Positions 1-64,000 of a stretch of DNA of 64,000 nt are shown here, in pieces. Location: IMG/VR virus record IMGVR_UViG_3300044616_001484. One strand, given 5' to 3'. The notes beneath the pieces were generated by a model. That model was not told where the DNA came from. It saw only the letters and a list, made by a program, of their open reading frames with translations, and ran no database searches. How positions within the stretch are numbered: the stretch's first letter is position 1; every line of letters starts with the position of its first letter. This DNA comes from an uncultured virus (IMG/VR IMGVR_UViG_3300044616_001484). Lineage: Duplodnaviria > Heunggongvirae > Uroviricota > Caudoviricetes. The position numbers were made by a program, and so were the translations under genes.

Positions 1-565
1 CACGCCACAACTGGTGAAGTGGACCTTCTGAAACCAATCCTACTACCTGTGATGTCGATAGAGTATATGGATTTCCTGCTGAGTTGTTGAATGTTGTAGC
101 GGTTACAGCATTGTTCACATTGGCTGTGGCTGTAACTGTTCCCGAAACAGGAATAGAGGCGTTAACTTCGGTTGGTGTTGCCAAGTTGGTTCCGATTGCT
201 TCTATTACGACCTTTTGGCGTAGACGGGAATCAACAACAGCATTGCTTTCCAAAAGTTTGTTCATGCGGCGAATAAGTGTTGCTAGGCTTTCTTCATAAC
301 TCTCAACATCAATGTAAATTTGCAATGCATCAGTTGCATTCATAGATGCTGTATTATAATCTAAAGTCAACACATTGTTGGCAAAACTTATTGCACCATT
401 GGTTGAATCAGCAAAATTATAAATTATTGTGTTTGCTGTGGTGTTTGTGATGAGAAGAATATTTGCAAGTGTAATAGTATATTGAAGACCCGTAAAAGTT
501 ACGGTCTTGGCTGCTGGATCAAAGATGTATCCACCTACTATATCTGTTCCGACTAATCTTTTCAT
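1..565 (-). CDS. Putative virion structural protein (partial, runs off window start; not in ORF track)
   Basis: ATG at 565 after TATAAATA and SD GAGG; open to position 1: MKRLVGTDIVGGYIFDPAAKTVTF...LLITNTTANTIIYNFAD...LTLDYNTASMNATDALQIYID, resembling an N-terminal domain of T4-like structural proteins. Confidence 0.75.
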   Translation of the reverse strand, partial: MKRLVGTDIVGGYIFDPAAKTVTFTGLQYTITLANILLITNTTANTIIYNFADSTNGAISFANNVLTLDYNTASMNATDALQIYIDVESYEESLATLIRRMNKLLESNAVVDSRLRQKVVIEAIGTNLATPTEVNASIPVSGTVTATANVNNAVTATTFNNSAGNPYTLSTSQVVGLVSEGPLHQLWR

Positions 566-578
566 TTGTGTTCCTCTC

Positions 579-586
579 TATTTATA
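579..586 (-). promoter_or_regulatory. T4-type late promoter TATAAATA
   Basis: Exact T4 gp55 consensus upstream of SD and ATG at 565. Confidence 0.75.
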
Positions 587-3107
587 GCACTGTTGCCATA
601 GCAATTACAAAAGCATAATTTACAACACCATCTGCACCAGTGTTACCTTGTGGACCAGTTTCACCAGTATTTCCTTGTGGACCAGTAGGACCGGGGACTG
701 TAGAATCTGCACCTGTTGCACCTGTGGCACCTGTTGCTCCTCGTTCGGATGTCAGAGTGACCGCTACAAACTTCAGGAATTGAACCGTAATGTCGTGGGT
801 ATCATCCCTGTTTTGAACAATGAAGAACAAACGGTCATCTGTGTTCAGGTCAAGTACGGTCTGAATCGTTCCCGTAACGGGTTTGTTTTGATTTCGGGAC
901 TCAATATATACTTCGGATTCGGAAATTCTGTCTGCATCCGCACTCAAACCGCTGCTGATATTCCTGTTGCATCCAATATAGAAGCCACATACATCATTGG
1001 CGGATTGAGTCCAAAAGTTGAAGGACGCAACAACATGAAACCGACCACCCGCTCCAAGGTATTGGAGTGAGTTTGTGGTTGAATGCTTCTGAAAGTTGAA
1101 GCAAGTTCCTGTCGTAAGACCACCCGCAACGACTGCCCGTTCGTTGACAACGGAGATAACCGTAGCAACTGCGTTGTTCTTGAGGTACGCAACGCCGACA
1201 TCGTTATTACCAGCAACACCTGAACCTGCGGTACCTGTATTTCCTTGTGGACCAGTTGGACCCGTGTTACCAGTAGCACCAGTATTACCAGTATTTCCCT
1301 GCAAACCAGTTGGACCCGGAACAGTTGAATCTGCACCAGTAGCACCAGTGTTTCCCTGTGGACCCGTAGGACCAGTATTTCCCTGTAACCCAGTTGGACC
1401 CGGAACAGTTGAATCTGCACCAGTAGCACCAGTGTTTCCTTGTGGACCAGTATTTCCCTGTAACCCAGTTGGACCCGGAACAGTTGAATCTGCACCAGTA
1501 GCACCAGTGTTTCCTTGAGGACCTGTAGGACCAGTTGGACCAGTAACACCTTGAGGACCTTGAGAACCATTACTGGTTGGCTGAACCCACTGATTACTAT
1601 TGCCATCATTTATATAAACATATTCAATACCAGTATCCGAAGCCATCCAGCGGAATCCCATTGTAATACCGGGATCTGTTGGTGCAGTCAATTGATAATA
1701 ATAAGTAACACCGGTAGCAGTTGCATTAATCGTAACATTCCCAGTCCCACCAGCTGGGCTTATAGAAATTCCAGTTCCAGCAATTATAGAAGACACCCCA
1801 GAAGTACTCGTACCACCGGAACTACCTGATACTGCAATATCTACATTTTTTCTTCTCTTGGTGATTGTGATATTATCACCAATAAAATTCATCGTATTTA
1901 CAGAACGAATTATTTTATCGCCATTTAAAGATATATCAACCGCACCACCGCCAGCTGGCGTGGTCATTTGGCCGATACGATCTATGGCTTTTTGAATATC
2001 GTCGTTTTTAAACTTGTCTAATATTCCTGAAACATGTTCAGAGTTAAACGACAATATTCCATCTTGAAAAATTAATGGAAATTCTGCTTCTATTACAGGG
2101 CTTGTTCCGGCTGGACCTTGTTCTCCGGGATCTCCTTTTTCCCCTCTTGGTCCAATAGAACCTTGAGGGCCCATAGGTCCTCTATCACCTTTATCTCCCT
2201 TTTCTCCACCCGGACCTTCGGGGCCAACAGGACCTTGAAGTCCAACCTCACCCGCAATTCCGTCTTTACCGGGTATGCCCTGCTGACCTTGCGGACCTTG
2301 AGGACCCATAGGACCAATAGAACCAACTTCTCCTTGATCGCCTTTATCACCCTTGTCTCCCTTGTCTCCTTTATCGCCCTTTGGTCCGATTACTCCCGGA
2401 TCACCTTTAGGCCCAACTTGACCTCTTTCTCCTTGTGGTCCTGCTGGGCCAATATCTCCCTGTTGACCCGGCTTTCCATCATTTCCCTGTGGACCCATAG
2501 GCCCTTGTTGTCCTGCTGGCCCCATTGGACCAATCTGACCACGCTCACCTTGAAGTCCCTGTGATCCAGCTTGAGGAATTATTTCCTTTACAATTGTTTT
2601 TTCTATTAATTGAACTACTGGTTTTTCTATTACTTTTGGTAATTGTTCTTTGGGTTTTTCTACTTGTATTTGTTCTTCAAGTAAATTTTTTATTTGAGTA
2701 GAATTACCAACAAATTTTACTATTTTATTAGAATTTCTTTCAATAAAATATCTCTCGGTTATTCCATTTCCAAGATATATTTTTTCATCACATGAAAGAG
2801 ATGTTGTTTCTTTTAGTAAGGTATTTTGTAATAGAGAACCAATAGGTCTTTTTAATTTAAATAAAGAACCTTGAATATTTTCAAACATCAGTACAGGTTG
2901 AAAATATTCTTTTATCTTTGCTGCATTTCCTTCAACAAGATATTCTTGACCATATTCATCTCTCAAATAAAGTTCACTCAACCCCGAACCTATTTTAATT
3001 TTTTTAGGGTTGTTTGCTTTTTCTACAACATGGAATGTTGCACCCGACAACATTTCTGGATGTTGTTTTACAAGTTTAAGAGTGTTTTTGTTCTTTCCGA
3101 AGAACAT
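582..3107 (-). CDS. Collagen-like (Gly-X-Y) fibre protein
   Basis: Charged GXY block (GEK/GDK/GPQ), Thr-rich GPT/GNT/GAT blocks, globular domains, hydrophobic C-terminus FVIAMATVL. Confidence 0.85.
1243..1560. repeat. Near-perfect tandem repeats encoding [17 protein letters not shown] units
   Basis: GTTGGACCCGGAACAGTTGAATCTGCACCAGTAGCACCAGTGTTTCC at 1309, 1393 and 1468 (spacings 84 and 75 bp); degenerate copy near 690. Confidence 0.9.
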
Positions 3108-3113
3108 TTTAAG

Positions 3114-3121
3114 TATTTATC
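3114..3121 (-). promoter_or_regulatory. Late promoter variant GATAAATA
   Basis: TAAATA core 6 nt upstream of ATG at 3107. Confidence 0.6.
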
Positions 3122-4799
3122 ATGAACCTAGGTACCACGATCCAGTTAATGTTTGTATAGCATTTTTTGGTACCGCTGCAAATTCGGATGTTGCTAAAAA
3201 GCTATCTCCGCACATACAATATTCGGTACCCGGTGATGGACATGGAAAAAATGGACATGGGTCGCACTCTGGACGAATAAAATTACCATCACAATCTACC
3301 ATACCGGGCGTGGCAGGAAAGGCAAATGCCCATACGTTTTCCAACCAATAATCATCTGAAGGGCAAGGACCAGATGGGCCTACTAATGGACCACCCGGAC
3401 CGATACCAATATTATCACATGAAATTCCAGTTTCTGGCTCAATACCAACATAAAAACATTTAAGATAATCTAAATCAAATGCTCTTAAGGTAAACCCTAA
3501 TGTTGGCACGCCATAAAAGCTGGTTTGTGTAGATGAACCGACCGTTCGGCTCCACCCACTAGATTCTTTTAATTCGATCCAAGAATCAAATTCACCTCTA
3601 TAATATAAGCCTCTATTTATGTCATTTGGTGTAAATCCAGAAACATGTTTTGGATATCTTGGTTCAGTCAAATAAGTTAAAAATCCTGATTCATCATTTG
3701 TGTATGAAAATGTACCAACAACATCTGAAAAATTATTTGAAAAATATGTTGCACCGCTATTTGTAAAAAATCCACAAGCATAAGTTGATGGCGGTGAAAT
3801 AGTTCCTCTAAAAGCTAGTGGAATACTTATTGAAGTTCCATTTACTCCTCTCTGCACTGGGAAAGAAGACCAATTTGGTAAATCAGATGTTTCTGCTACT
3901 GTTGTAGCACCAGATAAAGCCAGCAATCCATTTAAAATAACAGAACTAAACCAAGTGCTGTTTCCAGCAATGTTATTTGCAACAGATGTTAAAGATCCTG
4001 TTAAAAATCCTGTAGAATTTCCATCTGATGCAAATAAGTTAATTCCAGACACCCCAACAATTGCTTCCCAGCTTCTAGCATCATTTGCTATATTATTCGC
4101 CAAATTTACAACAAAAGCATTAGTTGTATTATTTGTTTTGCCGACATATTTTAATTTTAATGTTCCATATTCAGAAGAGTTAAAAGAAGGTGATCTGCTT
4201 ACATATGATCCTGCAGTAACACTTGGAAATGTTTTTTCTGGACAGTCAAAGCCAGTTTGACAACAGCAATCCGGTTCTTCATATGTGTCAAAAGATATAC
4301 TCGGAACATTATTTATTGCTGTTGGTCCCGAAGTTGTAAATGTGTATACGTTTCTTGTTATTGGAATGCCAGCAGTTACCAGTAAAGTATTTGTACCTGT
4401 ACGTACAACGCCACCCGTTGTACTTTCAGTACTTTCACTAACAAGATTCCAATTTAAAGAAAATTTTGTATAACTGTCTACATTTAGACGAATTAATTCA
4501 TCTTCGTATTCTGGAGGAAATGAAGGACTCCAATTTAAATAATCCGGATCAATTTTTAAACAATTGACGGCTGCTATTGTAAAAATAGATGGTTCATTTC
4601 TGCAAGTCCATCCAGAAGTCAAAGTCTGTGAGCTATACATCGGATCGACAGTATTTGTCGTTTGATTTATATTATCGTAAGTTAAACCTGTATATGCAGT
4701 AAATCCCTTGTAAAGAGTATCAAAAGCCAATGGAAGAGCTGGCAAGGAAGATTCACAAAGAGTACAACCACATGTTGTTAACAATGCACCTATCATCAT
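3120..4799 (-). CDS. Cys-rich, Ser/Thr-rich putative structural protein
   Basis: Long ORF; ATG at 4799 directly follows upstream stop at 4802; CGCTLC, CCC and CDPCPFFPCP clusters. Confidence 0.7.
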   Translation of the reverse strand: MMIGALLTTCGCTLCESSLPALPLAFDTLYKGFTAYTGLTYDNINQTTNTVDPMYSSQTLTSGWTCRNEPSIFTIAAVNCLKIDPDYLNWSPSFPPEYEDELIRLNVDSYTKFSLNWNLVSESTESTTGGVVRTGTNTLLVTAGIPITRNVYTFTTSGPTAINNVPSISFDTYEEPDCCCQTGFDCPEKTFPSVTAGSYVSRSPSFNSSEYGTLKLKYVGKTNNTTNAFVVNLANNIANDARSWEAIVGVSGINLFASDGNSTGFLTGSLTSVANNIAGNSTWFSSVILNGLLALSGATTVAETSDLPNWSSFPVQRGVNGTSISIPLAFRGTISPPSTYACGFFTNSGATYFSNNFSDVVGTFSYTNDESGFLTYLTEPRYPKHVSGFTPNDINRGLYYRGEFDSWIELKESSGWSRTVGSSTQTSFYGVPTLGFTLRAFDLDYLKCFYVGIEPETGISCDNIGIGPGGPLVGPSGPCPSDDYWLENVWAFAFPATPGMVDCDGNFIRPECDPCPFFPCPSPGTEYCMCGDSFLATSEFAAVPKNAIQTLTGSWYLGS

Positions 4800-4801
4800 A
4801 A

Positions 4802-8985
<4,184 letters not shown>

Positions 8986-9024
8986 ATTTTATCCTTTATA
9001 TTGATATTTATTAGTTTTTTAAAA

Positions 9025-9861
9025 TTATAATCCGCTTGCAGAAGTAAAACCAAGCCCACCATCAAAGTATACACTATTTGGTATAGTAACTGATCCCATA
9101 TCTATGGGTGATGCTTGTATTAAAAATTCTAAAGTGTTAGATACTGTAACACCAATCTGCCCAAAATTTAAACTATATAGTGCTGGTATATTTGATCCAG
9201 AACTACCAGTTATTGTAACATTGCCTGTCTGGCCATTTACAGTATAAACAATATTATTTGCTTGTATTCTTCCGTTTATCTGAGCAGTACCACCAGAAGG
9301 AGTTATTACTAAATTTCCTACTGAACTGACATCTAAATCAACATAATTTGTAAGACCAACTGGAATATTATATCCAAGTCTTACATTTTTTCCAGTACTG
9401 TGGTTTACAAATAATGCTGAAGTTGTATTGGATGTTCTATTAATATTAAAATTAATATTATAAGTTCCACCACGGTAATCTGTAGCATTGATTCTGTTGT
9501 TATTAGATTGTATGTATAGAGCGGTAGAATCTCCAACAGCAGCATCCTGTGATCCCAATGATAAGCTAGATGGAGCAATAATTGTAAAAGAATTATTGTT
9601 ATATATTCCCTCACCATTTATATAAGTAATGGCGCCCGACTTAATTAAAGTCAATCCAGCTGTGCTTATTCCAGATAAAAAGTTTTGTACTCCAGAAAAA
9701 TTTTGAGCACTGTTTGTTACGGCCAAATTCGTTATTGCGCCAGTTTGTCCGTTTACAGACGTTACTGCTCCAGTAGGACCAACAGGACCTTGAATGCCCT
9801 GCGGTCCCTGTAATCCGTATGGTGCTGAGTATACAATTACATTTGGAATTCTATTACTCAT
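9025..9861 (-). CDS. Short fibre-like protein with small collagen segment
   Basis: GLQGPQGIQGPVGPTG; two VxxVNGQTG fibre motifs. Confidence 0.7.
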   Translation of the reverse strand: MSNRIPNVIVYSAPYGLQGPQGIQGPVGPTGAVTSVNGQTGAITNLAVTNSAQNFSGVQNFLSGISTAGLTLIKSGAITYINGEGIYNNNSFTIIAPSSLSLGSQDAAVGDSTALYIQSNNNRINATDYRGGTYNINFNINRTSNTTSALFVNHSTGKNVRLGYNIPVGLTNYVDLDVSSVGNLVITPSGGTAQINGRIQANNIVYTVNGQTGNVTITGSSGSNIPALYSLNFGQIGVTVSNTLEFLIQASPIDMGSVTIPNSVYFDGGLGFTSASGL

Positions 9862-9863
9862 TT

Positions 9864-10259
9864 TTAGTTTTCTGTTACCTGCAAGAGACTATTAATTGTT
9901 CCTCTCAATAGTGTAACAATACCACCATTGTTTGGATATTGCATTTGAATGTCGTAGAATACTGGAACATAATCTGGGAATTGGTTTGTATAGTTTGAGC
10001 CTATTGTCACATAAATTAAACCACCCGTGCCAGTAACTGCCAAACCTCCAGTTACGCCATCTGGCGGTGTAAATACAGTTCCGGAAGTCACACCCCGAAC
10101 ATATTTTACAATTTCATTTCCGGGATAATAAGATTTTCTGATTTCCATAGTCAAAGTGACCCCCGTGAGGTTGTATGCGGCTCCAGTGCCACCACACACC
10201 CCCATGGCCCATGTTACGGTATCACCTTTTACTATAGTAGGATTGTATGAGTCTGCCAT
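9864..10259 (-). CDS. Putative fibre-attachment/adaptor structural protein
   Basis: GGAG SD then ATG 10259; IVKGDT...YNLTGVTLTMEIRK...FYDIQM...LLRGTI pattern resembles BppU-N-like adaptors. Confidence 0.55.
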   Translation of the reverse strand: MADSYNPTIVKGDTVTWAMGVCGGTGAAYNLTGVTLTMEIRKSYYPGNEIVKYVRGVTSGTVFTPPDGVTGGLAVTGTGGLIYVTIGSNYTNQFPDYVPVFYDIQMQYPNNGGIVTLLRGTINSLLQVTEN

Positions 10260-10273
10260 TTTTGCTCCCAAAA

Positions 10274-10302
10274 AATAATAGCCTTTATTAGAGGCTATTA
10301 TT
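10274..10302 (-). terminator. Stem-loop with U-tract
   Basis: AATAATAGCCT-N7-AGGCTATTATT followed by TTTT on minus strand. Confidence 0.5.
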
Positions 10303-10305
10303 AAG

Positions 10306-10313
10306 TATTTAGG
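10306..10313 (-). promoter_or_regulatory. Late promoter variant CCTAAATA
   Basis: TAAATA core at the head of the fibre gene block. Confidence 0.55.
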
Positions 10314-10325
10314 TCTTTTTAAAAA

Positions 10326-11549
10326 TTAAAGAGTTACTGCAATTTTTTTGGGATCTATGTCCAAAGTTGTTTTATTTGTGTTTTTAATAACTTTTTCAGA
10401 CCAATCCTTTTGTTGCTTTGCAACCTCTTCTTGGAACTTCTGATATGCTTGCATATAAATTTTATAATTATTTCCAACTCTTTCTCTATGTTCGGGTGGA
10501 AGATGGGGCTCAGAGAGAAGCTTTTGGCAAGCTCCCAATCCAATTTGCGGCCTTCCTGCATAAAATGCCGTTGTACCGACCTCATCATAAATTCCCCAAA
10601 GATAATTTGCATTATCAACAAACAGAATGTCATTCTGTGGAATTGGGATGCTTAATCCCAATGATGCTACTAGGAATGCATTTTTTGGTCTTTCATATTT
10701 TCTATAGATGCATGAAAGATGATAAAGAGGCTCTACTCGGTTTGGGGCTGTTTCAAATGCCATCATAAATGCGTCAGCAATATTTTCTACAGGCTTTCCT
10801 AAGAACTCTCTGCACATCCCTACACGCATCCATGAAAAGAATACCTCCTCATGCCATCCACCCTGCTTAATTCTTTTCATGTACTCTTCTTCAGCAATAG
10901 CAAACATTCGTGCATCAAATGCTGACTGTGCTGCATAGAATTGCTTGCGAGGCTGGTTTGCATCCTTGTCCAAGTAGCCCTTTAGGATATAATAATCTTT
11001 TGTATACTTTTCAATATCATTTGATACGGATCTTGAACGACAACCCTCTGTACGAACTTCCCAAGCATAATCGCCTTCAAGTTTTTGTACATTCATCGGC
11101 TGTTCGCAAATTGCATATTCGTGCAATGGCTCTTCGTACCACCATTTCTTCTTTGCTAGATTAAACAGCTGTGCGCGCAACCACTTGAACTCTCCACGTT
11201 TAATTTGTACAACATAACCGTCAAGATTATCATCAAACTTATCTACTGGAAGATTGCCAGTAATAAAATCGTCAGCATCAATCATCAGCGCCCATTTAGT
11301 CTTACCTAGGCATAGTTCAAGTGCCTTAGAACGATTTGTTCCGAAATCAGACCATTCATGATCATGGATTTCTCCGGGAATACCTTTATCATCAAAAAAC
11401 TTTTTGATGATTTCCTTGGTATTATCCGTAGATCCGGTATCACAGATAACATAATAATCAATAAATGGTGCGCATGAAGCCAAGCATCTTTCGATGTTTG
11501 GAGCCTCGTTTTTGACGATCATACTTAAAGTTAAATTATACATTGTCAT
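10326..11549 (-). CDS. GT2 glycosyltransferase with C-terminal TPR-like repeats (SunS-like architecture)
   Basis: MIVKNEA..IERCL..DTGSTD..W.DFG.NRS..DADD..LHEY GT-A motifs plus helical TPR-like region (APNRVEPLYHL). Confidence 0.85.
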   Translation of the reverse strand: MTMYNLTLSMIVKNEAPNIERCLASCAPFIDYYVICDTGSTDNTKEIIKKFFDDKGIPGEIHDHEWSDFGTNRSKALELCLGKTKWALMIDADDFITGNLPVDKFDDNLDGYVVQIKRGEFKWLRAQLFNLAKKKWWYEEPLHEYAICEQPMNVQKLEGDYAWEVRTEGCRSRSVSNDIEKYTKDYYILKGYLDKDANQPRKQFYAAQSAFDARMFAIAEEEYMKRIKQGGWHEEVFFSWMRVGMCREFLGKPVENIADAFMMAFETAPNRVEPLYHLSCIYRKYERPKNAFLVASLGLSIPIPQNDILFVDNANYLWGIYDEVGTTAFYAGRPQIGLGACQKLLSEPHLPPEHRERVGNNYKIYMQAYQKFQEEVAKQQKDWSEKVIKNTNKTTLDIDPKKIAVTL

Positions 11550-11551
11550 CC

Positions 11552-11977
11552 TTATGAATTAAAAAACTTACGAAGAGAACCGGGATTAAACTTTGGAATT
11601 AAATCCCAGTTATCCCGTTCATTATATTTAATGATTTTTAAACCAGCTATAGGCATTTGGTTTAAAATCTTTTGTTTATCAACTATTTCTAGCAGTTCCC
11701 ATTCTTCCAGTAACTTTATGATAGCGTTTCTTCTTTTTAAATCTTCTTCAGATACATTGGATGGAAGACCATCCAATGCAAAAAGTTCTTTGAAGTGCGC
11801 TACAATATAAGTTTCATTTTTATGAATAAGATGGCAGGATTGATATAAAATATTTTTTCCTTTTGGCGAAACACCAATACGGCTAAGTGTTTCTCTTACT
11901 ACCATAAAATCTTCTGGATCAAATAATTTTATATGAACGCCAACATTATTAAAAATTTTATCTGAAATTTCGGACAT
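11552..11977 (-). CDS. regA: Translational repressor RegA
   Basis: DFMVVRETLSRIG, LYQSCHLIHK, HFKELFALDG. Confidence 0.95.
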   Translation of the reverse strand: MSEISDKIFNNVGVHIKLFDPEDFMVVRETLSRIGVSPKGKNILYQSCHLIHKNETYIVAHFKELFALDGLPSNVSEEDLKRRNAIIKLLEEWELLEIVDKQKILNQMPIAGLKIIKYNERDNWDLIPKFNPGSLRKFFNS

Positions 11978-11983
11978 ACTGCC

Positions 11984-12373
11984 TCACTCTTTAATATCAG
12001 TTCCACCCTTATATAAAGAAAGCTTTAACTTTTCTATATCACTGGGTCCGAGTATATTTAGGACTTCTTGAGCCTTGGCATCCGTATATCCAAAAACCTC
12101 TTTGATTATAGCAATATTTCCCTCAGTAGATTTTTTTAACCAAGATGAATATCGCTTCTTTTTTCTAATTGACATCCTGTAAAAATCAAACTGCATCTTT
12201 TTATCAGCCCACCAGTGACAGTTGATTTCATTTGCATGCAATAAGGTATCAGGAAAAAATGAAAGACATTTGTTTACGATAAATGAAGGATATGCCTTTT
12301 CTGCCTTTTCGTCTTGGTCTAGCAAAGGCTTCTTATCGTAATTAATGCTATTCAAAAAGTCTTTTAGTTCCAT
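11984..12373 (-). CDS. gp62: Clamp loader small subunit
   Basis: LKDFLNSIN, YPSFIVNKCLS, MQFDFY..RKKKRYS.W; synteny. Confidence 0.93.
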   Translation of the reverse strand: MELKDFLNSINYDKKPLLDQDEKAEKAYPSFIVNKCLSFFPDTLLHANEINCHWWADKKMQFDFYRMSIRKKKRYSSWLKKSTEGNIAIIKEVFGYTDAKAQEVLNILGPSDIEKLKLSLYKGGTDIKE

Positions 12374-13314
12374 TAAGCAAACTCACAATCCATCATTAAC
12401 TGCACAACCATAGCCATGCTATTAATCTCTTGATCTGCTGCAAATGAAGCCTTGTACTGGTATTCTGCAATGATTAAAATTGCTTGAGGAATTGAATTTG
12501 GTTTTAGTGTAGTATATAGCTCTGTGTACAGACGCTTAAAAAACTCTGCTGTATTCAAATCAATATTCTGTACAATCCACTTTCGGCAGGAAGTAAAATC
12601 TTTTTGTTTCATAAAGCCAAGCAGTTCTTTATAAGATTCACTACTGCCCTGCGAAAGAATACCAACATCAATTTTACCACTTACAGAATACTTTTGCAGT
12701 TCATTAATGATTCTGCGTATATCTGGAAAATGCTTCTTAACTAGGTTTACCAAAACACCTTTGTCATAAGAAACCTTTTCTTTTTCCAAGATCTGCTCAA
12801 TGCGCTTTAGAATTAACAAGGCAACTTGAGCCTTTTCTTGACTTGGCACCGTGAAATCGATGCCCGTGCATCTTGAGTGCAAAGGATCGATTACACGGCT
12901 CTTATAATTACAAGTCAAGACAAATCTGCAGCCATCTGCAAACTCCTCTATGGCTCCACGCAATCCAGTTTGAATGCCCTGAGTAGCATAGTCAAACTCA
13001 TCTAGAATAATTACCTTGCCATTACCACTCAAAGACATAGTTGATGCATATTGACGAATCTTAGTTCGCAATGTATCAATACCATTTTCCTCTGAGCAGT
13101 TTATGAGAATGGATTCCATTCCCAAATCATTAGCTAAAGCCTTGGCAACTGTAGTCTTTCCAGTTCCAGCCTTTCCATAAAACATCATGTTTGGTAGTTT
13201 TCTTTCCTTTACCATTCCATTAAAAATGGTAGAAAGATCAACTGGCAATATACAATCTGACATGGTTTTGGGACGATACTTTTCGACCCAAAGTAGATTA
13301 GTCACATCGGTCAC
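12373..13314 (-). CDS. gp44: Clamp loader large subunit (AAA+)
   Basis: LWVEKYRP, Walker A GTGKTT, IILDEFD, LHSRC. Confidence 0.96.
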   Translation of the reverse strand: MTDVTNLLWVEKYRPKTMSDCILPVDLSTIFNGMVKERKLPNMMFYGKAGTGKTTVAKALANDLGMESILINCSEENGIDTLRTKIRQYASTMSLSGNGKVIILDEFDYATQGIQTGLRGAIEEFADGCRFVLTCNYKSRVIDPLHSRCTGIDFTVPSQEKAQVALLILKRIEQILEKEKVSYDKGVLVNLVKKHFPDIRRIINELQKYSVSGKIDVGILSQGSSESYKELLGFMKQKDFTSCRKWIVQNIDLNTAEFFKRLYTELYTTLKPNSIPQAILIIAEYQYKASFAADQEINSMAMVVQLMMDCEFA

Positions 13315-13316
13315 GA

Positions 13317-13988
13317 TTAACCCCGCTTAATTGCAATATAGTATGAAAGGTTCTGACTTTGATGAGTAAATCTAGAAATAATGTTTTTAGTTAGCTCAAC
13401 CTTGTACGATCCCGGCAAAAACTTAATTTCCGAGACATTAAACGTTCCTTCGTAATCAGGTCCATCATAATTCTCATCAATCAAAACAGAGAAACTGTTA
13501 GAAGTGTCATTTTTTGCATCATCAACAGTAATCTTGAGAACACCGTTTTCACCAACAATCTTAAGATCACTGACCTGAAGAATGCTAGATGCTTTTAGAA
13601 TCTCATTTAGATTATGTTCATCCAAATCAAAACTAATAATGATCTCTGGCATTTCCAGTTCTCTAGTTGGAACAGTCAAAAGAGATGGTTCGGAGTAGTA
13701 ATACCTAACTGAAGACTTTCCATTTGAAATGTCCACATGGGTATCACAAAACTCCAAATCGGGATTTGGGAACATGCTTACCACACCCAAAAACTTATTC
13801 AAGTCCCAAATAGGAACATCTGTGTCGAACTCTTCTTGAATTGTTGCTTCAACATAGATATTTTTTCCACCAGAAATAGTCCGGAGATTGTTTCCGGGCT
13901 TGATCAAAATGTTTGAATTGATGGAAGAAAAGTTTTTTAGAATTGCGAGTGTTTCTTTAGATAGTCTCATTTTAGTCACAGTTGTCAT
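13317..13988 (-). CDS. gp45: Sliding clamp
   Basis: LSKETLAILKNFSSIN, IWDLNKFL, LPGSY; synteny. Confidence 0.95.
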   Translation of the reverse strand: MTTVTKMRLSKETLAILKNFSSINSNILIKPGNNLRTISGGKNIYVEATIQEEFDTDVPIWDLNKFLGVVSMFPNPDLEFCDTHVDISNGKSSVRYYYSEPSLLTVPTRELEMPEIIISFDLDEHNLNEILKASSILQVSDLKIVGENGVLKITVDDAKNDTSNSFSVLIDENYDGPDYEGTFNVSEIKFLPGSYKVELTKNIISRFTHQSQNLSYYIAIKRG

Positions 13989-14005
13989 ATATTTCCTTTT
14001 GTAAA

Positions 14006-14164
14006 TTAATCTTCGTCTTTATTTTTACGATACATCATATCCTGAACTTGCTGCTTATTTTCATGTCTAGATCCGCGTTTGTTTCTTACCTGTTGTTTTT
14101 TACTAAATCCAGATGGCTTATTTTTGCGACGATTAGTAAACTTTTCAAAGCTTTCTTCGTTCAT
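14006..14164 (-). CDS. Small basic protein, 52 aa (not in ORF track)
   Basis: MNEESFEKFTNRRKNKPSGFSKKQQVRNKRGSRHENKQQVQDMMYRKNKDED*, directly downstream of a promoter and upstream of gp45. Confidence 0.65.
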   Translation of the reverse strand: MNEESFEKFTNRRKNKPSGFSKKQQVRNKRGSRHENKQQVQDMMYRKNKDED

Positions 14165-14173
14165 GACTCTTCA

Positions 14174-14201
14174 ATTATAACTCCATTAAAACAGAAATCA
14201 A
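14174..14201 (-). promoter_or_regulatory. Sigma70-like promoter TTGATT-N16-TATAAT
   Basis: Heads small ORF-gp45-gp44-gp62-regA operon. Confidence 0.7.
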
Positions 14202-14482
14202 GTTGCAATCCACTGAGAACCATCTATGTCAGTATACCAGACATATGAAACACCACTTGATGAAATCCACACCTGTCCTTCTTTTGGACTAATTGGTGGA
14301 TTTTCAGAAATAGTATTTTCGGTAATCCCAACAAAAAACCAATTTTTTGGTGTTTGGATTGGGCTTTTCTCAGTTTGTTGAGAACATTGATATAATTTTC
14401 CTTGATGTGTAACTACATCACCCTTTATATAGTTAAAAGGTTTTCCGTTTACATCCTTAATTTGAAATTTTCCTCTAAACAT
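14198..14482 (-). CDS. Small protein with CBM5/12-like domain and fibre-type C-terminal motif
   Basis: YIKGDVVTHQGKLYQC...P...W (CBM5/12-like) plus PPISPKEGQVWI..G..YVWY.D..GSQW. Confidence 0.6.
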   Translation of the reverse strand: MFRGKFQIKDVNGKPFNYIKGDVVTHQGKLYQCSQQTEKSPIQTPKNWFFVGITENTISENPPISPKEGQVWISSSGVSYVWYTDIDGSQWIAT

Positions 14483-14489
14483 TTAGAAA

Positions 14490-14497
14490 TATTTAGA
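14490..14497 (-). promoter_or_regulatory. Late promoter variant TCTAAATA
   Basis: 7 nt upstream of ATG at 14482. Confidence 0.55.
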
Positions 14498-16214
14498 TTT
14501 GAACTTTCATCTTTGAAAAATTATTTTTCTTTTCAAAATGCATTTGCTGATCAAATTTATCTATTAGCTGATCTGCCTTGTGGCTAATGATGAATATAGA
14601 ACACTTGTTCTTCATTTTATTTAGAAGCTTTAAGAATGATTCCGTTCCAGCTGAATCTAATGAAGAGTCTAAAATTTCATCAAAAATTAAAAGGTTGCAG
14701 TTTAAGCTATTCTTCATCTTGGCAACTTCACGCCAAGTCATCAGTATGGCCAAATCGATACGCTGCTTTTCTCCCTCAGAGAAAGAGGAATATGAGAATT
14801 CATCTCTATATCTTGATTTGATTGTTTCTTTAAATTCTTCGTTGATGTTAAAGTCAACATAGAGATTAAGTTTTGAGAGGAATTTGTTGACGAGTCCATT
14901 GATGATGGGAACATAATGCTTAATAATACGGCTCTTGAGGCCACCATCTTTGAGTATATCGTAAACCACATCGTGATGAATTTGTTCATTAATTAAATTC
15001 TGCAATTTTTTTGACATTTCATCTTTTTCGAATTCAGATTTATGTAAACTTTCTTCTAATGAAGAAATGTTGCTAGATGCTTGCTTTTCTTTCTTTTCTT
15101 TTTGCAAACGTTTTACGTTTTCTTCCCCATTGCCAATTCTATAATCAATTCCCATTATATCATCACGAATGCTATTTACAGTAACGTTAAAAGATTTAAA
15201 ATCCTCTTGGGCATTATAAAGTTTTTGATTCTTTTCTTTTGCAATCTTTATTGCTTTTTGGCATTCTAAAAGTTTTATTTCTTTATCGGAGATATGTTTT
15301 TCTTTTTGATCTGTTGGTAGATTTTGACCACAGCAACTGCATATGGCAGATGTTTTTAAAGATTGAATCTCTTCTTTTAAAGTAGCTTCAAGAACCTCTG
15401 CCTTGGTTAGCATTACTGGAACATCTTTTAAAGAATCTATAATTTTCTTTTGTTTTTTTACTTCTTCATTTATTTTTTCAAGTTGCTTTGTATGATCGTC
15501 TTGTTCGGATTTACTAAGTTTGATGTTTTGTTCAAAAGATTCAATTTTCTCATCAATTGCCTTTATATCATCAGCATTGTGATTCTTTACTTGTTGAATA
15601 AAACTTTTTTGTGCTTTAATCTTTTCATGTGCAATTTTAAGAAATGATTCTTTTTCTACAATATCTACCTTTAATGAACCCAACTGTCCTTTAACATATT
15701 GATTCATATCTGCCAACACATCAAGATCCAACAAGCCTTCAATAATTTTTCTTCTTTCGGCAGGGGTTAACTGCATAAAAGGTATAAAATTTGATTTACC
15801 AAGAATCACTACTTGTTTGAATGCTGCATAATCAAATCCCAAAATTTGTTCTTCAAACATTTCTTGGTAGTCTTTTGACTTTGCATTTTGATCAATCATC
15901 TCCCCGTTTTTGTAAATTTCAAAAAACTTTGGACTTAGCCCTCGTTTTACTGTGTATAAAACATTAGATCTTTTAAATTCTATTTCTACCACACAGTGTT
16001 TGGCATTTACGCTGTTTACCAACTGAGGGATGTTAATTGGTCTAAATGGTTTACCAAATAGACCAAAGCAAAGAGAATCCAAAAGAGCAAAGGATTTACC
16101 GTGACCATTGGTTCCTGTTACTAGAGTAATTTTATTGGTATTTAATTTTATTTCAGTAAAATTTGTACCAAACGAACCAAAGTTTTTAAACTTGACAGAG
16201 ATAAATTCTATCAT
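14493..16214 (-). CDS. gp46: Rad50/SbcC-like recombination ATPase
   Basis: FKNFGSFG, GTNGHGKS, zinc hook CSCCGQ, FSEGEKQRIDLA, LIFDEILD. Confidence 0.96.
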   Translation of the reverse strand: MIEFISVKFKNFGSFGTNFTEIKLNTNKITLVTGTNGHGKSFALLDSLCFGLFGKPFRPINIPQLVNSVNAKHCVVEIEFKRSNVLYTVKRGLSPKFFEIYKNGEMIDQNAKSKDYQEMFEEQILGFDYAAFKQVVILGKSNFIPFMQLTPAERRKIIEGLLDLDVLADMNQYVKGQLGSLKVDIVEKESFLKIAHEKIKAQKSFIQQVKNHNADDIKAIDEKIESFEQNIKLSKSEQDDHTKQLEKINEEVKKQKKIIDSLKDVPVMLTKAEVLEATLKEEIQSLKTSAICSCCGQNLPTDQKEKHISDKEIKLLECQKAIKIAKEKNQKLYNAQEDFKSFNVTVNSIRDDIMGIDYRIGNGEENVKRLQKEKKEKQASSNISSLEESLHKSEFEKDEMSKKLQNLINEQIHHDVVYDILKDGGLKSRIIKHYVPIINGLVNKFLSKLNLYVDFNINEEFKETIKSRYRDEFSYSSFSEGEKQRIDLAILMTWREVAKMKNSLNCNLLIFDEILDSSLDSAGTESFLKLLNKMKNKCSIFIISHKADQLIDKFDQQMHFEKKNNFSKMKVQI

Positions 16215-17257
16215 TCTTCTTCCTTAGACAGTGCGCTATTATACGCTGCATTTATGATTGAAGCAAGTGTGGTTTTGTCGATGGATTTATCTGTAACCGT
16301 TTCTATCTCTTCATGTAGCAACTGTAAAGTGTCTTTATGAACATCCACTGCAACAAGTTCGGGATTTGATGACACCTCTTCCGAAACAACCAATTCAGCA
16401 ACACCTACTTCATAAAATTTATCAATGTATTTTTCAAATATGGGTTGCTTGGTTTTGCTTTTTATGAATATCTTTACGTGCTTATCTTTAAACTGCTCGT
16501 AATTTAATTTTTCCGTAGATTCTTCATAATAGTCAAGCGTATAGAATATGCGATCTGTATTCTGTACAAATTCAAAAGTGCGGTTTTGGAAATCAAAGAC
16601 ATGGAATCCTTTTTCTTCCCAAACATCCGAAAAAGCCATTTGATATTGCGTGCCAAGATAATGAATATTGTCACGGCTAGACTTAACATGATAATGGCCA
16701 CTAAGAACATACTCAAACTTATCGAAATGCTTGGAATCATATCCTTGCTCCACAAATACTCCACGAATGCTTTGAAACCCACATAACTCCAAATGACCAA
16801 GCAAAACAGTGCAAGTCGTGTTTTGAAGGAATTCAGCAGCTGCTGATTCATTTTCTGGGTTAACCCAAGGTAGCAACGCGACACATCCTGTTGTAAGTTG
16901 TATTTCAGTTGGTTCAGAGTAAACTGACCAATTTGGATAGTGTGTAACAAGTTCATTTAAAGAATTTACCTTATTGGTATTCTTATAATAAGTGTCATGG
17001 TTTCCACAAATTATTATACACTTGATTCCCATTTCCATCAAGGGATTTAAAAATCTTTCCTGAACTTGATTTAATGTTTTAAAATTGATATATTTGCGCC
17101 TATCAAATAAGTCGCCCAGATGGAATATGGTTTTAATATTGTTTTCCTTTAGATAAGGAAACAATTGTTTTTCAAAAAAAGATAGAAAGTATTCAAGCAT
17201 AATGGGTGAATCATTCTTGTACCCAAAATGCGTGTCATTTAAAATTACTGCTTTCAT
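16211..17257 (-). CDS. gp47: Mre11/SbcD-like recombination nuclease
   Basis: DTHFG, HLGDLFDRRK, GNHD, SGHYH. Confidence 0.96.
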   Translation of the reverse strand: MKAVILNDTHFGYKNDSPIMLEYFLSFFEKQLFPYLKENNIKTIFHLGDLFDRRKYINFKTLNQVQERFLNPLMEMGIKCIIICGNHDTYYKNTNKVNSLNELVTHYPNWSVYSEPTEIQLTTGCVALLPWVNPENESAAAEFLQNTTCTVLLGHLELCGFQSIRGVFVEQGYDSKHFDKFEYVLSGHYHVKSSRDNIHYLGTQYQMAFSDVWEEKGFHVFDFQNRTFEFVQNTDRIFYTLDYYEESTEKLNYEQFKDKHVKIFIKSKTKQPIFEKYIDKFYEVGVAELVVSEEVSSNPELVAVDVHKDTLQLLHEEIETVTDKSIDKTTLASIINAAYNSALSKEEE

Positions 17258-17820
17258 ATATCAAATGCGTCTTTTTTGACTTTCTTTTTTCTTTTGGTTT
17301 TCTTTGGAGCACACATATCTTCAAACCGCTCCATATCAAGATCTGTTAGACCAAAAAAGTCTCTACGACCAACATCGATTCCTGCATAGGTTTCATTAAA
17401 CCAGTTATGGAAGTCTTTGTTGTTTTGTTGCTCTGCAAACTTGTACTGGACAAATTTTTCTTTCTTTTCCTTGTTTATGATACGAACAAAAGAAAACCAG
17501 CATATTTGGGTTAAATAACCAAATGGGCTGGTTGAAAGCTTTGGATCAAAATTGTCAATATAAGTTATGCAGTTTAAGACTCCATCAGAAACCATTTCTT
17601 CTCTATATGGATAGTTTGCAAAATTTGGTCTGTATGAAAGTCTAGTTGCTATCTTTAGAATGCATTCACCTATGTAATCTGGTAGTTTTGGTTTTTTTCT
17701 ACCAGCATCTTCAGCTTCTTTGCATTTTTTTTTATATTCAACCAAAGCTTCATAAAGAGCTTGATTATTCACATAATCAGCATCTGAGGGTTTGGATTTC
17801 TTTTTCTTTGGTTTTTTCAC
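17254..17820 (-). CDS. gp55: Late sigma factor
   Basis: YVNN..LY, YIGECILKIA..LSYRPNFANY.YREEMVSDG, PFGYLTQI; GTG start. Confidence 0.96.
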   Translation of the reverse strand: MKKPKKKKSKPSDADYVNNQALYEALVEYKKKCKEAEDAGRKKPKLPDYIGECILKIATRLSYRPNFANYPYREEMVSDGVLNCITYIDNFDPKLSTSPFGYLTQICWFSFVRIINKEKKEKFVQYKFAEQQNNKDFHNWFNETYAGIDVGRRDFFGLTDLDMERFEDMCAPKKTKRKKKVKKDAFDI

Positions 17821-17826
17821 AATAAT

Positions 17827-17854
17827 AATATATCACAATTAATAGATTTGTCAA
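17827..17854 (-). promoter_or_regulatory. Sigma70-like promoter TTGACA-N16-TATATT
   Basis: -10 ends 6 nt before the gp55 GTG. Confidence 0.75.
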
Positions 17855-18025
17855 CTACCACTCAAGAAAAATATTTTTTTTGGTTATTTTGGTGGTAATT
17901 TTATGTTGATTGTAGACTTTTTTAAAAAAATTTATATTTTCTTTTTGTTGTTTTGTTAAATTTTTAATCACAACATCAACGTAAAAAGGTTCATTGTTTT
18001 TTGATATTATCAAATACTTAAACAT
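17855..18025 (-). CDS. Hypothetical protein, 56 aa (not in ORF track)
   Basis: MFKYLIISKNNEPFYVDV...KNIFLEW*; fills the gap and overlaps the upstream stop. Confidence 0.4.
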   Translation of the reverse strand: MFKYLIISKNNEPFYVDVVIKNLTKQQKENINFFKKVYNQHKITTKITKKNIFLEW

Positions 18026-18458
18026 TTTTAAAATTTTTCATCCAATATATTGGATAATCAGTGCATATTCCATATAAATCTTTTGAAATGTTTTGTTTAT
18101 CCAGCAATACTGTAACACCATTTTTTAAATAAATTTTTGGATAACACCACGGTATACATTTACTTGTTAGTGTAAATTTATCATTTTCATGCCAAAAATA
18201 GTTAAAATCTGTATTTAAAAATACATCATAACAATCAACGTTTTTTAAATGTATCCAGAAAAAATTTTTATATAAATTTAACCAAGACAATTTAACTTCA
18301 TATTCTGGAAAATCGTGACCCAAATATATTAAATTATCTTTGTGCCAAACATCTATTTCAACATCAAAACCCATGTCTAATGCTTTTTTAATTTGGTCTG
18401 GGTGATTTTCGTTTGTTGATTTGCCATTTAAATTTCCCCTATGTGCTATTATTTTCAT
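18018..18458 (-). CDS. Glycerophosphodiester phosphodiesterase-like protein
   Basis: IIAHRGN, EN, DVEIDV, GHD, ICTDYP. Confidence 0.8.
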   Translation of the reverse strand: MKIIAHRGNLNGKSTNENHPDQIKKALDMGFDVEIDVWHKDNLIYLGHDFPEYEVKLSWLNLYKNFFWIHLKNVDCYDVFLNTDFNYFWHENDKFTLTSKCIPWCYPKIYLKNGVTVLLDKQNISKDLYGICTDYPIYWMKNFKNV

Positions 18459-19171
18459 TGGTGTTTATTTAAATAATTTTGTAAATCTTCTGGTGTACCT
18501 ATTCCGTGCATATCATGCACATAAAATGGAATTAATGTTTTATTGAGTTCTATAAATTCATTGTACACTGGTGCTATGTAAAATTCATTATTGACTTTAA
18601 TATTTTTATAAATCATAGATTCAGCACATTTTACAAAATCACTTCCTTTACGGTACCAATAAATTCCACATGTGGCTATATTTGAAATTGGATTTTTTTC
18701 TGCAACTTCAACAACCAAACCTCTGGAATTTATTTTTACAAAAGACCACTTTGGGTGCACTGCATTAAAACAAAAAACTATACCATCCAAATTTGTAAAT
18801 TTTTTTAAATAATTAAAATTATCTTTTGAATATTCTATTATCTGATCTGAATTTGCTATTAAAAGATCATCATCATTGTCAATATATTTTTTTGCTAAAA
18901 GTGCCGTACATGCTGCCCCCTCAGTTAGCTTATCCACTTCAACAATATTCATTTTACCACTGGTAATTTGATATAATGTTGTTTCCAATCCTTTGTATTT
19001 TATCAGATGTTCTTTTCTTGCAAGAAAAATAAATTCAGCATCAAAATTTAAATTTTCTACTACTTTTTGTATCATGGGTTTACCACAAACGTCTATAAGA
19101 GGTTTTGGAAAAGTATAACCTTCTTTTGTAAACCTACTACCCTCTCCCGCCATTGGAACCAATATTTTCAT
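18455..19171 (-). CDS. Sugar-phosphate nucleotidyltransferase
   Basis: PMAGEGSRF..GYTFPKPLI, TEGAACT, ANSDQ, AEK, GTPEDL. Confidence 0.88.
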   Translation of the reverse strand: MKILVPMAGEGSRFTKEGYTFPKPLIDVCGKPMIQKVVENLNFDAEFIFLARKEHLIKYKGLETTLYQITSGKMNIVEVDKLTEGAACTALLAKKYIDNDDDLLIANSDQIIEYSKDNFNYLKKFTNLDGIVFCFNAVHPKWSFVKINSRGLVVEVAEKNPISNIATCGIYWYRKGSDFVKCAESMIYKNIKVNNEFYIAPVYNEFIELNKTLIPFYVHDMHGIGTPEDLQNYLNKHQ

Positions 19172-19776
19172 TTTATAATTTCTTTGTAGTTTTTTAATGT
19201 TACGTCAAGGGGATTTGATACCACCCACAAATTAGGTACACAAGATCTGCGAGCAGCTTCAATTCCCTTTGGAGAATCTTCAACACACATGCATGTATAT
19301 GGATCAACACCTAGAGTTTTTACGGCAAAGTTATAGCAGTCTGGATAAGGTTTGTTATTTTTAACATCTTCGTTGCTAACGATTAAATCCATAAATTTAA
19401 ATTGACCAGTTTTTTTTAACATTTCCGTGGCTGTATTTAAAATTGAATTTGTTACACAAGCAATTTTTATGTCTTTACTTTTTAAGTACAAATGCAATTC
19501 TTGTTTTTCTGGCATAATTTTTGCTTGTGTAGATATAATATCAAGAGTTTTTAATTGTTTTTCTTTTTCTATTTTAGAAGCAAGAGATTCTTGAATTCCA
19601 AGCATATTTAATTTAACTGATGTTGGCAATCCATTGTATTTGTTTATGTGATCTTCTCTTGAGATTTCAAAACCAATAATTTTTTTTAATGCATAATTTA
19701 ATGCATTATAATGCCAATCACATGCATCAACCAAAACGCCATCAAGATCAAACAAAACACATTTGATGTTATTCAT
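19168..19776 (-). CDS. HAD-family phosphatase
   Basis: FDLDGVLVD, KPYPD, VEDSPKG. Confidence 0.9.
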   Translation of the reverse strand: MNNIKCVLFDLDGVLVDACDWHYNALNYALKKIIGFEISREDHINKYNGLPTSVKLNMLGIQESLASKIEKEKQLKTLDIISTQAKIMPEKQELHLYLKSKDIKIACVTNSILNTATEMLKKTGQFKFMDLIVSNEDVKNNKPYPDCYNFAVKTLGVDPYTCMCVEDSPKGIEAARRSCVPNLWVVSNPLDVTLKNYKEIIK

Positions 19777-19782
19777 TTATTT

Positions 19783-20454
19783 TTATCTTATAAAAGAAAA
19801 AATGGTGTGTCCCATATAAGAATCTATTAATTTATCCATATAATTGATGGGTATATTTTTTTGTGTTAGATGATGATTTATTTCATGTGCTCCATGAAAC
19901 AAACCAATTCCTGTATTTTTATTTGTTTGATGTCTATCATAGAGTTCTAAAATAGATTGTTCAAATTCATTAAAATATTTTTGTGGAAAAACCCAATAAT
20001 TATCATCACAATTTTTTGATTTATGTTCTACAGTAATATTAAACTTATCAAAATTAATATTATGTTCTAAAAATGGTTTATGAAACTGTAGATCTAAACG
20101 AGTAAAAATAAACAAATCATAGAAAATATTTTTTAATTGATTTTGTTTAATTGAATCAATAATCTTTAAATAATAATTTAATTGTGCTGTCCACGTGTCA
20201 AAATAAATTGCATTTTTATCTTCAAAAATAGTGTTGCAATTTTTAAAATAATTATTCAACAATTTGTGAAAATCATCACTAATAAAGGATGTTGCATTTA
20301 TAACATCTATATTGTGTTCCCCCAACATATCCCACAACATAGTTTTGTGATTTTTTAAAGTTTCTTGATATGTGTTTAAATATTGCTCTGTTATGCCAAA
20401 ATTACGCAAATAATTGACATTAAAACAGCCTTTATAGCATAATGCTACATTCAT
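19783..20454 (-). CDS. Hypothetical protein, possibly glycosyltransferase-like
   Basis: VALCYKG...YDLFIFTRLDL...DDNY pattern; position in glycan locus. Confidence 0.55.
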   Translation of the reverse strand: MNVALCYKGCFNVNYLRNFGITEQYLNTYQETLKNHKTMLWDMLGEHNIDVINATSFISDDFHKLLNNYFKNCNTIFEDKNAIYFDTWTAQLNYYLKIIDSIKQNQLKNIFYDLFIFTRLDLQFHKPFLEHNINFDKFNITVEHKSKNCDDNYWVFPQKYFNEFEQSILELYDRHQTNKNTGIGLFHGAHEINHHLTQKNIPINYMDKLIDSYMGHTIFSFIR

Positions 20455-20467
20455 TGCAATTTAACCT

Positions 20468-21478
20468 TTATACTAAAAATTTATCTCTCATATCCAAGTC
20501 AGCAGTTGAAAGATTATTTTTTTGATTTACTTGCTGACTAATCCATTTATATGTTTGTTCAATTCCTGTAGCCAAAGATTGTGTTGGCTCCCAACCAATT
20601 TTTTCTTTGTATAGATTATTATCTGAATTTCTTCCACGGACGCCAACAGGTCCTGATATATTGTTTACATCAAGATTTTTTCCAGAAATATTAATTACCA
20701 TTTTGGCAAGATCATTAATTCTAATCATTTCTTCAGAACCAATGTTTACTGGACCAATAAAAGAAGAATTCATTAATCTACGAGTTGCCTCAATGCATTC
20801 ATCAATGTAAAGAAAAGATCTTGTCTGCAGCCCATCTCCCCACACTTCAATTTGTGTCCCATCTTTAGCTTCCGCTACCTTCCGGCAGAGCGCAGCAGGA
20901 GCTTTTTCTTTACCGTTGTACCAAGTTCCTTCGGGACCGAAGATGTTGTGATATCTAGCGACACGAACTTCCATACCATGATTCTTGGCAAACGCTAGAA
21001 AAAGACGTTCACTGAATAATTTTTCCCAACCATATTCACTATCCGGTGCCGCAGGATATGCCGAATTTTCCGAACATTTTGGATTATCTGGATCTTCTTG
21101 ATTGTATGCTGGATACATGCAAGCAGATGAAGAATAAAATACTTTTCCTACATTTGTAGTATGGCATCTTTCAACGACATTCAAGTTAATTAAAGCAGAA
21201 TTGTGCATGATATCAGCATCATGTTCACCAGTAAAGATATATCCCGCACCACCCATGTCTGCTGCAAGTTGATATACTTCATCAAAGGATACGTCAAAAG
21301 CCTTATCACAAACAGACTGTAAACGAAGATCACCAATAATAAAATCATCTGCGTGAGTTTTTGAAAACTCAGGATACTTGAGATCTACAACGCGAACCCA
21401 ATAACCTTCTTTTTTCAATCTTTTAACAAGATGTGAACCAATAAATCCACCGCCACCTAATACTAAAGCTTTTTTCAT
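20468..21478 (-). CDS. GDP-mannose 3,5-epimerase (GME)-like extended SDR
   Basis: GGGGFIG, LAADMGG, YSSSACMYP, AYPAAPDSEYGWEKL, KEKAPAALCRK, GVRGRNSDN. Confidence 0.88.
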   Translation of the reverse strand: MKKALVLGGGGFIGSHLVKRLKKEGYWVRVVDLKYPEFSKTHADDFIIGDLRLQSVCDKAFDVSFDEVYQLAADMGGAGYIFTGEHDADIMHNSALINLNVVERCHTTNVGKVFYSSSACMYPAYNQEDPDNPKCSENSAYPAAPDSEYGWEKLFSERLFLAFAKNHGMEVRVARYHNIFGPEGTWYNGKEKAPAALCRKVAEAKDGTQIEVWGDGLQTRSFLYIDECIEATRRLMNSSFIGPVNIGSEEMIRINDLAKMVINISGKNLDVNNISGPVGVRGRNSDNNLYKEKIGWEPTQSLATGIEQTYKWISQQVNQKNNLSTADLDMRDKFLV

Positions 21479-21509
21479 ATTAATCCTTTGTAAGTTATAT
21501 ATACTGTTT

Positions 21510-21537
21510 ATTTTATAATAAAAACTGTTATAGTCAA
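21510..21537 (-). promoter_or_regulatory. Sigma70-like promoter TTGACT-N16-TAAAAT
   Basis: Intergenic, upstream of AAGGA SD of the GME-like gene. Confidence 0.7.
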
Positions 21538-21538
21538 A

Positions 21539-22345
21539 TTAAATTAGTTTACATTTTATTAGTGTATGCCAACCCAAAATACTTTCTAAAAATTTAAAAA
21601 CTTTAAATGGTAAAATTTTAAATAAAAATTTTTTATTATATTTGTACTTTACATAATCTTCTATCACATATGAAAATATGTGATCTTTTTGAATACTCAA
21701 AATATTAAAACCTTTTAAAAGTTTTTTGATATCATTTTTTGAATATACGTATGCCACGGGACAACCCAATTGTGCTTCCGCATAATATTTAATTGTTTGT
21801 TTTAAATTAAACTTAAATTTATAACCATGTTTTAAATAAAATTCAAAAGTTTTCCAAGAATACTTTGAATAAAGCATAAGTCTTATTTCTGTATTTTTAT
21901 TGGAATACAATTTAATTTTTTGTATCACTTTTTCTGGATTTGGTGTGTGGTGTATTACACCAAAAGAATAGATTAAATCGAATGTCTGTGGTGGTACGTG
22001 TGTGTCTATTTCTTCTGCGTCACATAAAATGTGTTTTGCTTTTAATCCATAAACATCAAATCTTTTTTTGCAAAGTTCTAGAGACTCTTCAGATAATTCT
22101 ACACACGTCAAATTGGCCCCAGCTTTGGCAAAATTAATAGAATCCGTTCCAATACCACAACCAATTTCCAACACATTTTTGTTTTTCCACTTGTCAAATT
22201 CTGCAAATAATGGAATATGCGGCTCTACAAAATATTTTCTTTGTTCCACTTCATCAAAGTATTCTCTACTTCCCATCTCTTTTGTAGAGTGTTTAATGTT
22301 ACAGGGTCTTTTATTCCAATAGTTTTTAACAGTTGCAATATCCAT
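21539..22345 (-). CDS. Class I SAM-dependent methyltransferase
   Basis: VLEIGCGIG, FDLIYSFGVIHH. Confidence 0.9.
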   Translation of the reverse strand: MDIATVKNYWNKRPCNIKHSTKEMGSREYFDEVEQRKYFVEPHIPLFAEFDKWKNKNVLEIGCGIGTDSINFAKAGANLTCVELSEESLELCKKRFDVYGLKAKHILCDAEEIDTHVPPQTFDLIYSFGVIHHTPNPEKVIQKIKLYSNKNTEIRLMLYSKYSWKTFEFYLKHGYKFKFNLKQTIKYYAEAQLGCPVAYVYSKNDIKKLLKGFNILSIQKDHIFSYVIEDYVKYKYNKKFLFKILPFKVFKFLESILGWHTLIKCKLI

Positions 22346-22346
22346 A

Positions 22347-23132
22347 TTAGTTTATTAAATTTCTTTGTTTGTAGTAGTTTTCAAGATCATCATTGTTCAT
22401 TGATCTTATATAATTGTATAAACCAATATTTCTAACAGTATAATTAGAATCTTGGTTTTGTAAAGTTCGGTCATGCTCAACGTGAAAAACTGGGCCCCAA
22501 GCTCTACTTATTTTAGCCCCAAATTTATTTAAACGAAATAAAAATTCTCCATCTTCATAACCCCAGCCATTAAAATCTTCATTAAAGTATGAAAGATTTT
22601 TTGCAGTTTGTTTGTTTATCAACATTCCAAACCCACCGTGGCCATGCTTTAACATTAACTCATCAGGTTCTCCCCATTTACGCGGTGAAATTATTTTTTT
22701 AATTTGATCAAAATCATAATCAAGTTGAAAACTTGTAAAATACTCTTGAGGAATATCGTATTGAGGGCAGGTAAAAGGATAAACAACATCATACCCATTT
22801 GATGCCAACAATACACTTGTTTTTATTTGATGAACTGGAATTAAAATATCACAATCGTAAATTAAACACAAATCAGTTTTGGCAAAATTTAATCCTTGAT
22901 TAATTACTTTGGATCTATGATATGGGCCAGAAGTATGCAATGAATGGATTGTTGCATTTGTTATTCCATAATTTGCAAAAAGATTAGTAAGCAAATCAAA
23001 GTTATTATCTTGATCTATAATTAAAATGTTTGAATCATTTTTAAAATGATTGTGTAAATAAATTACTCCACGTAAAAGATTTTTTAATCTATCTTCACTA
23101 TCATACCTAAATTGAATTATAAAACTTAACAT
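22347..23132 (-). CDS. GT-A glycosyltransferase (GT2/GT7-like)
   Basis: DCD motif, FNEDFNGWGYED.EF..R, HVEH. Confidence 0.82.
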   Translation of the reverse strand: MLSFIIQFRYDSEDRLKNLLRGVIYLHNHFKNDSNILIIDQDNNFDLLTNLFANYGITNATIHSLHTSGPYHRSKVINQGLNFAKTDLCLIYDCDILIPVHQIKTSVLLASNGYDVVYPFTCPQYDIPQEYFTSFQLDYDFDQIKKIISPRKWGEPDELMLKHGHGGFGMLINKQTAKNLSYFNEDFNGWGYEDGEFLFRLNKFGAKISRAWGPVFHVEHDRTLQNQDSNYTVRNIGLYNYIRSMNNDDLENYYKQRNLIN

Positions 23133-23134
23133 AA

Positions 23135-23953
23135 TTAAAATTGATCAAATAAAGATTCAATACCTTGTTTTAGAGTAGTTTTTGGTTTCCAAAAATTTAA
23201 AATATATGGATCTGGTTCATTTCTTTTGTCAAGCTGAACAGTATCTTTTGCTGAATTAGGAACAATTGTGCAAGGTTTAATATCATTGATTATTGAAGCA
23301 ACTTCTAAAATAGTATTCCATTCAAAATTTGTAATATGAAGTTGTTTAGATCTGTCTATTGTAGCATAATTACGAGACAATTCAATTAAACACTCCGCAC
23401 AATCATCACCATATAAAAACTGTCTAGATTCTCTGCCATCTGTTCTCATTGTAATAGTGCCGTTGGTTTTAGACATTTTAATAAAATCGGTAATAACGTG
23501 TGATTTTTCTTCATCACTTTCATAACCATATACATTCCAAAATTTTACTACAATGCCGCCCAATGATTCTGTATACTTTTCTCCGATGGCCTTTAACAAT
23601 CCATATGTCGAATATGACATATTTGACATTTGAGATGATGCAAATATAAATGGTTTGTTGTGCTCTTTTAACATATCAAAAGTATTATTCATTATTTTGA
23701 TATTATTGGAGATAAAATTATATGTATCTTGATACTTCTTCATATACAACGAACCACCAATATCAAAAGCCAAAAAGTGTACAAAGTCACAATTTTGTAT
23801 TTTTTCTTTTAATATTTTATTGTTGTAAATTCGAAGATCTTCATCTTGTGTGTCTACGATATCAAAAGTAATTACATCTTCATTTTGTTCTTTTAACACC
23901 TTAACTAAATGATGACCAACTTGACCAGCAGAACCTAAAATTAAATGTTTCAT
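23135..23953 (-). CDS. NAD-dependent sugar epimerase/dehydratase (SDR)
   Basis: GSAGQVG, FASS, YGLLK, NVYG, DGRESRQF. Confidence 0.88.
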   Translation of the reverse strand: MKHLILGSAGQVGHHLVKVLKEQNEDVITFDIVDTQDEDLRIYNNKILKEKIQNCDFVHFLAFDIGGSLYMKKYQDTYNFISNNIKIMNNTFDMLKEHNKPFIFASSQMSNMSYSTYGLLKAIGEKYTESLGGIVVKFWNVYGYESDEEKSHVITDFIKMSKTNGTITMRTDGRESRQFLYGDDCAECLIELSRNYATIDRSKQLHITNFEWNTILEVASIINDIKPCTIVPNSAKDTVQLDKRNEPDPYILNFWKPKTTLKQGIESLFDQF

Positions 23954-23962
23954 GGTAATTAT

Positions 23963-24799
23963 TTATGCTTTTTGTAAAAAATAGTTTTCTATCATATAAT
24001 CGTCAGCAACTTGAAACTTGCAAGCGCGTTCATAATTTTCTTCTAGGTAAGGAAGCATATCATTATATAAGTTTTCATTTAAATCTTTTAATTCAATTTC
24101 GTCATGAAACAAAACACCTTTTGGATTAAAATATTTTTCAACTACTGCTCTACTTCCTCTATAAATTGGCACGGTATACATTGTCATCGGGCTCGTTAGT
24201 CTTTCTGTGAAATACATGTCTGTGACATCATTTTCCATAGATACTGTAAACATGTAATCCGTAAAAGCCTCATCGGTGTGATTTAATGGTTTGTGACCCC
24301 AGCCATAAACATCCATCATATGTTTGTTCTGATTCATGTAGTCCCATCTGTATCTGTGTCCAGACAAAACATATGCGTTTGATACCAACATACTCAATAA
24401 CTTTGTTTTTTTATGTTTTCCGCGATTTTGAGGAAGAGTCCATGGTGCAGCATTGCTGACAACATATGTAAATGGTGCACCCAAAGAAAGTAATTCATTA
24501 TGACAAGTAAAAATTTTATCATAATGCGCCTTAGCCAATTCAATGTTATTTTTTAAAAATTCAATATATCTTGCATTGTAACCCGGTGATTCCAAAAGCC
24601 AACCATATTTTTTTTGTGGTACGTCAAATCCTTGCATTATCCCTTCATCGATATAAAGTTCCAGATCAACAGGTCCTTCATAATTTTTGGGAACCCATTG
24701 CATATATTTTGAAACATTTAAATTGGAAGAACATACAGGATCGGTATCTGATTTGGGGGCAATACAACCGCAAATAGGTTTCATTAATAATTTTTTCAT
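23963..24799 (-). CDS. GT10 (alpha-1,3-fucosyltransferase-like) glycosyltransferase
   Basis: YMFTVSMEN...YFTERL...TVPIYRG. Confidence 0.8.
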   Translation of the reverse strand: MKKLLMKPICGCIAPKSDTDPVCSSNLNVSKYMQWVPKNYEGPVDLELYIDEGIMQGFDVPQKKYGWLLESPGYNARYIEFLKNNIELAKAHYDKIFTCHNELLSLGAPFTYVVSNAAPWTLPQNRGKHKKTKLLSMLVSNAYVLSGHRYRWDYMNQNKHMMDVYGWGHKPLNHTDEAFTDYMFTVSMENDVTDMYFTERLTSPMTMYTVPIYRGSRAVVEKYFNPKGVLFHDEIELKDLNENLYNDMLPYLEENYERACKFQVADDYMIENYFLQKA

Positions 24800-24811
24800 A
24801 TATATTTTTTC

Positions 24812-25627
24812 TTAAAAAGTAATCCAAGATTCTGGAAACAAATCACTTCTATCTAATGATGACAATTGCCCACCAAACCAATTTGTATTCGGGGCTATTA
24901 CAACTTTATTGGGGGCTTTATTTAAATATGCAGACCACCAACTAAAAGTACTATTTCCAATAATATTATTTGAACATATGCTCATAAAAATTAAATCAAT
25001 AATATTGGATTCATTTTCAATAAATGTATATGTGTTTGGCAAAATTTGTTTTGCCACAGCCATATTATCAGAAAACACTAAAATATTGTCTACTCGTTTT
25101 TCTAAATTAATTGTATCGATAGCTTTTTTATAATAGGCTTCTGTAAGCAATGGGAAAGTATCATGGCATGAAGGCCGATCTCCCCCAGCTCGCAAGTGTA
25201 TTGCAACAGAATTGTTTAATAAGTGCCCATATTTATTTACAATATAATCAACAATTTCTTGTTTTGGTTTAAAGTATTCTTCTACTAATTTTGTTTTTAT
25301 ATTTTTAAAATATTTTTCACTTTGAAAGTATCCACGAATATTGATATTATCAACTTTAGGTATTGGTCTATACGCAAAAGAATAATTTGCAGTGTGTGGA
25401 TGTAAATCTGTGTGTTGATATAACTGATAATTTTGAGTATATTCATCTACAAAATTAAATTTATTTTCAAAAAGATTTTGTATTTCCAGAGGTCTAAATG
25501 ATGAAACCCACGAATCTCTCGTGTTTAATAATTCATAGTTTAAATTAAGTTCATCTTTTAAATTTAAAAGTGCAGCTAATTGAAATAGATTATTTCCCAA
25601 TTCACCGTGAAATGTAGTTGTTATCAT
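24812..25627 (-). CDS. GT11 (alpha-1,2-fucosyltransferase-like) glycosyltransferase
   Basis: GELGNNLFQ, GYFQSEKYF, HLRAGGD, FSDN, NSTFSWW. Confidence 0.9.
   Translation of the reverse strand: MITTTFHGELGNNLFQLAALLNLKDELNLNYELLNTRDSWVSSFRPLEIQNLFENKFNFVDEYTQNYQLYQHTDLHPHTANYSFAYRPIPKVDNINIRGYFQSEKYFKNIKTKLVEEYFKPKQEIVDYIVNKYGHLLNNSVAIHLRAGGDRPSCHDTFPLLTEAYYKKAIDTINLEKRVDNILVFSDNMAVAKQILPNTYTFIENESNIIDLIFMSICSNNIIGNSTFSWWSAYLNKAPNKVVIAPNTNWFGGQLSSLDRSDLFPESWITF
25589..25627. repeat. 39-bp direct repeat, copy 1 (GT11 codons 1-13)
   Basis: ATTATTTCCCAATTCACCGTGAAATGTAGTTGTTATCAT. Confidence 0.95.
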
Positions 25628-25633
25628 ATAATT

Positions 25634-26308
25634 TTATAGGGTAATTTTTTTTACTTGATAAAATCTGTGAATGTGGGGATAACTATATCCAATTTGTCCC
25701 AAAAAATCAAATTCAATATTATATTCAGAACAAATTTCCTTGTGGGCTCGGGGTTCTCCTTTTGACATATTTTCCCAATCACGAATACCACCCCAATCAT
25801 CGTAATAAATAAAGGTTCCTTCTACGATTATTTTATTTTTTATATAAAAATCTAAACAATATTTTGTTGGAGTATAAATATCAAAATCTGCATCTATAAT
25901 AAGAGCTGGTTCAAATTTATATTTTACATAATTATCCAAATTATTTGTATTTTCAGCCAATCCCATAAATAAATTTAACTCTGTATTTTTACAACAAGGA
26001 ATTAATTTATCGTAAACGCATTTAAGACATTCTTCTGCAGAATTTACATTAAAAAACTTTTGTGCGTTTATTCCACCTTTTTTCCAAGATTCTTGGTCTA
26101 CTTCTTCCGCATTTTCATCTGGCATTCCTGCAAAAGTATCAAAACCAAAATATTTTTGAATAAATAAATTTTTTTCATTAAAATATTCAATAGTTTCTTT
26201 CATGGAGTCTCCATTAAAAACACCCCACTGATATATCGTATTTAAATTTTTATTTTGTGAAGTTTTTAAAATTAAATCAAAATGCTTTTTATAAAAGTTT
26301 AATCGCAT
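25634..26308 (-). CDS. TylF/MycF-like O-methyltransferase
   Basis: WGVFNGDS, GFDTFAGMP, DADFDIYTPT, YYDDW, GE..A. Confidence 0.75.
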   Translation of the reverse strand: MRLNFYKKHFDLILKTSQNKNLNTIYQWGVFNGDSMKETIEYFNEKNLFIQKYFGFDTFAGMPDENAEEVDQESWKKGGINAQKFFNVNSAEECLKCVYDKLIPCCKNTELNLFMGLAENTNNLDNYVKYKFEPALIIDADFDIYTPTKYCLDFYIKNKIIVEGTFIYYDDWGGIRDWENMSKGEPRAHKEICSEYNIEFDFLGQIGYSYPHIHRFYQVKKITL

Positions 26309-26310
26309 AA

Positions 26311-26349
26311 ATTATTTCCTAATTCACCGTGAAATGTAGTTGTTATCAT
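26311..26349. repeat. 39-bp direct repeat, copy 2 (5' remnant of GT11; mini-ORF MITTTFHGELGNNLCD* at 26299-26349)
   Basis: ATTATTTCCTAATTCACCGTGAAATGTAGTTGTTATCAT, 38/39 identical to copy 1. Confidence 0.95.
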
Positions 26350-26373
26350 TTAATTCAATTCCATCAAAAGTTT

Positions 26374-27450
26374 TCATAATATATTTGTAAGTTGATTTAA
26401 AACTTCTTTTCTCGTATCTAATATTTTTATTTGATATCCAAGTTCTTTTAACTTGATTGCAAATTTTAACTGCTGTGATTCTTCCAGCAAAACACTATCT
26501 TTTTTATAAGTTACATATTCAATTTCAACAACTTCATTTTTATTTGGATGATTTTTTATAAAATCTTCTATTTGGTATTCCAAATGTTTTTTATTCATCT
26601 CGTCAGTTGCTTTTGAAATAATTGCATCGACACCAACTTGTTCACCACATTTAGCCAATGCTCTATTATCTCTAGGAAAACACGGTCCACCAAATCCAAA
26701 TCCGGGTTTAATATATTTAGTTCCAATTCTAGAATCTGTTCCAACTGCCTGCAATACAACATTTGCATCACAACCAAATCTTGTTGCAATATCACCAACC
26801 ATATTTGCGTAACTTATTTTTGTTGTTAAAAAACAATTTACAGCTAATTTGGTTAATTCAGCTTCTGTGCGTGACATTTTATTATATGTTGGTCTAGATT
26901 CTACCATATTTTCATATATTGATTGTATCAAATTTCCTGCATATTCATCAGCTTGACCTATTAACACATTATCACACAACAATTGGTCTTTAATGATAGA
27001 ACCTTGAGCAATAAATTCTGGATTGTATGAAACATGGTAATTGCAATCAACAAGCTTGGCATGAAGTGTGTCACAATATCCGGGAAACGTAGTGCAATTT
27101 ATAATTATATCTTTTCTTTTTGATTGTTTCCCAAAAGATATAAGTTGTTTTGCAATATTTTCAATTTGTGTATGATCATATTTAAAATCTGTCGTAGATG
27201 GAGTTGCAACAACAACAAATATTACATCATTTATTATTGCATCCGCAATACTGGTTGAAAAATTTAATTTTGTAGATTTTTTTAAATAATCATTAACATA
27301 TTGCTCTTCGCTACAAAACGTTTTTAAAATTAAGCTATTAACATAATTTTTATCTTTGTCAATACCTAAAACATCATATCCTTTACGTTCAAGGTTTAAA
27401 GCTAGACACAACCCTAGCTTACCTACACCAATTATTGAAATATTTTTCAT
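26374..27450 (-). CDS. UDP-glucose/GDP-mannose 6-dehydrogenase family
   Basis: GVGKLG, YNPEF, AELTKLAVN, PGFGFGGPCFPRD. Confidence 0.9.
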   Translation of the reverse strand: MKNISIIGVGKLGLCLALNLERKGYDVLGIDKDKNYVNSLILKTFCSEEQYVNDYLKKSTKLNFSTSIADAIINDVIFVVVATPSTTDFKYDHTQIENIAKQLISFGKQSKRKDIIINCTTFPGYCDTLHAKLVDCNYHVSYNPEFIAQGSIIKDQLLCDNVLIGQADEYAGNLIQSIYENMVESRPTYNKMSRTEAELTKLAVNCFLTTKISYANMVGDIATRFGCDANVVLQAVGTDSRIGTKYIKPGFGFGGPCFPRDNRALAKCGEQVGVDAIISKATDEMNKKHLEYQIEDFIKNHPNKNEVVEIEYVTYKKDSVLLEESQQLKFAIKLKELGYQIKILDTRKEVLNQLTNIL

Positions 27451-27451
27451 A

Positions 27452-28234
27452 TTATTGTTTGTTATTTTTTAATTTATATACTGGAATAGAAATCATTTTA
27501 TGTTTGTTTTTAGAATTATACATTTTATAAATTTTAATTACTTGTTTTTGCCTGTATGTTAAAGATGATTCGGGAAAATTTATATTTTCCATTGCCCATT
27601 CTAATTCTTCGTAAGACGCACCAATTTGTTGTTCATCTGTACGATCATCATCCCACAGCCCATCTGTAGGTGCTGCTGTAATAATTTCATTATAAACTCC
27701 CAAACATTTACCCAATTCTCTTACATCTGTTTTCGACAAATCTGCTATTGGTGAAATATCTACTCCACCATCGCCATATTTAGTAAAAAATCCTACACCA
27801 AAATCCTCAACTTTATTTCCAGTTCCTACAACCAAACCCAGATGTTCTGTCGCAACATGATATAAAGCCATCATACGATGTCTTGATTTTGTATTGGCAT
27901 TTGCCAATTTATTATCAATGTTTAATTGCGTTTTTATTGAATTAAAAAATTTATTATAAGCGTCAGATAAATCTAATTTAATGTATTTTACATTTGAAAA
28001 CTTTGAAGATAACCATTTACAATGTTTATCTGATAAATTTGTATTTTTTTCAGTAGACAAAATTGGAATATTTAATATTATTACGGGCATCAATGTTTTT
28101 GCACATAGTGTAGAAACTACAGCAGAATCTATGCCTCCAGAAACACCAACAACAAAAGTTTTTAAATTGTTTTTTATAAGATATGTTTTTAACCACTCAC
28201 TTATATCAGAAGCAATGTAATCATAATTTTTCAT
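27452..28234 (-). CDS. nadE: NH3-dependent NAD+ synthetase
   Basis: GVSGGIDS, NTKSRHRM, GTGNKVE, FFTKYGDGGVDISPIADL, APTDGLW..TDE. Confidence 0.93.
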   Translation of the reverse strand: MKNYDYIASDISEWLKTYLIKNNLKTFVVGVSGGIDSAVVSTLCAKTLMPVIILNIPILSTEKNTNLSDKHCKWLSSKFSNVKYIKLDLSDAYNKFFNSIKTQLNIDNKLANANTKSRHRMMALYHVATEHLGLVVGTGNKVEDFGVGFFTKYGDGGVDISPIADLSKTDVRELGKCLGVYNEIITAAPTDGLWDDDRTDEQQIGASYEELEWAMENINFPESSLTYRQKQVIKIYKMYNSKNKHKMISIPVYKLKNNKQ

Positions 28235-29091
28235 AATAAAATCCATTCTTTGGGGAAAAAACCATCACGTTCATGAGTAGTATAATCCAAATGATAATTT
28301 GATGGTGCTATTACTATTTTATTTGGGTTGGGGTTTACATAACCAGCCCACCAACCAAAAGTTGAACTATGCGAAAGAATGTTGTAATCACATGACATTA
28401 TTCTGGAATAATCTGTTACCGGATTGTTTGATGCAGCAACTATAAAATTATCCGATTTAAAATATCGTTGTGCCCATTCTATATCTTCTTTATCATCTCC
28501 TGTAGTACTTCCTCCAGTAAAAATTAAAAAAACAAAATCATCTTTTTTAGAAAAATAATTTAAAGCTGAATGCAAATAACTTCCAAATTCACTAGATGGG
28601 TCAAACGGATTATCACGATATAAAGGAGTACTGGGAGTTGATCTATCACTTAAATCACCTCGTCTAATATGAATGCTGATTGCTTTTCTTCCTTGTTTTA
28701 TAGAATCAACATATTCTTTAGCACTTTTTAAATAATGTTCTTTTGGTATTAATTCTTTTTTAATATCATTTTCAATATTATTAAAATATTTTGTATTTTG
28801 AAAAAAACCAAATAAATTTGTACCATCTGTAACATTTAATATGTGATCGTAATAATATCCACTTGGTTCTGGTTCAAAAATTGTTTTATATATTAGATCT
28901 GTTCCAGATAATCTTTCACAATTTATTTGAAATTCATTTAATAAACAATTTTGACCGTGCCACGTTCTATTTTCTGTAAAAGGTATTTTTGGTGTTAAAT
29001 TATATTTTTTTGCTAAACCTTTTAAAGTTGCATATTGATAAAATTGATTTCCAAGTCTACCCCATTCGCCCAATTTAGTAAATGTAATCAT
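28231..29091 (-). CDS. Second GT11 glycosyltransferase
   Basis: GRLGNQFYQ, GFFQNTKYF, HIRRGD, SSTFGWW. Confidence 0.9.
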   Translation of the reverse strand: MITFTKLGEWGRLGNQFYQYATLKGLAKKYNLTPKIPFTENRTWHGQNCLLNEFQINCERLSGTDLIYKTIFEPEPSGYYYDHILNVTDGTNLFGFFQNTKYFNNIENDIKKELIPKEHYLKSAKEYVDSIKQGRKAISIHIRRGDLSDRSTPSTPLYRDNPFDPSSEFGSYLHSALNYFSKKDDFVFLIFTGGSTTGDDKEDIEWAQRYFKSDNFIVAASNNPVTDYSRIMSCDYNILSHSSTFGWWAGYVNPNPNKIVIAPSNYHLDYTTHERDGFFPKEWILL

Positions 29092-29092
29092 A

Positions 29093-29788
29093 TTATTCCC
29101 AAACACAAATTTTATTTAAATCTTCTGATCCATACAAATAACCACGCTTAAATCCTTCAAAACCAAGCCAAGGATTTAAAGTAGATCCAATATCCATATA
29201 CGTGTTGTTTTTATTGTGTTGCCACATTTTATATGCCAATATATTACCAAAAGGCCCTGCGGCAAATAAATATAACTCACCTTGAGTGTTTAGTTCTTTT
29301 AATTCTTCAATTAAATCAAGATTCTCTACCCAAGCATTTACTTTGATTGGATAAAATCGTTTTACATCAAAAGGCAATTTTGTTATATCAGATTTTTCAT
29401 TTGCTATCAGATTAACAGTCCAATTTTTATATTCTGGAATAAAGTTATCTTTATAAAAGAGATAATTTGAGTTTACAAATATATTTGCATACGTAAGATT
29501 TTCCTCGTCTTGACCGGAAATAGTTTTCATTTGCTGATGTGCTTGTCCTTGGCAGCAAGGACAGCTAATTCCTACAAAATAATTTGGATCTTTGTAAACA
29601 AAAGATTCTCTCAAAAGTTGAATTGAGTTTAAGGTTTTTTCTGATGAATCTGCTTTAAACTCACCATTATATACTGGGAACTGATTCATTGCCATCCATT
29701 CGCCGTCAGCATATTTGCTAAATGCAAATGGTTTTTTGGAAATCAATCGTGCAAATAGTTTTTCAATTTCAGGTTTAAATAATTTCAT
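29093..29788 (-). CDS. Hypothetical protein, possible GT-D-fold glycosyltransferase
   Basis: FSKYADGE N-terminal and AAGP...DIGS C-terminal motifs. Confidence 0.55.
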   Translation of the reverse strand: MKLFKPEIEKLFARLISKKPFAFSKYADGEWMAMNQFPVYNGEFKADSSEKTLNSIQLLRESFVYKDPNYFVGISCPCCQGQAHQQMKTISGQDEENLTYANIFVNSNYLFYKDNFIPEYKNWTVNLIANEKSDITKLPFDVKRFYPIKVNAWVENLDLIEELKELNTQGELYLFAAGPFGNILAYKMWQHNKNNTYMDIGSTLNPWLGFEGFKRGYLYGSEDLNKICVWE

Positions 29789-30770
29789 TTGTATATTGTT
29801 TCAACGTTTTAATAATTTTTTCCACGGCTTTACCGTCGCCATATGGACATGTTTCACTTACTTCGTAGTATTTATCAAAGTCTTTGATACATTCTCTTAT
29901 GCAAATTGGTTCAAATGCCAAAACAGAAAATGTCCCAAGACCTTCTTTTCTTTCTGTTTCTTTTCTCACAACTATTGTTCTTTTTTTAAAAAAAGATGCT
30001 TCTTCTTGAATTCCACCGCTGTCGGTTATGATAAACTTGGATTGTTTTAATAAATTTATCATGTTTGGATAAGTTTGCGGAGACATTACAGAAATATTTT
30101 TAAAATCGTTATCAACAGTTATAGATGGGTGTTTGATGTATACAAAATTTAAATGTTTAAAATTTAAAGCCACCTCATCTATTGCTTTTAATACTTTTTC
30201 AATTCTATCTTTATTTTCTCTTCTGTGTAGAGTAATAGGAATGGTATTTCCATAAAATACATTTTCATTATCCAAATTATCCAAAACAGTATTACCAACA
30301 ACATGAATTGTTCCGTTTACTTTTTCATTTTGTAATACCTGTTTATTTAATTCCGAAACACAAAAATGCATGTCAGCCATGTTGGAGATGCATTTTCTAT
30401 ATGTTTCTTCTGGATATGGATTTTCTTTATCCCAAGTTCTTAATCCAGCTTCTATGTGAATTATTTTTATTTTGTTGTGAAACGCATTTAAAGCTATACC
30501 AAAACTTGTTGCTGTATCACCTTGGACAATTACATATGTTGCATTTGATGCAAATAATTTACTGTTTAAAGTTTGTTGAATAATTGAATTTAATCTATTA
30601 TTGTCGCTGATGTGTATGTCTACCAATCTGTCAAAATAACAATCTTCAATTAATGTGGTGTGTTGATTTACTTTTACCAGTTCACATTCAAAATTTGCAT
30701 TTTTCATTTCTGTATAAAGTTTATACAGTTTTATGTATTCTGGTCTAGTTCCATAAAAAATAGATATCAT
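29775..30770 (-). CDS. wecB: UDP-GlcNAc 2-epimerase (non-hydrolysing)
   Basis: GTRPEYIK, QGDT, HIEAGLRT, YPEE, TLHRREN, TDSGGIQEEA. Confidence 0.92.
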   Translation of the reverse strand: MISIFYGTRPEYIKLYKLYTEMKNANFECELVKVNQHTTLIEDCYFDRLVDIHISDNNRLNSIIQQTLNSKLFASNATYVIVQGDTATSFGIALNAFHNKIKIIHIEAGLRTWDKENPYPEETYRKCISNMADMHFCVSELNKQVLQNEKVNGTIHVVGNTVLDNLDNENVFYGNTIPITLHRRENKDRIEKVLKAIDEVALNFKHLNFVYIKHPSITVDNDFKNISVMSPQTYPNMINLLKQSKFIITDSGGIQEEASFFKKRTIVVRKETERKEGLGTFSVLAFEPICIRECIKDFDKYYEVSETCPYGDGKAVEKIIKTLKQYTNEII

Positions 30771-30771
30771 T

Positions 30772-31527
30772 TTATGCTCTTAATAATTTAAATCCACTGT
30801 CAACAGACTTTGAAAGTTCCATAGCCATCATTTGCCCACCAGATAAGCGCATATTACCAAATTGGTATAAATTCATGGATATTCCTTCAGCACTATGTCC
30901 ATAAGGTTCTCCCTTTATACTTCCCCACATTTCCATATCATTCGCTGGGTGTGGTGGAACATAAACACCTTGATTGGTGTATTTTTGTATCATTTTAGCA
31001 AAATGAATATCTTCACCTACAATTGGTATTTGATTTGTTGGTGGAAGTTCTCTCCAAAAAACAGAAAGAAGATCCCTGTGAAAAAACCAACAATGTCCTA
31101 CTATATCAACTTTTTCAACTGTTTCATTTGGCTTACACCAACCTAAACGCTCTACTTTATTCCAAGTATAATACTTGTCACCAAAAATTACACCAACTGT
31201 GCCAAGCAAGCCCGGATGGGTTTTGTATGTGTTTAGGCAATTTTCAATCCATTTGGTTCCCGGTATCGTATCATCATCAAAAATTGCAATATAGTCTGAT
31301 CGACAATTTAAAGCCAATGCAAATCTTGCCCATACACCTAAATTTTGATTACAGTCAACAAAAATAACATCATCTTTTTGAGACTGTTCTATGGGTTCAG
31401 AATCAGATTTATTTTGCCAAACAAATATTTCATTGATTGGTACTGATTGATTTTTTATGGCTTGCTGTTGTTCAGCAAACCATCTTGTTCTACGATATGA
31501 ATTTAAAACTATTGAAACGGTTTCCAT
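30772..31527 (-). CDS. GT-A (GT2-like) glycosyltransferase
   Basis: GVWARF, FDDD, GEDIHF. Confidence 0.78.
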   Translation of the reverse strand: METVSIVLNSYRRTRWFAEQQQAIKNQSVPINEIFVWQNKSDSEPIEQSQKDDVIFVDCNQNLGVWARFALALNCRSDYIAIFDDDTIPGTKWIENCLNTYKTHPGLLGTVGVIFGDKYYTWNKVERLGWCKPNETVEKVDIVGHCWFFHRDLLSVFWRELPPTNQIPIVGEDIHFAKMIQKYTNQGVYVPPHPANDMEMWGSIKGEPYGHSAEGISMNLYQFGNMRLSGGQMMAMELSKSVDSGFKLLRA

Positions 31528-32141
31528 TAATAATCAAAACCACTGTTTGGTGTGGTCCCCCAATATTGTTTTGCGTAAATTTTTCCTTCTCCTGAATACT
31601 CTATACCCGAATAATGTCTTGGTATAAAATACCAACTTGGATATACTGTGATAGGATATTTTGTTCTGTAAACTGTATTTGTTAGTAACATAGGCCCAGT
31701 AATAGCCCAAGTTTCCAGTGGGTGATAATTCATATTTGGAAATTGGATTATTTGATCCATTATCACATTCATCAATTGGCAATTTTTTTCACAAGCCAAA
31801 TAACCATTTGCCATTAAGCCTGTTCGAACTTGTTCATTTTCCCAACAACAAAAAACTTTATTATTTGTAAAAAAATCATCAAGTGAATTTACACATTCAG
31901 AGTCCGCATCAATAAAAAAACCACCTTCATCGTGCAAAATTTGATATCTTAAAATATCAGCTTTTCCCGGAAGGGATGGGCATTCATCAAATTGCTTTTT
32001 GCACTTTAATTTTGGTAGGTTATCGTCTGTCCAAAGTTTATGTTGCCAAGATGGATTTTTTTCAATCCATGTTTCAATAAACTTTGAAGGTCGTTTTGAT
32101 TGGTCTCCCAACCAAATTTGGTGTATAATTTTTGGAATCAT
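31527..32141 (-). CDS. GT32 (Och1/DXD) glycosyltransferase
   Basis: IPKIIHQIW, ADILRY.IL..GG..IDAD, TGP. Confidence 0.88.
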   Translation of the reverse strand: MIPKIIHQIWLGDQSKRPSKFIETWIEKNPSWQHKLWTDDNLPKLKCKKQFDECPSLPGKADILRYQILHDEGGFFIDADSECVNSLDDFFTNNKVFCCWENEQVRTGLMANGYLACEKNCQLMNVIMDQIIQFPNMNYHPLETWAITGPMLLTNTVYRTKYPITVYPSWYFIPRHYSGIEYSGEGKIYAKQYWGTTPNSGFDY

Positions 32142-32155
32142 AAGATCTCGCAGCT

Positions 32156-32183
32156 ATTATAGAGTATCAAAAACTAAAGTCAA
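32156..32183 (-). promoter_or_regulatory. Sigma70-like promoter TTGACT-N16-TATAAT driving the glycan locus
   Basis: Near-consensus hexamers upstream of ATG 32141. Confidence 0.8.
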
Positions 32184-32193
32184 ATATATTTAT

Positions 32194-32221
32194 TTGACTA
32201 TTACTAAAGAGACTTTATATT
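32194..32221 (+). promoter_or_regulatory. Sigma70-like promoter TTGACT-N16-TATATT driving uvsY
   Basis: Back-to-back with the glycan-locus promoter. Confidence 0.75.
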
Positions 32222-32233
32222 ACATCTCAAAAG

Positions 32234-32671
32234 ATGAATATAGAGAACCTTAAAGAACTTATTACTAAAGACTCTCAAATAGACTCTACAGAGTTAGGTA
32301 TAGAGTCTCTTAAGATACCTCAAATACACGGAAAGTATCTTAATATTTTGACAGATCTTAAACTTCTTTTGGCAAAACAACAAAATGACTTTGCCATCCA
32401 TAAACTTCGTAGGTGGAAAATTTACACCGGAAAAGCTTCACAAGAAGAACTAGAAGAATGGAAAGAAGAACCATTTGATCTGGGAATTCTTAAAACAGAT
32501 GTTGATAAATTTATGGACGCAGATCCAAAACTTATTGAGTTGAAATCAAAAATTGTTGTAAATGAAGTAAAAGTAAAAATGGTAGAAGAATTTTTAAAAG
32601 CACTTAATAATAGAAATTTTACTATTAAGTCTGCTATAGATTGGCAAAAAATGATGAATGGTATCGTATAA
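32234..32671 (+). CDS. uvsY: Recombination mediator UvsY
   Basis: ESLKIPQIHGKYL, YTGKA, RNFTIKSAIDW. Confidence 0.92.
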   Translation: MNIENLKELITKDSQIDSTELGIESLKIPQIHGKYLNILTDLKLLLAKQQNDFAIHKLRRWKIYTGKASQEELEEWKEEPFDLGILKTDVDKFMDADPKLIELKSKIVVNEVKVKMVEEFLKALNNRNFTIKSAIDWQKMMNGIV

Positions 32672-32674
32672 ATA
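32667..32674 (+). promoter_or_regulatory. T4-type late promoter TATAAATA
   Basis: Exact consensus 4 nt before uvsW GTG. Confidence 0.7.
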
Positions 32675-32678
32675 TTGA

Positions 32679-34175
32679 GTGGATATAGATGTTGAATCTA
32701 TTGATGAAGTAAGATACTATGTAAAGACAGAAAAGGGATTAAAACAAGAATTGAGAGATTACTTCTCATTCATGGTCCCCGGAGCCCAGTATATGCCTAT
32801 GTTCAAACGTAGGCTATGGGACGGAAAAATTCGTCTATACGATATACTTTCATCAACACTTCCAAGAGGACTTAAGACATATCTTGAAAAGTTTTCCACA
32901 GATCGTGGCTACACCCTAAACGTAAAAGAAACCAAAAATCCTTTATGCATCACGGACAAACAACTTCAGGTTTTTTACGAATCCTTGAAGGTTTCGGTTC
33001 GAAAACAGGCAGTGCAGATGCACGACCACCAAAAACAGGGTATCTTGCATGCATTGAACAATCATCGTTCGGTGCTGATATCACCAACTGGCTCAGGAAA
33101 AAGTCTTATTATATACGTCTTGGTTCGGTATCTGCAAAAGGTTATACCTACAGATCGCAAAATTTTAATTTTGGTTCCAACGGTCGGTCTAGTAAATCAG
33201 ATGGAGTCTGACTTTTTTGATTACTCTGGACAAGACAAATCTTGGTCATGCAAAAAATACATACACAAGATTACTGCTGGAGTTGAAAAAGAAACAAAAC
33301 AACAGATAGTAGTCTCTACATGGCAATCAATTTATAAATTGCCAAAGCAATGGTTTGATCAATTTGATGCAGTATTCTTTGATGAATGTCATCAAGCAAA
33401 AGCCGAATCAATAAATTTTATTGGACAAAAGCTTTCAAAAGCTTGGTTTAGAATCGGCACAACGGGGACATTACAACAAACACAAGCACATAGATTGAGT
33501 ATTGAGGGTATACTCGGTCCAGCTGTACAGTTTATACACACAAAAAACCTAATGAATAAAGGTTTATTGGCAAAACTTGGTATAGATTGTGTAATTCTTA
33601 AATATAGTGACGAAGAAAAACAATTGTTGAAAAAACAAAAGTATATTGATGAAATAAAATGGATCGTCACAAATGAAAAACGAAACGAATTCATCAAACA
33701 ACTCGCGCTCCGAACCAAAGGGAATACCCTTATCCTCTTTAATTACGTCGAAACACATGGAAAACCACTCGCAGCTATCTTGGAAGCAGCGGGAACGGAT
33801 AGAAAAATTTATCTTATACACGGAAAAACAGAAGCTGATGCAAGAGAAAATATCAGAAGAATCATTGACAAAGAAAAAGACGCAATCCTTGTTGCGTCCT
33901 TTGGTACTACTTCTGCTGGTATCAATATCGTCAATCTTGATAATATCATATTTGCTTCTCCTACTAAATCAGTAATAAGATTATTGCAAAGCATTGGTCG
34001 TGGTTTGCGAGTCTCTGAAAGAAAAAAGACATTAAAAGTTTATGATATTGTAGATGATCTTTCTTGGAAATCTCATAAGAACCATGTATTAAAACACTTT
34101 GAAGAACGATTAAAAATATACAAGAAAGAAAAATTTGATTTTAAAATATGTTCAATGAGTTTTAACGACCTTTGA
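32679..34175 (+). CDS. uvsW: SF2 helicase UvsW
   Basis: WDGKIRL, SPTGSGKS, DECH, QSIGRGLR. Confidence 0.96.
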   Translation: MDIDVESIDEVRYYVKTEKGLKQELRDYFSFMVPGAQYMPMFKRRLWDGKIRLYDILSSTLPRGLKTYLEKFSTDRGYTLNVKETKNPLCITDKQLQVFYESLKVSVRKQAVQMHDHQKQGILHALNNHRSVLISPTGSGKSLIIYVLVRYLQKVIPTDRKILILVPTVGLVNQMESDFFDYSGQDKSWSCKKYIHKITAGVEKETKQQIVVSTWQSIYKLPKQWFDQFDAVFFDECHQAKAESINFIGQKLSKAWFRIGTTGTLQQTQAHRLSIEGILGPAVQFIHTKNLMNKGLLAKLGIDCVILKYSDEEKQLLKKQKYIDEIKWIVTNEKRNEFIKQLALRTKGNTLILFNYVETHGKPLAAILEAAGTDRKIYLIHGKTEADARENIRRIIDKEKDAILVASFGTTSAGINIVNLDNIIFASPTKSVIRLLQSIGRGLRVSERKKTLKVYDIVDDLSWKSHKNHVLKHFEERLKIYKKEKFDFKICSMSFNDL

Positions 34176-34177
34176 AA

Positions 34178-34185
34178 GATAAATA
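34178..34185 (+). promoter_or_regulatory. Late promoter variant GATAAATA
   Basis: Precedes strong SD GGAGG and ATG 34207. Confidence 0.55.
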
Positions 34186-34206
34186 TTATGGAAGGGAGGA
34201 CATAAT

Positions 34207-34869
34207 ATGTCCGACACACTTCCTGAGAATGAATTCTCAGGCGCATTGCGAATTGTAAAGCTTACCTCCGGAGAAGAATTAATTGGAATGGTAAGCGAAT
34301 ATGCGCCAGATAAAATAAACATAAAACTACCAGCTCTTTTAGAAAATTATTATACAAGAGGGCAAAAAAATGAAATGGTAGAATATGTAAAACTTACAAA
34401 TTATTTGTTAAATGTCAAAGGGTATGAAGTCAACCTTCCAAGATCTGTAATTGTTTATATTGGTATACCGGCCATAGAATTAGAAAAAATGTATGAAGTA
34501 TATTTTATGGCTATGCAGTCTGATTCAAAAACAATTATAAGTTCTGGGCCAGAAGATGAAATTGGTTCTGAAAATGGTTTGCAACTTTTGAATGATTTGT
34601 TCAATAATCCAGATTTTGTAAATTTTGTAAATGATCTTATTGACAATTTTGAAGGTGTAGAAATTTTAGATGATTCTGATGATGAAGAATGGGACGATGT
34701 AGTTGCAGAATCGCCTATAAGCCCTCCGGAGGAAAAGCCGTCCGAAGATGCTCCTAAGAAGAAGAAACGCAAGGCGATGAAGCCTGAAACGAATAAGCTA
34801 CCTTATAAACCGGAAGCCAACCCAAATACACCAGAGGGTTGGTCAGACAATCCCTTGGACTATATTTAA
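34207..34869 (+). CDS. Conserved T4-like hypothetical protein (Sm-like N-terminus, acidic tail)
   Basis: IVKLTSGEELIG motif; typical position downstream of uvsW. Confidence 0.7.
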   Translation: MSDTLPENEFSGALRIVKLTSGEELIGMVSEYAPDKINIKLPALLENYYTRGQKNEMVEYVKLTNYLLNVKGYEVNLPRSVIVYIGIPAIELEKMYEVYFMAMQSDSKTIISSGPEDEIGSENGLQLLNDLFNNPDFVNFVNDLIDNFEGVEILDDSDDEEWDDVVAESPISPPEEKPSEDAPKKKKRKAMKPETNKLPYKPEANPNTPEGWSDNPLDYI

Positions 34870-34871
34870 AC

Positions 34872-35408
34872 TTAATTTTTTAAATTTGATGGAACTGGGT
34901 CTTCTTGATCGCCAGCCCAAAGATCAAAATACGAATATTTAAATGTACAATTGGTTTTTTGAATTATTGCATCAGCACTATCTGCCTGAAATTGCATACC
35001 ATTTAATTTTACTGGAATAATATAATTAAATTTTGCTCTTAAAATTTCACAGTTTGTTGTAGGATCATATAAAAACAAATTTGCCTCATGGTGCCAAGAT
35101 TGATATAGAGCATTGTGTTCCGTATCATTTTTGATATTTGTAATATTGCGAATCCACGAATAAATGCTCATCCAGTTTGTCAAATCCGAATCAACTATAA
35201 ATTCAACATTTAAAGTTTCAAAATTTGCTACCATAGTTGGTACTGGAATTGTTGTACCAAGTGTTGTGGGTTGCGGTTGATCGGGAACAGAAATACCCGG
35301 AAGATTTGCTCTCTGACACATCAGTTCCATCTGTTTGGTCCCACGACCAAATACCAGACGAAAATAACTGTTATACATCGGGTTAGTGTTTGATGAACAT
35401 AAACTCAT
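34872..35408 (-). CDS. gp3: Tail tube terminator/completion protein
   Basis: CQRANLPGIS, L.VEFIVD.DL.NW..IY.W, F.Y; position after gp23. Confidence 0.8.
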   Translation of the reverse strand: MSLCSSNTNPMYNSYFRLVFGRGTKQMELMCQRANLPGISVPDQPQPTTLGTTIPVPTMVANFETLNVEFIVDSDLTNWMSIYSWIRNITNIKNDTEHNALYQSWHHEANLFLYDPTTNCEILRAKFNYIIPVKLNGMQFQADSADAIIQKTNCTFKYSYFDLWAGDQEDPVPSNLKN

Positions 35409-35413
35409 AGAAA

Positions 35414-35421
35414 TATTTATG
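35414..35421 (-). promoter_or_regulatory. Late promoter variant CATAAATA
   Basis: 5 nt upstream of gp3 ATG. Confidence 0.6.
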
Positions 35422-35429
35422 GTAAAACA

Positions 35430-35457
35430 AAAACCTCCCGAGTGATCGGGAGGTTTT
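35430..35457 (-). terminator. Rho-independent terminator after gp23
   Basis: AAAACCTCCCGA-TCAC-TCGGGAGGTTTT(T). Confidence 0.9.
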
Positions 35458-35480
35458 CGAAGTGTTAATTTAACCGTCTA

Positions 35481-36944
35481 TCAGATTGTGTTACCGTGGA
35501 GGTTTCTGATTGCTGTCAAACGGTAGTATTGGTTCAATCCTGCTGTGAGGTTTTGACCATCTGGGCGGTTGGCAGAATCCAGAACGAATGGATTAGCAAC
35601 TACACCATAGCGGGTCTTGAAGGCAATACGTGGTTGGAAAGTGTTTGGATCAACTGCACGTACCATTTGTAGCGGAACGTATGGGCAGTAGAACAATCCA
35701 GCATCGTATGGCGACTCACCCTTATAGCCTGCAACGAAGAAGTTAAATCCAACTGGGCTATATGGATCGATGTATACGCGGATCTTACCACTCAGAATAC
35801 CAGCAAATGTGCTTTGTGTGTCATCAACATTGAGTTGAGGAGCAATTGCTGGGCTGAGGCTCATGAATCCAGACATGGCGAGGGCGGCTGCGGTATCGCT
35901 ATCGCAGATTACAAAGTTGCCCTTACCACGGCGAGTTTCCTTGGCAATTTGGTTGCATTCACGTTCGATTTGGAAGCTGAGGCCACGGAAACGTTCAGCA
36001 GACCAACGACCGTCTGAGTCATCATCAAGATCATATACACCACCACCTGAGGCGGCTGCGGTGAGATCTGGTTGTTGAGAACCATTTCTTGCAACAAAGT
36101 AAATTGTCTTGACGATTTCACGGTTGATTTCGGCAAGAATTTCTGTGCTGAGTAGGTTTGCCAATTCAGCTTCAGCATCTAGACCGTGAACAGCCTTGAG
36201 GTCTTGAGCCAATTCAACTGTGTAGTTGCTGCTCAGTGCACGTGTACGAGCTTCTACAGCAACGCGGTCAATTGTGAACGACATTTGGTTCCAAGTGCCG
36301 TAATAAGCACTTCCGGGTGTCAGTAATCCACCGCTAAGTCCATTTGGATTGTTACCAATTCCTTCGCCATTAGCTGTAATGATACCTCTAAGTTGTCCAA
36401 GAATATTTGCGTTTGTTGGACGGATGCTGGCAGAGTTACCGTAATTCAAACCAAATCCAGCAGAAAGACCATTGTAGCCAGTTGGCAAGGTCCAACCAGA
36501 GCCACCGTAAGATGGTTGTGGCTCTTGGAACATAGCTTCGGCATAACCGACTTGTCCGTAAGTTCTTCCAGTACCAGCATATTGGTAATTGGAACGCATG
36601 GCAAAGATGAGGCCGGTTGGAGCAGTCATTGGCTGAACGCCGCAGATGTCATAAGCCATCAAGTTTGGCATGGAACGGCGAACCAACGAAATTAGTACTG
36701 GATCATAACCAGCTACTTGTGGGTTCAAACCGTTGTTGGTGAAAGAAGTTGGCATTCCGAGGTTGCCGGATGACATGTCTTCTGTGAGGTGTTGGCTACG
36801 AAGAGCTTGTTCTTGGTTCTCCAAAAGAACTGCAGTAACTTTCTTACGGTAGTCATCTTGGATAGAAGGAAGAGCATCGTGACCAAGCACTGGCTCCCAC
36901 TTCTCGGTTAATACGTCATATGGTGTGTTGTCTGCGAATTGCAT
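35481..36944 (-). CDS. gp23: Major capsid protein
   Basis: EKWEPVL, YDPVLISLVRR, GVQPMTAPTG, ELAQDLKAVHGLDAEAEL, FYCPYVPLQM, FKTRYG. Confidence 0.98.
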   Translation of the reverse strand: MQFADNTPYDVLTEKWEPVLGHDALPSIQDDYRKKVTAVLLENQEQALRSQHLTEDMSSGNLGMPTSFTNNGLNPQVAGYDPVLISLVRRSMPNLMAYDICGVQPMTAPTGLIFAMRSNYQYAGTGRTYGQVGYAEAMFQEPQPSYGGSGWTLPTGYNGLSAGFGLNYGNSASIRPTNANILGQLRGIITANGEGIGNNPNGLSGGLLTPGSAYYGTWNQMSFTIDRVAVEARTRALSSNYTVELAQDLKAVHGLDAEAELANLLSTEILAEINREIVKTIYFVARNGSQQPDLTAAASGGGVYDLDDDSDGRWSAERFRGLSFQIERECNQIAKETRRGKGNFVICDSDTAAALAMSGFMSLSPAIAPQLNVDDTQSTFAGILSGKIRVYIDPYSPVGFNFFVAGYKGESPYDAGLFYCPYVPLQMVRAVDPNTFQPRIAFKTRYGVVANPFVLDSANRPDGQNLTAGLNQYYRLTAIRNLHGNTI

Positions 36945-36971
36945 TTTTTAGTTATCTCCTGTGAGTAAAAT

Positions 36972-36979
36972 TATTTAGT
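36972..36979 (-). promoter_or_regulatory. Late promoter variant ACTAAATA
   Basis: Upstream of AGGAG SD of gp23. Confidence 0.65.
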
Positions 36980-36991
36980 AAAAATTGTTTT

Positions 36992-38038
36992 TTAGACTTT
37001 CTTGTTTAGTCTACCCAAGGCACCAACGTAACCTTCTACTAAGGTTGTTGGATTACCCTTTACTGTTGAAAAAGTTTGTTCTGGATCTGGTGTGCGTGTT
37101 GGAACAGAAACTCTTGCTGTATCAATATAGTTTTCTTTGATTACAACTAGCTTATTTCGGTACTCTTCTGTGTCAGCAAAAGAAACGTTTTCCATCAAAT
37201 TTTGAAGTTTAGAAATTTGTGTATCGGCCAAATTTTTAGTTTCGGCTACAAAAATTCCAGCACATTCTGTCAACTCAATTTGCTTGCGAAGAGCAATATT
37301 GGTGTTGAAAGATTCGTTTAGCTTCTCTTCAAGTTGACGGTTTTGTGCATAGAGCTCATCAAGAACATTATACTTCTCGTTTGGAACATCAATGTAGTGG
37401 TTCTCAAAGAGATTCTTTAGGCCGGTGATGAAGTTTTCTGCAATTTGTGTTTTGATGCCTTGTTCAACAGAAACGGCGTTTTCTGTCATCCACTCTTCAA
37501 CAACATAGTCCAGATAATCATCAACCTTCTCAACGAGAGATTCTGTGACGTTATCAAGATATGTCTTTACGTTACCATCGACATCTTCAACGATTGCGGC
37601 GACTGTGCGCTCAACTCGATCTGTGACTGCAGCTTCAAAAATTCCTTCAAGCTTTGCAACCAAATCTTCGGATGCATTATCCTCACCCAATAGTGAAATC
37701 AGAGCTGAACGGAATTGAGCACGTGTTTGCTCTTCGACTTCCTCAACGTCTGAATCTGGCTCAGGTGTCGATTCTTCCATTTCCTCTTCGGCTTCTTCAT
37801 TCTCTGTTTCTTCTTGTGATTGTTGTGGTGCAGAAGAACGCATAGCATGCATTGCCATGCTGCTAGGAACAACAGGTACTTGTTGTGGTGTTGTTACAGG
37901 AACGGCTGAAATTACTGGTGATGGGGTCATCGAACCTCGTCCACTAAGATCGAAGTCTGGCTTTCCATCAGAAATAGCGCCAAGACCCATGGCCTCGGCA
38001 GCAGCTTCAGAGATTGTATATTTTTTGTTGTTTTTCAT
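36992..38038 (-). CDS. gp22: Prohead scaffold
   Basis: IFEAAV, KVDDYLDYVVEEWM.EN, GLKNLFENHYIDVP; ATG 38038 after AAGGA. Confidence 0.93.
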   Translation of the reverse strand: MKNNKKYTISEAAAEAMGLGAISDGKPDFDLSGRGSMTPSPVISAVPVTTPQQVPVVPSSMAMHAMRSSAPQQSQEETENEEAEEEMEESTPEPDSDVEEVEEQTRAQFRSALISLLGEDNASEDLVAKLEGIFEAAVTDRVERTVAAIVEDVDGNVKTYLDNVTESLVEKVDDYLDYVVEEWMTENAVSVEQGIKTQIAENFITGLKNLFENHYIDVPNEKYNVLDELYAQNRQLEEKLNESFNTNIALRKQIELTECAGIFVAETKNLADTQISKLQNLMENVSFADTEEYRNKLVVIKENYIDTARVSVPTRTPDPEQTFSTVKGNPTTLVEGYVGALGRLNKKV

Positions 38039-38065
38039 ATTCAAAGGATCCTTAATTTGTAAAAT

Positions 38066-38073
38066 TATTTATA
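38066..38073 (-). promoter_or_regulatory. T4-type late promoter TATAAATA
   Basis: Exact consensus upstream of gp22. Confidence 0.75.
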
Positions 38074-38085
38074 TTAAATTGTTTC

Positions 38086-38787
38086 TCAAGGAATTAAACC
38101 TTGTTGTTTTGCTTTAGTTCTAACTTCTATAGCTTTCATTTGTTTGGACAAACGTTCTGTTTCGGCATCGTAGTCAGCTTGTTGTTTTTCTTGTGGGCTT
38201 ATAATTTTGCTTGGTTTCTTTTCTGGAATTACAAATTTTGTCCACGGAGAACCTGCACCCTGAGCGGCAAGTTCCATTTGGCTTTGGCCAATTTTTCCTA
38301 GTTGTGCCTCAATCCAAGTTTTGCCAGAAATTTCTTCAGCTTGTTTGCCTAGACTGGAAAGTGCCTTAGCCCCATATTTTCCAAGGGGGCCAGCTTTTCC
38401 AACAATAGAGCTTGCCGCTTTTCCTAAAACTCCCCCGGCCAAAGCACCAATCCCCGCTGCAGTTCCTGCGCCGACTAACTTTAGAAGAGGATTTGAGTCT
38501 TCAACTTCTTCGTCGTCGCTGCTTTCTTCTCTGGCATCACCCATCATTATCTCACCAAAACCGGGTTGCGATTCTGTTTTTTTCTTTCTGGATTTGCCTG
38601 AACCAAATCCACCTTCTGGTGTTTCATTTGGGGCTTTTGGATTTTTATTTTCAGGTTGCTCTAAAATATAGAGCTGTTCATAGGAATTTTTGTTCTTAAA
38701 AACTGAATCTTGGGGATTTCTTTCAATCTTGTTTTCTATCATCAAAACAAGATAATTTTTGGTATCAGATGGAAATTTGTATGTCAT
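38086..38787 (-). CDS. Hypothetical protein with glycine-zipper segment, between gp21 and gp22
   Basis: ATGA overlap with gp21; LVGAGTAAGIGALAGGVLG. Confidence 0.7.
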   Translation of the reverse strand: MTYKFPSDTKNYLVLMIENKIERNPQDSVFKNKNSYEQLYILEQPENKNPKAPNETPEGGFGSGKSRKKKTESQPGFGEIMMGDAREESSDDEEVEDSNPLLKLVGAGTAAGIGALAGGVLGKAASSIVGKAGPLGKYGAKALSSLGKQAEEISGKTWIEAQLGKIGQSQMELAAQGAGSPWTKFVIPEKKPSKIISPQEKQQADYDAETERLSKQMKAIEVRTKAKQQGLIP

Positions 38788-39431
38788 GAAAGTTTATTGA
38801 AGAATTCTTCGAATACCTTTACGATGTTCTTATTAAGATCTCTTTTTGAGGAAGATTTGATAAGCTTAACGGCTGAATCTTTTTGTCTTTCTGTCCAAAT
38901 TCCATTTTCAAAAATCCATTCTCTACCTTCCATGATGCCGTTTACGAAAGCATTGGGGGCTGAAGGATCTGCAACAATATCGATTGCAGCAAGCATAAAG
39001 TCTTCTTGGACTTCTTGGAATCCATTACGGGACTTGAGCGAACCCATACCTCTTGTGGAAACTCCAAGCTGAGCGCCCTCGTCAATTAAATTCTTAACAA
39101 TACGGCCCATTGGGGTATCCAATACCTTGGCTTTTCCGTATATGTTATTGCCATCTTCGTGAAGATCCTTAACAATGTGAGAAACACGGTCAAGGTTTAC
39201 AGTTGGTCCTGTTGGATGGTTTAGTTCACCAAGAGCACGGCCCTTATTTACGTATTCATTGATATAACGGCCAGTTTCTTTAGCCAAAATGTTCTTTGGA
39301 TAAATTCTTCCGTTGCGGTTTTTTTGTTCGGCTTGCATGAAAATGCCTTCGATGAAATAATGTTTTTCACCGTTGCCGACATTCTCTTTGATATACTTGA
39401 TATCTTCAGTTAGTTCTGTTATTAGTTTCAT
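38784..39431 (-). CDS. gp21: Prohead protease
   Basis: MKLITE, KNRNGRIYP, ALGELNHP, GVSTRGMGS, DIVADPSAP. Confidence 0.97.
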   Translation of the reverse strand: MKLITELTEDIKYIKENVGNGEKHYFIEGIFMQAEQKNRNGRIYPKNILAKETGRYINEYVNKGRALGELNHPTGPTVNLDRVSHIVKDLHEDGNNIYGKAKVLDTPMGRIVKNLIDEGAQLGVSTRGMGSLKSRNGFQEVQEDFMLAAIDIVADPSAPNAFVNGIMEGREWIFENGIWTERQKDSAVKLIKSSSKRDLNKNIVKVFEEFFNKLS

Positions 39432-39585
39432 TGGTTGGTCTCATTAGGTTTTGAGCGACTGTCTTGTATTGCTCTTGCAACTTGCTGGCAACCTTTGTGT
39501 AAAGCGTTTGAGAAGCGGTTTCCTTAAAAGAAACTGCATTCTCTTCAATAGCACTTTTAATCAATTCGCGAATGTTGTTTTTCAT
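39406..39585 (-). CDS. Small prohead core protein, gp67/gp68-like, 59 aa (not in ORF track)
   Basis: MKNNIRELIKSAIEENAVSFKETASQTLYTKVASKLQEQYKTVAQNL...; ATGA coupling; position between gp20 and gp21. Confidence 0.65.
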   Translation of the reverse strand: MKNNIRELIKSAIEENAVSFKETASQTLYTKVASKLQEQYKTVAQNLMRPTNETNNRTN

Positions 39586-39995
39586 AGTATTCCTTTTGCT
39601 GATTTTGAAAATTCAATGTGTTGTTTGAAACTTGTTGAATTTTTAAAAATATCTTTGGCCATTTTCAATCTATTATTGGGATTTAATTGCTCAAACAATT
39701 TTTTAATGTTTTTAACATCAGATTCACTAATATTTATAACAGTATCGTCTTCAAATTTATATTTTCCGGGTTTAAAGTGTTCCATAAATGTTACTAAAAC
39801 GGGTATTCCACTTCGGTATGGAGTAATTTTTTCTGAAAACAACAATTTTTCTTTCAAAGAAACTGAAGCTTCGTTTATTGCAGCATTAAGTTTTAAAGAT
39901 AAAGAATGAATAACATTATCTTTAAAGTAATCTTCGTCTTCACGAATCATACCATTTATACCGTTTTTAAGTAAAATTTTGGTAACGTTTTCCAT
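39582..39995 (-). CDS. Putative prohead core protein
   Basis: GGAG SD; between portal and protease genes. Confidence 0.55.
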   Translation of the reverse strand: MENVTKILLKNGINGMIREDEDYFKDNVIHSLSLKLNAAINEASVSLKEKLLFSEKITPYRSGIPVLVTFMEHFKPGKYKFEDDTVINISESDVKNIKKLFEQLNPNNRLKMAKDIFKNSTSFKQHIEFSKSAKGIL

Positions 39996-40006
39996 TATTA
40001 CTCCGC

Positions 40007-41560
40007 TTATTCTTGAGGTCCCATTTGAGCCTGTTGTTGTGCCATCAAAGCCATTTGTTCGGCTTGCATTCTTTCTCTGTCTACTTCCATCTCTTTATCA
40101 ATAGTCCGTACATCTTCGTCTGTTTGACGAAGAATATTTTTTCTGATAAATGCACTGGAAAAATATTTTCCAACATAAGGATCTACAATAGAAATCATCT
40201 TTAATCTTTCAGCTAAAATTTCTGCTTCTTTAAGATCCCAGAAATAATTATCTGTATTGTATATAAAATTTATGTCAACTTTTAATTGTTGCCAATCTTC
40301 CTCGGTCATTACACCCTTAAGGAGCAATTGAACACGGAGGATATCCATGAATAACTTTGAGAAGTGATGTCTTAAACGTTCAATAAACTTATAAAATTTT
40401 ACTTCTTCTCTGGTTATTTCAACAGATCTTCCCATATTAAAACCTGTCGATTCAGCTGTCAGGCGACTTATTGGAACGTTTAAAGAATTATAAAGCTTTT
40501 TCTTGAAGTAATCAACGTCTTCAATTTGTGACATGGCTTGACCACTTGGAAGAGTTGTAATTTCTGTTCCACGTGAACCTTCTCTTCTTGGCAACCAATA
40601 ATCTTCCAAAACTGAAAGATGGTTTCTTTCATCGCGCACTTCACCTGTTGATTGGTTATAGATGAGTTTGTTTCTAAATCTACTCATCATATCACGCATA
40701 TACTGTTCCGCCTTTTGCTTTGGAAGCTGTCCTACGTCAACGTAGAACACTCTGCGTTCAGGAGCGCGTGCAATACGGTAAACTAGAAGAGAATCTTCTA
40801 GTTGTCGAAGCATGTTTAATGGTCTGATTGCTTTGTGCAAATAACCCAAAACACGTTTTGTATTAAGATCAATAATTCCAGATGGAACATAAACAACGCT
40901 ATCTGTAGATAGTTTAAGTCCACCCGGCCCGGTCATAATAAAAGTTTCTTTATCGTTATTTGTGTAAAGATAATATTCTTCAATATCATTAATCAATGAA
41001 ATTGACTGGCCGTTAAGCTGTTCAGTTTCTTTTTTGATTTTTCTTACTTTTTTGATCTTCATTGGATCAATAGGAACCAATTCCTTGATTCCTTCTGTTG
41101 GAAGATCCTTATCAATAACAATATTGTAGTAAACTTTTGAATCGATGTACCATCTTCTAAAAACTTCATATGATTTGTTGTTGAAGTCTAAAAGATTAAT
41201 TACTCTCTCAAATTCTCGGTAAATTTTATTTTTAATTACATCAGATACAGGTAAATTTGAAAGATCAAGCTTTACTGGTTTTCTGTCTGTTCCCGGAACA
41301 ATTGAAGCGTTGATGATTTCATCAATAGCATTATCAACTTCTGGATATATCGACATGTTTCTGTATTGAATTACTGATGCATTTTCATCTCGCATTGAAG
41401 ATGCATAATCCAACGCAGTGCCAAAAAATCCTCCGGCTTCTACTGTTACTGTGCCATCATAAACTTCAGGCGCAGTAAAAGATTGCAGGTTTTTTTCTAG
41501 CTTTTCCTGCTTGGTGGTTCTTTTTTTACCAAATTCAAATCCGAAGGCTTCTATTTCCAT
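40007..41560 (-). CDS. gp20: Portal protein
   Basis: FRRWYID, GYLHKAIRP.N.LR..ED, YRIARAPERRVFYVDVG, LEDYWLPRREG. Confidence 0.98.
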   Translation of the reverse strand: MEIEAFGFEFGKKRTTKQEKLEKNLQSFTAPEVYDGTVTVEAGGFFGTALDYASSMRDENASVIQYRNMSIYPEVDNAIDEIINASIVPGTDRKPVKLDLSNLPVSDVIKNKIYREFERVINLLDFNNKSYEVFRRWYIDSKVYYNIVIDKDLPTEGIKELVPIDPMKIKKVRKIKKETEQLNGQSISLINDIEEYYLYTNNDKETFIMTGPGGLKLSTDSVVYVPSGIIDLNTKRVLGYLHKAIRPLNMLRQLEDSLLVYRIARAPERRVFYVDVGQLPKQKAEQYMRDMMSRFRNKLIYNQSTGEVRDERNHLSVLEDYWLPRREGSRGTEITTLPSGQAMSQIEDVDYFKKKLYNSLNVPISRLTAESTGFNMGRSVEITREEVKFYKFIERLRHHFSKLFMDILRVQLLLKGVMTEEDWQQLKVDINFIYNTDNYFWDLKEAEILAERLKMISIVDPYVGKYFSSAFIRKNILRQTDEDVRTIDKEMEVDRERMQAEQMALMAQQQAQMGPQE

Positions 41561-41568
41561 TTATTTCC

Positions 41569-42105
41569 TCACGTGTTTCTTGATGTAATATTTTTGATTT
41601 CAATGTAATCGTAAACAATAATTACATTGAATGAATTCAGTGTATTGGGCTGCAACATATTTAGTGACAATTGAGAAACAGATGCTGGCCAGCAACCTTG
41701 CAAAACAAATTCTTTTAAAGGATTAGCTTCATCACCATTCATGTTTAAATGTTTAATTTTCCAGTTATATGCTTTATAATCCCTACCATCACTAATATCA
41801 AAAGATTGATTTGTTTCGTGATTGTTTATATCATTATGCCAATTTTGAAACATGTGCCATAAATTGTTTTGCTGTCCTGTATCATCAAGGACAGTAAAAG
41901 CCCAGTTTCCATAATCTCTTTCGCCCGGATAATGGTATTTTCTTCCAAAATAATCATACGTAAGAGTTTTTGTGGTTAACTGAGGTATGATCGTAGATCT
42001 TACGTGAAATCTTGTAAATCTACCGCCTGTTGGCACAGTTCCCTCTATTAAAAATCTATTTCCACGGGTTCCACCTAAGAAATTTGTTTTAAATTCATTT
42101 AACAT
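41569..42105 (-). CDS. gp19: Tail tube protein paralog 2
   Basis: GGTRGNRF, FGRK..PGERDY..W..TV.DD, GCWP. Confidence 0.85.
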   Translation of the reverse strand: MLNEFKTNFLGGTRGNRFLIEGTVPTGGRFTRFHVRSTIIPQLTTKTLTYDYFGRKYHYPGERDYGNWAFTVLDDTGQQNNLWHMFQNWHNDINNHETNQSFDISDGRDYKAYNWKIKHLNMNGDEANPLKEFVLQGCWPASVSQLSLNMLQPNTLNSFNVIIVYDYIEIKNITSRNT

Positions 42106-42636
42106 TTAGACTCCCCATATCTTTATGTTGTCAAATGTTAGTGTTACGCTAAAAGCAACAAAGTTGCTTTCTCCCATGTTTAGATTAATTTCTCCGACAA
42201 CGCTTGGCCAGCATTTATAAAGACTGATTCTTCTAATTGGATCATCACCGTTTACATCAAGATGTTGAATTTCCCATGTGGTCTGATACCGACTATATGA
42301 AAAGTCATTTCCCGTAACTTTGTGAGTAAAGTTACCATCCATCAATTCTTTCCATTTTTGAAAAGCCGACCACAAATTTTGCGTATTACCATCATCGTAT
42401 ATTCCAACAACCCACGGACTGTATTGGCGGTCTCCCGCAAAGTTAACAAGTCTCCCTCTATATGGAACACTTATTGAATTGATTTGAACAACAGGCAAAG
42501 AAGCGGAAATAATTTTAAATGTAGCATCATTTATGTTTACGCTGACACCTTGAGGCCAAATAGGTCTAACACGGAATCTGTTTGACCTTGTACCTCCGTT
42601 AAAATTATCTTTGAAAACGCTTATTGAGTTATTCAT
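42106..42636 (-). CDS. gp19: Tail tube protein paralog 1
   Basis: GGTRSNRF, VPYRGR....GDRQY.PW, CWPS.VGEI.L, FSVTL.FD. Confidence 0.9.
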   Translation of the reverse strand: MNNSISVFKDNFNGGTRSNRFRVRPIWPQGVSVNINDATFKIISASLPVVQINSISVPYRGRLVNFAGDRQYSPWVVGIYDDGNTQNLWSAFQKWKELMDGNFTHKVTGNDFSYSRYQTTWEIQHLDVNGDDPIRRISLYKCWPSVVGEINLNMGESNFVAFSVTLTFDNIKIWGV

Positions 42637-43919
42637 TATTGTGTGTAGGTAACGCTAATTACGAAACTATCTGTTGTAAGTATTGGTTTAACTACAACTT
42701 CAACATTTAGTGTTGAAGAATTATCTTGGTTGTTTACGTTGTCACATATAATTTGTGTTTGTGTTGTATCAATAAATGGAGCATATGGATCAAGTGCTGT
42801 CTGTATCTCAGAAATTACTTGATTACGTGTAGTCTGATTATTGATATCAAAGACGTATTTCAATGCAATCGTGTTAACATCTTTTGTAAGGTTTACACGC
42901 ATTCTGGCTGGACCAACTCTGTCATTAACTCCAATTGCACTATTTGCTGTGGCACCAACCAAATCTGCCCCCAAGAACTTAGGATTGTAATTTACGAAGA
43001 AGTTGGCTCTATTTGTGCGAAGGGTATTTTTTAAAGACCCAGCCCAGTCAATTGGATTTACGATATTTCCATTTATTACAGTTGCTCTGTCTAAACCAGC
43101 AACAGTCAAATAACTTTCATTTCTGTTTTTTGCTCTTGCAAAGAATCCAGCTACATCATTTGTAGCTTCGATGGTGTAAGTTATTTTTGTATTTTCTTGA
43201 ACTGAGCTAGTATCCAAATTTGTAAGAGTCTTAATTCCACATACATTGAATACTCTTCCAGCTACAGTTACACCCCTAGTATAAGCAGAACTTCCAAACA
43301 AAGTTGTAAAATTTGTTAGAGTATATCCACTACCAGTTATACCATCTGCTCCGGGAATAGTTGGATAAATTCCCATTGTGTACGGTTGATCTATAAACCA
43401 AGAAGCTACATCAGAATTAAAAAATGGGTCAACCATCAAATCAAAATAATTTCCACTATCTTCTGTGTAATCAGAGAATCCTAGTTGACTTCCTGCAATA
43501 ACAAGAGTTCCACCGTATGCAAGATAATTTATTGCATGCAAAAATTGAGTTCCTGCTGCTTTGGGTGAAAGTTGAGTATCAATTACATTAAAAAATCCAA
43601 ATGTTCCACCAGCAGCTGTGGCAGAAACTAAACATGCGGTAATACCATCTAGTTTGTTTAAATCACCGACTAAATCATAAGGATTTGTGTATACAATGTA
43701 TTTGTCTGTTGTTGCGCCCTTGGGAGTTGTATATCTTGTGGATCTTGAATATACTAACCATCCAAACAATCCACCCGGATCATTGTTTGCTGCACCGTTT
43801 GTTCCAGTAAAGGAGGGGGCGACGTAACCCGTACCCAATTTCATGGCTGTTAAAAAAGGAAAATTTAAATTTTCTTTTGTATATTGACTTGAGTTTACGA
43901 AAGAGCTGAGTGATGGCAT
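42636..43919 (-). CDS. gp18: Tail sheath protein, short and divergent (427 aa)
   Basis: A.NYLAYGG.L, DVAG..AR, AGLDR, F..N.Q.TR, ICDN.NN, VKP; between gp17 and gp19. Confidence 0.8.
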   Translation of the reverse strand: MPSLSSFVNSSQYTKENLNFPFLTAMKLGTGYVAPSFTGTNGAANNDPGGLFGWLVYSRSTRYTTPKGATTDKYIVYTNPYDLVGDLNKLDGITACLVSATAAGGTFGFFNVIDTQLSPKAAGTQFLHAINYLAYGGTLVIAGSQLGFSDYTEDSGNYFDLMVDPFFNSDVASWFIDQPYTMGIYPTIPGADGITGSGYTLTNFTTLFGSSAYTRGVTVAGRVFNVCGIKTLTNLDTSSVQENTKITYTIEATNDVAGFFARAKNRNESYLTVAGLDRATVINGNIVNPIDWAGSLKNTLRTNRANFFVNYNPKFLGADLVGATANSAIGVNDRVGPARMRVNLTKDVNTIALKYVFDINNQTTRNQVISEIQTALDPYAPFIDTTQTQIICDNVNNQDNSSTLNVEVVVKPILTTDSFVISVTYTQ

Positions 43920-43940
43920 TTTGTCCCTTTTTATATCAAA

Positions 43941-43948
43941 TATTTATA
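43941..43948 (-). promoter_or_regulatory. T4-type late promoter TATAAATA
   Basis: Exact consensus upstream of gp18. Confidence 0.75.
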
Positions 43949-43951
43949 ATT

Positions 43952-45607
43952 TTATGTTGGATACCAAATAACACCATCTTGCACAAATTCTTCATCATCG
44001 TCTTTATTTTGATCATTCATTGTTATTAAAATATTATCATCTTCGGGTTTTTGAGCATCTTCATAATTAAATTTGGCACTTTCAATCAAATCTGCATAAT
44101 ATTCTTGTCTACTCAACCAAGCAAAAAACACCAAAGTCATCACCATATCATCATTGTGGCCCTCTTCTGCTTTGTATGTATTAGATCTAGAAACAAATGT
44201 TGTCAGTTCTGTGATAATTCTTTCATCATTTAATAAAATTTTATCCTCTTCTATTAGTCTTTTGAGAATTGCACATCCCAATTTTTTGGTTTGTGCAGTT
44301 GTTCTGAGACCCATTTCACTTTTTCCTTGGGCAAATCCCTGAGATAAAATTTGTCCTTTTCTGCCCATTATGCGTGTCATCAGCACATTTTCATATTCTA
44401 AGTCATTGTAAAGTATAGAAGAAACTTGACCACCTATATCATTTGTTTCAACTAAAACATAAGCATTGTTATATTTTTCTCCTACTTTTTTAATAACATT
44501 CGGAAAGTTAAACGGACTTATAACATTATTTCTATACGATGCAACTATTTTATATGGCGCAGTTGTGCCGTCTATTACTGTAAAGGCAGAATAGTCCGAT
44601 CCTTGACCTCTACAAACATCAGCTTGCAAAAAGTAAATTTTATCTTTTTCTGGTTGATTGAATACTCTAAGACCTTCTGAATCTTCTTCCAAAGGTTGTT
44701 CTGGAGCCAAAACATTTAATTTTGATGAAGATATTAAAGTATTTGATGAACCTAAAAAGCTGCAACCATATTCTTGTTCAAACTGATCCGGACTGGTATT
44801 GGCTATTTGTTCGTCTGCCCATGCATCGTCTCTTAATTTTGGATTTCCCGGACTTATCGGAGTATCTCTCCAACTAACGTCAACTGGAATAAATTTATTT
44901 TTTAACTTATGTCCTTCTTGCCGATTAGCATCGACCCAAAGTTTATGAAAATGGTTCATTCCATTAGGTGTAGAAACAATTACAAGTTTTGTTGTAGTAC
45001 CAGCTGAAATGGTTGGATATGTCGCTGTATAGAACTCTTCAGCTACATGGCTTGGCAAGAAGGCGTACTCGTCAAGCAGCAATAGGTTATAAGAGCCACC
45101 ACGGATCGCTGTAGAGGATGTAGCATCACACATGACTCTTGAACCGTTTTCTAATTTAAAGCTCGTCTTATTCCATTCTACTACTCCTTGCTGAAGAAAA
45201 TGTGGTAAGTTTTCATATGCAAGTTGAAGTTTGGAAAAAAGTTCTTCTTTTGCGGTCTTTAACCGGTTTGCCAAAATTGCTACGTTAACGCTTTGGTTAA
45301 AAGTTATGTAATGGCAAATGTAGCTAGTTACACATGTGGATTTACCGCACTGACGGGGCCATTTTGAGATTGTAAATCTATTCTGATGGATTGCGTTTAC
45401 AAATTTTTGCTGATATGGGTACAGATTAAAAGACACAACTCCTTTATCAAGTGTTTTTACTTTTACGTATTTTTCACAAAAGTAAACTGGATTGTTTGCA
45501 CACTTAATGTATTCTTCTAACTGTTCTTTTGTATACTGTAACTCTATTCCCGGTAACTTTAGATTGGGGTTATTCCGGTAGCCTTGGTTGGTGTTTTTGT
45601 TCATCAT
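43952..45607 (-). CDS. gp17: Terminase large subunit
   Basis: PRQCGKST, LDEYAF, STPNGMNHF, FEQEYGC.F.GS, HNDDMVM. Confidence 0.97.
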   Translation of the reverse strand: MMNKNTNQGYRNNPNLKLPGIELQYTKEQLEEYIKCANNPVYFCEKYVKVKTLDKGVVSFNLYPYQQKFVNAIHQNRFTISKWPRQCGKSTCVTSYICHYITFNQSVNVAILANRLKTAKEELFSKLQLAYENLPHFLQQGVVEWNKTSFKLENGSRVMCDATSSTAIRGGSYNLLLLDEYAFLPSHVAEEFYTATYPTISAGTTTKLVIVSTPNGMNHFHKLWVDANRQEGHKLKNKFIPVDVSWRDTPISPGNPKLRDDAWADEQIANTSPDQFEQEYGCSFLGSSNTLISSSKLNVLAPEQPLEEDSEGLRVFNQPEKDKIYFLQADVCRGQGSDYSAFTVIDGTTAPYKIVASYRNNVISPFNFPNVIKKVGEKYNNAYVLVETNDIGGQVSSILYNDLEYENVLMTRIMGRKGQILSQGFAQGKSEMGLRTTAQTKKLGCAILKRLIEEDKILLNDERIITELTTFVSRSNTYKAEEGHNDDMVMTLVFFAWLSRQEYYADLIESAKFNYEDAQKPEDDNILITMNDQNKDDDEEFVQDGVIWYPT

Positions 45608-46034
45608 TTATCACTTCCGCTTCCACAACATCTTTGTTGGTGCTTCTTTCTTTATTTAAAAAGTTTTGTAAATCTTTTGTAGACCCAACAAATAAAGAAT
45701 TATTTGTTTGTTTTACTTCCACTTTTGAGCCAGTTGTATCTTTAGCTTTTTTGTGTACGTCCAAAACATTGTTGTTTAGTTCTGCCATGGTTTTTAATAA
45801 TATTGCAACAACTTCAAAAGCTCTTGGACTATCAGATTGAGTTGCAACTTTAAGGGCACTCTCTAAAGCAACGTTTCCTGTACCAATCAAATCTTTTATA
45901 TTTGATTGTACCAATTCATAGTCTTTTTGAAAATTTGCTGAATCAAATGTTCCACCGTGCAAATTTTGTTTTGGCTCCGGTGCTTCATTTAATGGCACAG
46001 AGAACAACTTGGCTAAATTTTTATTTACATTCAT
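45570..46034 (-). CDS. gp16: Terminase small subunit
   Basis: SPRAFEVVA, NNSLFVGSTKDLQ. Confidence 0.92.
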   Translation of the reverse strand: MNVNKNLAKLFSVPLNEAPEPKQNLHGGTFDSANFQKDYELVQSNIKDLIGTGNVALESALKVATQSDSPRAFEVVAILLKTMAELNNNVLDVHKKAKDTTGSKVEVKQTNNSLFVGSTKDLQNFLNKERSTNKDVVEAEVINDEQKHQPRLPE

Positions 46035-46037
46035 GTG

Positions 46038-46697
46038 TTAATCAAAATCAATAATATTATTTGGACTACTATCAATTGTGGTAGCTCCTGCAACAGCTCC
46101 GTAAATATACGATTTGGCTATAAAATTAAAAGTAGATATATGAATTCTTCTACTATTTAAATCTCCCTCGTATCTGTCAGTAAGATTGTTTGATGTCATA
46201 ATAATAGGAACATTTACTTGCTGACCTCCTTCATTCAACTGCATTGATATGATGTGATCTGGAACAAAATAAGGCATTATCTGCTCAACTATTTGCATCA
46301 TATCATCAACGTGTCTTGTATAAGCAAAAAGATTAAAGCTTATATTTACAGGTATTTCATTAGCAATCTGCTGTCCTGTATTTTGACATACTCCTTGATT
46401 TGAAGACAGATCAAGCTTGCTTGCAAATCTTGTCCTTCTTCTTGAAGGATCTGGAGAAATAGAATTCATTATAAAACTAATTCTAGGCAATTGATTTTCA
46501 ATTCTAGTTCCTTCGGTAATAGAAGAAGGATTTAACAATCTTTGTATGAATTTTTCTTGCGATGAATATGTTACGGGAACACGCAATATTGTATTGGGTC
46601 CGCTCTCATTGTCATGAGAAACATATATGTTGCTAAAAAGAGTACCAAATCCAACAATTAATCTCCGCAAGCTTTTATTATAATAATATCCAAACAT
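46038..46697 (-). CDS. gp15: Tail sheath stabiliser/terminator
   Basis: FGTLFSNI, VPVTY...EKF, LPRISF, QIVEQIMPYF.P. Confidence 0.92.
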   Translation of the reverse strand: MFGYYYNKSLRRLIVGFGTLFSNIYVSHDNESGPNTILRVPVTYSSQEKFIQRLLNPSSITEGTRIENQLPRISFIMNSISPDPSRRRTRFASKLDLSSNQGVCQNTGQQIANEIPVNISFNLFAYTRHVDDMMQIVEQIMPYFVPDHIISMQLNEGGQQVNVPIIMTSNNLTDRYEGDLNSRRIHISTFNFIAKSYIYGAVAGATTIDSSPNNIIDFD

Positions 46698-47365
46698 TAG
46701 TTTCCTTCCGTGCAGCCGTCTGCTGGGTTGTTTGCATCAAAGTCGTATAAGAAAGCCTCGTCATCAAGTATCTTGTTAATACCAGCTGTAGTGCCAAGAT
46801 TATTGTTGAGGGGATCAAATGTAACTCCAGCAACGACTCCCGTACTTGTATAAGGTTTATTAATATCTGGATTGAAGGTATTGATCTTCTCGTAACTGTA
46901 CGTAAAGAGTTCTGCAGTTATCTGGTATGAATAAAGTTTGCCTAGAGGATATAGAGGATTTTCATGCTCTACAAAGTTTATTTCAAAAAGAGATTTTGAA
47001 AGAGGAAAGTAAATTAAATCGCCTTCTCTTGGTCTAGTAATGCTAGAGTTGATATCGGTAACTTGTTCTTTGAACCTTTTTCTGGCCATCAACAGATTTA
47101 TTTTATCTTTAATTTCGATTCCAAACTGTGTTATTACATCCGTACCTTCAAATCCTTTATAGGACATTATATACATTTCAATTGTATAAGTTTGATCAAA
47201 CGATGTTGCTGGATCTTCACCAAAAAGACGGTCTATGTTAAAATAGTTTCTAGGAACATAAATGCAGTCTTGACCAACTGTTTGGATAATTTCAACAGTA
47301 ACATCTTCCAGCAATTTTTGTTCTGCTTGGAAAGATGATAAGTTAATATATGGATTTATCGCCAT
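46697..47365 (-). CDS. gp14: Neck protein
   Basis: Y.PR, FGED, FGIEI.D, RPREGDLIYFP, FEINFVEHE.P. Confidence 0.93.
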   Translation of the reverse strand: MAINPYINLSSFQAEQKLLEDVTVEIIQTVGQDCIYVPRNYFNIDRLFGEDPATSFDQTYTIEMYIMSYKGFEGTDVITQFGIEIKDKINLLMARKRFKEQVTDINSSITRPREGDLIYFPLSKSLFEINFVEHENPLYPLGKLYSYQITAELFTYSYEKINTFNPDINKPYTSTGVVAGVTFDPLNNNLGTTAGINKILDDEAFLYDFDANNPADGCTEGN

Positions 47366-47367
47366 TG

Positions 47368-48195
47368 TTATCCTATCATTGGGTCTACTGGCAACTCATA
47401 GTTCTTCATCAGTTGCGATTCAATCTCAGCTATTTCTCTTGCTGCTTCTTGCATTATTGCGGGAGCGTTTAATGAGGCTCCACCGGGAAGCGGAACTCCG
47501 GTAAACTTCATCAAATTTTGCGCCCATTGTTTCTTTAATACTGCAGCAAAGTATTTTTTAAATATTCTATCTTGCCAAATTTTTGGATATTCATCTTCGC
47601 TTATTTTTACATATGCTTCTACCATCAAATAACGAGATGTGTCTAGCTTAGTGTGATCCGTATCTAAAAACAAACGATCTGTAGTCTTGGTGTAGGTATA
47701 AGAAAGAGGATAGTTAAAAATGTCATTTACCAACTTAAGGTATGACATACCTTCCATGTAAGCAGCCATGGGTCCATTGGAATAACCTGATTGATTAAAG
47801 TAAAGACCAAAGAAATCAAATAAAGTCATCTGATAGCGAAGATCAAACATATAATCACCAACTTTATAGCTTGGTGCATAAACTTTAGAAATGGTTAAGA
47901 TATCTGTAGCATTTGGCCAATATCCTGTGGTGCCATCTGGTGCAGTTCTTATTTGGGCACCCAATGCTGGACCAAATTGAGTAGTATCAAAATATTTTCT
48001 ATTTACATCTTGCGATTGAACTTGATAAACGTATATTGCTCTTTGATTAAAATCAAAGTGCCTTTCCTGCATGTAAATTAAAGCTTCGTCCAAACGATCC
48101 TCTATTTGTTGGGGATCTACGTTTACTTGGACTACTGGTGCCCCCAAGGTGCGAAGGGTGTAATCTATGAATTCTTGTCGGGTGGTTATGGCCAT
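47368..48195 (-). CDS. gp13: Neck protein
   Basis: LGAPVVQVNV..Q.EDR.DEAL, KKQWAQNLMKF.GV.LPGG. Confidence 0.94.
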   Translation of the reverse strand: MAITTRQEFIDYTLRTLGAPVVQVNVDPQQIEDRLDEALIYMQERHFDFNQRAIYVYQVQSQDVNRKYFDTTQFGPALGAQIRTAPDGTTGYWPNATDILTISKVYAPSYKVGDYMFDLRYQMTLFDFFGLYFNQSGYSNGPMAAYMEGMSYLKLVNDIFNYPLSYTYTKTTDRLFLDTDHTKLDTSRYLMVEAYVKISEDEYPKIWQDRIFKKYFAAVLKKQWAQNLMKFTGVPLPGGASLNAPAIMQEAAREIAEIESQLMKNYELPVDPMIG

Positions 48196-48203
48196 CTTAG
48201 AAA

Positions 48204-48211
48204 TATTTATG
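48204..48211 (-). promoter_or_regulatory. Late promoter variant CATAAATA
   Basis: 8 nt upstream of gp13 ATG. Confidence 0.6.
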
Positions 48212-48653
48212 AATTATCTATTATTTTGTTTAAATCATTCACAAATTTTTCTTTTTGTTCGTTTCCGCCTATTGTGACGTTTATAAATTGTAATTTTTCT
48301 GGATCAAAGTTTTCTATCTGTTCTTTTCTAAACCGGGTTTCTATCGTATATGCATTGGGGTCATAATTTGAAAATCCGGGCATCTTTACTGGACAACTTA
48401 AAGTCGGATAGTCAAGTTTTGAATAATCATCCGAGTTTTTTATGAGCCAAGTATGTTTTTTATCTCCGCAACCACATTTACCACAGTAATGATTTCCCGG
48501 AGTAGAGCTATTTCTTAAAAACGGACATGGTTTAATATCTTCATAACCAAAACAAGACAAAGCTCTTAATTGTTTTGTGGGTATATCAGTTTTTGTATTG
48601 TTTATTCCGCGTGATGCCAAAGATGCAGCAAACATCATCATTTTTTTAAACAT
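48207..48653 (-). CDS. Small Cys-rich protein
   Basis: R..SC....PCP...YCGKCGCG...LSCP. Confidence 0.7.
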   Translation of the reverse strand: MFKKMMMFAASLASRGINNTKTDIPTKQLRALSCFGYEDIKPCPFLRNSSTPGNHYCGKCGCGDKKHTWLIKNSDDYSKLDYPTLSCPVKMPGFSNYDPNAYTIETRFRKEQIENFDPEKLQFINVTIGGNEQKEKFVNDLNKIIDNS

Positions 48654-48665
48654 AGGTCAAATGTA

Positions 48666-49298
48666 TTATAGTGTGGTGTAAATTATAGAAATTCCGGCAG
48701 GAACAGCATATGTTTCTAAAAAAGTTTTATATAACATTAATGTATCATAGTAAGACGAATTTATTTTTATATTCATAACTGCAGCCGTAGAGGTGCTTAC
48801 TAAAACAGAATCCCAAGGTATTCCCAACAAATTGCAAATCAAATACTTTATAGCTTCGGGAGTTCCCTTTACATTAAAGTAATTTGCATCGGCATTAATT
48901 GAAAATTTCTTAACATTTGGGATCAGAGATACAAAATTTTCTTGACTAAAATCTGCTCCGGGAAAATAAAAATCAAGATAAGCTTCTAAAAAAATTTCGT
49001 TGGCTAAGGGTATGGTTCTTAATTTTTCCCAATCTAACTGAGCACCATAACCATATTCCAAAGAAAGCAACCACCGCATATAGTTTTTAATAATTTTTGT
49101 AACAAGTACATCAGAGCTTTCTTCGGCTGCTTTTACAATCCAAGATGGAAATAAAGATTCGATTGTAAGTTTATCTGCAAGCCATTTTTGATTTTCAATG
49201 TCATAATAATCAGAATTGTATAATGTCTTTGCTCTTGAAATTAAAGCATTTATTTTTCCATCTACTGAAGCTGGTTGTGTACTAAAAAAGATTATCAT
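48666..49298 (-). CDS. Short gp7-like baseplate wedge protein
   Basis: LFPSWI, Y.RWL, YFNVKGTPEAIKYL, PAG; follows gp6. Confidence 0.6.
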   Translation of the reverse strand: MIIFFSTQPASVDGKINALISRAKTLYNSDYYDIENQKWLADKLTIESLFPSWIVKAAEESSDVLVTKIIKNYMRWLLSLEYGYGAQLDWEKLRTIPLANEIFLEAYLDFYFPGADFSQENFVSLIPNVKKFSINADANYFNVKGTPEAIKYLICNLLGIPWDSVLVSTSTAAVMNIKINSSYYDTLMLYKTFLETYAVPAGISIIYTTL

Positions 49299-50371
49299 TG
49301 TTGGTAAATAACTGTTATACCGGCTGGTGTTAAATCTGAAAGATATGTAAGCAAACTAGAAACATCAGTTGAAGAAAGACCAGAAACATAAACTTTAACT
49401 TCTCCCGGATACGATCCATTTGATACCGTTATCAATGATTCGGTGCTTGTTCCCGATATCCCAGAACTCATTATTGCATTTTTGTAATCATTTAAAGTAA
49501 CACAACGTTCTTGTCCGGTTGCTTTAAATAATAATTTTGCTCTTGCTTCTGCTACTGAAATTTGATCATAACCACCGCTGGGAAGAGCAAATGTTCCAAA
49601 AGTTACATCACTTCTTGAAGTTATAGTTGCACTATTTGCTACGCTTCCATTTGAAAGAATTGCCTGTATTAAAATATTACTATTTGTAGTGACTTCTCTT
49701 GATGAAGCAAAATTATTTGTTACCATATACCCTTGTGGGGAATTCATAACAGTAAAATGCGTATTATTTCCAGTTGTTGTTGTGCTGGACTTATCTACCC
49801 GTGTCCACTTTATAACATTGTTGCTACCAATCTGGGTCTCGTACATATTGATTGTCGCAGGATCAACATTAAATGGAAGAATACAACTTTGGTTATCAAA
49901 GTTATAATTTGTAAAACTTACTACCTCAGTTCCGGAATATAATGTTATACTTTTTGATGTATTTGGTAAAACTTGTTCAGTATTAAAGAAAAACACATCA
50001 GCACCATTGGTTGCTCTGGCCTTGAATGTCGTGTAATCTTCAAGCGTAACACCAGCAATAGTTACGGTTCTTTGAGCTTTTGCTGATTGTATTGGAGCAA
50101 CTAAAACAGAAGAGTTAGAAGCTATTCCTAAAATAGACTCCATAACATTGGCGGTAGTTGCAAAGCTGTTAACAAATCCAAATTGTGCATATATACCGTT
50201 ATATGCCGTTACCGTGGACAAAATATTTAAAAGAAGATTTACTGAACTAGCTTCATTTCTAAAATCCAAGTCTTTTAAATCACTTTGTTGCTCTAAAAAT
50301 GATATAAGTGAAGATTTAATATCATCAAAGTCCAAAGAAGCTACGTTTAAATTTGTTAGTTGATATGTCAT
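49295..50371 (-). CDS. gp6: Baseplate wedge protein, short (358 aa)
   Basis: LDFDDIKSSL..FL, GG.D..S, Q.RCVT..DY, PGEVKV. Confidence 0.85.
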   Translation of the reverse strand: MTYQLTNLNVASLDFDDIKSSLISFLEQQSDLKDLDFRNEASSVNLLLNILSTVTAYNGIYAQFGFVNSFATTANVMESILGIASNSSVLVAPIQSAKAQRTVTIAGVTLEDYTTFKARATNGADVFFFNTEQVLPNTSKSITLYSGTEVVSFTNYNFDNQSCILPFNVDPATINMYETQIGSNNVIKWTRVDKSSTTTTGNNTHFTVMNSPQGYMVTNNFASSREVTTNSNILIQAILSNGSVANSATITSRSDVTFGTFALPSGGYDQISVAEARAKLLFKATGQERCVTLNDYKNAIMSSGISGTSTESLITVSNGSYPGEVKVYVSGLSSTDVSSLLTYLSDLTPAGITVIYQQ

Positions 50372-50748
50372 ACTAATTCTACCTCAACAAAGCATGAAGC
50401 ATTGTTTTGTGTTTTGATTCCATCAAATATGCTAAAATTAATTTGGAATGAAAGCTCTTCATTTTCTTGGGACAAAAGCTCAACTTTCACATCACTTATT
50501 TGTGGTATAGCAGCCTGAATATATGCTGCCAAGTTTAATTCTAAAAGACCGGCATCATTTGTTCCAAAAATATAACTAAAGTAATCCGAACCCATGTTCA
50601 TATCAGAAATGAGCTCTCCTTTTTGAGTCTTCATTATATGTTCAATGTATTGAGAAATAGCATTAAACCCTGTCACAATACCAATGTCTTTTTTGGTCTG
50701 TGCAGTTTCTACTTTTTCTAATAAAATTGAAAAATCTCGTATAGCCAT
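50368..50748 (-). CDS. gp25: Baseplate wedge/sheath initiator
   Basis: AI......T.KGE.....GS; position before gp6. Confidence 0.75.
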   Translation of the reverse strand: MAIRDFSILLEKVETAQTKKDIGIVTGFNAISQYIEHIMKTQKGELISDMNMGSDYFSYIFGTNDAGLLELNLAAYIQAAIPQISDVKVELLSQENEELSFQINFSIFDGIKTQNNASCFVEVELV

Positions 50749-50753
50749 CTAGT

Positions 50754-50761
50754 TATTTAGT
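50754..50761 (-). promoter_or_regulatory. Late promoter variant ACTAAATA
   Basis: 5 nt upstream of gp25 ATG. Confidence 0.55.
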
Positions 50762-51577
50762 TTAGGTATAATCAGCTGCGTATGTTCCGCCAGCTTGGAT
50801 TGAAGATAGGTTTTCTGGTATTCTGGTTACAGAAAGAGCGGTTTCATGAGCTTGCGTCGTAACAACATGTTTTATTCCAATAATATAATAATAATTATTT
50901 AATGGCGATGATGTGCTTGAATACGGATATCCGCTAGCTGCATTAACATTAATATATACAACTTGACCCAATTTTAATTTAAAATCGCCAGCAACAGTAA
51001 AGTCTGCTTTTTGACCATATTTTAAAGCATCTAAAAATTCAACTCTTTTAATTGGAGTTATTTTTGGAGTGTTCCAGAAAGTGGCCACATTTTGTCTTAG
51101 TTTTAAATAATTTACAAAGTTTGGACCAATATCAGGGCATGTGCAACTAAGAGAAGCTTCTGGAGTTCCCCAAAGACATCCAAGCCAGCTTGTAGCCAAT
51201 TGTGAATTAATTTCTGCACACTCTACCGATGGCTTTTCCAAATACATGTCAACTGGAGTAAATGTATTTGTTAAGTTTGGATTGGGAGCAGTAGAACCAG
51301 TCCATAAAGTATAGTTGTATTTTTTAGTTCCGCCTGAAGCACCAGATCCACCTGATGCACCAGAAGATCCTGAAACTCCACTCAAAAATCCAAGATAAGT
51401 TGCTATATCTTTTATTCCAGTAAAACGGTCAAAACATTCATCAATTGTGTTTGGTATTCCAGTTACGCCTCTAGTTATAGAAGAATTTGCACAAATATAT
51501 GTGTCTCTTGAGTTTAGACCATATAAAGCTTCTTGGCTATAATTTGTACCATAAGTTTTTATTTGATTTGTTGCCAT
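50762..51577 (-). CDS. Baseplate hub-like protein, C-terminal part (gp27/GpD-like)
   Basis: VAGDFKLKLGQVVYI...YYIIGIKHVV...HETALSVTR resembles hub C-termini. Confidence 0.55.
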   Translation of the reverse strand: MATNQIKTYGTNYSQEALYGLNSRDTYICANSSITRGVTGIPNTIDECFDRFTGIKDIATYLGFLSGVSGSSGASGGSGASGGTKKYNYTLWTGSTAPNPNLTNTFTPVDMYLEKPSVECAEINSQLATSWLGCLWGTPEASLSCTCPDIGPNFVNYLKLRQNVATFWNTPKITPIKRVEFLDALKYGQKADFTVAGDFKLKLGQVVYINVNAASGYPYSSTSSPLNNYYYIIGIKHVVTTQAHETALSVTRIPENLSSIQAGGTYAADYT

Positions 51578-51588
51578 GTTATTCTTCC

Positions 51589-53592
51589 TTAACCGGTATT
51601 TCCACCAGTATTGCCCCCGTTAGCTCCTCCGGTACTCCCAGTATTCCCGGAGCTGGGAATCGTACAGCAACCGTCAAACGCATTTTCTGCCGTAAAGTAG
51701 TAAACGTAATTATTGCCATCAGTATACTTACATAGCTTTACAATATGAAAAATATCTTCTCCGATAGAGAGTGTTGTAGCTTTTGCACCAATTGGTCTCA
51801 ATTTAAATCCAGCTGGGGCACAGCTGCTTATATATCCAGTTGGGATATATCCAGTGGTCAAGCCTCGTTCATTCAAATTTATGGCCCATGTATCGTCTTG
51901 AGTATTAGAAGATTTTAATATATCAAATCCCCATTTTTCAACTTGATAGAATAAATCTATTCCACAAGATCCACCCGATGCACCCGAACCACCAGAATTT
52001 CCTGTTCCACCCGATATACCAGAAGTAGATCCCGTTGTTCCTTCAAAAGACAATTTATTCCATTTGTATCTGTATTTTTTTCCTACAGAGTTTCCTGCAG
52101 GACAATTGCTATCTTCCTCATAACGCAATAATGCTGCAAAGAAACACTCTTCTTCTTTTTTACCCATGCAACACAAAGAATACATTATAAAATTTTGCAA
52201 TTCTATTCTTCTAATTTCTTCAAGTCTAGCTGCAGCACCAGATGCACCGACAAGATTTTCAGCTAAAAATGCGTTGTATCTAATATTCATTACTTTTTGT
52301 AAATACGTATTTACACCCGGAACAAGTGCAGCTGAACCAACACTATCTGGATAATTTGGATGGACTTCCGTCATATCAAACATGTTTTTCCACATTTCTG
52401 TGTTATCAACAAATTGCATGTAACCAGATGAACCCATAAAATTCATCTTAGAGTAAACATTTTGTGTTCCAAAGTTTTGTCCAATCAAACTATGATGTGA
52501 TGCATCGTTAATAGCATCTAAACCATCATAATAACCCCAATGAGGTTCGTATACTACTTGTTCTGCACCGGGAACAGCTATGCCAGTTCCATCTGTATCT
52601 ATTAGTTCAATATTGTACTTTTGACCTTCGTCTTGAAATTGATACATTAACGATTTATAGTTATATGAATCAATATCATCTGGAGAGGTTATTCCTGATG
52701 GAATTAGATCTAAAACTTTTGGAGTTTTCTTTATGTAATAATAGTTCTTTGATATAAATTGATACGCTGGATTGGTTGTGAAGAAATAAGCTTTTCTATA
52801 AACTTTTTTATCTGAAAGTTTTTGTATAACAGCATCACCATCAAGAATGCCTATTCGTCTGTAATCTGCATCCAACGTTGCTGCACTAGGATCATCTTGT
52901 GGATTTCTATGAAAATATTTAAAATTTACAGTTCCATCAAATTCAGTCCAAAACATGTATTGTGGTACACCATATTGAACTCCAGCATGGACGGTACTCA
53001 CTGCACTAGAAGCAAGATAATTTAAATAATCAATTGGGTTGTCTGCAACTGCTTCTTGTCTATCATAAAAAGTATTTAAAGGTCTATACAAAACATAATT
53101 TGATGTTGGGTCTGAATATCCCGAAGCTCCATTAAATGCTTTTTGTTTTACTAAATTTACAAAGTCATTTACCAAATAAACATTTGGCTTTTTGATGTTT
53201 AAAATTGTATTTAAAGATGTTTTTTGTACAGCAGTATAGTATGGATTAGATATGTAAATTCCAACAAAGTTTTCTTCAGTATCAGATGCTGCGTTATTTA
53301 AATAGCTGACACTTGTTACTACGGTTGGCCATTTATTTCCATTAAAAAATTCTATTACTACTTTATCAATATTATACTGTTTTATTCTTCCAACAATATC
53401 TTTTGTATCTCTTACTATGACAACACCACTGGGAAAAACATCGTTAATGTTTTCTACCAATTCTAATCTTTCAAATTGGCATTCAGTATTTTGTATTAAA
53501 ATATTAACAGATTCTGAGTTATAGCTACTTTGTAGATAAATGGCTTTAACCGTAGAATAAGCTGGATTAAATTCACCTTGTGTATTTGGCAT
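51589..53592 (-). CDS. Baseplate hub-like protein, N-terminal part plus appended domain
   Basis: LELVENINDVFPSGVVIVRDT and YMFWTEFDG.VNFK hub-like motifs; follows gp53. Confidence 0.55.
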   Translation of the reverse strand: MPNTQGEFNPAYSTVKAIYLQSSYNSESVNILIQNTECQFERLELVENINDVFPSGVVIVRDTKDIVGRIKQYNIDKVVIEFFNGNKWPTVVTSVSYLNNAASDTEENFVGIYISNPYYTAVQKTSLNTILNIKKPNVYLVNDFVNLVKQKAFNGASGYSDPTSNYVLYRPLNTFYDRQEAVADNPIDYLNYLASSAVSTVHAGVQYGVPQYMFWTEFDGTVNFKYFHRNPQDDPSAATLDADYRRIGILDGDAVIQKLSDKKVYRKAYFFTTNPAYQFISKNYYYIKKTPKVLDLIPSGITSPDDIDSYNYKSLMYQFQDEGQKYNIELIDTDGTGIAVPGAEQVVYEPHWGYYDGLDAINDASHHSLIGQNFGTQNVYSKMNFMGSSGYMQFVDNTEMWKNMFDMTEVHPNYPDSVGSAALVPGVNTYLQKVMNIRYNAFLAENLVGASGAAARLEEIRRIELQNFIMYSLCCMGKKEEECFFAALLRYEEDSNCPAGNSVGKKYRYKWNKLSFEGTTGSTSGISGGTGNSGGSGASGGSCGIDLFYQVEKWGFDILKSSNTQDDTWAINLNERGLTTGYIPTGYISSCAPAGFKLRPIGAKATTLSIGEDIFHIVKLCKYTDGNNYVYYFTAENAFDGCCTIPSSGNTGSTGGANGGNTGGNTG

Positions 53593-53593
53593 G

Positions 53594-54433
53594 TCAACTA
53601 TATTTAACTGTTATAAATTGTGTTTTTAATGTACCTATTTCACTAGGAAGGAAGCATAAAATGTTTTTTGATTTGTCTTCAACAACTTTTAATACACTTA
53701 CGGGAATTGTTTGTGTAGGCTGAACAGGTACTGGCGCAGCCTTTTTTTGATCTGTTGTTGGTAAAGATGAATATGTATTTTTAAAAATAATTTTACCATC
53801 TTCTGGTTTTTTAATTTCTACAGTAGTGTCCAAGTATTTTTCTTTATTGCTAACATAGGCATTGTTATAAACAGAATACCCAGTTGCTGTCGGATATATT
53901 ACGGTTAACTGTTGGCCGGTAGAACCGGTCGGAGTCATGAATGAATACGTTGCACCTTTTTGGTCTTTTATTACCATATTTCCATCATAAAAAGATACAG
54001 ATTCGATAATAGAAATTGGACCGTTTAAGTCAAAATTTCCAATATAACCAAAACTAGAACAAGAACCAGTATTTGCAATATATGGTGCAATTATACTTCC
54101 TTGGGGAAAAGCTATTCCCGTAGTACCACTTACATTTTGGACTGTTGCAAAATTTATTTTATTTTCATTTGTTTTTGTAAACAAAACAGTATTGTCAGAC
54201 AACAGATCAAATGGATTTATTTTTTTTGCAGCAAGTAAAAAAGCCCAAAAATTATTTAAATCTTGATATACATCGTAGCTGGCCTCTAGTAAAGTTGTTT
54301 TTGAATCTACCAAAACATTATCAGTGGAAAGAGATACAGCATCTGCATCTATATAAGTAAAAAAACTGGATATATTAAAATTTCCAATTGTTGATGCAAA
54401 AGATCTTTTTGGCAGGTTTTCAAAATACTTCAT
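53594..54433 (-). CDS. gp53: Baseplate wedge protein
   Basis: MKYFENLP, SYDVYQD.N.FW..LL...INPF. Confidence 0.7.
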   Translation of the reverse strand: MKYFENLPKRSFASTIGNFNISSFFTYIDADAVSLSTDNVLVDSKTTLLEASYDVYQDLNNFWAFLLAAKKINPFDLLSDNTVLFTKTNENKINFATVQNVSGTTGIAFPQGSIIAPYIANTGSCSSFGYIGNFDLNGPISIIESVSFYDGNMVIKDQKGATYSFMTPTGSTGQQLTVIYPTATGYSVYNNAYVSNKEKYLDTTVEIKKPEDGKIIFKNTYSSLPTTDQKKAAPVPVQPTQTIPVSVLKVVEDKSKNILCFLPSEIGTLKTQFITVKYS

Positions 54434-54438
54434 AAGAA

Positions 54439-55260
54439 TTATCCATTGTACCCAAAGTATCTATAAGAGATTTCAGACTTGGACCATGTTGCATTTGCTT
54501 CAGGAACATATGTTCCGGTTTCAAATTCGGTGAATACCAGACCCAACAAAGTTACAGACGATCCACCATTAGGTAAGTATCTCACAACAGTATCAGCGTC
54601 ATCATTTTTCTTTACAATAACTGTATTTAAAACACAAACTAATGGTTCACCAAGCCAATTTGCAGTAAGGTTTGCATCTCCACCCAGAGCTACGCCATTT
54701 CCACGTGTTACAGCCAGAGCCCACAAATTTTGTGGATATGATCTTTCTGGCAAATTAGATGCAATAGTTGGATATGAAGATTTTCTAAAAGTTCCTACAA
54801 TATTTTCAACGGCAATAGATTCGTCATTGCTTTTTGGAACTAAAACATATTGGAAAAAATATTGTTTTCTTCCTTCAGAAATCATTGTCATTTCTGCTAT
54901 ATTGCTAAAACGTCTGTAAGTAGATGTAGCAAACATTCTCTCATGATAAAACAAAGCGGGTTGCATAACTCTTGCCAGCATGTTTCCTGCACCCGATAAA
55001 TTGACTCCACCGCTGTTTGCCAATCCAGCTCTAGATAATATTGGTCCAACTGGATTGTTGTTACTTTCACCATAATTGTGTTGAATTGTGTACCCCGGCT
55101 CTTTTGGCATTGGTAACTGAAGGTGGGCAAAAGAACGGTTTATAACTCCAGAACGAGTACGTTCGAAGTTTTTTAATGAATATGTGGCAGAATAAAAATT
55201 CATCCACAACGGCTGTTCTGCAGCATAAACACCAAATGGATATTTATAGGTCGATGGCAT
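54439..55260 (-). CDS. gp48: Baseplate-tail tube cap
   Basis: YKYP, LPMP, R.Y.F.Y.LVPKS.DES..V..IV..FR...YP, L.FTE.E. Confidence 0.75.
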   Translation of the reverse strand: MPSTYKYPFGVYAAEQPLWMNFYSATYSLKNFERTRSGVINRSFAHLQLPMPKEPGYTIQHNYGESNNNPVGPILSRAGLANSGGVNLSGAGNMLARVMQPALFYHERMFATSTYRRFSNIAEMTMISEGRKQYFFQYVLVPKSNDESIAVENIVGTFRKSSYPTIASNLPERSYPQNLWALAVTRGNGVALGGDANLTANWLGEPLVCVLNTVIVKKNDDADTVVRYLPNGGSSVTLLGLVFTEFETGTYVPEANATWSKSEISYRYFGYNG

Positions 55261-55269
55261 CTGTAAAAG

Positions 55270-55293
55270 TATTTAGATAAAATTCGCTAAATA
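55270..55293. promoter_or_regulatory. Divergent pair of late promoters (TCTAAATA minus 55270-55277; GCTAAATA plus 55286-55293)
   Basis: TAAATA cores 9 nt before gp48 ATG and 5 nt before gp4 ATG. Confidence 0.65.
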
Positions 55294-55298
55294 ATTTT

Positions 55299-55715
55299 AT
55301 GGCATACCGTACCAAATACATCCCAAAAAATAAGGAAAAGTATATTGGTGATGCTGCAAACATTACATGCCGTTCTTTATGGGAAAGAAATATTTGTAAA
55401 TTTTGTGATGAAACTCCAAATATTGTAAAATGGTCTTCAGAAGAAATAGTAATACCTTATGAAAGCCCATTAGATAAAAAAATGCACAACTACTATCCAG
55501 ATTTTTTAATACAGGTAAAAACTGGAGATTTGGTCAAAACTATGATGGTTGAAGTAAAACCAAAAAAACAAACTTATTTGAAGGAAAATGCTTCAAAGAA
55601 AGAAAAAATAACTTGGATAATTAACACAGCTAAATGGAAAGCTGCAGAAATTTATTGCAATAAACACAATATGGAATTTAAAATAGTAACAGAAAAAGAG
55701 ATTTTCGCAAAATGA
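55299..55715 (+). CDS. gp4: Head completion protein (TnsA-like nuclease fold)
   Basis: P.N.EKY.GD, RSLWER, WSSEEI.IPY, HNYYPDF, VEVKP, N.AKW.AA. Confidence 0.93.
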   Translation: MAYRTKYIPKNKEKYIGDAANITCRSLWERNICKFCDETPNIVKWSSEEIVIPYESPLDKKMHNYYPDFLIQVKTGDLVKTMMVEVKPKKQTYLKENASKKEKITWIINTAKWKAAEIYCNKHNMEFKIVTEKEIFAK

Positions 55716-56275
55716 CCAATTCTATCGTAAATATAAAAAATTACTTTGATAGACACAAAGGACTTCAAAGAAACAACCGATACTCTTTATCCTTTGCTGG
55801 GTTGCCTACAACACTACCCCAGCTTCCCGAAGATGACATTCAGGCTTTTGCTGTATCAATGGGTGCAAGAGCTATAGATTCGATTGCAGATAACTTGGCT
55901 GGTTATGGTTCAGGCCGTGCAGTTCCAAGATCGCAAAGATTTGTTCCCGGTGTTATGTTAACATTTGCAATAACTAATGATAATTTTATTACAGACTTTT
56001 TTAATAACTGGTTTAACTTAATATACTCTGGCGGAAGAATAAAAGAATCATTGGATTCACCATTCCAACTTTCATTTTATAATGATATTATATACAACTC
56101 ACAATTAAAGGTAAAGCTGCTAGATCCAAATGGTAATGTTAATAGAGTTTATACTTTTTTTGAGATATATCCGCTAGAAGCTATACCAGTTGAATTAAAT
56201 ATGATAGAAACAAACAAGTACATGATTTATCAAGTATTATTAAATTACAGAGAATTTACATTTAAGGATTCATAA
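55712..56275 (+). CDS. Tail tube-like protein (gp19/gp54 family; likely tube initiator)
   Basis: G..R.NRY, V.LTF, FF..W, Y...EIYP. Confidence 0.7.
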   Translation: MTNSIVNIKNYFDRHKGLQRNNRYSLSFAGLPTTLPQLPEDDIQAFAVSMGARAIDSIADNLAGYGSGRAVPRSQRFVPGVMLTFAITNDNFITDFFNNWFNLIYSGGRIKESLDSPFQLSFYNDIIYNSQLKVKLLDPNGNVNRVYTFFEIYPLEAIPVELNMIETNKYMIYQVLLNYREFTFKDS

Positions 56276-56940
56276 TGGACAATATAGTTGAATTTTTAAA
56301 CGCTTCTATGCCAAAATACGAAACTGTTTTGCCTTTTTCTGGCAAAACTGTTTCTTTTTCTCCTTTTAAAGTAAAAGATGCAAAAAATATTGCAATTATT
56401 TTACAAGAAAACAATAAAAAACTTGCTCTCAAAGCAATGATTGACTTAATTAAGTCTTATTGTGAAGATTTTGATACTTCTGAGGCTTGTTTGGCCGATG
56501 CTGAATACTTATTTTTGCAAATAAGATCAAAAAGTGTTGATGAAGTTTTAAATTTGGTAAGAGATAATGAAAAAATACAAGTAAGTATATCAGAAATAAA
56601 GCCAAGAAATAAAATAAACACAGAATCTATCAATTTGGCATCTGGTATTGTACTTCATCTAAAAACACCAACAGTAAAGGATCTTCTAAAACTCCAAACA
56701 CTGGATAAAGAAGATCTAACAAAAGCATGCATAGAAAAAATTGCTATAAAAAATGAAGTATATAATGCAAATAAGTTTGTCCCAGAAGAAATAAAAAAAG
56801 TATTGGACAATCTACCACTATCGGTTATACCAAAACTAGATAAATTTTTAAAAGACCAACCAGAACTATATTTAAAAATTCCCTTTGACTCGGGGGAAAA
56901 GGAGGTATCTGGTTTATTAAATTTTTTTATCTATCGGTAA
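56275..56940 (+). CDS. gp26: Baseplate hub assembly protein
   Basis: P.YE..LP.SGK.V...PF.VKD.K, D.EYLFLQIRSKSV.E, C-terminal GL.NFF. Confidence 0.9.
   Translation: MDNIVEFLNASMPKYETVLPFSGKTVSFSPFKVKDAKNIAIILQENNKKLALKAMIDLIKSYCEDFDTSEACLADAEYLFLQIRSKSVDEVLNLVRDNEKIQVSISEIKPRNKINTESINLASGIVLHLKTPTVKDLLKLQTLDKEDLTKACIEKIAIKNEVYNANKFVPEEIKKVLDNLPLSVIPKLDKFLKDQPELYLKIPFDSGEKEVSGLLNFFIYR
56922..56928 (+). other. Candidate -1 ribosomal frameshift site T TTT TTT
   Basis: -1 frame is open from here into the gp51 ORF. Confidence 0.6.
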
Positions 56941-56951
56941 AGTTTTTTGAT

Positions 56952-57134
56952 TTGAGAAATTACTTTGTCACTAACTTTACCTTGATAAACAATTTTGGAT
57001 GGAGTCTTTTAGATATTGAAAACCAAATATACTGGGAACGGGATATTTATTTAAAATTGGTTGCAGATTACGAAGAACAGAAAAAACAAAAACAAATGCA
57101 AAAAATGCATGGCTCGGAGTATTTTAACTTATGA
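56952..57134 (+). CDS. gp51: Baseplate hub assembly protein, gp51-like (TTG start only)
   Basis: NYF.TNF.L....WSL.DIEN...WERDIYL.L. Confidence 0.8.
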   Translation: MRNYFVTNFTLINNFGWSLLDIENQIYWERDIYLKLVADYEEQKKQKQMQKMHGSEYFNL

Positions 57135-57565
57135 ACGAAGAAAATAATAATTTTTCAATAGACATTCAGGCTGAAGTGAATTCGATGGGGAACACCCAAG
57201 AAGAGCTTACAGGCGAACCATCTACAATAGTAAATGTTCTTAAAGATATACCTTTGCCGGAAACATCTTTTTACACTGCTACGGACGTTGATACAGGTAC
57301 TAGAGTTGCACCTCAAATAGCTATTATTGATAAAGACTTTAATATCAAGATGGATGCTGAAACAGCATATTCAAAAGCTGAAGAAACAGAAAAAAAATTA
57401 AAGGAAGTTAAAGATGGTATGTTGGATATGTATAATAATATGATGAATTCATGGTTGCCAAATAACAATAAAGATGAGTTTGAAGAAAGACCAACAACCG
57501 AGCCTCAAAATTTAATATTTGAAAATAGAAGAGATAGAATGAGTATGCCTCCAAAGTGGGCATAA
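57131..57565 (+). CDS. Acidic hypothetical protein at the expected tape-measure position
   Basis: ATGA-coupled to gp51; ends at a terminator. Confidence 0.6.
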   Translation: MNEENNNFSIDIQAEVNSMGNTQEELTGEPSTIVNVLKDIPLPETSFYTATDVDTGTRVAPQIAIIDKDFNIKMDAETAYSKAEETEKKLKEVKDGMLDMYNNMMNSWLPNNNKDEFEERPTTEPQNLIFENRRDRMSMPPKWA

Positions 57566-57569
57566 AATA

Positions 57570-57595
57570 AAAAAGGCCCCTTTCGGGGCCTTTTT
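57570..57595. terminator. Bidirectional rho-independent terminator
   Basis: AAAAAGGCCCC-TTTC-GGGGCCTTTTT between convergent genes. Confidence 0.92.
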
Positions 57596-58452
57596 CAATC
57601 CTTCTCCATCTCAGAGAAGTATTGCAGAGGATCCTTTTCCTCCACATCCTCAGTAACCAAGTTTTCTTCCACATCATCTTCAATACTCTTGTTTTCTGTA
57701 AACTGAGCACGGATATCATCACCAACAGACTTCTTGTAACGAGCGTTCAGCTCATCAAAGCTCTTGAACTGACTCTTATCAATAAATGCCTTAAGAGGAT
57801 ATTGCTTCTTCCAAATTTCTTCAAGCTTCTTATCCTCACCACCGAATAGAGGTGCTGCTGCAGCAAATTCGCTACGGTCGTAATTTACGTAACCACCAAC
57901 ATTGCGAATCTTAATCTTAAAGTCTGCACCAGTCCAGAAATTGAATGGATCAACTGCAACTTCGTCTTGAAACTCTGGGTGGGCAAGACTCTGAATCTTT
58001 TGAAAGATCTTTGTACCGTATTGATAAAGGAAAACCTTTCCTTTATTTTCTGGGTTAGCAGGATCTTCAATGACTAAAATGTTGGAAATGTAAGTCAACT
58101 TACGCTTACGCTGACGAGCAATGTTCTTGTCGTCTTCAATTCCGCTATTCCACAGTTCTGTGTTTGCTGCACAGACGGGGCACTTCTCCCCAATCGTAGT
58201 TGGGCAGTTCTCATAGAACCAACCACCCTTGCCCTTAAACGTGTGGCTGTATACTGCCACGAATGGGCTGTCTTCACCATCAATCTCAGGAAGGAATCGG
58301 ACAACCGCGTATCCGTTGCCAGCTTTATCGATACCCGGCTTCCAAAGCCGTTCATCTTTATAACCCTCCTTAGAAGTCATCTTATCAAGACGCTCTGTTA
58401 GGGCTGCGACTGAGTTCTTACTCTTCTTTTTAAAATCTGAAAAATTTGCCAT
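57595..58452 (-). CDS. gp32: Single-stranded DNA-binding protein
   Basis: DKAGNGYAVVRFLP, ENCPTT.G..CPVC, KIF.KI, GADFKIKIR.V.GY.NYD.SEF. Confidence 0.97.
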   Translation of the reverse strand: MANFSDFKKKSKNSVAALTERLDKMTSKEGYKDERLWKPGIDKAGNGYAVVRFLPEIDGEDSPFVAVYSHTFKGKGGWFYENCPTTIGEKCPVCAANTELWNSGIEDDKNIARQRKRKLTYISNILVIEDPANPENKGKVFLYQYGTKIFQKIQSLAHPEFQDEVAVDPFNFWTGADFKIKIRNVGGYVNYDRSEFAAAAPLFGGEDKKLEEIWKKQYPLKAFIDKSQFKSFDELNARYKKSVGDDIRAQFTENKSIEDDVEENLVTEDVEEKDPLQYFSEMEKD

Positions 58453-58497
58453 ATGTTTCTTTCCCCAAGGATCTACCTCGGCCTTAATGACTGATGT

Positions 58498-58525
58498 ATG
58501 TTACCTCAAACTCCAGATCAGTCAA
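58498..58525 (-). promoter_or_regulatory. Sigma70-like promoter TTGACT-N16-TAACAT
   Basis: Upstream of gp32. Confidence 0.65.
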
Positions 58526-58751
58526 CTGGTAATTTGCGGGTTTTTGAATTTTTTAATAAATGAAGATTGTGGGCTTCTTGTTCAATTTTTTCAATTAAAG
58601 GTTTTGTTAAAAGTTTTCCAGCTGCGGCTGGTTCTAAACCCATCTCTACTGAGAGTTCCAAAACACAATCCATAAAAGATAGATTTGTAGATTTTACTCT
58701 ATCTAAAACTTTATTTGAAAACTTTTCTTTGGCTGCTTCATCTATATACAT
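58518..58751 (-). CDS. gp33: Late transcription co-activator
   Basis: KFS..V......SFMDCV.......EP...KL.TKPL.EKIE.EA..L.LL....LP. Confidence 0.9.
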   Translation of the reverse strand: MYIDEAAKEKFSNKVLDRVKSTNLSFMDCVLELSVEMGLEPAAAGKLLTKPLIEKIEQEAHNLHLLKNSKTRKLPVD

Positions 58752-58757
58752 GGTACT

Positions 58758-58785
58758 AATCTACTGTTAAAGGGACTAAAAGCAA
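58758..58785 (-). promoter_or_regulatory. Sigma70-like promoter TTGCTT-N16-TAGATT
   Basis: -10 ends 6 nt before gp33 ATG. Confidence 0.6.
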
Positions 58786-58797
58786 TAAATAAAAGTA

Positions 58798-58805
58798 TCT
58801 AAATA
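58798..58805 (+). promoter_or_regulatory. Late promoter variant TCTAAATA
   Basis: Upstream of AAGGA SD and ATG 58842. Confidence 0.55.
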
Positions 58806-58841
58806 TTCCTAGAACTATTTAGACTCATTTAAGGAAGAAAT

Positions 58842-59819
58842 ATGCCATCACCATCACCGTTTGGTCCACAAGATGATAACGTAATTATTGAAACAGGCGG
58901 TTTGACATTCTTTGTCGCCACAGATTCTGTCGTATTTGCTGGTGTTACGGCACAGTTCCAATTACAAAAATTGGCATTTGGTCCTACTGGTTCTGCCCAA
59001 ATTGTTGACTCCTCCAATGGTCTTCCTGTAAATGTTATTGCTGGTGGTATAACAGCCAATCTAGTTGGATTCTGTGGTGCGGTTCAAGGTATTGTTGGTG
59101 GAACACCGGTAACTGTTGATGGAACAGTTTATGTTACTGGTATAACAAGCGCACCAGCCTATGTTAGAACTGCTTCAGGTTATCAAGTAGAAATCACAGG
59201 TGGTGTACCACTAAACAAAACAAAAGATGCAATTTCTGTATTCGGGCCATCTGGAAGCACGTGGATTTACTCCAATTTAGTAAATTCATCTGGAACAGAA
59301 ATTGGAAATTCTGCAAATCCAATGTTTGTTCAAATAAGTGGAGCAACAATCAATGCCCTTATCAATCCTATTGTGGGAGTAACAAATAGTGCTTTTTCTC
59401 CGTTGTTTATATCAGGTGTATGCGGAGCAACTGCAGTTTCAGTCAATGTCGGAAATACTGTTGGTGTAAATGATACCGCCATTCTTACGGGAATGACTGC
59501 AATTTACGGTCAACTTTTGTCATTAAATTTGGGATTGGCTACGGCAATGCCAACGGATTTCAAAACCGGAAGAACATCTTCTACATATCCAGCAGTACAA
59601 CAACTAGATTCTGGTTACACCTGTGGCAAGGGAGTTTCAATAAAGGCACTTTCAACCAACACAGATTTTGTTTATATTGGTAATTCCGGTTCTTTCTCTG
59701 GAAGCGTAGGTCACGCTTTAGATCCCGGTGATAGTGTTTTCTTGACAATTAGTAATTTAAATAAAGTTTACATTGTATCTGCAAGTTCTACACAGACAGT
59801 CACATACATAGCTTCATAA
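58842..59819 (+). CDS. Gly/Thr-rich putative virion protein
   Basis: Late promoter, SD, many G-x-T; C-terminal V.IKA...NT..VYIG...L.PG domain. Confidence 0.7.
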   Translation: MPSPSPFGPQDDNVIIETGGLTFFVATDSVVFAGVTAQFQLQKLAFGPTGSAQIVDSSNGLPVNVIAGGITANLVGFCGAVQGIVGGTPVTVDGTVYVTGITSAPAYVRTASGYQVEITGGVPLNKTKDAISVFGPSGSTWIYSNLVNSSGTEIGNSANPMFVQISGATINALINPIVGVTNSAFSPLFISGVCGATAVSVNVGNTVGVNDTAILTGMTAIYGQLLSLNLGLATAMPTDFKTGRTSSTYPAVQQLDSGYTCGKGVSIKALSTNTDFVYIGNSGSFSGSVGHALDPGDSVFLTISNLNKVYIVSASSTQTVTYIAS

Positions 59820-59823
59820 AATA

Positions 59824-61119
59824 ATGTTTAATCCTACATTAAATAATGTAAGAAATTATAAAAATTATGGTATTTCCGTATATGGAAATACCTATGATCC
59901 TGTATTCACAAAAGGTTGGTTAAATTCCAGACCAAATATTTCTATATCTGGAACAACTTGTTATTTTGATTACTCAAATATTTTTGATACATCTGATAGA
60001 ACTTTCTTAAAGAAGACTTTTGGTGTAATACCAGCAGGCACAACTTTTTATGTTTCAGATATACAATACTACGATGAAAATGCAAATTATCGAACCGTAG
60101 TAGGTGGAACATGTTTATTCAACTCCACATTTAATGATGGAAAAGTAATTATAGGAAATGTTGTAAGCGGATTTACATTTAATCAAAATTACAATTTCTT
60201 TAGTCAAGAAAATATTGTAACTGCTCCACAATACCAATTTTCTTACACCGGTTCTACGGGCTTTAACTATATTTTAAATCAATTCCCAAATGTAAATCAA
60301 ACCAATCTAAAAAGAATGGGATTTTTGGGAAATAAATTTAATTTTGAAGAATATGTTGAAATATCTGGAGCAACAGGATTGAATTACGGCAAGTTAAAAA
60401 TAGATTCTGTAATAACTCTAAAAGATTCTCAAGAAGCATTATATTTAACTGGAACTGCCCAAAATCAAAATCTAACACAAACTGCAACTGAACTAAAAAT
60501 GTTTATTCGCGGTGGCTCAGATGTTGATGAAATTCAAAAACCACAAAATGTTTTGGGAATTTACCGTATTCACAACTCTGATAACCAATTGGTAAATTGC
60601 TACGAAAACCAAAACGAATATCAAGTACATTTAAGAAAACAAACTTTGGGGTCTACTTATAGTGGTTATTGGGTTCAATGCGAATCTTGTCCAACAACAG
60701 TATACGGAGAAGATGTAGCAGTTGAAGACTTTATATCAAACATGTTGTTTGATAATATGTTGTTTGTTTATATAAACACAACAGTCACAACATCATTCCC
60801 CGATTTTACTCCTGTATACAATAGAACTTTGTTAACACAAAGAAACTTTACGGGAAATCCGCAAAATGCTTCTTCTCTCACATTCTCAATTAGAACAGGT
60901 CTAAAAATAGACTTGAGCCATTCATCTTTACAAAACTGGAACTTTGAAGTTTATATTGATCCTGCATATACAGTTCCTCTTTCGGTTGGATTTGTAAAAA
61001 CGGGAACTCCGGGTTTTAATAATGCTTTTGTTTTAGTACAAAGAAATGAAAATACCCCAAATCAACTTTATTGTAAATTTGTGGGTCCATCTGTTCTTCC
61101 ACTAACTCTTAGTATATAA
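59824..61119 (+). CDS. Putative structural protein
   Basis: Long ORF in same late unit; Asn/Thr-rich. Confidence 0.65.
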   Translation: MFNPTLNNVRNYKNYGISVYGNTYDPVFTKGWLNSRPNISISGTTCYFDYSNIFDTSDRTFLKKTFGVIPAGTTFYVSDIQYYDENANYRTVVGGTCLFNSTFNDGKVIIGNVVSGFTFNQNYNFFSQENIVTAPQYQFSYTGSTGFNYILNQFPNVNQTNLKRMGFLGNKFNFEEYVEISGATGLNYGKLKIDSVITLKDSQEALYLTGTAQNQNLTQTATELKMFIRGGSDVDEIQKPQNVLGIYRIHNSDNQLVNCYENQNEYQVHLRKQTLGSTYSGYWVQCESCPTTVYGEDVAVEDFISNMLFDNMLFVYINTTVTTSFPDFTPVYNRTLLTQRNFTGNPQNASSLTFSIRTGLKIDLSHSSLQNWNFEVYIDPAYTVPLSVGFVKTGTPGFNNAFVLVQRNENTPNQLYCKFVGPSVLPLTLSI

Positions 61120-61148
61120 AAAAAGCTCCGATTGCTCGGAGCTTTTTT
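61119..61148. terminator. Bidirectional rho-independent terminator
   Basis: AAAAAAGCTCCGA-TTGC-TCGGAGCTTTTTT between convergent genes. Confidence 0.92.
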
Positions 61149-61168
61149 CTAACGTGTTTGATTATTAA

Positions 61169-61405
61169 TCAGCGCGAACGATTACGAGCAACACGATAAT
61201 AAGAACGGCCATTGCGAGTCTCACGAACTACGGTGTAGTTCATATCAAAACGATCAAAAGCCTCACGGAGATCGTGCATGGTAGCACGCATGTTGCTGAC
61301 TCGGAAACGCTTCCGAGCCTCACCTGCTGTTAGCGTAGAGCCGCCACGCATGTAATCAAACACTCTTTGAATCTTAGTAGGACGATCAACTGTAGTAATT
61401 TCCAT
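61169..61405 (-). CDS. Small winged-helix DNA-binding protein
   Basis: TK.QRV..YM..G..LTA.EA..RF.V.N.RA.M.DLR; basic; AAGGA SD. Confidence 0.75.
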   Translation of the reverse strand: MEITTVDRPTKIQRVFDYMRGGSTLTAGEARKRFRVSNMRATMHDLREAFDRFDMNYTVVRETRNGRSYYRVARNRSR

Positions 61406-61436
61406 ATAAATTTCCTTTCTTATAAGAAGTTGTCAT

Positions 61437-61464
61437 AATATATCCCTTATACATCGTATGTCAA
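61437..61464 (-). promoter_or_regulatory. Sigma70-like promoter TTGACA-N16-TATATT
   Basis: Upstream of the winged-helix gene. Confidence 0.75.
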
Positions 61465-61471
61465 GTAATTC

Positions 61472-61479
61472 CCTAAATA
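61472..61479 (+). promoter_or_regulatory. Late promoter variant CCTAAATA
   Basis: Precedes AAGGAGG SD and ATG 61501. Confidence 0.55.
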
Positions 61480-61500
61480 ATTCTGACTGAAGGAGGCTCT

Positions 61501-62100
61501 ATGGGACAGAACAATCATCAGTTCGTAAAATTTGTGAGGCAACATCTCGCAGAATACGGTATGAAACTTATTATTGGCCGTGGAAAGCATGTAAATGTAG
61601 ATGGTTTCCGTTGTTCTGGCTATTTTGATGAATCTGGAAAGGCTATTGCCGTGGCAGGCAAAGCAAATGAATTTATGCATGTACTGGTCCATGAATATTG
61701 CCATTTTTTACAATATATAAACAACTCTAAAATTTATACCAAGTCCTATGATGCATCTTATATAGTTGATGCTTGGTTAAAAGGAAAAAATTATCCCATC
61801 AAAAAAGTAAAACGGGCTTTTTTTATTGTACGAGCCATGGAGAGAGACTGTGAAAGACGGGCTATGAAGATCATCAAAGACTTCAACCTAGCCATTAACA
61901 GCAAAATATATGCAAAACGAGCCCACGTATACATCTACAGCCACTTTTTGATGGAAAAAACTCGTAAATTTCACTCATACAAGCGAAATCCATACTATAG
62001 CAAGTATGTTTTAAAGATTATGCCATCGAATATGGCAGTTCTTAGCCATAAAACAATTCCACCGAAGGTTTATTCGGTATTAGAATCGTTTACAATCTGA
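61501..62100 (+). CDS. Basic zincin-like metallopeptidase (HExxH)
   Basis: GYF...I.VA, VLVHEYCHFLQ, downstream ERDCE. Confidence 0.7.
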   Translation: MGQNNHQFVKFVRQHLAEYGMKLIIGRGKHVNVDGFRCSGYFDESGKAIAVAGKANEFMHVLVHEYCHFLQYINNSKIYTKSYDASYIVDAWLKGKNYPIKKVKRAFFIVRAMERDCERRAMKIIKDFNLAINSKIYAKRAHVYIYSHFLMEKTRKFHSYKRNPYYSKYVLKIMPSNMAVLSHKTIPPKVYSVLESFTI

Positions 62101-62435
62101 GATTTTAAATATTTTGATACAAACAATTTAATATCTTCATTGTCATAGGGCCATCTGTCGTTTTTATCCATAAACTTATAATGAATCAATGATTCAATGT
62201 GCTCATCCATCATACGTAAAGATTCGTCATCAATTGCCCATTTAATTTCATCTTCTGTATTTTTAATTGGTCCAGTAGAACCATTTTGTTCTGCTACGAT
62301 TAAATCTCCAATTTTGGCAAGGTTGCCAAGAATTTCCATTGATTTTGCGCATTGAAAAAAAAGATCCTTTTTAACAGGATCTTCTTCTTTGCGAGCCAAA
62401 TTGCGAATTTCGTAAACTAGCTCTGGGATTTTCAT
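62070..62435 (-). CDS. Hypothetical protein
   Basis: AGGAG SD; overlaps convergent gene by 31 bp. Confidence 0.65.
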   Translation of the reverse strand: MKIPELVYEIRNLARKEEDPVKKDLFFQCAKSMEILGNLAKIGDLIVAEQNGSTGPIKNTEDEIKWAIDDESLRMMDEHIESLIHYKFMDKNDRWPYDNEDIKLFVSKYLKSQIVNDSNTE

Positions 62436-62447
62436 TTCAGTAACTCC

Positions 62448-62810
62448 TTAACTTAGTGTTAGGAGATACTTGGTTTGTTGAATCAAAGCAAGCATCTCAT
62501 CACGTATATTTAACAGTGCTGTTTGATCTGGTTTTATTTCTTTTGGTAATTCATTCTTTAAATAATCTTCAAATGAATCTAATACTGAACCTATGCTAAT
62601 TTTAAATGGACCATTTAATTTTAGTTCAGCAAAGTCTTTCAATTCCTGCTTTCCCTTTACTCCCATGTAGGTTTCTGCAAAAGCATCCAATAATGGATCT
62701 ATACCTTCATACAGTTTACCTAAAGCCTTGTGAGCCGCATAAGATTGAGTTCCCCAATGATGAAGACGAATTTCGTTATTAAAGTTTAAGATTTTTTGAA
62801 TGCAGGACAT
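62448..62810 (-). CDS. Ferritin/Dps-like four-helix protein
   Basis: LHHW.T.SYAAHKAL..LYE....LD.FAE.YMG, NIRDEM...TKYLLTL. Confidence 0.75.
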   Translation of the reverse strand: MSCIQKILNFNNEIRLHHWGTQSYAAHKALGKLYEGIDPLLDAFAETYMGVKGKQELKDFAELKLNGPFKISIGSVLDSFEDYLKNELPKEIKPDQTALLNIRDEMLALIQQTKYLLTLS

Positions 62811-62825
62811 AATGTTTCCTTAAAG

Positions 62826-63461
62826 TTATTTATTTTCTTCAGTATCTGGCTTTATAGTTTCATTTATAGCTGTTGCGGCACCCTTCAACGAATCAAACGC
62901 ATCTACAACATTAAATCCATTTCCAACTTCCGGACCAAACTTTTTAAGTGGGCATGCGATTGTTGGCATATAGAGCTTTTGTGACAATGCAGCTCTAGGG
63001 TTTCCTACCTTACAACCACACCCACCTTTGCACCAGCCTATTGGCTCGGTTTCTGGAACAGGATTTAACTTATAGTCACAAGCCAAGCATGTTTCTTTTC
63101 TTTTATTATAGATTTCATCGGAAACTTTTCCGTTTATAAATTGTGATGCTTCAGCTTTTCCATATGAAATTACTTTCTTTAAAAGAGACGGTTCTTGTAT
63201 TCTTACTTGTTCTGATGAAAGTTTTTTAGGAGCAAATTTAGATTTATCAAAATCAACTACCCGTTCTCTTTTTTCGCACTTTAAACAATCAGTCCATTTT
63301 GGGTTATTTAAAACATTTAATGCACATTTAATTTCACAACCAGAAGAATCAGTAGACCAATGTTTGCAATTTATTTTTTGTCTATCAATTCTCGTATTTC
63401 CGTTTCCGGAATCACAATGATAATATTCATTTAAAAAAATGTCTAAAGGTATGTTATTCAT
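62826..63461 (-). CDS. Cys-rich protein, paralog of 48207..48653
   Basis: R.ETCLAC...WCKGGCGC...IACPLKKF plus N-terminal CKHW..C.KC. Confidence 0.7.
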   Translation of the reverse strand: MNNIPLDIFLNEYYHCDSGNGNTRIDRQKINCKHWSTDSSGCEIKCALNVLNNPKWTDCLKCEKRERVVDFDKSKFAPKKLSSEQVRIQEPSLLKKVISYGKAEASQFINGKVSDEIYNKRKETCLACDYKLNPVPETEPIGWCKGGCGCKVGNPRAALSQKLYMPTIACPLKKFGPEVGNGFNVVDAFDSLKGAATAINETIKPDTEENK

Positions 63462-63465
63462 AATT

Positions 63466-64000
63466 TTAACCGTATGTAATTTCTAAAAAGTCCGCATAAC
63501 AAATATTTGGTTCAAGAGTTTGAGTTGTCTCGCATAATGGAAAATCTCCTATTGTAACTTTCATACAAGAAGCTTTTGATCTTATTGCTATACCAGCACC
63601 AAAAATTGAATCTGGATTAACAGGGCATATTTGTTCTTTTAACTGATCTGGCATTACAGACAATCCGACATCCGGACCATTTCCATATTCAAAAGAAGTT
63701 TGGTATTCTCCGCGCACAAGTGTGGGTAATTCCCCACCAGAATTTTCAAAAAGATAATATGGTTCTGAAAAATAAGAATATCTTGAACCATCAGATCTTT
63801 CAAAATCCACTTCATAACTTTTTCCGGTCTGACATTGACATGCTGGATTGCATACTATATCATCACCGAGCCATTTTGGAAAATTTACTACTTGGTTGAC
63901 TAATACTTTTGCATCTATTTGAAAGTAATAACCCATAGGAATAAAATAGTATTCTAAAATTTGATAATCTAAAGTTTCTGTTATTTTTATTCTATAGACT
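63466..64000 (-). CDS. Cys-containing hypothetical protein (partial; frame open to window end)
   Basis: No stop from 63999 to the track ATG at 63936. Confidence 0.6.
   Translation of the reverse strand, partial: VYRIKITETLDYQILEYYFIPMGYYFQIDAKVLVNQVVNFPKWLGDDIVCNPACQCQTGKSYEVDFERSDGSRYSYFSEPYYLFENSGGELPTLVRGEYQTSFEYGNGPDVGLSVMPDQLKEQICPVNPDSIFGAGIAIRSKASCMKVTIGDFPLCETTQTLEPNICYADFLEITYG

Follow-up and report, generated by a model that had tools for sequence, protein, structure and literature searches.

The window, that is, the whole stretch of 64,000 nt analysed here, belongs to an uncultured T4-like phage and carries tail genes at 41569..57565. A further tail gene is located outside this interval. 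The features are:

34872..35408, minus strand: gp3-like tail terminator with a tube-type fold, 178 aa (phrog_45, E 3.1e-28), outside the interval
41569..42105, minus strand: tail tube paralogue B, 178 aa (phrog_45, E 9.8e-23; Pfam gp19 below cut-off)
42106..42636, minus strand: tail tube paralogue A, 176 aa (phrog_45, E 1.5e-30)
42636..43919, minus strand: minimal tail sheath, 427 aa, matching the gp18 C-terminal domain
46038..48195, minus strand: neck and tail-completion proteins gp15 (219 aa), gp14 (222 aa) and gp13 (275 aa)
48207..48653, minus strand: Cys-rich protein, 148 aa, in the slot of gp8 and the outer baseplate in T4 and cyanophages
48666..49298, minus strand: protein of the gp7 / P2 gpI slot, 210 aa, assigned by position; overlaps the gp6 stop by 4 nt
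49295..50371, minus strand: gp6, N-terminal half only, 358 aa (phrog_219, E 2.4e-23; PF21379)
50368..50748, minus strand: gp25 sheath initiator, 126 aa (PF04965, E 1.3e-7; four gp25-type PHROGs)
50762..51577, minus strand: hub piece 2, 271 aa, a Cys-rich N-terminal part and the last domain of the gp27/phrog_350 hub
51589..53592, minus strand: hub piece 1, 667 aa, gp27-like at about 5-280 with an extension of ~390 aa (AF2 model)
53594..54433, minus strand: gp53-like wedge protein, 279 aa (ESM Atlas), adjoining gp48 as in P-SSM4
54439..55260, minus strand: putative gp48-like tube cap, 273 aa
55299..56275, plus strand: gp4 head completion protein (138 aa) and gp54-like tube initiator (187 aa)
56275-56940, plus strand: gp26
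56952-57134, plus strand: gp51, 60 aa
57131..57565, plus strand: acidic protein, 144 aa, in the tape-measure slot after gp26/gp51
57568..57597: hairpin terminator with a 13-bp stem including 6 GC pairs

An earlier sequence-only reading of this DNA was silent on two ORFs of the interval, the 271-aa ORF in the gap between hub and gp25 and the 148-aa Cys-rich ORF in the gap between the 210-aa ORF and gp13. It had also missed the gp27 type of the 667-aa ORF, the division of the hub into two genes and the slippery run shared by gp26 and gp51. The neck trio is assigned by family matches (phrog_227, E 9e-57; phrog_679, E 1e-59; phrog_211, E 2e-31; PF16724, PF11649), as are gp4 and gp54 (phrog_218, E 6e-50; phrog_45, E 2e-12), whose order matches P-SSM4. 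The gp48 assignment is weak: P-SSM4 has its gp48 at the same place, and the match to phrog_230 (E 1.2e-7) covers only 34 residues. The gp3-like gene lies between the capsid gene and uvsY, as does that of Syn9. The two tube paralogues share 32.6% identity over 175 aa and are both matched by the tube protein of Mosig; paralogue B is kept in the relatives.

Among 30 pattern matches we found 24 related IMG/VR loci with the same gene order (gp6 60-100% identical). In these loci the sheath measures 426-436 aa, gp6 358-366 aa, the gp7-slot ORF 210-211 aa and the counterpart of the 144-aa ORF 140-158 aa, and synteny and sizes are also kept in four long relatives. The relatives searched extend up to 137 kb; every record is incomplete, the longest being rated 75-76% complete. 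Since order and sizes are kept across 24 loci, the tail-gene layout is neither chance nor an assembly artefact. The ORF sizes and positions reported before for the sheath, gp6, the gp7 slot, gp26, gp51 and the 144-aa ORF were all borne out, and the T4 sizes used for comparison were right (gp18 659 aa, gp6 660 aa, gp7 1032 aa, gp29 590 aa). Head and packaging genes had been called normal, which agrees with strong full-length family matches for portal, protease, scaffold, capsid and the small and large terminase subunits.

T4-type parts recognised in the window comprise gp3, 4, 6, 13, 14, 15, 18, 19, 25, 26, 51 and 54, in addition to weak gp48 and gp53 matches and the gp27 fold. Compared with T4 several of them are short (sheath 427 versus 659 aa, gp6 358 versus 660 aa, gp51 60 versus 249 aa). 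Kyanoviridae such as P-SSM4, Syn9 and Mosig EXVC030M have a portal ~49% identical to that of the window and the same order of gp13-gp20, gp21-23, gp3, uvsY/uvsW, gp55, gp47/46 and gp45/44/62/regA. P-SSM4 also shares the divergent unit gp53<-gp48 / gp4->gp54->gp26->gp51, and the hub family phrog_350 is common to the window's clade and Kyanoviridae. The tail parts themselves differ: Kyanoviridae have sheaths of 639-753 aa, gp6 of 619-676 aa and one tube gene instead of two, as well as gp8 (486-510 aa), VrlC (2045 aa) or other giant wedge proteins and gp5 (769 aa).

The sheath had been described as lacking the N-terminal SPGV motif, and indeed it starts with MPSLSSF where T4 has LSPGI, Syn9 LSPGV and Mosig VSPGV; of gp18, just the C-terminal domain can be recognised. 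Residues 246-425 match T4 gp18 463-643 (hmmsearch against PDB, E 1.2e-5), a pairing also returned by hhalign with a probability of 92.9, and against the C-terminal portion of cyanophage gp18 the identity is ~30%. Profile searches gave no PHROG or Pfam match for this sheath, unlike that of Mosig, which matches phrog_23. The subunit retains the conserved inner domain forming the contractile lattice, the outer domains being lost or replaced.

A similar picture emerged for gp6: both it and the sheath subunit have lost peripheral parts while conserved cores are retained. The 358-aa gp6 covers positions 3-324 of the 598 in the phrog_219 profile, pairs with T4 gp6 23-347 (hhalign probability 96.3), aligns to residues 26-405 of T4 gp6 in tblastn and matches the N-terminal half of Syn9 gp6. 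Second copies of gp18 or gp6, for which the sequence-only reading had proposed a search, were not found: each is single-copy in 5/5 relatives (incomplete records). The 210-aa slot protein has 246 homologues, which among the matches listed span 174-222 aa and carry no Pfam domains; its likeness to T4 gp7 723-776 and P2 gpI 53-91 is at motif level only and non-significant. The gp53-like protein was assigned by ESM Atlas (score 0.95, 217/256 features, clusters carrying PF11246) and shows a weak hhalign match to the LysM-like stretch of T4 gp53. The Cys-rich 148-aa protein, kept in 23 loci, has six invariant Cys including a CGKCGCGD motif and gave no family or PDB match. Neither tblastn nor HMM searches detected gp5, 5.4, 7, 8, 9, 10, 11, 12, 28 or 29 of T4, and the reported absence of gp5, PAAR and gp8 held in sequence and HMM searches of the window and its relatives (incomplete, <=137 kb). 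The wedge is pared to a conserved core of gp25, the gp6 N-terminal half, the 210-aa protein and gp53, resembling the P2 W-J-I module.

P2 and the window indeed share the gp25-gp6-gp7 slot order with overlapping stops and starts, an arrangement that works like a minimal wedge, and the sizes are comparable (P2 W 115, J 302, I 176 and the sheath FI 396 aa; window 126, 358, 210 and 427 aa). However, hhalign of the window proteins to P2 J, I, FI, D and V was non-significant. Because gp6 is clearly of the T4/cyanophage type, P2 alignments are non-significant and a spike of the gpV type, present in P2, is lacking in the window, this is a reduction within the T4 lineage rather than a P2 module swapped in.

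For the central hub, Foldseek with the AF2 model of the 667-aa ORF returned T4 gp27 as top match (E 3.3e-5; VIA Z 10.4, rmsd 4.2, 214 aligned), and the first 15 matches with E<=1e-3 are all hubs or VgrG proteins. Structure comparison also brought up hub chains with long extensions. In BFVD 112 matches reached E<=1e-3, headed by T4-like phage proteins of 400-470 aa and including hub-sized cyanophage proteins. Its predicted structure identifies the 667-aa ORF as a gp27-type hub. For the 271-aa gene, phrog_350 positions 357-421 match in 5/5 relatives (E 8.9e-9 to 6.9e-4), and 19/20 distant relatives of its C-terminal half match phrog_350. The 271-aa fold alone gave weak matches to the last hub domain (Z at most 6.1), and Foldseek with this model returned nothing below E 0.27. 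A complex model of 667(1-290) with 271(160-271) scored 0.88, the best of three controls reaching 0.00; the 0.88 mark is attained by 116/157 solved complexes and 2/215 mismatched pairs. Runs had at least 81% of contacts in common with a partner pLDDT of at least 71. Since single-chain hub structures have been solved, this pass may merely mirror likeness to them.

As the 271-aa ORF holds the last domain, the hub is divided into two genes, unlike that of T4 and the single 469-aa protein of P-SSM4 (gene 017, directly after the ruler-like genes and a full-length phrog_350 member, E 1e-135). The split was found in 19/19 loci holding both genes, as a stop codon followed at -2 to +12 nt by the next gene, whose frame varies. 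The 667-aa protein supplies the two tube-like domains and the 271-aa protein the closing domain, with ~550 aa of extra sequence between the two parts. Giant metagenomic phrog_350 members (1300-2100 aa) likewise have the N-part at the N-terminus and the last domain at the extreme C-terminus, and like Tal-type hubs they combine a gp27-like module with large extra domains, but the window's clade cuts the gene inside the extra region. We infer that the extra sequence would form the distal tip in place of gp5 and PAAR, a putative role, since AF2 models are poor for both the 667-aa C-terminal extension and the 271-aa N-terminal part. The suggestion of a non-piercing tail is unsupported: a hub is present, with ~550 aa of extra domains that could form the tip.

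The chaperone genes were identified by PF12322 (E 7.6e-31) and phrog_634 (E 2.9e-12). A slippery T TTT TTT is located at 56922-56928 with the -1 frame open from 56889, and this T7 run with the open frame is kept in 20/21 sequences; a -1 slip there probably fuses gp26 to gp51 in a fraction of the product. The two would form a frameshifted chaperone pair like lambda gpG/gpGT, which would imply a tape-measure client. As in lambda, the heptamer sits close to where the first gene stops, the -1 frame lengthens the product, and the ruler slot comes next. Unlike in lambda, the family is that of gp26/gp51, two separate genes in T4, and the next gene encodes only 144 aa. As noted before, just this ORF and a terminator follow, the hairpin being common to the converging 144-aa ORF and gp32, and every relative has the same slot content, as a short ruler would lead one to expect. 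This is the tape-measure position: in P-SSM4 it holds ~2100 aa of ruler-like protein (two proteins of ~1070 aa, then the hub, after gp51). In the relatives the ORF measures 140-188 aa with indels. No family, PDB or phage-database match was obtained for it, T4 gp29 (phrog_1283) was found in 0/4 relatives, and tblastn with the P-SSM4 ruler-like proteins gave no match in the window or four relatives. As far as PMC7029224 indicates, the cyanomyovirus/pelagimyophage ruler is not recognisable by sequence either.

Could the spike and outer baseplate be present in another guise? That the 271-aa protein is a gp5-equivalent spike docked under the hub seems improbable to us. Its gene stands between hub and gp25, the spike position in T4 and P2, the complex model predicts hub binding, and no fold is assigned to its first 160 residues; yet the recognisable part fits the last hub domain, neither an OB fold nor a beta-helix, Phage_base_V and PAAR models found no match in 5 relatives, and in the complex model it pairs strand-to-strand with the hub tube-like domain, as a same-fold domain would. 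Somewhat less remote, though still unlikely, is that the tail lacks no part, its gp5, gp8 and outer baseplate having diverged too far to be recognised, with beta-rich proteins of 325 and 431 aa (58842-61119) and a Cys-rich giant cut by the window end as candidates. These are conserved in all four long relatives and lack an assigned family, and in one relative a 960-aa protein of the fibre cluster contains a weak gp8-type stretch (phrog_438, E 1.4e-5, 77/478 positions). This is countered by the gp6-gp13 gap of the wedge operon, 1.1 kb versus ~38 kb in Syn9, and by empty tblastn searches with Mosig, Syn9 and T4 gp8, VrlC and gp7-gp12.

A truly stubby tail, with the 144-aa protein as ruler of a tube and sheath of ~20-30 nm (5-7 rings), would account for an ORF exactly where the P-SSM4 ruler-like genes stand, after gp26 and gp51, and for a conserved chaperone frameshift signal, from which a tape-measure client is expected. 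The protein also evolves fast, with only its C-terminal ~30 residues conserved, in the fashion of a ruler, and no other ruler was recognised in relatives up to 137 kb. Nevertheless we give this little chance. The 144-aa protein is unlike T4 gp29 and the P-SSM4 protein, it is acidic and without the hydrophobic or Gly-rich segment found in P-SSM4 ruler-like proteins, and close relatives differ in it by indels of up to ~45 aa. The relatives searched are incomplete, and ruler-like proteins occur elsewhere in them: candidates of 509, 555, 931 and 1020 aa, ruler-like only in composition, share only their N-terminal 100-160 aa and sit among DNA-metabolism genes. To our knowledge no contractile phage tail as short as ~20-30 nm exists, which counts against such a structure. 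Most likely the 144-aa ORF is not the ruler. The real one is probably encoded in a part of the genome that the window does not cover, so that a tail of ordinary length is most likely. The P2 tail, built from equally small parts, is full-length. Subunit size does not fix tail length, so that of the proposed miniaturised tail the strong reduction of the gene set relative to T4, cyanomyoviruses and pelagimyophages stands, and "stubby" lacks support.

In summary, we consider it reasonably probable that the locus encodes a reduced tail core of minimal sheath, two-gene hub and wedge core, with the ruler elsewhere and a contractile tail of ordinary length. The clade comprises uncultured, widespread T4-like water phages that share with cyanomyoviruses and pelagimyophages the arrangement of their head, neck, packaging and replication genes but have a reduced list of tail parts. 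Their tail would be of ordinary length, contractile and thin-walled with a simple baseplate, and its fibres would be encoded elsewhere, at 582-9861 of the window.

The window carries T4-type head, packaging, neck and tail genes (portal, PF07230 at E 1e-167; capsid, protease, scaffold, terminase, gp13, gp14 and gp15) together with the T4-type replication genes gp32, 44, 45, 46, 47, 55, 62, regA, uvsW and uvsY. Its G+C content is about 33%, and its portal is about 49% identical to cyanomyovirus portals and equally to that of Pelagibacter phage Mosig. Viral contigs scanned with gp6 yielded 30 pattern matches, 24 of which are related loci with 60-100% identity; the hub gene is carried by 111 viral contigs. 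The gene order from portal to gp32 is unchanged in the related loci, as far as these extend, with nearly constant gene sizes, and four long relatives of 79, 95, 136 and 137 kb (CheckV completeness 44-76%) are collinear with the window. Since both the 24 loci and the four long contigs are collinear, the layout is a trait of the clade and not an accident of one assembly, which rules out an artefact or chimera as its origin. The accessible parts of PMC7029224 report gp8 and VrlC as common to all 31 pelagimyophage and 4 cyanomyophage genomes compared there, so that the present clade differs from both groups as they are described in that text. Literature searches on rulers and baseplates of T4-like cyanophages listed no paper that deals with this kind of clade. 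At 17855-32141 the window has a roughly 14-kb island of lower G+C (27-30%), which contains sugar-nucleotide and glycosyltransferase genes, among them epimerases, UDP-glucose dehydrogenase, methyltransferases and NAD synthetase. Since most of its genes are without counterpart in the relatives, it represents a hypervariable region.

A sequence-only reading had described the tail as a T4-type tail of miniaturised parts. This description is right and its facts are valid across the clade: the open reading frames it named are all present with the lengths it gave, the T4 protein lengths it cited are correct and the hairpin terminator behind the 144-aa ORF is real. The positions of four tail features are:

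41569-42636: two tandem gp19-type tube genes, 32.6% identical to each other, both kept across the clade
50762-51577, minus strand: 271-aa ORF, second piece of the hub
51589-53592, minus strand: 667-aa ORF, first piece of the hub
57131-57565, plus strand: 144-aa ORF, last gene after gp26 and gp51

The 427-aa sheath gene is located between the terminase and the tube genes, of which the clade has two while Syn9 and Mosig have one each. Residues 246-425 of the sheath resemble T4 gp18 463-643, the conserved C-terminal lattice domain (hmmsearch against PDB, E 1.2e-5; hhalign against T4 gp18, probability 92.9), and with the C-terminal part of gp18 in 15 cyanophage records the protein shares about 30% identity. 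Residues 1-245 matched nothing. Curated models did not detect the sheath either (no PHROG at E<=1e-3, including phrog_23, and no Pfam family at E<=1e-2), whereas the sheaths of P2 (FI, 396 aa) and Mosig (639 aa) do match phrog_23. As had been observed from the sequence, the N-terminal SPGV motif is lacking: the window sheath begins with MPSLSSF, compared to LSPGI in T4, LSPGV in Syn9 and VSPGV in Mosig. An SPG(V/I) N-terminal strand is common among sheaths but does not define them. Each of five relatives has exactly one sheath gene, with open frames of 430-436 aa, and likewise one gp6 gene; second copies of either, which the sequence-only reading had considered, were found in none of them. In T4 gp18 the outer, dispensable part consists of domains I and II (about 260 aa), and a subunit of 427 aa fits a core-only sheath.

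In the wedge, gp25 is ordinary according to its PHROG and Pfam matches. The 358-aa gp6 matches phrog_219 and PF21379, and its residues 12-298 align with T4 gp6 23-347 (hhalign probability 96.3), covering the N-terminal helical domain and the following core; against Syn9 gp6 6-329 the probability is 92. The protein stops about 55 aa beyond the aligned region, and the C-terminal half of T4 gp6 (about 406-660; 250-300 aa) has no counterpart in it. Directly after gp6, and translationally coupled to it by a 4-nt overlap, follows the 210-aa ORF in the position of gp7 or gpI, the same order as in P2. Its family comprises 246 proteins; the 120 homologues listed measure 174-222 aa and none of them contains a Pfam domain. 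In hhalign comparisons it reached E 0.017 against T4 gp7 723-776 and E 0.21 against P2 gpI 53-91, a motif-level likeness with a shared KGT. The next gene encodes a 148-aa Cys-rich protein and is followed by gp13, so that the distance from gp6 to gp13 is 1.1 kb in the window versus about 38 kb in Syn9, where giant wedge and fibre genes including a gp8-like one are found. Mosig possesses gp8 and a VrlC of 2045 aa. With Mosig VrlC and gp8, Syn9 gp8 and gp10-like protein, and T4 gp7 to gp12 as queries, tblastn found nothing in the window or the four long relatives. The gp8 profile phrog_438 gave a single weak partial match, within a fibre-cluster protein of one relative. At the level of these searches, the absence of gp8 that had been noticed in the window extends to its long relatives.

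We modelled the 667-aa protein with AF2 from 66 sequences and obtained a confident model for residues 1-270. Foldseek ranks T4 gp27 (E 3.3e-5) first for this model, with Mu gp44, VgrG and further hub proteins next. Residues 5-280 superimpose on T4 gp27 4-284 (VIA Z 10.4, rmsd 4.2, 214 residues aligned) in the form of two tube-like beta-barrel domains, and in a library of viral models the top matches are proteins of 400-470 aa from cyanophages and other T4-like phages. The 170 relatives of the protein in protein clusters are all unnamed and without Pfam domains. The gp27 fold, the beta-rich structure and the aromatic-rich composition rule out the 667-aa ORF as a tape measure. Syn9 gp94 (983 aa), considered as an unsplit counterpart, shows no likeness and belongs to phrog_719.

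The 271-aa ORF lies between the 667-aa ORF and gp25 and was not mentioned in the sequence-only reading. Its AF2 model is poor (pLDDT 55), Foldseek returned nothing below E 0.27 for it, and its structural matches are weak (Z 5.0-6.1), with the last domain of hub proteins in 14 of the top 17 rows. When 1.8 billion proteins were searched by profile, its C-terminal half came up as the last domain of 118 proteins ranging from 71 to 2118 aa. Among 20 of these that were scanned, 19 match phrog_350, with the domain at about 349-431 of the 436 profile positions, and three giants carry the N-terminal part of phrog_350 at their own N-terminus. In all five relatives phrog_350 positions 357-421 match the 271-aa gene, which places the closing C-terminal hub domain on a separate protein. 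Pfam gave just two sub-threshold YQBQ-like matches for 38 distant relatives of this domain. Gene 017 of P-SSM4, which directly follows the ruler-like genes there, belongs to phrog_350 over its full length.

A complex model of residues 1-290 of the 667-aa protein with residues 160-271 of the 271-aa protein scored 0.88, compared to 0.00 for the best of three controls; since single-chain hubs are already solved, this score measures likeness to a complete hub and is not proof of binding. Among solved complexes 116 of 157 attain that mark, and among mismatched pairs 2 of 215 do. At least 81% of contacts agree between runs, with a partner pLDDT of at least 71. A stop codon separates the hub genes in 19 of 19 loci; the next gene starts at a distance of -2 to +12 nt, and its frame varies. 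We conclude that a gp27-type hub is split into two genes, with about 390 and 160 additional aa on the two sides of the cut. The hub is therefore not a single polypeptide, unlike the single-chain gp27-type hubs. PDB sequence and profile searches with the 667-, 279- (gp53-like), 271-, 210-, 148-, 144-, 325- and 431-aa proteins and a full-length phrog_350 member gave nothing useful, and hhalign of clade profiles against the single sequences of P2 J, I, FI, D and V and T4 gp27, gp28 and gp29 was not significant.

Searches for the needle agree with the sequence-only reading, which had seen neither gp5 nor PAAR. PAAR (PF05488) was found in none of five records, with a positive control in three genomes, and T4 gp5.4 gave no tblastn match. 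Phage_base_V (PF04717) was likewise detected in 0/5; Gp5_OB (PF06714) also gave 0/5, but with a control that was silent everywhere. The profile phrog_430 matched none of five shorter relatives, the two longest relatives being covered by tblastn of T4 gp5. In the four long relatives this query was matched by its lysozyme part only, to stand-alone ORFs of 225-230 aa in two of them, which are probably endolysins. P-SSM4, by comparison, has a gp5 of 769 aa. Judged by these searches, the clade appears to be without a recognisable gp5, and we infer that the extra hub domains form the tail tip. It is possible that a distant or unrecognised gp5/gpV OB-fold resides inside the hub extension.

At 56922-56928, 16 nt ahead of the gp26 stop codon, the window contains the slippery heptamer T TTT TTT, and the -1 frame, which is that of gp51, is open from 56889 to 57134. 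Of 21 related sequences, 20 retain both the run of seven T and the open -1 frame, a count in which some rows duplicate one record and the sole miss lies at a locus edge. This arrangement matches that of a G/GT-type frameshifted tail chaperone, and it is likely that a fusion of gp26 and gp51 (about 285 aa) is produced in addition to gp26. The probable frameshift marks the expected ruler slot, which is near-empty in this clade: while the gp4-gp54-gp26-gp51 operon of P-SSM4 continues with proteins of 1064 and 1079 aa, helical in their N-terminal parts and with hydrophobic stretches rich in Gly, and then with the hub, the window has only the 144-aa ORF and a terminator.

By following the chaperone pair the 144-aa ORF occupies the tape-measure position. 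If its product were the real tape measure, this abundant, uncultured clade of aquatic T4-like phages would build a tail of about 20-30 nm in which the sheath is minimal, the wedge simple and the gp5 needle replaced by a split hub. To our knowledge such a contractile tail would be far shorter than that of any known myovirus, and we regard this as improbable. The protein is acidic, 140-188 aa long in relatives and contains indels, with conservation confined to roughly the final 30 residues; the rulers of T4 and P2 and a ruler-like protein of P-SSM4 measure 590, 815 and 1064 aa. No likeness to known rulers was found by hhalign (E 0.28 and 0.51). The stubby, non-piercing tail proposed from the sequence is no consequence of the subunit sizes, its sole basis being the near-empty ruler slot, and we retain it as a minority possibility with little weight. 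The T4 gp29 family is absent from four relatives, and the ruler-like proteins of P-SSM4 found nothing by tblastn in the window or four relatives. In pelagimyophages and cyanomyophages, too, the ruler was not identified and is not recognisable by sequence, according to the accessible text of PMC7029224.

More probably the ruler is encoded elsewhere in the genome, outside the window. Composition points to four candidates in relatives, a family of 509-, 555- and 931-aa proteins and a 1020-aa protein, all poorly conserved and located among DNA-metabolism genes:

G007:C1:115601-120196, G008:C1:38003-40798 and G002:C1:91205-92872 (contigs of the same clade): ruler-like low-complexity proteins of 509, 1020, 931 and 555 aa

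They are rich in Ala, Glu, Lys, Gln and Arg and without Cys or Trp, and two of them contain Gly-rich hydrophobic stretches. The family members have just an N-terminal domain of 100-160 aa in common, and BLAST linked the 1020-aa protein to none of them. All of these may represent a relocated ruler or be proteins that are ejected. A further candidate of 784/791 aa was dropped after inspection by eye of its sequence, the C-terminus being HNH nuclease-like. Searching isolated phages by tblastn with the hub, the 144-aa ORF and the 1020-aa protein gave no match.

Outside the tail interval, 58842-61119 encodes the 325- and 431-aa proteins, which are beta-rich and rich in Gly, Ser and Thr, kept in all four long relatives and without family or PDB match; they may be outer baseplate or fibre parts. 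A piece cut by the window end (63466-64000) is probably the C-terminus of a very Cys-rich giant, with no family match. At its position an ORF of 1065 aa is present in the relative G3 and one of 1285 aa in the relative G7; BLAST linked neither of them to the window piece, nor the two to each other. A fibre cluster separate from the baseplate operon (582-9861) encodes collagen-like fibre proteins (841 and 565 aa), a Cys-containing protein of 590 aa and a tailspike of the pectate-lyase type, 825 aa long, that has an Mtd_N domain. In one relative a 1076-aa protein (G007:C1:46619-49849, locus L118) with a BLAST match to gp14 adjoins the normal gp14; it may combine a neck fibre and a gp14-like part in one chain.

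In summary, the tail of this clade varies the T4 type in a way not known before: sheath and wedge are reduced, the tube is duplicated, and the hub is both split and extended. Textbooks present T4-type phages as the example of the contractile tail at its most complex; here a widespread natural lineage has retained T4-type head, neck and replication genes with a tail cut to roughly the minimum of P2 grade. The clade also sharpens an annotation problem, as sequence does not reveal which protein is the ruler in marine T4-like phages, according to the accessible text of PMC7029224. It constitutes a natural experiment on which T4 baseplate parts are dispensable, on how far a gp27 hub tolerates splitting and extension, and on the need for a gp5/PAAR needle.

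What the first reader, a model, noticed from the sequence alone, without database searches (positions are those of the whole stretch)
58842..61119. G-x-T (and G-x-C) motif enriched across non-collagen structural proteins: a putative glycosylation sequon
Seen (hand count): 58842..59819 has 14 G-x-T among about 40 Gly ([33 protein letters not shown]) plus GFC and GVC. The 131-aa ORF at 9864 has 5 (GVT three times); gp18 has about 8; single copies lie in gp14 (AGVTF), gp15 (AGATT), gp13 (DGTTG), gp6 (AGVTL), gp53 (SGTTG, KGATY, TGSTG) and the gp23 variable region (SGWT). Replication enzymes show no obvious excess. Inference: selection has planted an acceptor motif on virion surfaces; Thr/Cys interchange fits a SunS-like O/S-glycosyltransferase.
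Basis: partly seen in the sequence, partly recalled or inferred. Interest (0 to 1): 0.8.

Follow-up and report, generated by a model that had tools for sequence, protein, structure and literature searches.

The report
Gly-x-Thr excess in phage fibre proteins
An uncultured T4-like phage really does carry about twice as many Gly-x-Thr motifs as expected in its tail-fibre-type proteins and also encodes a sugar-adding enzyme of the kind that modifies proteins, but whether the motif is a sugar-attachment site or just a feature of how these fibres fold remains open.

Summary
ORF 58842-59819 has 14 G-x-T against 4.4 expected. With collagen runs masked, G-x-T is the most over-represented of 1,480 residue pairs in the window (140 vs 86.9). 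The excess is specific to Thr and to this spacing. It sits in seven fibre-like late proteins, not in core virion proteins or enzymes. Three T4-like phages without the enzyme show 1.06-1.28x under the strict count, and five tailspike homologues 1.08x under the plain count.

The "GT2-TPR" is real. ORF 10326-11549 folds as GT-A plus a helical repeat domain, and its best structural matches are SunS and ThuS. It follows regA in all 47 informative related contigs. A collagen-like fibre gene lies downstream in 33 of 33 loci with enough sequence.

No result shows glycosylation. The motif sits in amphipathic strand contexts with near-invariant Gly. An unrelated phage with a homologous enzyme has the excess only inside collagen repeats. 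A terminator-like hairpin separates the enzyme gene from the fibre genes.

My odds: structural signature about 0.45, selected sequon about 0.30. Glycosylation of collagen-like G-X-T triplets is a separate and likelier idea.

The parts
58842..59819 (+). 325-aa fibre-like late protein, the focus of the finding. It has an N-terminal beta-strand shaft with ~12-14-residue G-h-T periodicity, a helix at 212-235 forming a trimeric coiled coil, and a C-terminal jelly-roll head (235-325).
   Evidence: 14 G-x-T vs 4.4 expected. No PHROG, Pfam or NCBIfam hit and no tblastn hit in 50,697 phage records. 159 metagenomic homologues. A profile search finds 3,284 relatives, mostly of the C-terminal domain. Homotrimer model ipSAE 0.54, best control 0.00, with self-contacts at 214/218/221/225. 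VIA Z 8.8 to Ena and 8.5 to PM2 spike P1, i.e. generic jelly roll only. It occupies the position after gp32/gp33 where T4 has genes 34-37.
59824..61119 (+). 431-aa ORF directly downstream, of unknown family; second half of the finding's coordinates.
   Evidence: 8 G-x-T vs 3.2 (p 0.007). No PHROG, Pfam or NCBIfam hit. The ORF directly downstream of the ORF-325 homologue in G002 (position only; no alignment made) has 9 vs 3.6.
58785..58791 (+). ATAAATA, a T4-type late-promoter-like core 51 nt upstream of the ORF 58842 start.
   Evidence: The same heptamer lies just upstream of the collagen fibre, tailspike, gp22, sheath-position and gp13 genes. The motif is not enriched in the window overall (28 vs 37 expected), so this is weak evidence.
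10326..11549 (-). GT-A (family 2) glycosyltransferase fused to a helical TPR-like domain, SunS/ThuS-like in fold. It is the last gene of the gp45-gp44-gp62-regA block.
   Evidence: Pfam PF00535 1.6e-12. PDB sequence hits: GmaR 7e-10, SunS 2e-6, ThuS entry 5e-6, N-terminal ~95 residues only. AF2 pLDDT 88.7, strands 1-165, helices 176-389. Foldseek SunS 7e-16 and ThuS 7e-15 over 382-395 columns. NCBIfam TIGR04195 scores 36 bits against a cut-off of 350. It follows regA in 47 of 47 informative loci. 2,404 metagenomic homologues; a match in only 9 of 50,697 phage records.
10270..10302 (-). Hairpin with an 11-bp stem followed by U6, between the glycosyltransferase gene and the 131-aa ORF; terminator-like.
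   Evidence: RNA fold -12.1 kcal/mol, z -3.1 against shuffles. The simple terminator scan did not list it.
9864..10259 (-). 131-aa protein (phrog_1084, unknown function) that accompanies the glycosyltransferase in related phages.
   Evidence: 5 G-x-T vs 2.6. Homologue present in 32 of 33 loci. 31 distinct family members pooled: 166 vs 55.8 (2.98x). G12-D-T14 and G33-x-T35 are nearly invariant at 29-97% identity. ESM Atlas gives a weak lead to BppU baseplate proteins.
9025..9861 (-). 278-aa fibre-like protein with a six-triplet collagen-like start and NGQTG motifs.
   Evidence: 9 G-x-T vs 3.5 (p 0.002). Sequence, triplets. No hit in the phage collection.
6508..8985 (-). 825-aa tailspike: Mtd_N domain, then a pectate-lyase-like beta-helix, then a C-terminal domain.
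   Evidence: Pfam PF18454 and PF12708. 17 G-x-T vs 9.9. Ten of the 17 lie in the N-terminal 71 residues or the last 81 residues (745-825). Five homologues from other phages pooled: 34 vs 31.4.
3120..4892 (-). 590-aa Cys-rich protein of unknown family inside the fibre module.
   Evidence: 10 G-x-T vs 5.6 (p 0.04). No family hit.
582..3107 (-). 841-aa collagen-like tail fibre.
   Evidence: Pfam Collagen 3.8e-40. 35 G-x-T vs 13.1. 95 triplets, with Y = Thr 25 and Gln 24, X = Pro 33. This matches the usual bacterial pattern, Thr 31.6% at Y (passages of PMC8968730).
42636..43919 (-). 427-aa ORF at the sheath (gp18) position, between the terminase and tube genes.
   Evidence: 8 G-x-T vs 4.3 (p 0.048). 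No PHROG hit. The 431-aa ORF of G002 that I take for its counterpart (by size only; no alignment or synteny check) has 11 vs 4.8.
18018..32141 (-). Island of nucleotide-sugar and glycosyltransferase genes: NTP transferase, epimerases, UDP-glucose dehydrogenase, UDP-GlcNAc 2-epimerase, methyltransferases, GT11 x2, GT10, GT2 x2 and a DXD GT.
   Evidence: PHROG and Pfam hits. Published work on pelagimyophages reads such islands as host O-antigen modification (passages of PMC7029224).

Best explanation
The G-x-T excess is a real, lineage-specific property of the late fibre-module proteins of this uncultured T4-like phage. I think it is most likely a sequence signature of how these fibres are built. 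Gly closes a turn or kink, the next residue (usually hydrophobic) faces the trimer core, and a beta-branched polar Thr faces solvent at the start of a strand. Short collagen-related G-x-T-G segments add further copies.

ORF 58842-59819 would then be a homotrimeric receptor-binding-type fibre. It has a beta-strand shaft carrying the motif every 12-14 residues, a coiled-coil neck and a jelly-roll head.

Separately, the phage encodes a SunS/ThuS/SgtA-like GT-A-TPR enzyme. I rate a protein-glycosylating role at about 0.5. Its likeliest targets are Thr at the Y position of G-X-T triplets in the collagen-like fibres (about 0.45), as SgtA does on BclA3. On this reading the isolated G-x-T sites are not a selected sequon, though some could be modified incidentally.

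Shown: the statistics, conservation, fold of the enzyme and synteny. Inferred: the fibre architecture (from models), any enzyme activity and any substrate.
For: Conservation. Gly of the motif is 91% conserved against 74% for other Gly. The middle residue varies, mostly among I, L, V, M, A, F and Y.

Context. Over 63 non-collagen sites, hydrophobic residues stand at -2 (0.56), +1 (0.54) and +3 (0.59), against a background of 0.41. Ser/Thr stand at -1.

Models. In the AF2 monomer, strands begin right after G20 and G34 and at G69. The trimer model puts the middle residue at the interface in 9 of 14 sites and Thr in 4 of 14.

Residue preference. The excess is Thr-specific. GxS is 1.06-1.29, as strand propensity would predict.

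Substitutions. Replacements at the motif's Thr include V 29, L 13 and A 11 of 158. Only 32% keep OH or SH, against 35% at other Thr.

Age of the motif. It belongs to an old repeat. 71 distant relatives of 250 aa or more give 729 vs 410.7, and the excess is stronger in their N-terminal parts (609 vs 331.9) than in the last 105 residues; seven of these sequences were read and show units such as V-G-V-T-x-G.

Precedents without a known protein glycosyltransferase. T4 gp36 has 6 vs 1.7 and gp37 has 19 vs 11.8. HTVC008M G/T-rich ORFs give 1.28 under the strict count.

Independent lineages with a homologous enzyme. In Tunturi_5 and LR756502 the excess is confined to collagen runs; outside them the counts are 13 vs 11.7 and 22 vs 18.5.

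For the enzyme part: with passages of PMC7157674.
Against: Seven proteins between which I saw no likeness (profile comparison run only for ORF 58842 against 9864 and 9025; the other pairs not compared) share the bias in one phage, and 9 of 10 G/T-rich ORFs reach 1.7x or more with collagen masked. That is much to ask of fold alone.

G-x-T is the top of 1,480 pairs here but ranks 177, 256 and 153 in T4, HTVC008M and Tunturi_5.

The tailspike's homologues in five other phages show no excess.

Across 33 related loci, the ORFs downstream of the enzyme gene give 663 vs 388.1 isolated G-x-T. The upstream replication genes give 188 vs 170.3.

At the seven best-conserved sites of ORF 58842, 14 of 22 substitutions are Ser and only 1 is Val. 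One column is Cys 23 / Thr 19 / Ser 6 and nothing else. That pattern fits a requirement for a hydroxyl or thiol.

The Thr residues look solvent-facing, where an enzyme could reach them.

The shaft models are of modest confidence: monomer pLDDT 63.5, trimer pLDDT 67-73.
Confidence: 0.45

Rival explanations
1. G-x-T (with occasional G-x-C or G-x-S) is an acceptor motif selected on exposed faces of fibre proteins. The SunS/SgtA-like GT-A-TPR enzyme primes it, and the transferases of the 18-32 kb island perhaps extend the glycan.
For: The excess is spacing- and Thr-specific. It ranks first of 1,480 pairs and is confined to fibre-module proteins.

It is absent from three T4-like phages without the enzyme and from five tailspike homologues.

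It is clade-wide downstream of the enzyme gene: 1.71x, or 1.92x in proteins with no collagen run, against 1.10x upstream. The 131-aa protein next to the enzyme gene reaches 2.98x across 31 family members.

Thr is outward-facing in the trimer model.

Some columns hold only Cys/Thr/Ser, and Ser is the main substitute at the best-conserved sites.

The enzyme's fold is nearest to O/S-glycosyltransferases that act on peptides. SgtA, a GT-A-TPR enzyme, adds GlcNAc to Thr of G-P-T repeats (passages of PMC7157674). Glycocin transferases modify Ser, Thr or Cys (passages of PMC12457901).

Virion glycosylation is known in mycobacteriophages. I saw this only as cited in PMC12619734; the primary paper is not held.
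Against: There is no direct evidence of any modification.

GxS is not enriched, although SgtA accepts Ser.

68% of substitutions at the motif's Thr remove the acceptor.

Gly is more conserved than Thr, and the context is strand-like.

Tunturi_5 and LR756502 show no non-collagen excess despite a homologous enzyme.

Under the strict count, G002 (1.31) is about equal to HTVC008M (1.28).

Abundant surface proteins (capsid, tube) carry no excess.

Phage enzymes do not avoid the motif (31 vs 25.8), so G-x-T alone cannot be a sufficient determinant.

The enzyme gene lies in the replication operon, ahead of a terminator-like hairpin.

G-x-C cannot be tested (9 vs 4.9).
Confidence: 0.3
2. Only collagen-type G-X-T triplets are glycosylated, as in SgtA-BclA3. 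The isolated sites are structural. This overlaps with the best explanation and is listed for its own odds.
For: A collagen-like ORF lies within 10 kb downstream of the enzyme gene in 33 of 33 related loci. Thr is the commonest Y residue there (960 of 2,508).

In G002 the enzyme gene lies about 0.5 kb from a set of four collagen-like fibre ORFs spanning 61.6-76.8 kb.

Tunturi_5 has one collagen-like ORF in 308 kb. It carries 62 Thr in 105 Y positions and lies 3.7 kb from the homologous enzyme gene.

LR756502 has a collagen-bearing 1,937-aa ORF 6 kb from its homologue.

Precedent: passages of PMC7157674. BclA is glycosylated in Bacillus spores (passages of PMC8968730).
Against: Thr at Y is the norm in bacterial collagens without any enzyme (31.6%; PMC8968730).

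Only 9 of 50,697 phage records have a match to this enzyme. By recall, not by a count made here, collagen-like fibres are common in phages.

LR756501 has no collagen-like ORF within 20 kb of its homologue.

In both the window's clade and Tunturi_5 the enzyme gene is co-directional with replication genes and merely abuts the fibre module.

I could not compare the sequence with SgtA.
Confidence: 0.45
3. The enzyme acts on something other than virion proteins, such as a host protein or envelope glycan, a small peptide or phage DNA. The G-x-T excess is unrelated to it.
For: The gene ends the gp45-gp44-gp62-regA block and is followed by a terminator-like hairpin.

In Tunturi_5 it sits with nucleotidyltransferase, replication-initiation and dUTPase genes.

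Published work assigns pelagimyophage glycosyltransferases to host O-chain modification (passages of PMC7029224).
Against: The full-length fold match is to peptide glycosyltransferases with a protein-binding repeat domain, not to lipid- or DNA-directed ones.

The calls found no glycocin-type precursor, transporter or thiol-disulfide oxidoreductase nearby.

The enzyme shows 81-85% identity across phages whose ORF-58842-type fibre protein has diverged to about 50-60%. That marks it as a conserved core function, but says nothing about the substrate.
Confidence: 0.3
4. Chance, composition or local G+T richness produces the apparent excess.
For: For ORF 58842 alone, the Bonferroni-corrected p over 784 pairs is only about 0.16. 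The fibre-like class was partly defined after the fact.
Against: 0 of 2,000 shuffles reach 14. Neighbouring spacings are near 1. G-x-T ranks 1 of 1,480 at p 1e-7 in an unbiased scan. The excess replicates in 49 homologues (mean z 3.7) and across 33 related loci (z 14.8).
Confidence: 0.02

Closest known systems
Clostridioides difficile SgtA with its substrate BclA3 (exosporium collagen-like glycoprotein)
   Same: Both are a GT-A domain followed by TPR repeats, encoded beside a collagen-like protein gene. SgtA adds beta-O-GlcNAc to Thr in G-P-T triplets, that is, a G-x-T context (passages of PMC7157674). The window's enzyme has the same two-part architecture and collagen-like fibre genes downstream.
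   Different: SgtA lies immediately upstream of its substrate gene. In the window the enzyme gene ends a replication operon, a hairpin follows it, and the long collagen fibre is 7 kb away. SgtA accepts Ser, yet G-x-S is not enriched here. The finding concerns non-collagen sites, for which SgtA offers no precedent.
SunS / ThuS glycocin S/O-glycosyltransferases (PDB 7MSN, 7MSK; NCBIfam TIGR04195)
   Same: They are the best structural matches over nearly the whole length (E 7e-16 and 7e-15, 382-395 columns, TM about 0.58). TIGR04195 is the only NCBIfam hit. The family modifies Cys, Ser or Thr of peptides (passages of PMC12457901).
   Different: 16-18% identity. The HMM score is 36 bits against a cut-off of 350. 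The family scans of the window's ORFs named no precursor peptide, peptidase-transporter or thiol-disulfide oxidoreductase. Known substrates are roughly 40-residue helix-loop-helix peptides (recalled), not fibre proteins.
Listeria GmaR, flagellin O-GlcNAc transferase
   Same: It is the best sequence hit among solved structures (E 7e-10, residues 8-100). It is a cytoplasmic GT-A enzyme with TPR repeats that modifies a filament-forming structural protein (its role is recalled; PMC9638930 was seen only in the search listing).
   Different: Similarity covers only about 95 residues of the nucleotide-binding half. No consensus sequon is known for GmaR (recalled).
Mycobacteriophage virion glycosylation (Freeman et al. 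2023)
   Same: Phage-encoded glycosyltransferases decorate virion proteins.
   Different: There the glycans sit at C-termini of capsid and tail-tube subunits (as cited in PMC12619734; the primary paper is not held). Here capsid and tube show no motif excess, and the candidate targets are fibres.
T4 long tail fibre proteins gp36/gp37
   Same: They occupy the same genomic position as ORF 58842/59824, after gp32 and gp33. Individually they are G-x-T-rich without any known protein glycosyltransferase: gp36 6 vs 1.7, gp37 19 vs 11.8.
   Different: No detectable homology. T4 fibres pooled reach only 1.31-1.40x, and the T4 proteome ranks G-x-T 177th.

Membership tests
SunS family peptide S-glycosyltransferase (TIGR04195) | Scores above the curated equivalog cut-off of the family HMM | tested here: not met
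   36.2 bits against a cut-off of 350; only residues 6-97 match.
SunS family peptide S-glycosyltransferase (TIGR04195) | GT-A catalytic domain followed by a helical TPR-like domain, superposable on SunS/ThuS | tested here: met
   AF2 pLDDT 88.7. Foldseek 7MSN E 7e-16 over 395 columns, 7MSK 7e-15; next family TarS 7e-8.
SunS family peptide S-glycosyltransferase (TIGR04195) | Acidic DxD-type metal/nucleotide-sugar motif in the GT-A domain | tested here: met
   D89, D91 and D92 (I-D-A-D-D) are invariant in 40 homologues. That this is the catalytic motif is inferred from its position, not from a structure-based alignment.
SunS family peptide S-glycosyltransferase (TIGR04195) | Gene cluster with a precursor peptide, a peptidase-containing ABC transporter and thiol-disulfide oxidoreductases | tested here: not met
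   The neighbours are regA and a 131-aa phrog_1084 protein. No such families appear among 75 ORFs scanned against PHROGs or 29 ORFs scanned against Pfam.
SgtA-type O-GlcNAc transferase of collagen-like proteins | GT-A domain plus C-terminal TPR repeats | tested here: met
   SgtA architecture as described in passages of PMC7157674.
SgtA-type O-GlcNAc transferase of collagen-like proteins | Encoded next to a collagen-like substrate gene rich in G-x-T triplets | tested here: inconclusive
   A collagen-like ORF lies within 10 kb downstream in 33 of 33 related loci, and near the homologue in Tunturi_5 and LR756502 but not LR756501. In the window the long collagen fibre is 7 kb away, and a terminator-like hairpin separates the units.
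SgtA-type O-GlcNAc transferase of collagen-like proteins | Sequence homology to SgtA; transfer of GlcNAc to Thr | not testable with these tools
   No SgtA sequence or structure was available through the tools, and no assay is possible.
Collagen triple-helix repeat protein (PF01391) | Uninterrupted G-X-Y repeats | tested here: not met
   For ORF 58842-59819: no Pfam hit and no run of six or more triplets. Met for ORF 582-3107 (3.8e-40, 95 triplets).
Trimeric phage receptor-binding fibre (generic architecture) | Homotrimer with intertwined shaft, coiled-coil neck and C-terminal head domain | tested here: inconclusive
   Three-copy model ipSAE 0.54 (runs 0.48, 0.54, 0.54) against a best control of 0.00. 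The mark was reached by 20 of 30 solved homo-pairs and 1 of 23 single chains in the tool's calibration, which used two copies. Partner pLDDT at least 67, and runs agree in at least 50% of contacts. Head domain Z 8.5-8.8, within the range the tool calls common. A model, not a measurement.
Protein glycosylation sequon (concept) | Motif over-represented on exposed surfaces of target proteins relative to composition and to relatives that lack the enzyme | tested here: met
   The margin shrinks under the strict count (G002 1.31 vs HTVC008M 1.28).
Protein glycosylation sequon (concept) | Acceptor residue preferentially replaced by other acceptors (Ser/Cys) | tested here: inconclusive
   Overall 51 of 158 substitutions (32%) are Ser or Cys, against 35% Ser at other Thr. 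At the seven best-conserved sites 14 of 22 are Ser, and one column is Cys/Thr/Ser only.
Protein glycosylation sequon (concept) | Glycan detected on the motif | not testable with these tools
   The phage is uncultured. No proteomic data were examined.

The most novel reading that the evidence does not exclude
A widespread clade of uncultured aquatic T4-like phages O-glycosylates its tail-fibre proteins. A core SunS/SgtA-like GT-A-TPR enzyme, made with the replication genes, primes outward-facing Thr in G-x-T. It acts first on collagen-like triplets and, by extension, on isolated G-x-T at strand starts of non-collagen fibre proteins, including ORF 58842 and the 131-aa protein beside the enzyme gene. 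The 14-kb sugar island then supplies and extends the glycan. Selection would have raised G-x-T to the most over-represented residue pair in the proteome.
Probability: 0.3. Interest if true: 0.8.

Novelty: new variant of a known kind. Interest (0 to 1): 0.55.

Why it matters
Suppose the motif marks glycan attachment. This would be the first case I know of in which a T4-like phage sugar-coats its host-recognition fibres. It would come with a readable sequon and a dedicated enzyme found in thousands of metagenomic sequences (2,404 homologues).

That would change how the large glycosyltransferase islands of aquatic myophages are read. At present they are assigned to host O-antigen modification (PMC7029224). 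It would also bear on host range, particle stability and phage-display engineering.

Two library searches returned nothing describing such a system (judged from the listings; passages of one hit, PMC7029224, read).

If the motif is structural, the result is still useful. It gives a recognisable sequence signature for a large uncharacterised fibre family (3,284 profile hits). It also shows that a motif excess next to a glycosyltransferase is not in itself evidence of a sequon.

Tried and rejected
Identity of ORF 58842:
- Pfam, PHROGs and NCBIfam gave nothing.
- tblastn against 50,697 phage records gave nothing.
- Pfam and PHROG scans of 24 distant relatives gave two weak, unrelated hits.
- The AF2 monomer was poor for the shaft (pLDDT 63.5). 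Foldseek against the PDB gave nothing at E <= 0.001.
- VIA-wide gave only generic jelly-roll matches for residues 235-325, and the shaft was barely tested.

Shared ancestry between G-x-T-rich proteins: profile comparison of the ORF 58842 family with ORFs 9864 and 9025 found none.

A natural 'enzyme-less' sister phage: none exists among 48 regA loci. Among nine long contigs, presence of the enzyme gene simply tracked whether the regA region was covered.

Other searches that found nothing:
- tblastn of ORFs 9025 and 9864 against the phage collection.
- TATAAATA and ATAAATA are not enriched in the window, so the late-promoter argument is weak.
- The simple terminator scan did not list the hairpin later found by folding.
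- No whole genome is held for the window.
- The primary mycobacteriophage glycosylation paper is not held.
- Earlier-findings look-ups by place and by sequence were empty.

Idea rejected: that local G+T richness explains the excess. Neighbouring spacings are near 1.

Claim weakened: that the clade-wide 'non-collagen' excess is all independent of collagen. Part of G002's excess vanished once short G-x-T-G segments were excluded, falling from 1.46 to 1.31.

Full report
WHAT THE WINDOW IS

The window is part of an uncultured T4-like myovirus. PHROG hits name gp45, gp44, gp62, regA, gp46/47, gp55, uvsY, uvsW, gp23, gp22, gp21, gp20, tube proteins, gp17, gp16, gp15, gp14, gp13, baseplate proteins, gp32 and gp33. 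The major capsid protein is about 52% identical to those of marine cyanomyoviruses.

Three regions matter for the finding:
- A fibre module at 0.5-10.3 kb. It holds a collagen-like fibre, a Cys-rich 590-aa protein, a pectate-lyase-type tailspike, a 278-aa protein and a 131-aa protein.
- A family-2 glycosyltransferase at 10326-11549, directly after regA.
- A 14-kb island of nucleotide-sugar and glycosyltransferase genes at 18-32 kb.

The finding's two ORFs, 58842-59819 and 59824-61119, lie divergently after gp32 and gp33. T4 has its long-tail-fibre genes 34-37 at that position.

THE OBSERVATION

The hand counts are right. ORF 58842-59819 has 41 Gly, 35 Thr and 14 G-x-T, plus GFC and GVC. Shuffles expect 4.4 +/- 1.8, and none of 2,000 reaches 14. 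The eight short motifs quoted for other genes are all present.

Taken alone, the protein is not overwhelming. G-x-T is its top pair of 784, but the corrected p is about 0.16. The pooled data are strong:
- Six non-collagen fibre-like proteins give 63 vs 29.1 (p 4e-8).
- In the same proteins GxS, GT, GxxT and TxG lie at 1.06-1.14.

The effect is therefore specific to Thr and to spacing 2. It is not a by-product of G+T-rich segments.

In an unbiased scan of 1,480 residue pairs at spacings 1-4, with collagen runs masked, G-x-T is first (140 vs 86.9, p 1e-7).

The strictest count takes only isolated G-x-T, with no Gly at -3 or +3 and runs of three or more triplets masked:
- fibre-like proteins: 50 vs 25.7 (z 5.0)
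- core structural proteins: 27 vs 24.4
- non-structural proteins: 29 vs 21.8

So the excess belongs to fibre-type proteins, not to 'structural proteins' in general. G-x-C is too rare to judge (9 vs 4.9).

CONTROLS IN OTHER PHAGES

The same ORF caller and the same masking gave these G-x-T ratios:

| Genome | Enzyme gene | Ratio | G/T-rich ORFs at 1.7x or more |
|---|---|---|---|
| window | yes | 1.61 | 9 of 10 |
| G002, a 136-kb contig of the same clade | yes | 1.29 | 7 of 22 |
| T4 | no | 1.12 | 1 of 13 |
| cyanophage S-SSM4 | no | 1.13 | 1 of 9 |
| pelagiphage HTVC008M | no | 1.08 | 2 of 17 |
| Tunturiibacter phage Tunturi_5 | homologue | 1.08 | 3 of 38 |

The rank of G-x-T among all pairs was 1 (window), 5 (G002), 177 (T4), 256 (HTVC008M) and 153 (Tunturi_5).

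Five homologues of the window's tailspike, from phages without the enzyme, give 34 vs 31.4. The window's tailspike gives 17 vs 9.9.

Against a clean dichotomy:
- Under the strict isolated count, G002 (1.31) is no higher than HTVC008M (1.28).
- Single T4 fibre proteins are G-x-T-rich: gp36 6 vs 1.7, gp37 19 vs 11.8.

WHAT ORF 58842 IS

It has no named family. It has 159 close metagenomic homologues, and a profile search finds 3,284 relatives, most sharing only the C-terminal ~100 residues. In 49 aligned homologues the excess recurs (mean z 3.7). Most sites are positionally conserved, with the middle residue varying among hydrophobics.

Distant relatives of 250 aa or more give 729 vs 410.7. They show repeated units such as V-x-G-x-x-G-x-x-P-V-G-V-T-x-G.

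The monomer model is confident only for a helix (212-235) and a C-terminal beta-sandwich. That domain matches jelly rolls such as Ena subunits and the PM2 spike head at Z 8.5-8.8. The tool itself calls this range common.

A three-copy model passes its controls, with ipSAE 0.54 (runs 0.48, 0.54, 0.54) against a best control of 0.00. In the tool's calibration, 20 of 30 solved homo-pairs and 1 of 23 single chains reached the mark. That calibration used two copies and the tool's own alignments. Partner pLDDT is at least 67, and the runs agree in at least 50% of contacts. Self-contacts at 214, 218, 221 and 225 indicate a trimeric coiled coil.

In that model the middle residue of G-x-T is at the confident interface in 9 of 14 sites, and Thr in 4 of 14. 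The background for residues 10-235 is 65%.

An ATAAATA lies 51 nt upstream of the start, as it does before several known late genes. This is weak evidence.

The protein is best read as a late, homotrimeric, receptor-binding-type fibre whose shaft carries outward-facing Thr after a conserved Gly.

THE ENZYME

ORF 10326-11549 has a Pfam GT2 domain.
- By sequence, its best solved relatives are GmaR, SunS and the ThuS entry. The matches cover only the first ~95 residues.
- A confident model (pLDDT 88.7) shows a GT-A domain (1-165) and a helical repeat domain (176-389).
- Foldseek puts SunS and ThuS first over 382-395 columns, at E 7e-16 and 7e-15. The next family, TarS, scores 7e-8.
- It is not a SunS-family member by the curated HMM (36 bits vs 350).
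- It has no glycocin-type neighbours.

Passages of PMC7157674 describe SgtA as GT-A plus TPR, encoded upstream of bclA3. It adds beta-O-GlcNAc to Thr of G-P-T repeats and accepts Ser in vitro. I could not compare sequences.

The gene is a fixed core gene of the clade:
- 47 of 47 informative regA loci carry it directly after regA.
- It is 81-85% identical in contigs whose ORF-58842-type protein is only 50-60% identical.
- It has 2,404 metagenomic homologues, yet a match in only 9 of 50,697 phage records.

It closes the replication-gene block. An 11-bp hairpin followed by U6 comes after it (-12.1 kcal/mol, z -3.1). So it is probably not co-transcribed with the fibre genes.

THE FIBRE MODULE BESIDE THE ENZYME GENE

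33 related loci have at least 3 kb of sequence downstream of the enzyme gene.
- All 33 have a collagen-like ORF there (Y = Thr in 960 of 2,508 triplets), and 32 have the 131-aa protein.
- The 161 distinct downstream ORFs give 663 vs 388.1 isolated G-x-T (1.71x). Those without any collagen run give 304 vs 158.5 (1.92x).
- GxS in the same ORFs is 1.06, and the upstream replication genes give 1.10.
- The 131-aa family reaches 166 vs 55.8, with G-D-T and G-x-T sites nearly invariant down to 29% identity.

These loci are related, so the counts are not independent events.

INDEPENDENT LINEAGES WITH A HOMOLOGOUS ENZYME

- Tunturi_5 (33% identity) has a single collagen-like ORF in 308 kb. It is a tail fibre with (G-P/A-T)n runs, 3.7 kb from the enzyme gene. 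It has 79 G-x-T vs 30.1, of which 66 lie inside the runs and 13 outside (11.7 expected).
- LR756502 has a 1,937-aa ORF with G-A/S/P-T runs 6 kb away. Outside the runs it has 22 vs 18.5.
- LR756501 has nothing of the kind within 20 kb.

Outside the window's clade, then, the enzyme goes with collagen-type G-X-T fibres and not with isolated G-x-T. The base rate must be kept in mind. Thr is the commonest Y residue of bacterial collagens in any case (31.6%; passages of PMC8968730).

WEIGHING THE READINGS

For a structural origin:
- Gly is near-invariant (91%).
- The context is strand-like and amphipathic.
- Thr is preferred over Ser.
- Val, Leu and Ala substitutions occur, and only 32% of substitutions keep an acceptor.
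- The motif sits in an ancient repeat.
- Single T4 fibres show the same bias.
- Enzyme-bearing Tunturi_5 and LR756502 have no isolated-site excess.

For a sequon:
- Seven proteins with no detected likeness to one another (only two pairs were compared by profile) share the bias in one phage.
- G-x-T ranks first in the proteome.
- It is absent from controls and from the tailspike homologues.
- There is a sharp contrast between ORFs downstream and upstream of the enzyme gene.
- The Thr residues face outward.
- One column holds only Cys/Thr/Ser, and Ser is the main substitute at the best-conserved sites.
- SgtA provides an enzymatic precedent for G-x-T.

I put the structural reading at about 0.45 and the selected-sequon reading at about 0.30. 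The remainder covers other functional uses of a Thr surface, or mixtures. Glycosylation of collagen-type triplets by this enzyme stands at about 0.45, judged independently of the other two.

The published reading of such glycosyltransferases in pelagimyophages is host O-chain modification (passages of PMC7029224). Two full-text searches found no description of fibre glycosylation in T4-like phages.

VERDICT

Co-expressing the enzyme with the 131-aa, 278-aa and 325-aa proteins and a collagen-like fragment, followed by mass spectrometry, would settle it.

Noticed in passing
window 10326-11549 (-): The SunS/ThuS-like GT-A-TPR glycosyltransferase is a fixed core gene directly after regA in this phage clade. 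It has 2,404 metagenomic homologues but a match in only 9 of 50,697 phage records.
   Followed up: yes
window 9864-10259 (-): A 131-aa phrog_1084 protein accompanies the glycosyltransferase in 32 of 33 related loci. Its family has the strongest G-x-T excess seen (2.98x). The ESM Atlas gives a weak lead to BppU baseplate proteins. It could be a dedicated substrate or a fibre-anchoring protein.
   Followed up: partly
window 10270-10302 (-): An 11-bp hairpin plus U6 sits between the glycosyltransferase gene and the fibre module. This suggests the enzyme gene is transcribed with the replication genes.
   Followed up: partly
L098-L114 (PP885688.1, Tunturi_5) 28905-38126; L116 (LR756502.1) 8132-21173: In two unrelated large phages a homologue of the enzyme lies 3.7-6 kb from a collagen-like fibre gene made of G-P/A/S-T triplets. 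In Tunturi_5 that is the only collagen-like ORF in 308 kb.
   Followed up: partly
window 34872-35408, 41569-42105, 42106-42636, 55712-56275: Four ORFs hit the same tail-tube family (phrog_45), two of them adjacent. That is more tube-like paralogues than T4's gp19 with gp3, gp48 and gp54 would lead one to expect by name.
   Followed up: no
window 42636-43919 (-): The ORF at the sheath position is only 427 aa, against 659-800 aa in T4, S-SSM4 and HTVC008M. It hits no PHROG family.
   Followed up: no
window 18018-32141 (-): This 14-kb sugar island has two GT11 (fucosyltransferase-type) genes, a GT10-like gene, a UDP-GlcNAc 2-epimerase, a UDP-glucose dehydrogenase, methyltransferases, and a weak sub-threshold GT-D match at 29093-29788.
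   Followed up: no
P0131 (relative of ORF 58842): One distant relative consists of four tandem copies of the ~95-residue C-terminal jelly-roll domain. The domain also occurs alone in many 90-170-aa proteins.
   Followed up: no
window 62826-63461 (-) and 3120-4892 (-): Two Cys-rich proteins of unknown family: 12 Cys in 211 aa with CxxC-type spacing, and 21 Cys in 590 aa inside the fibre module.
   Followed up: no
window 51589-53592 (-): This baseplate-region protein ends in low-complexity G-N-T-G-S-T / G-G-T runs and also has a GxS excess (10 vs 4.6).
   Followed up: no
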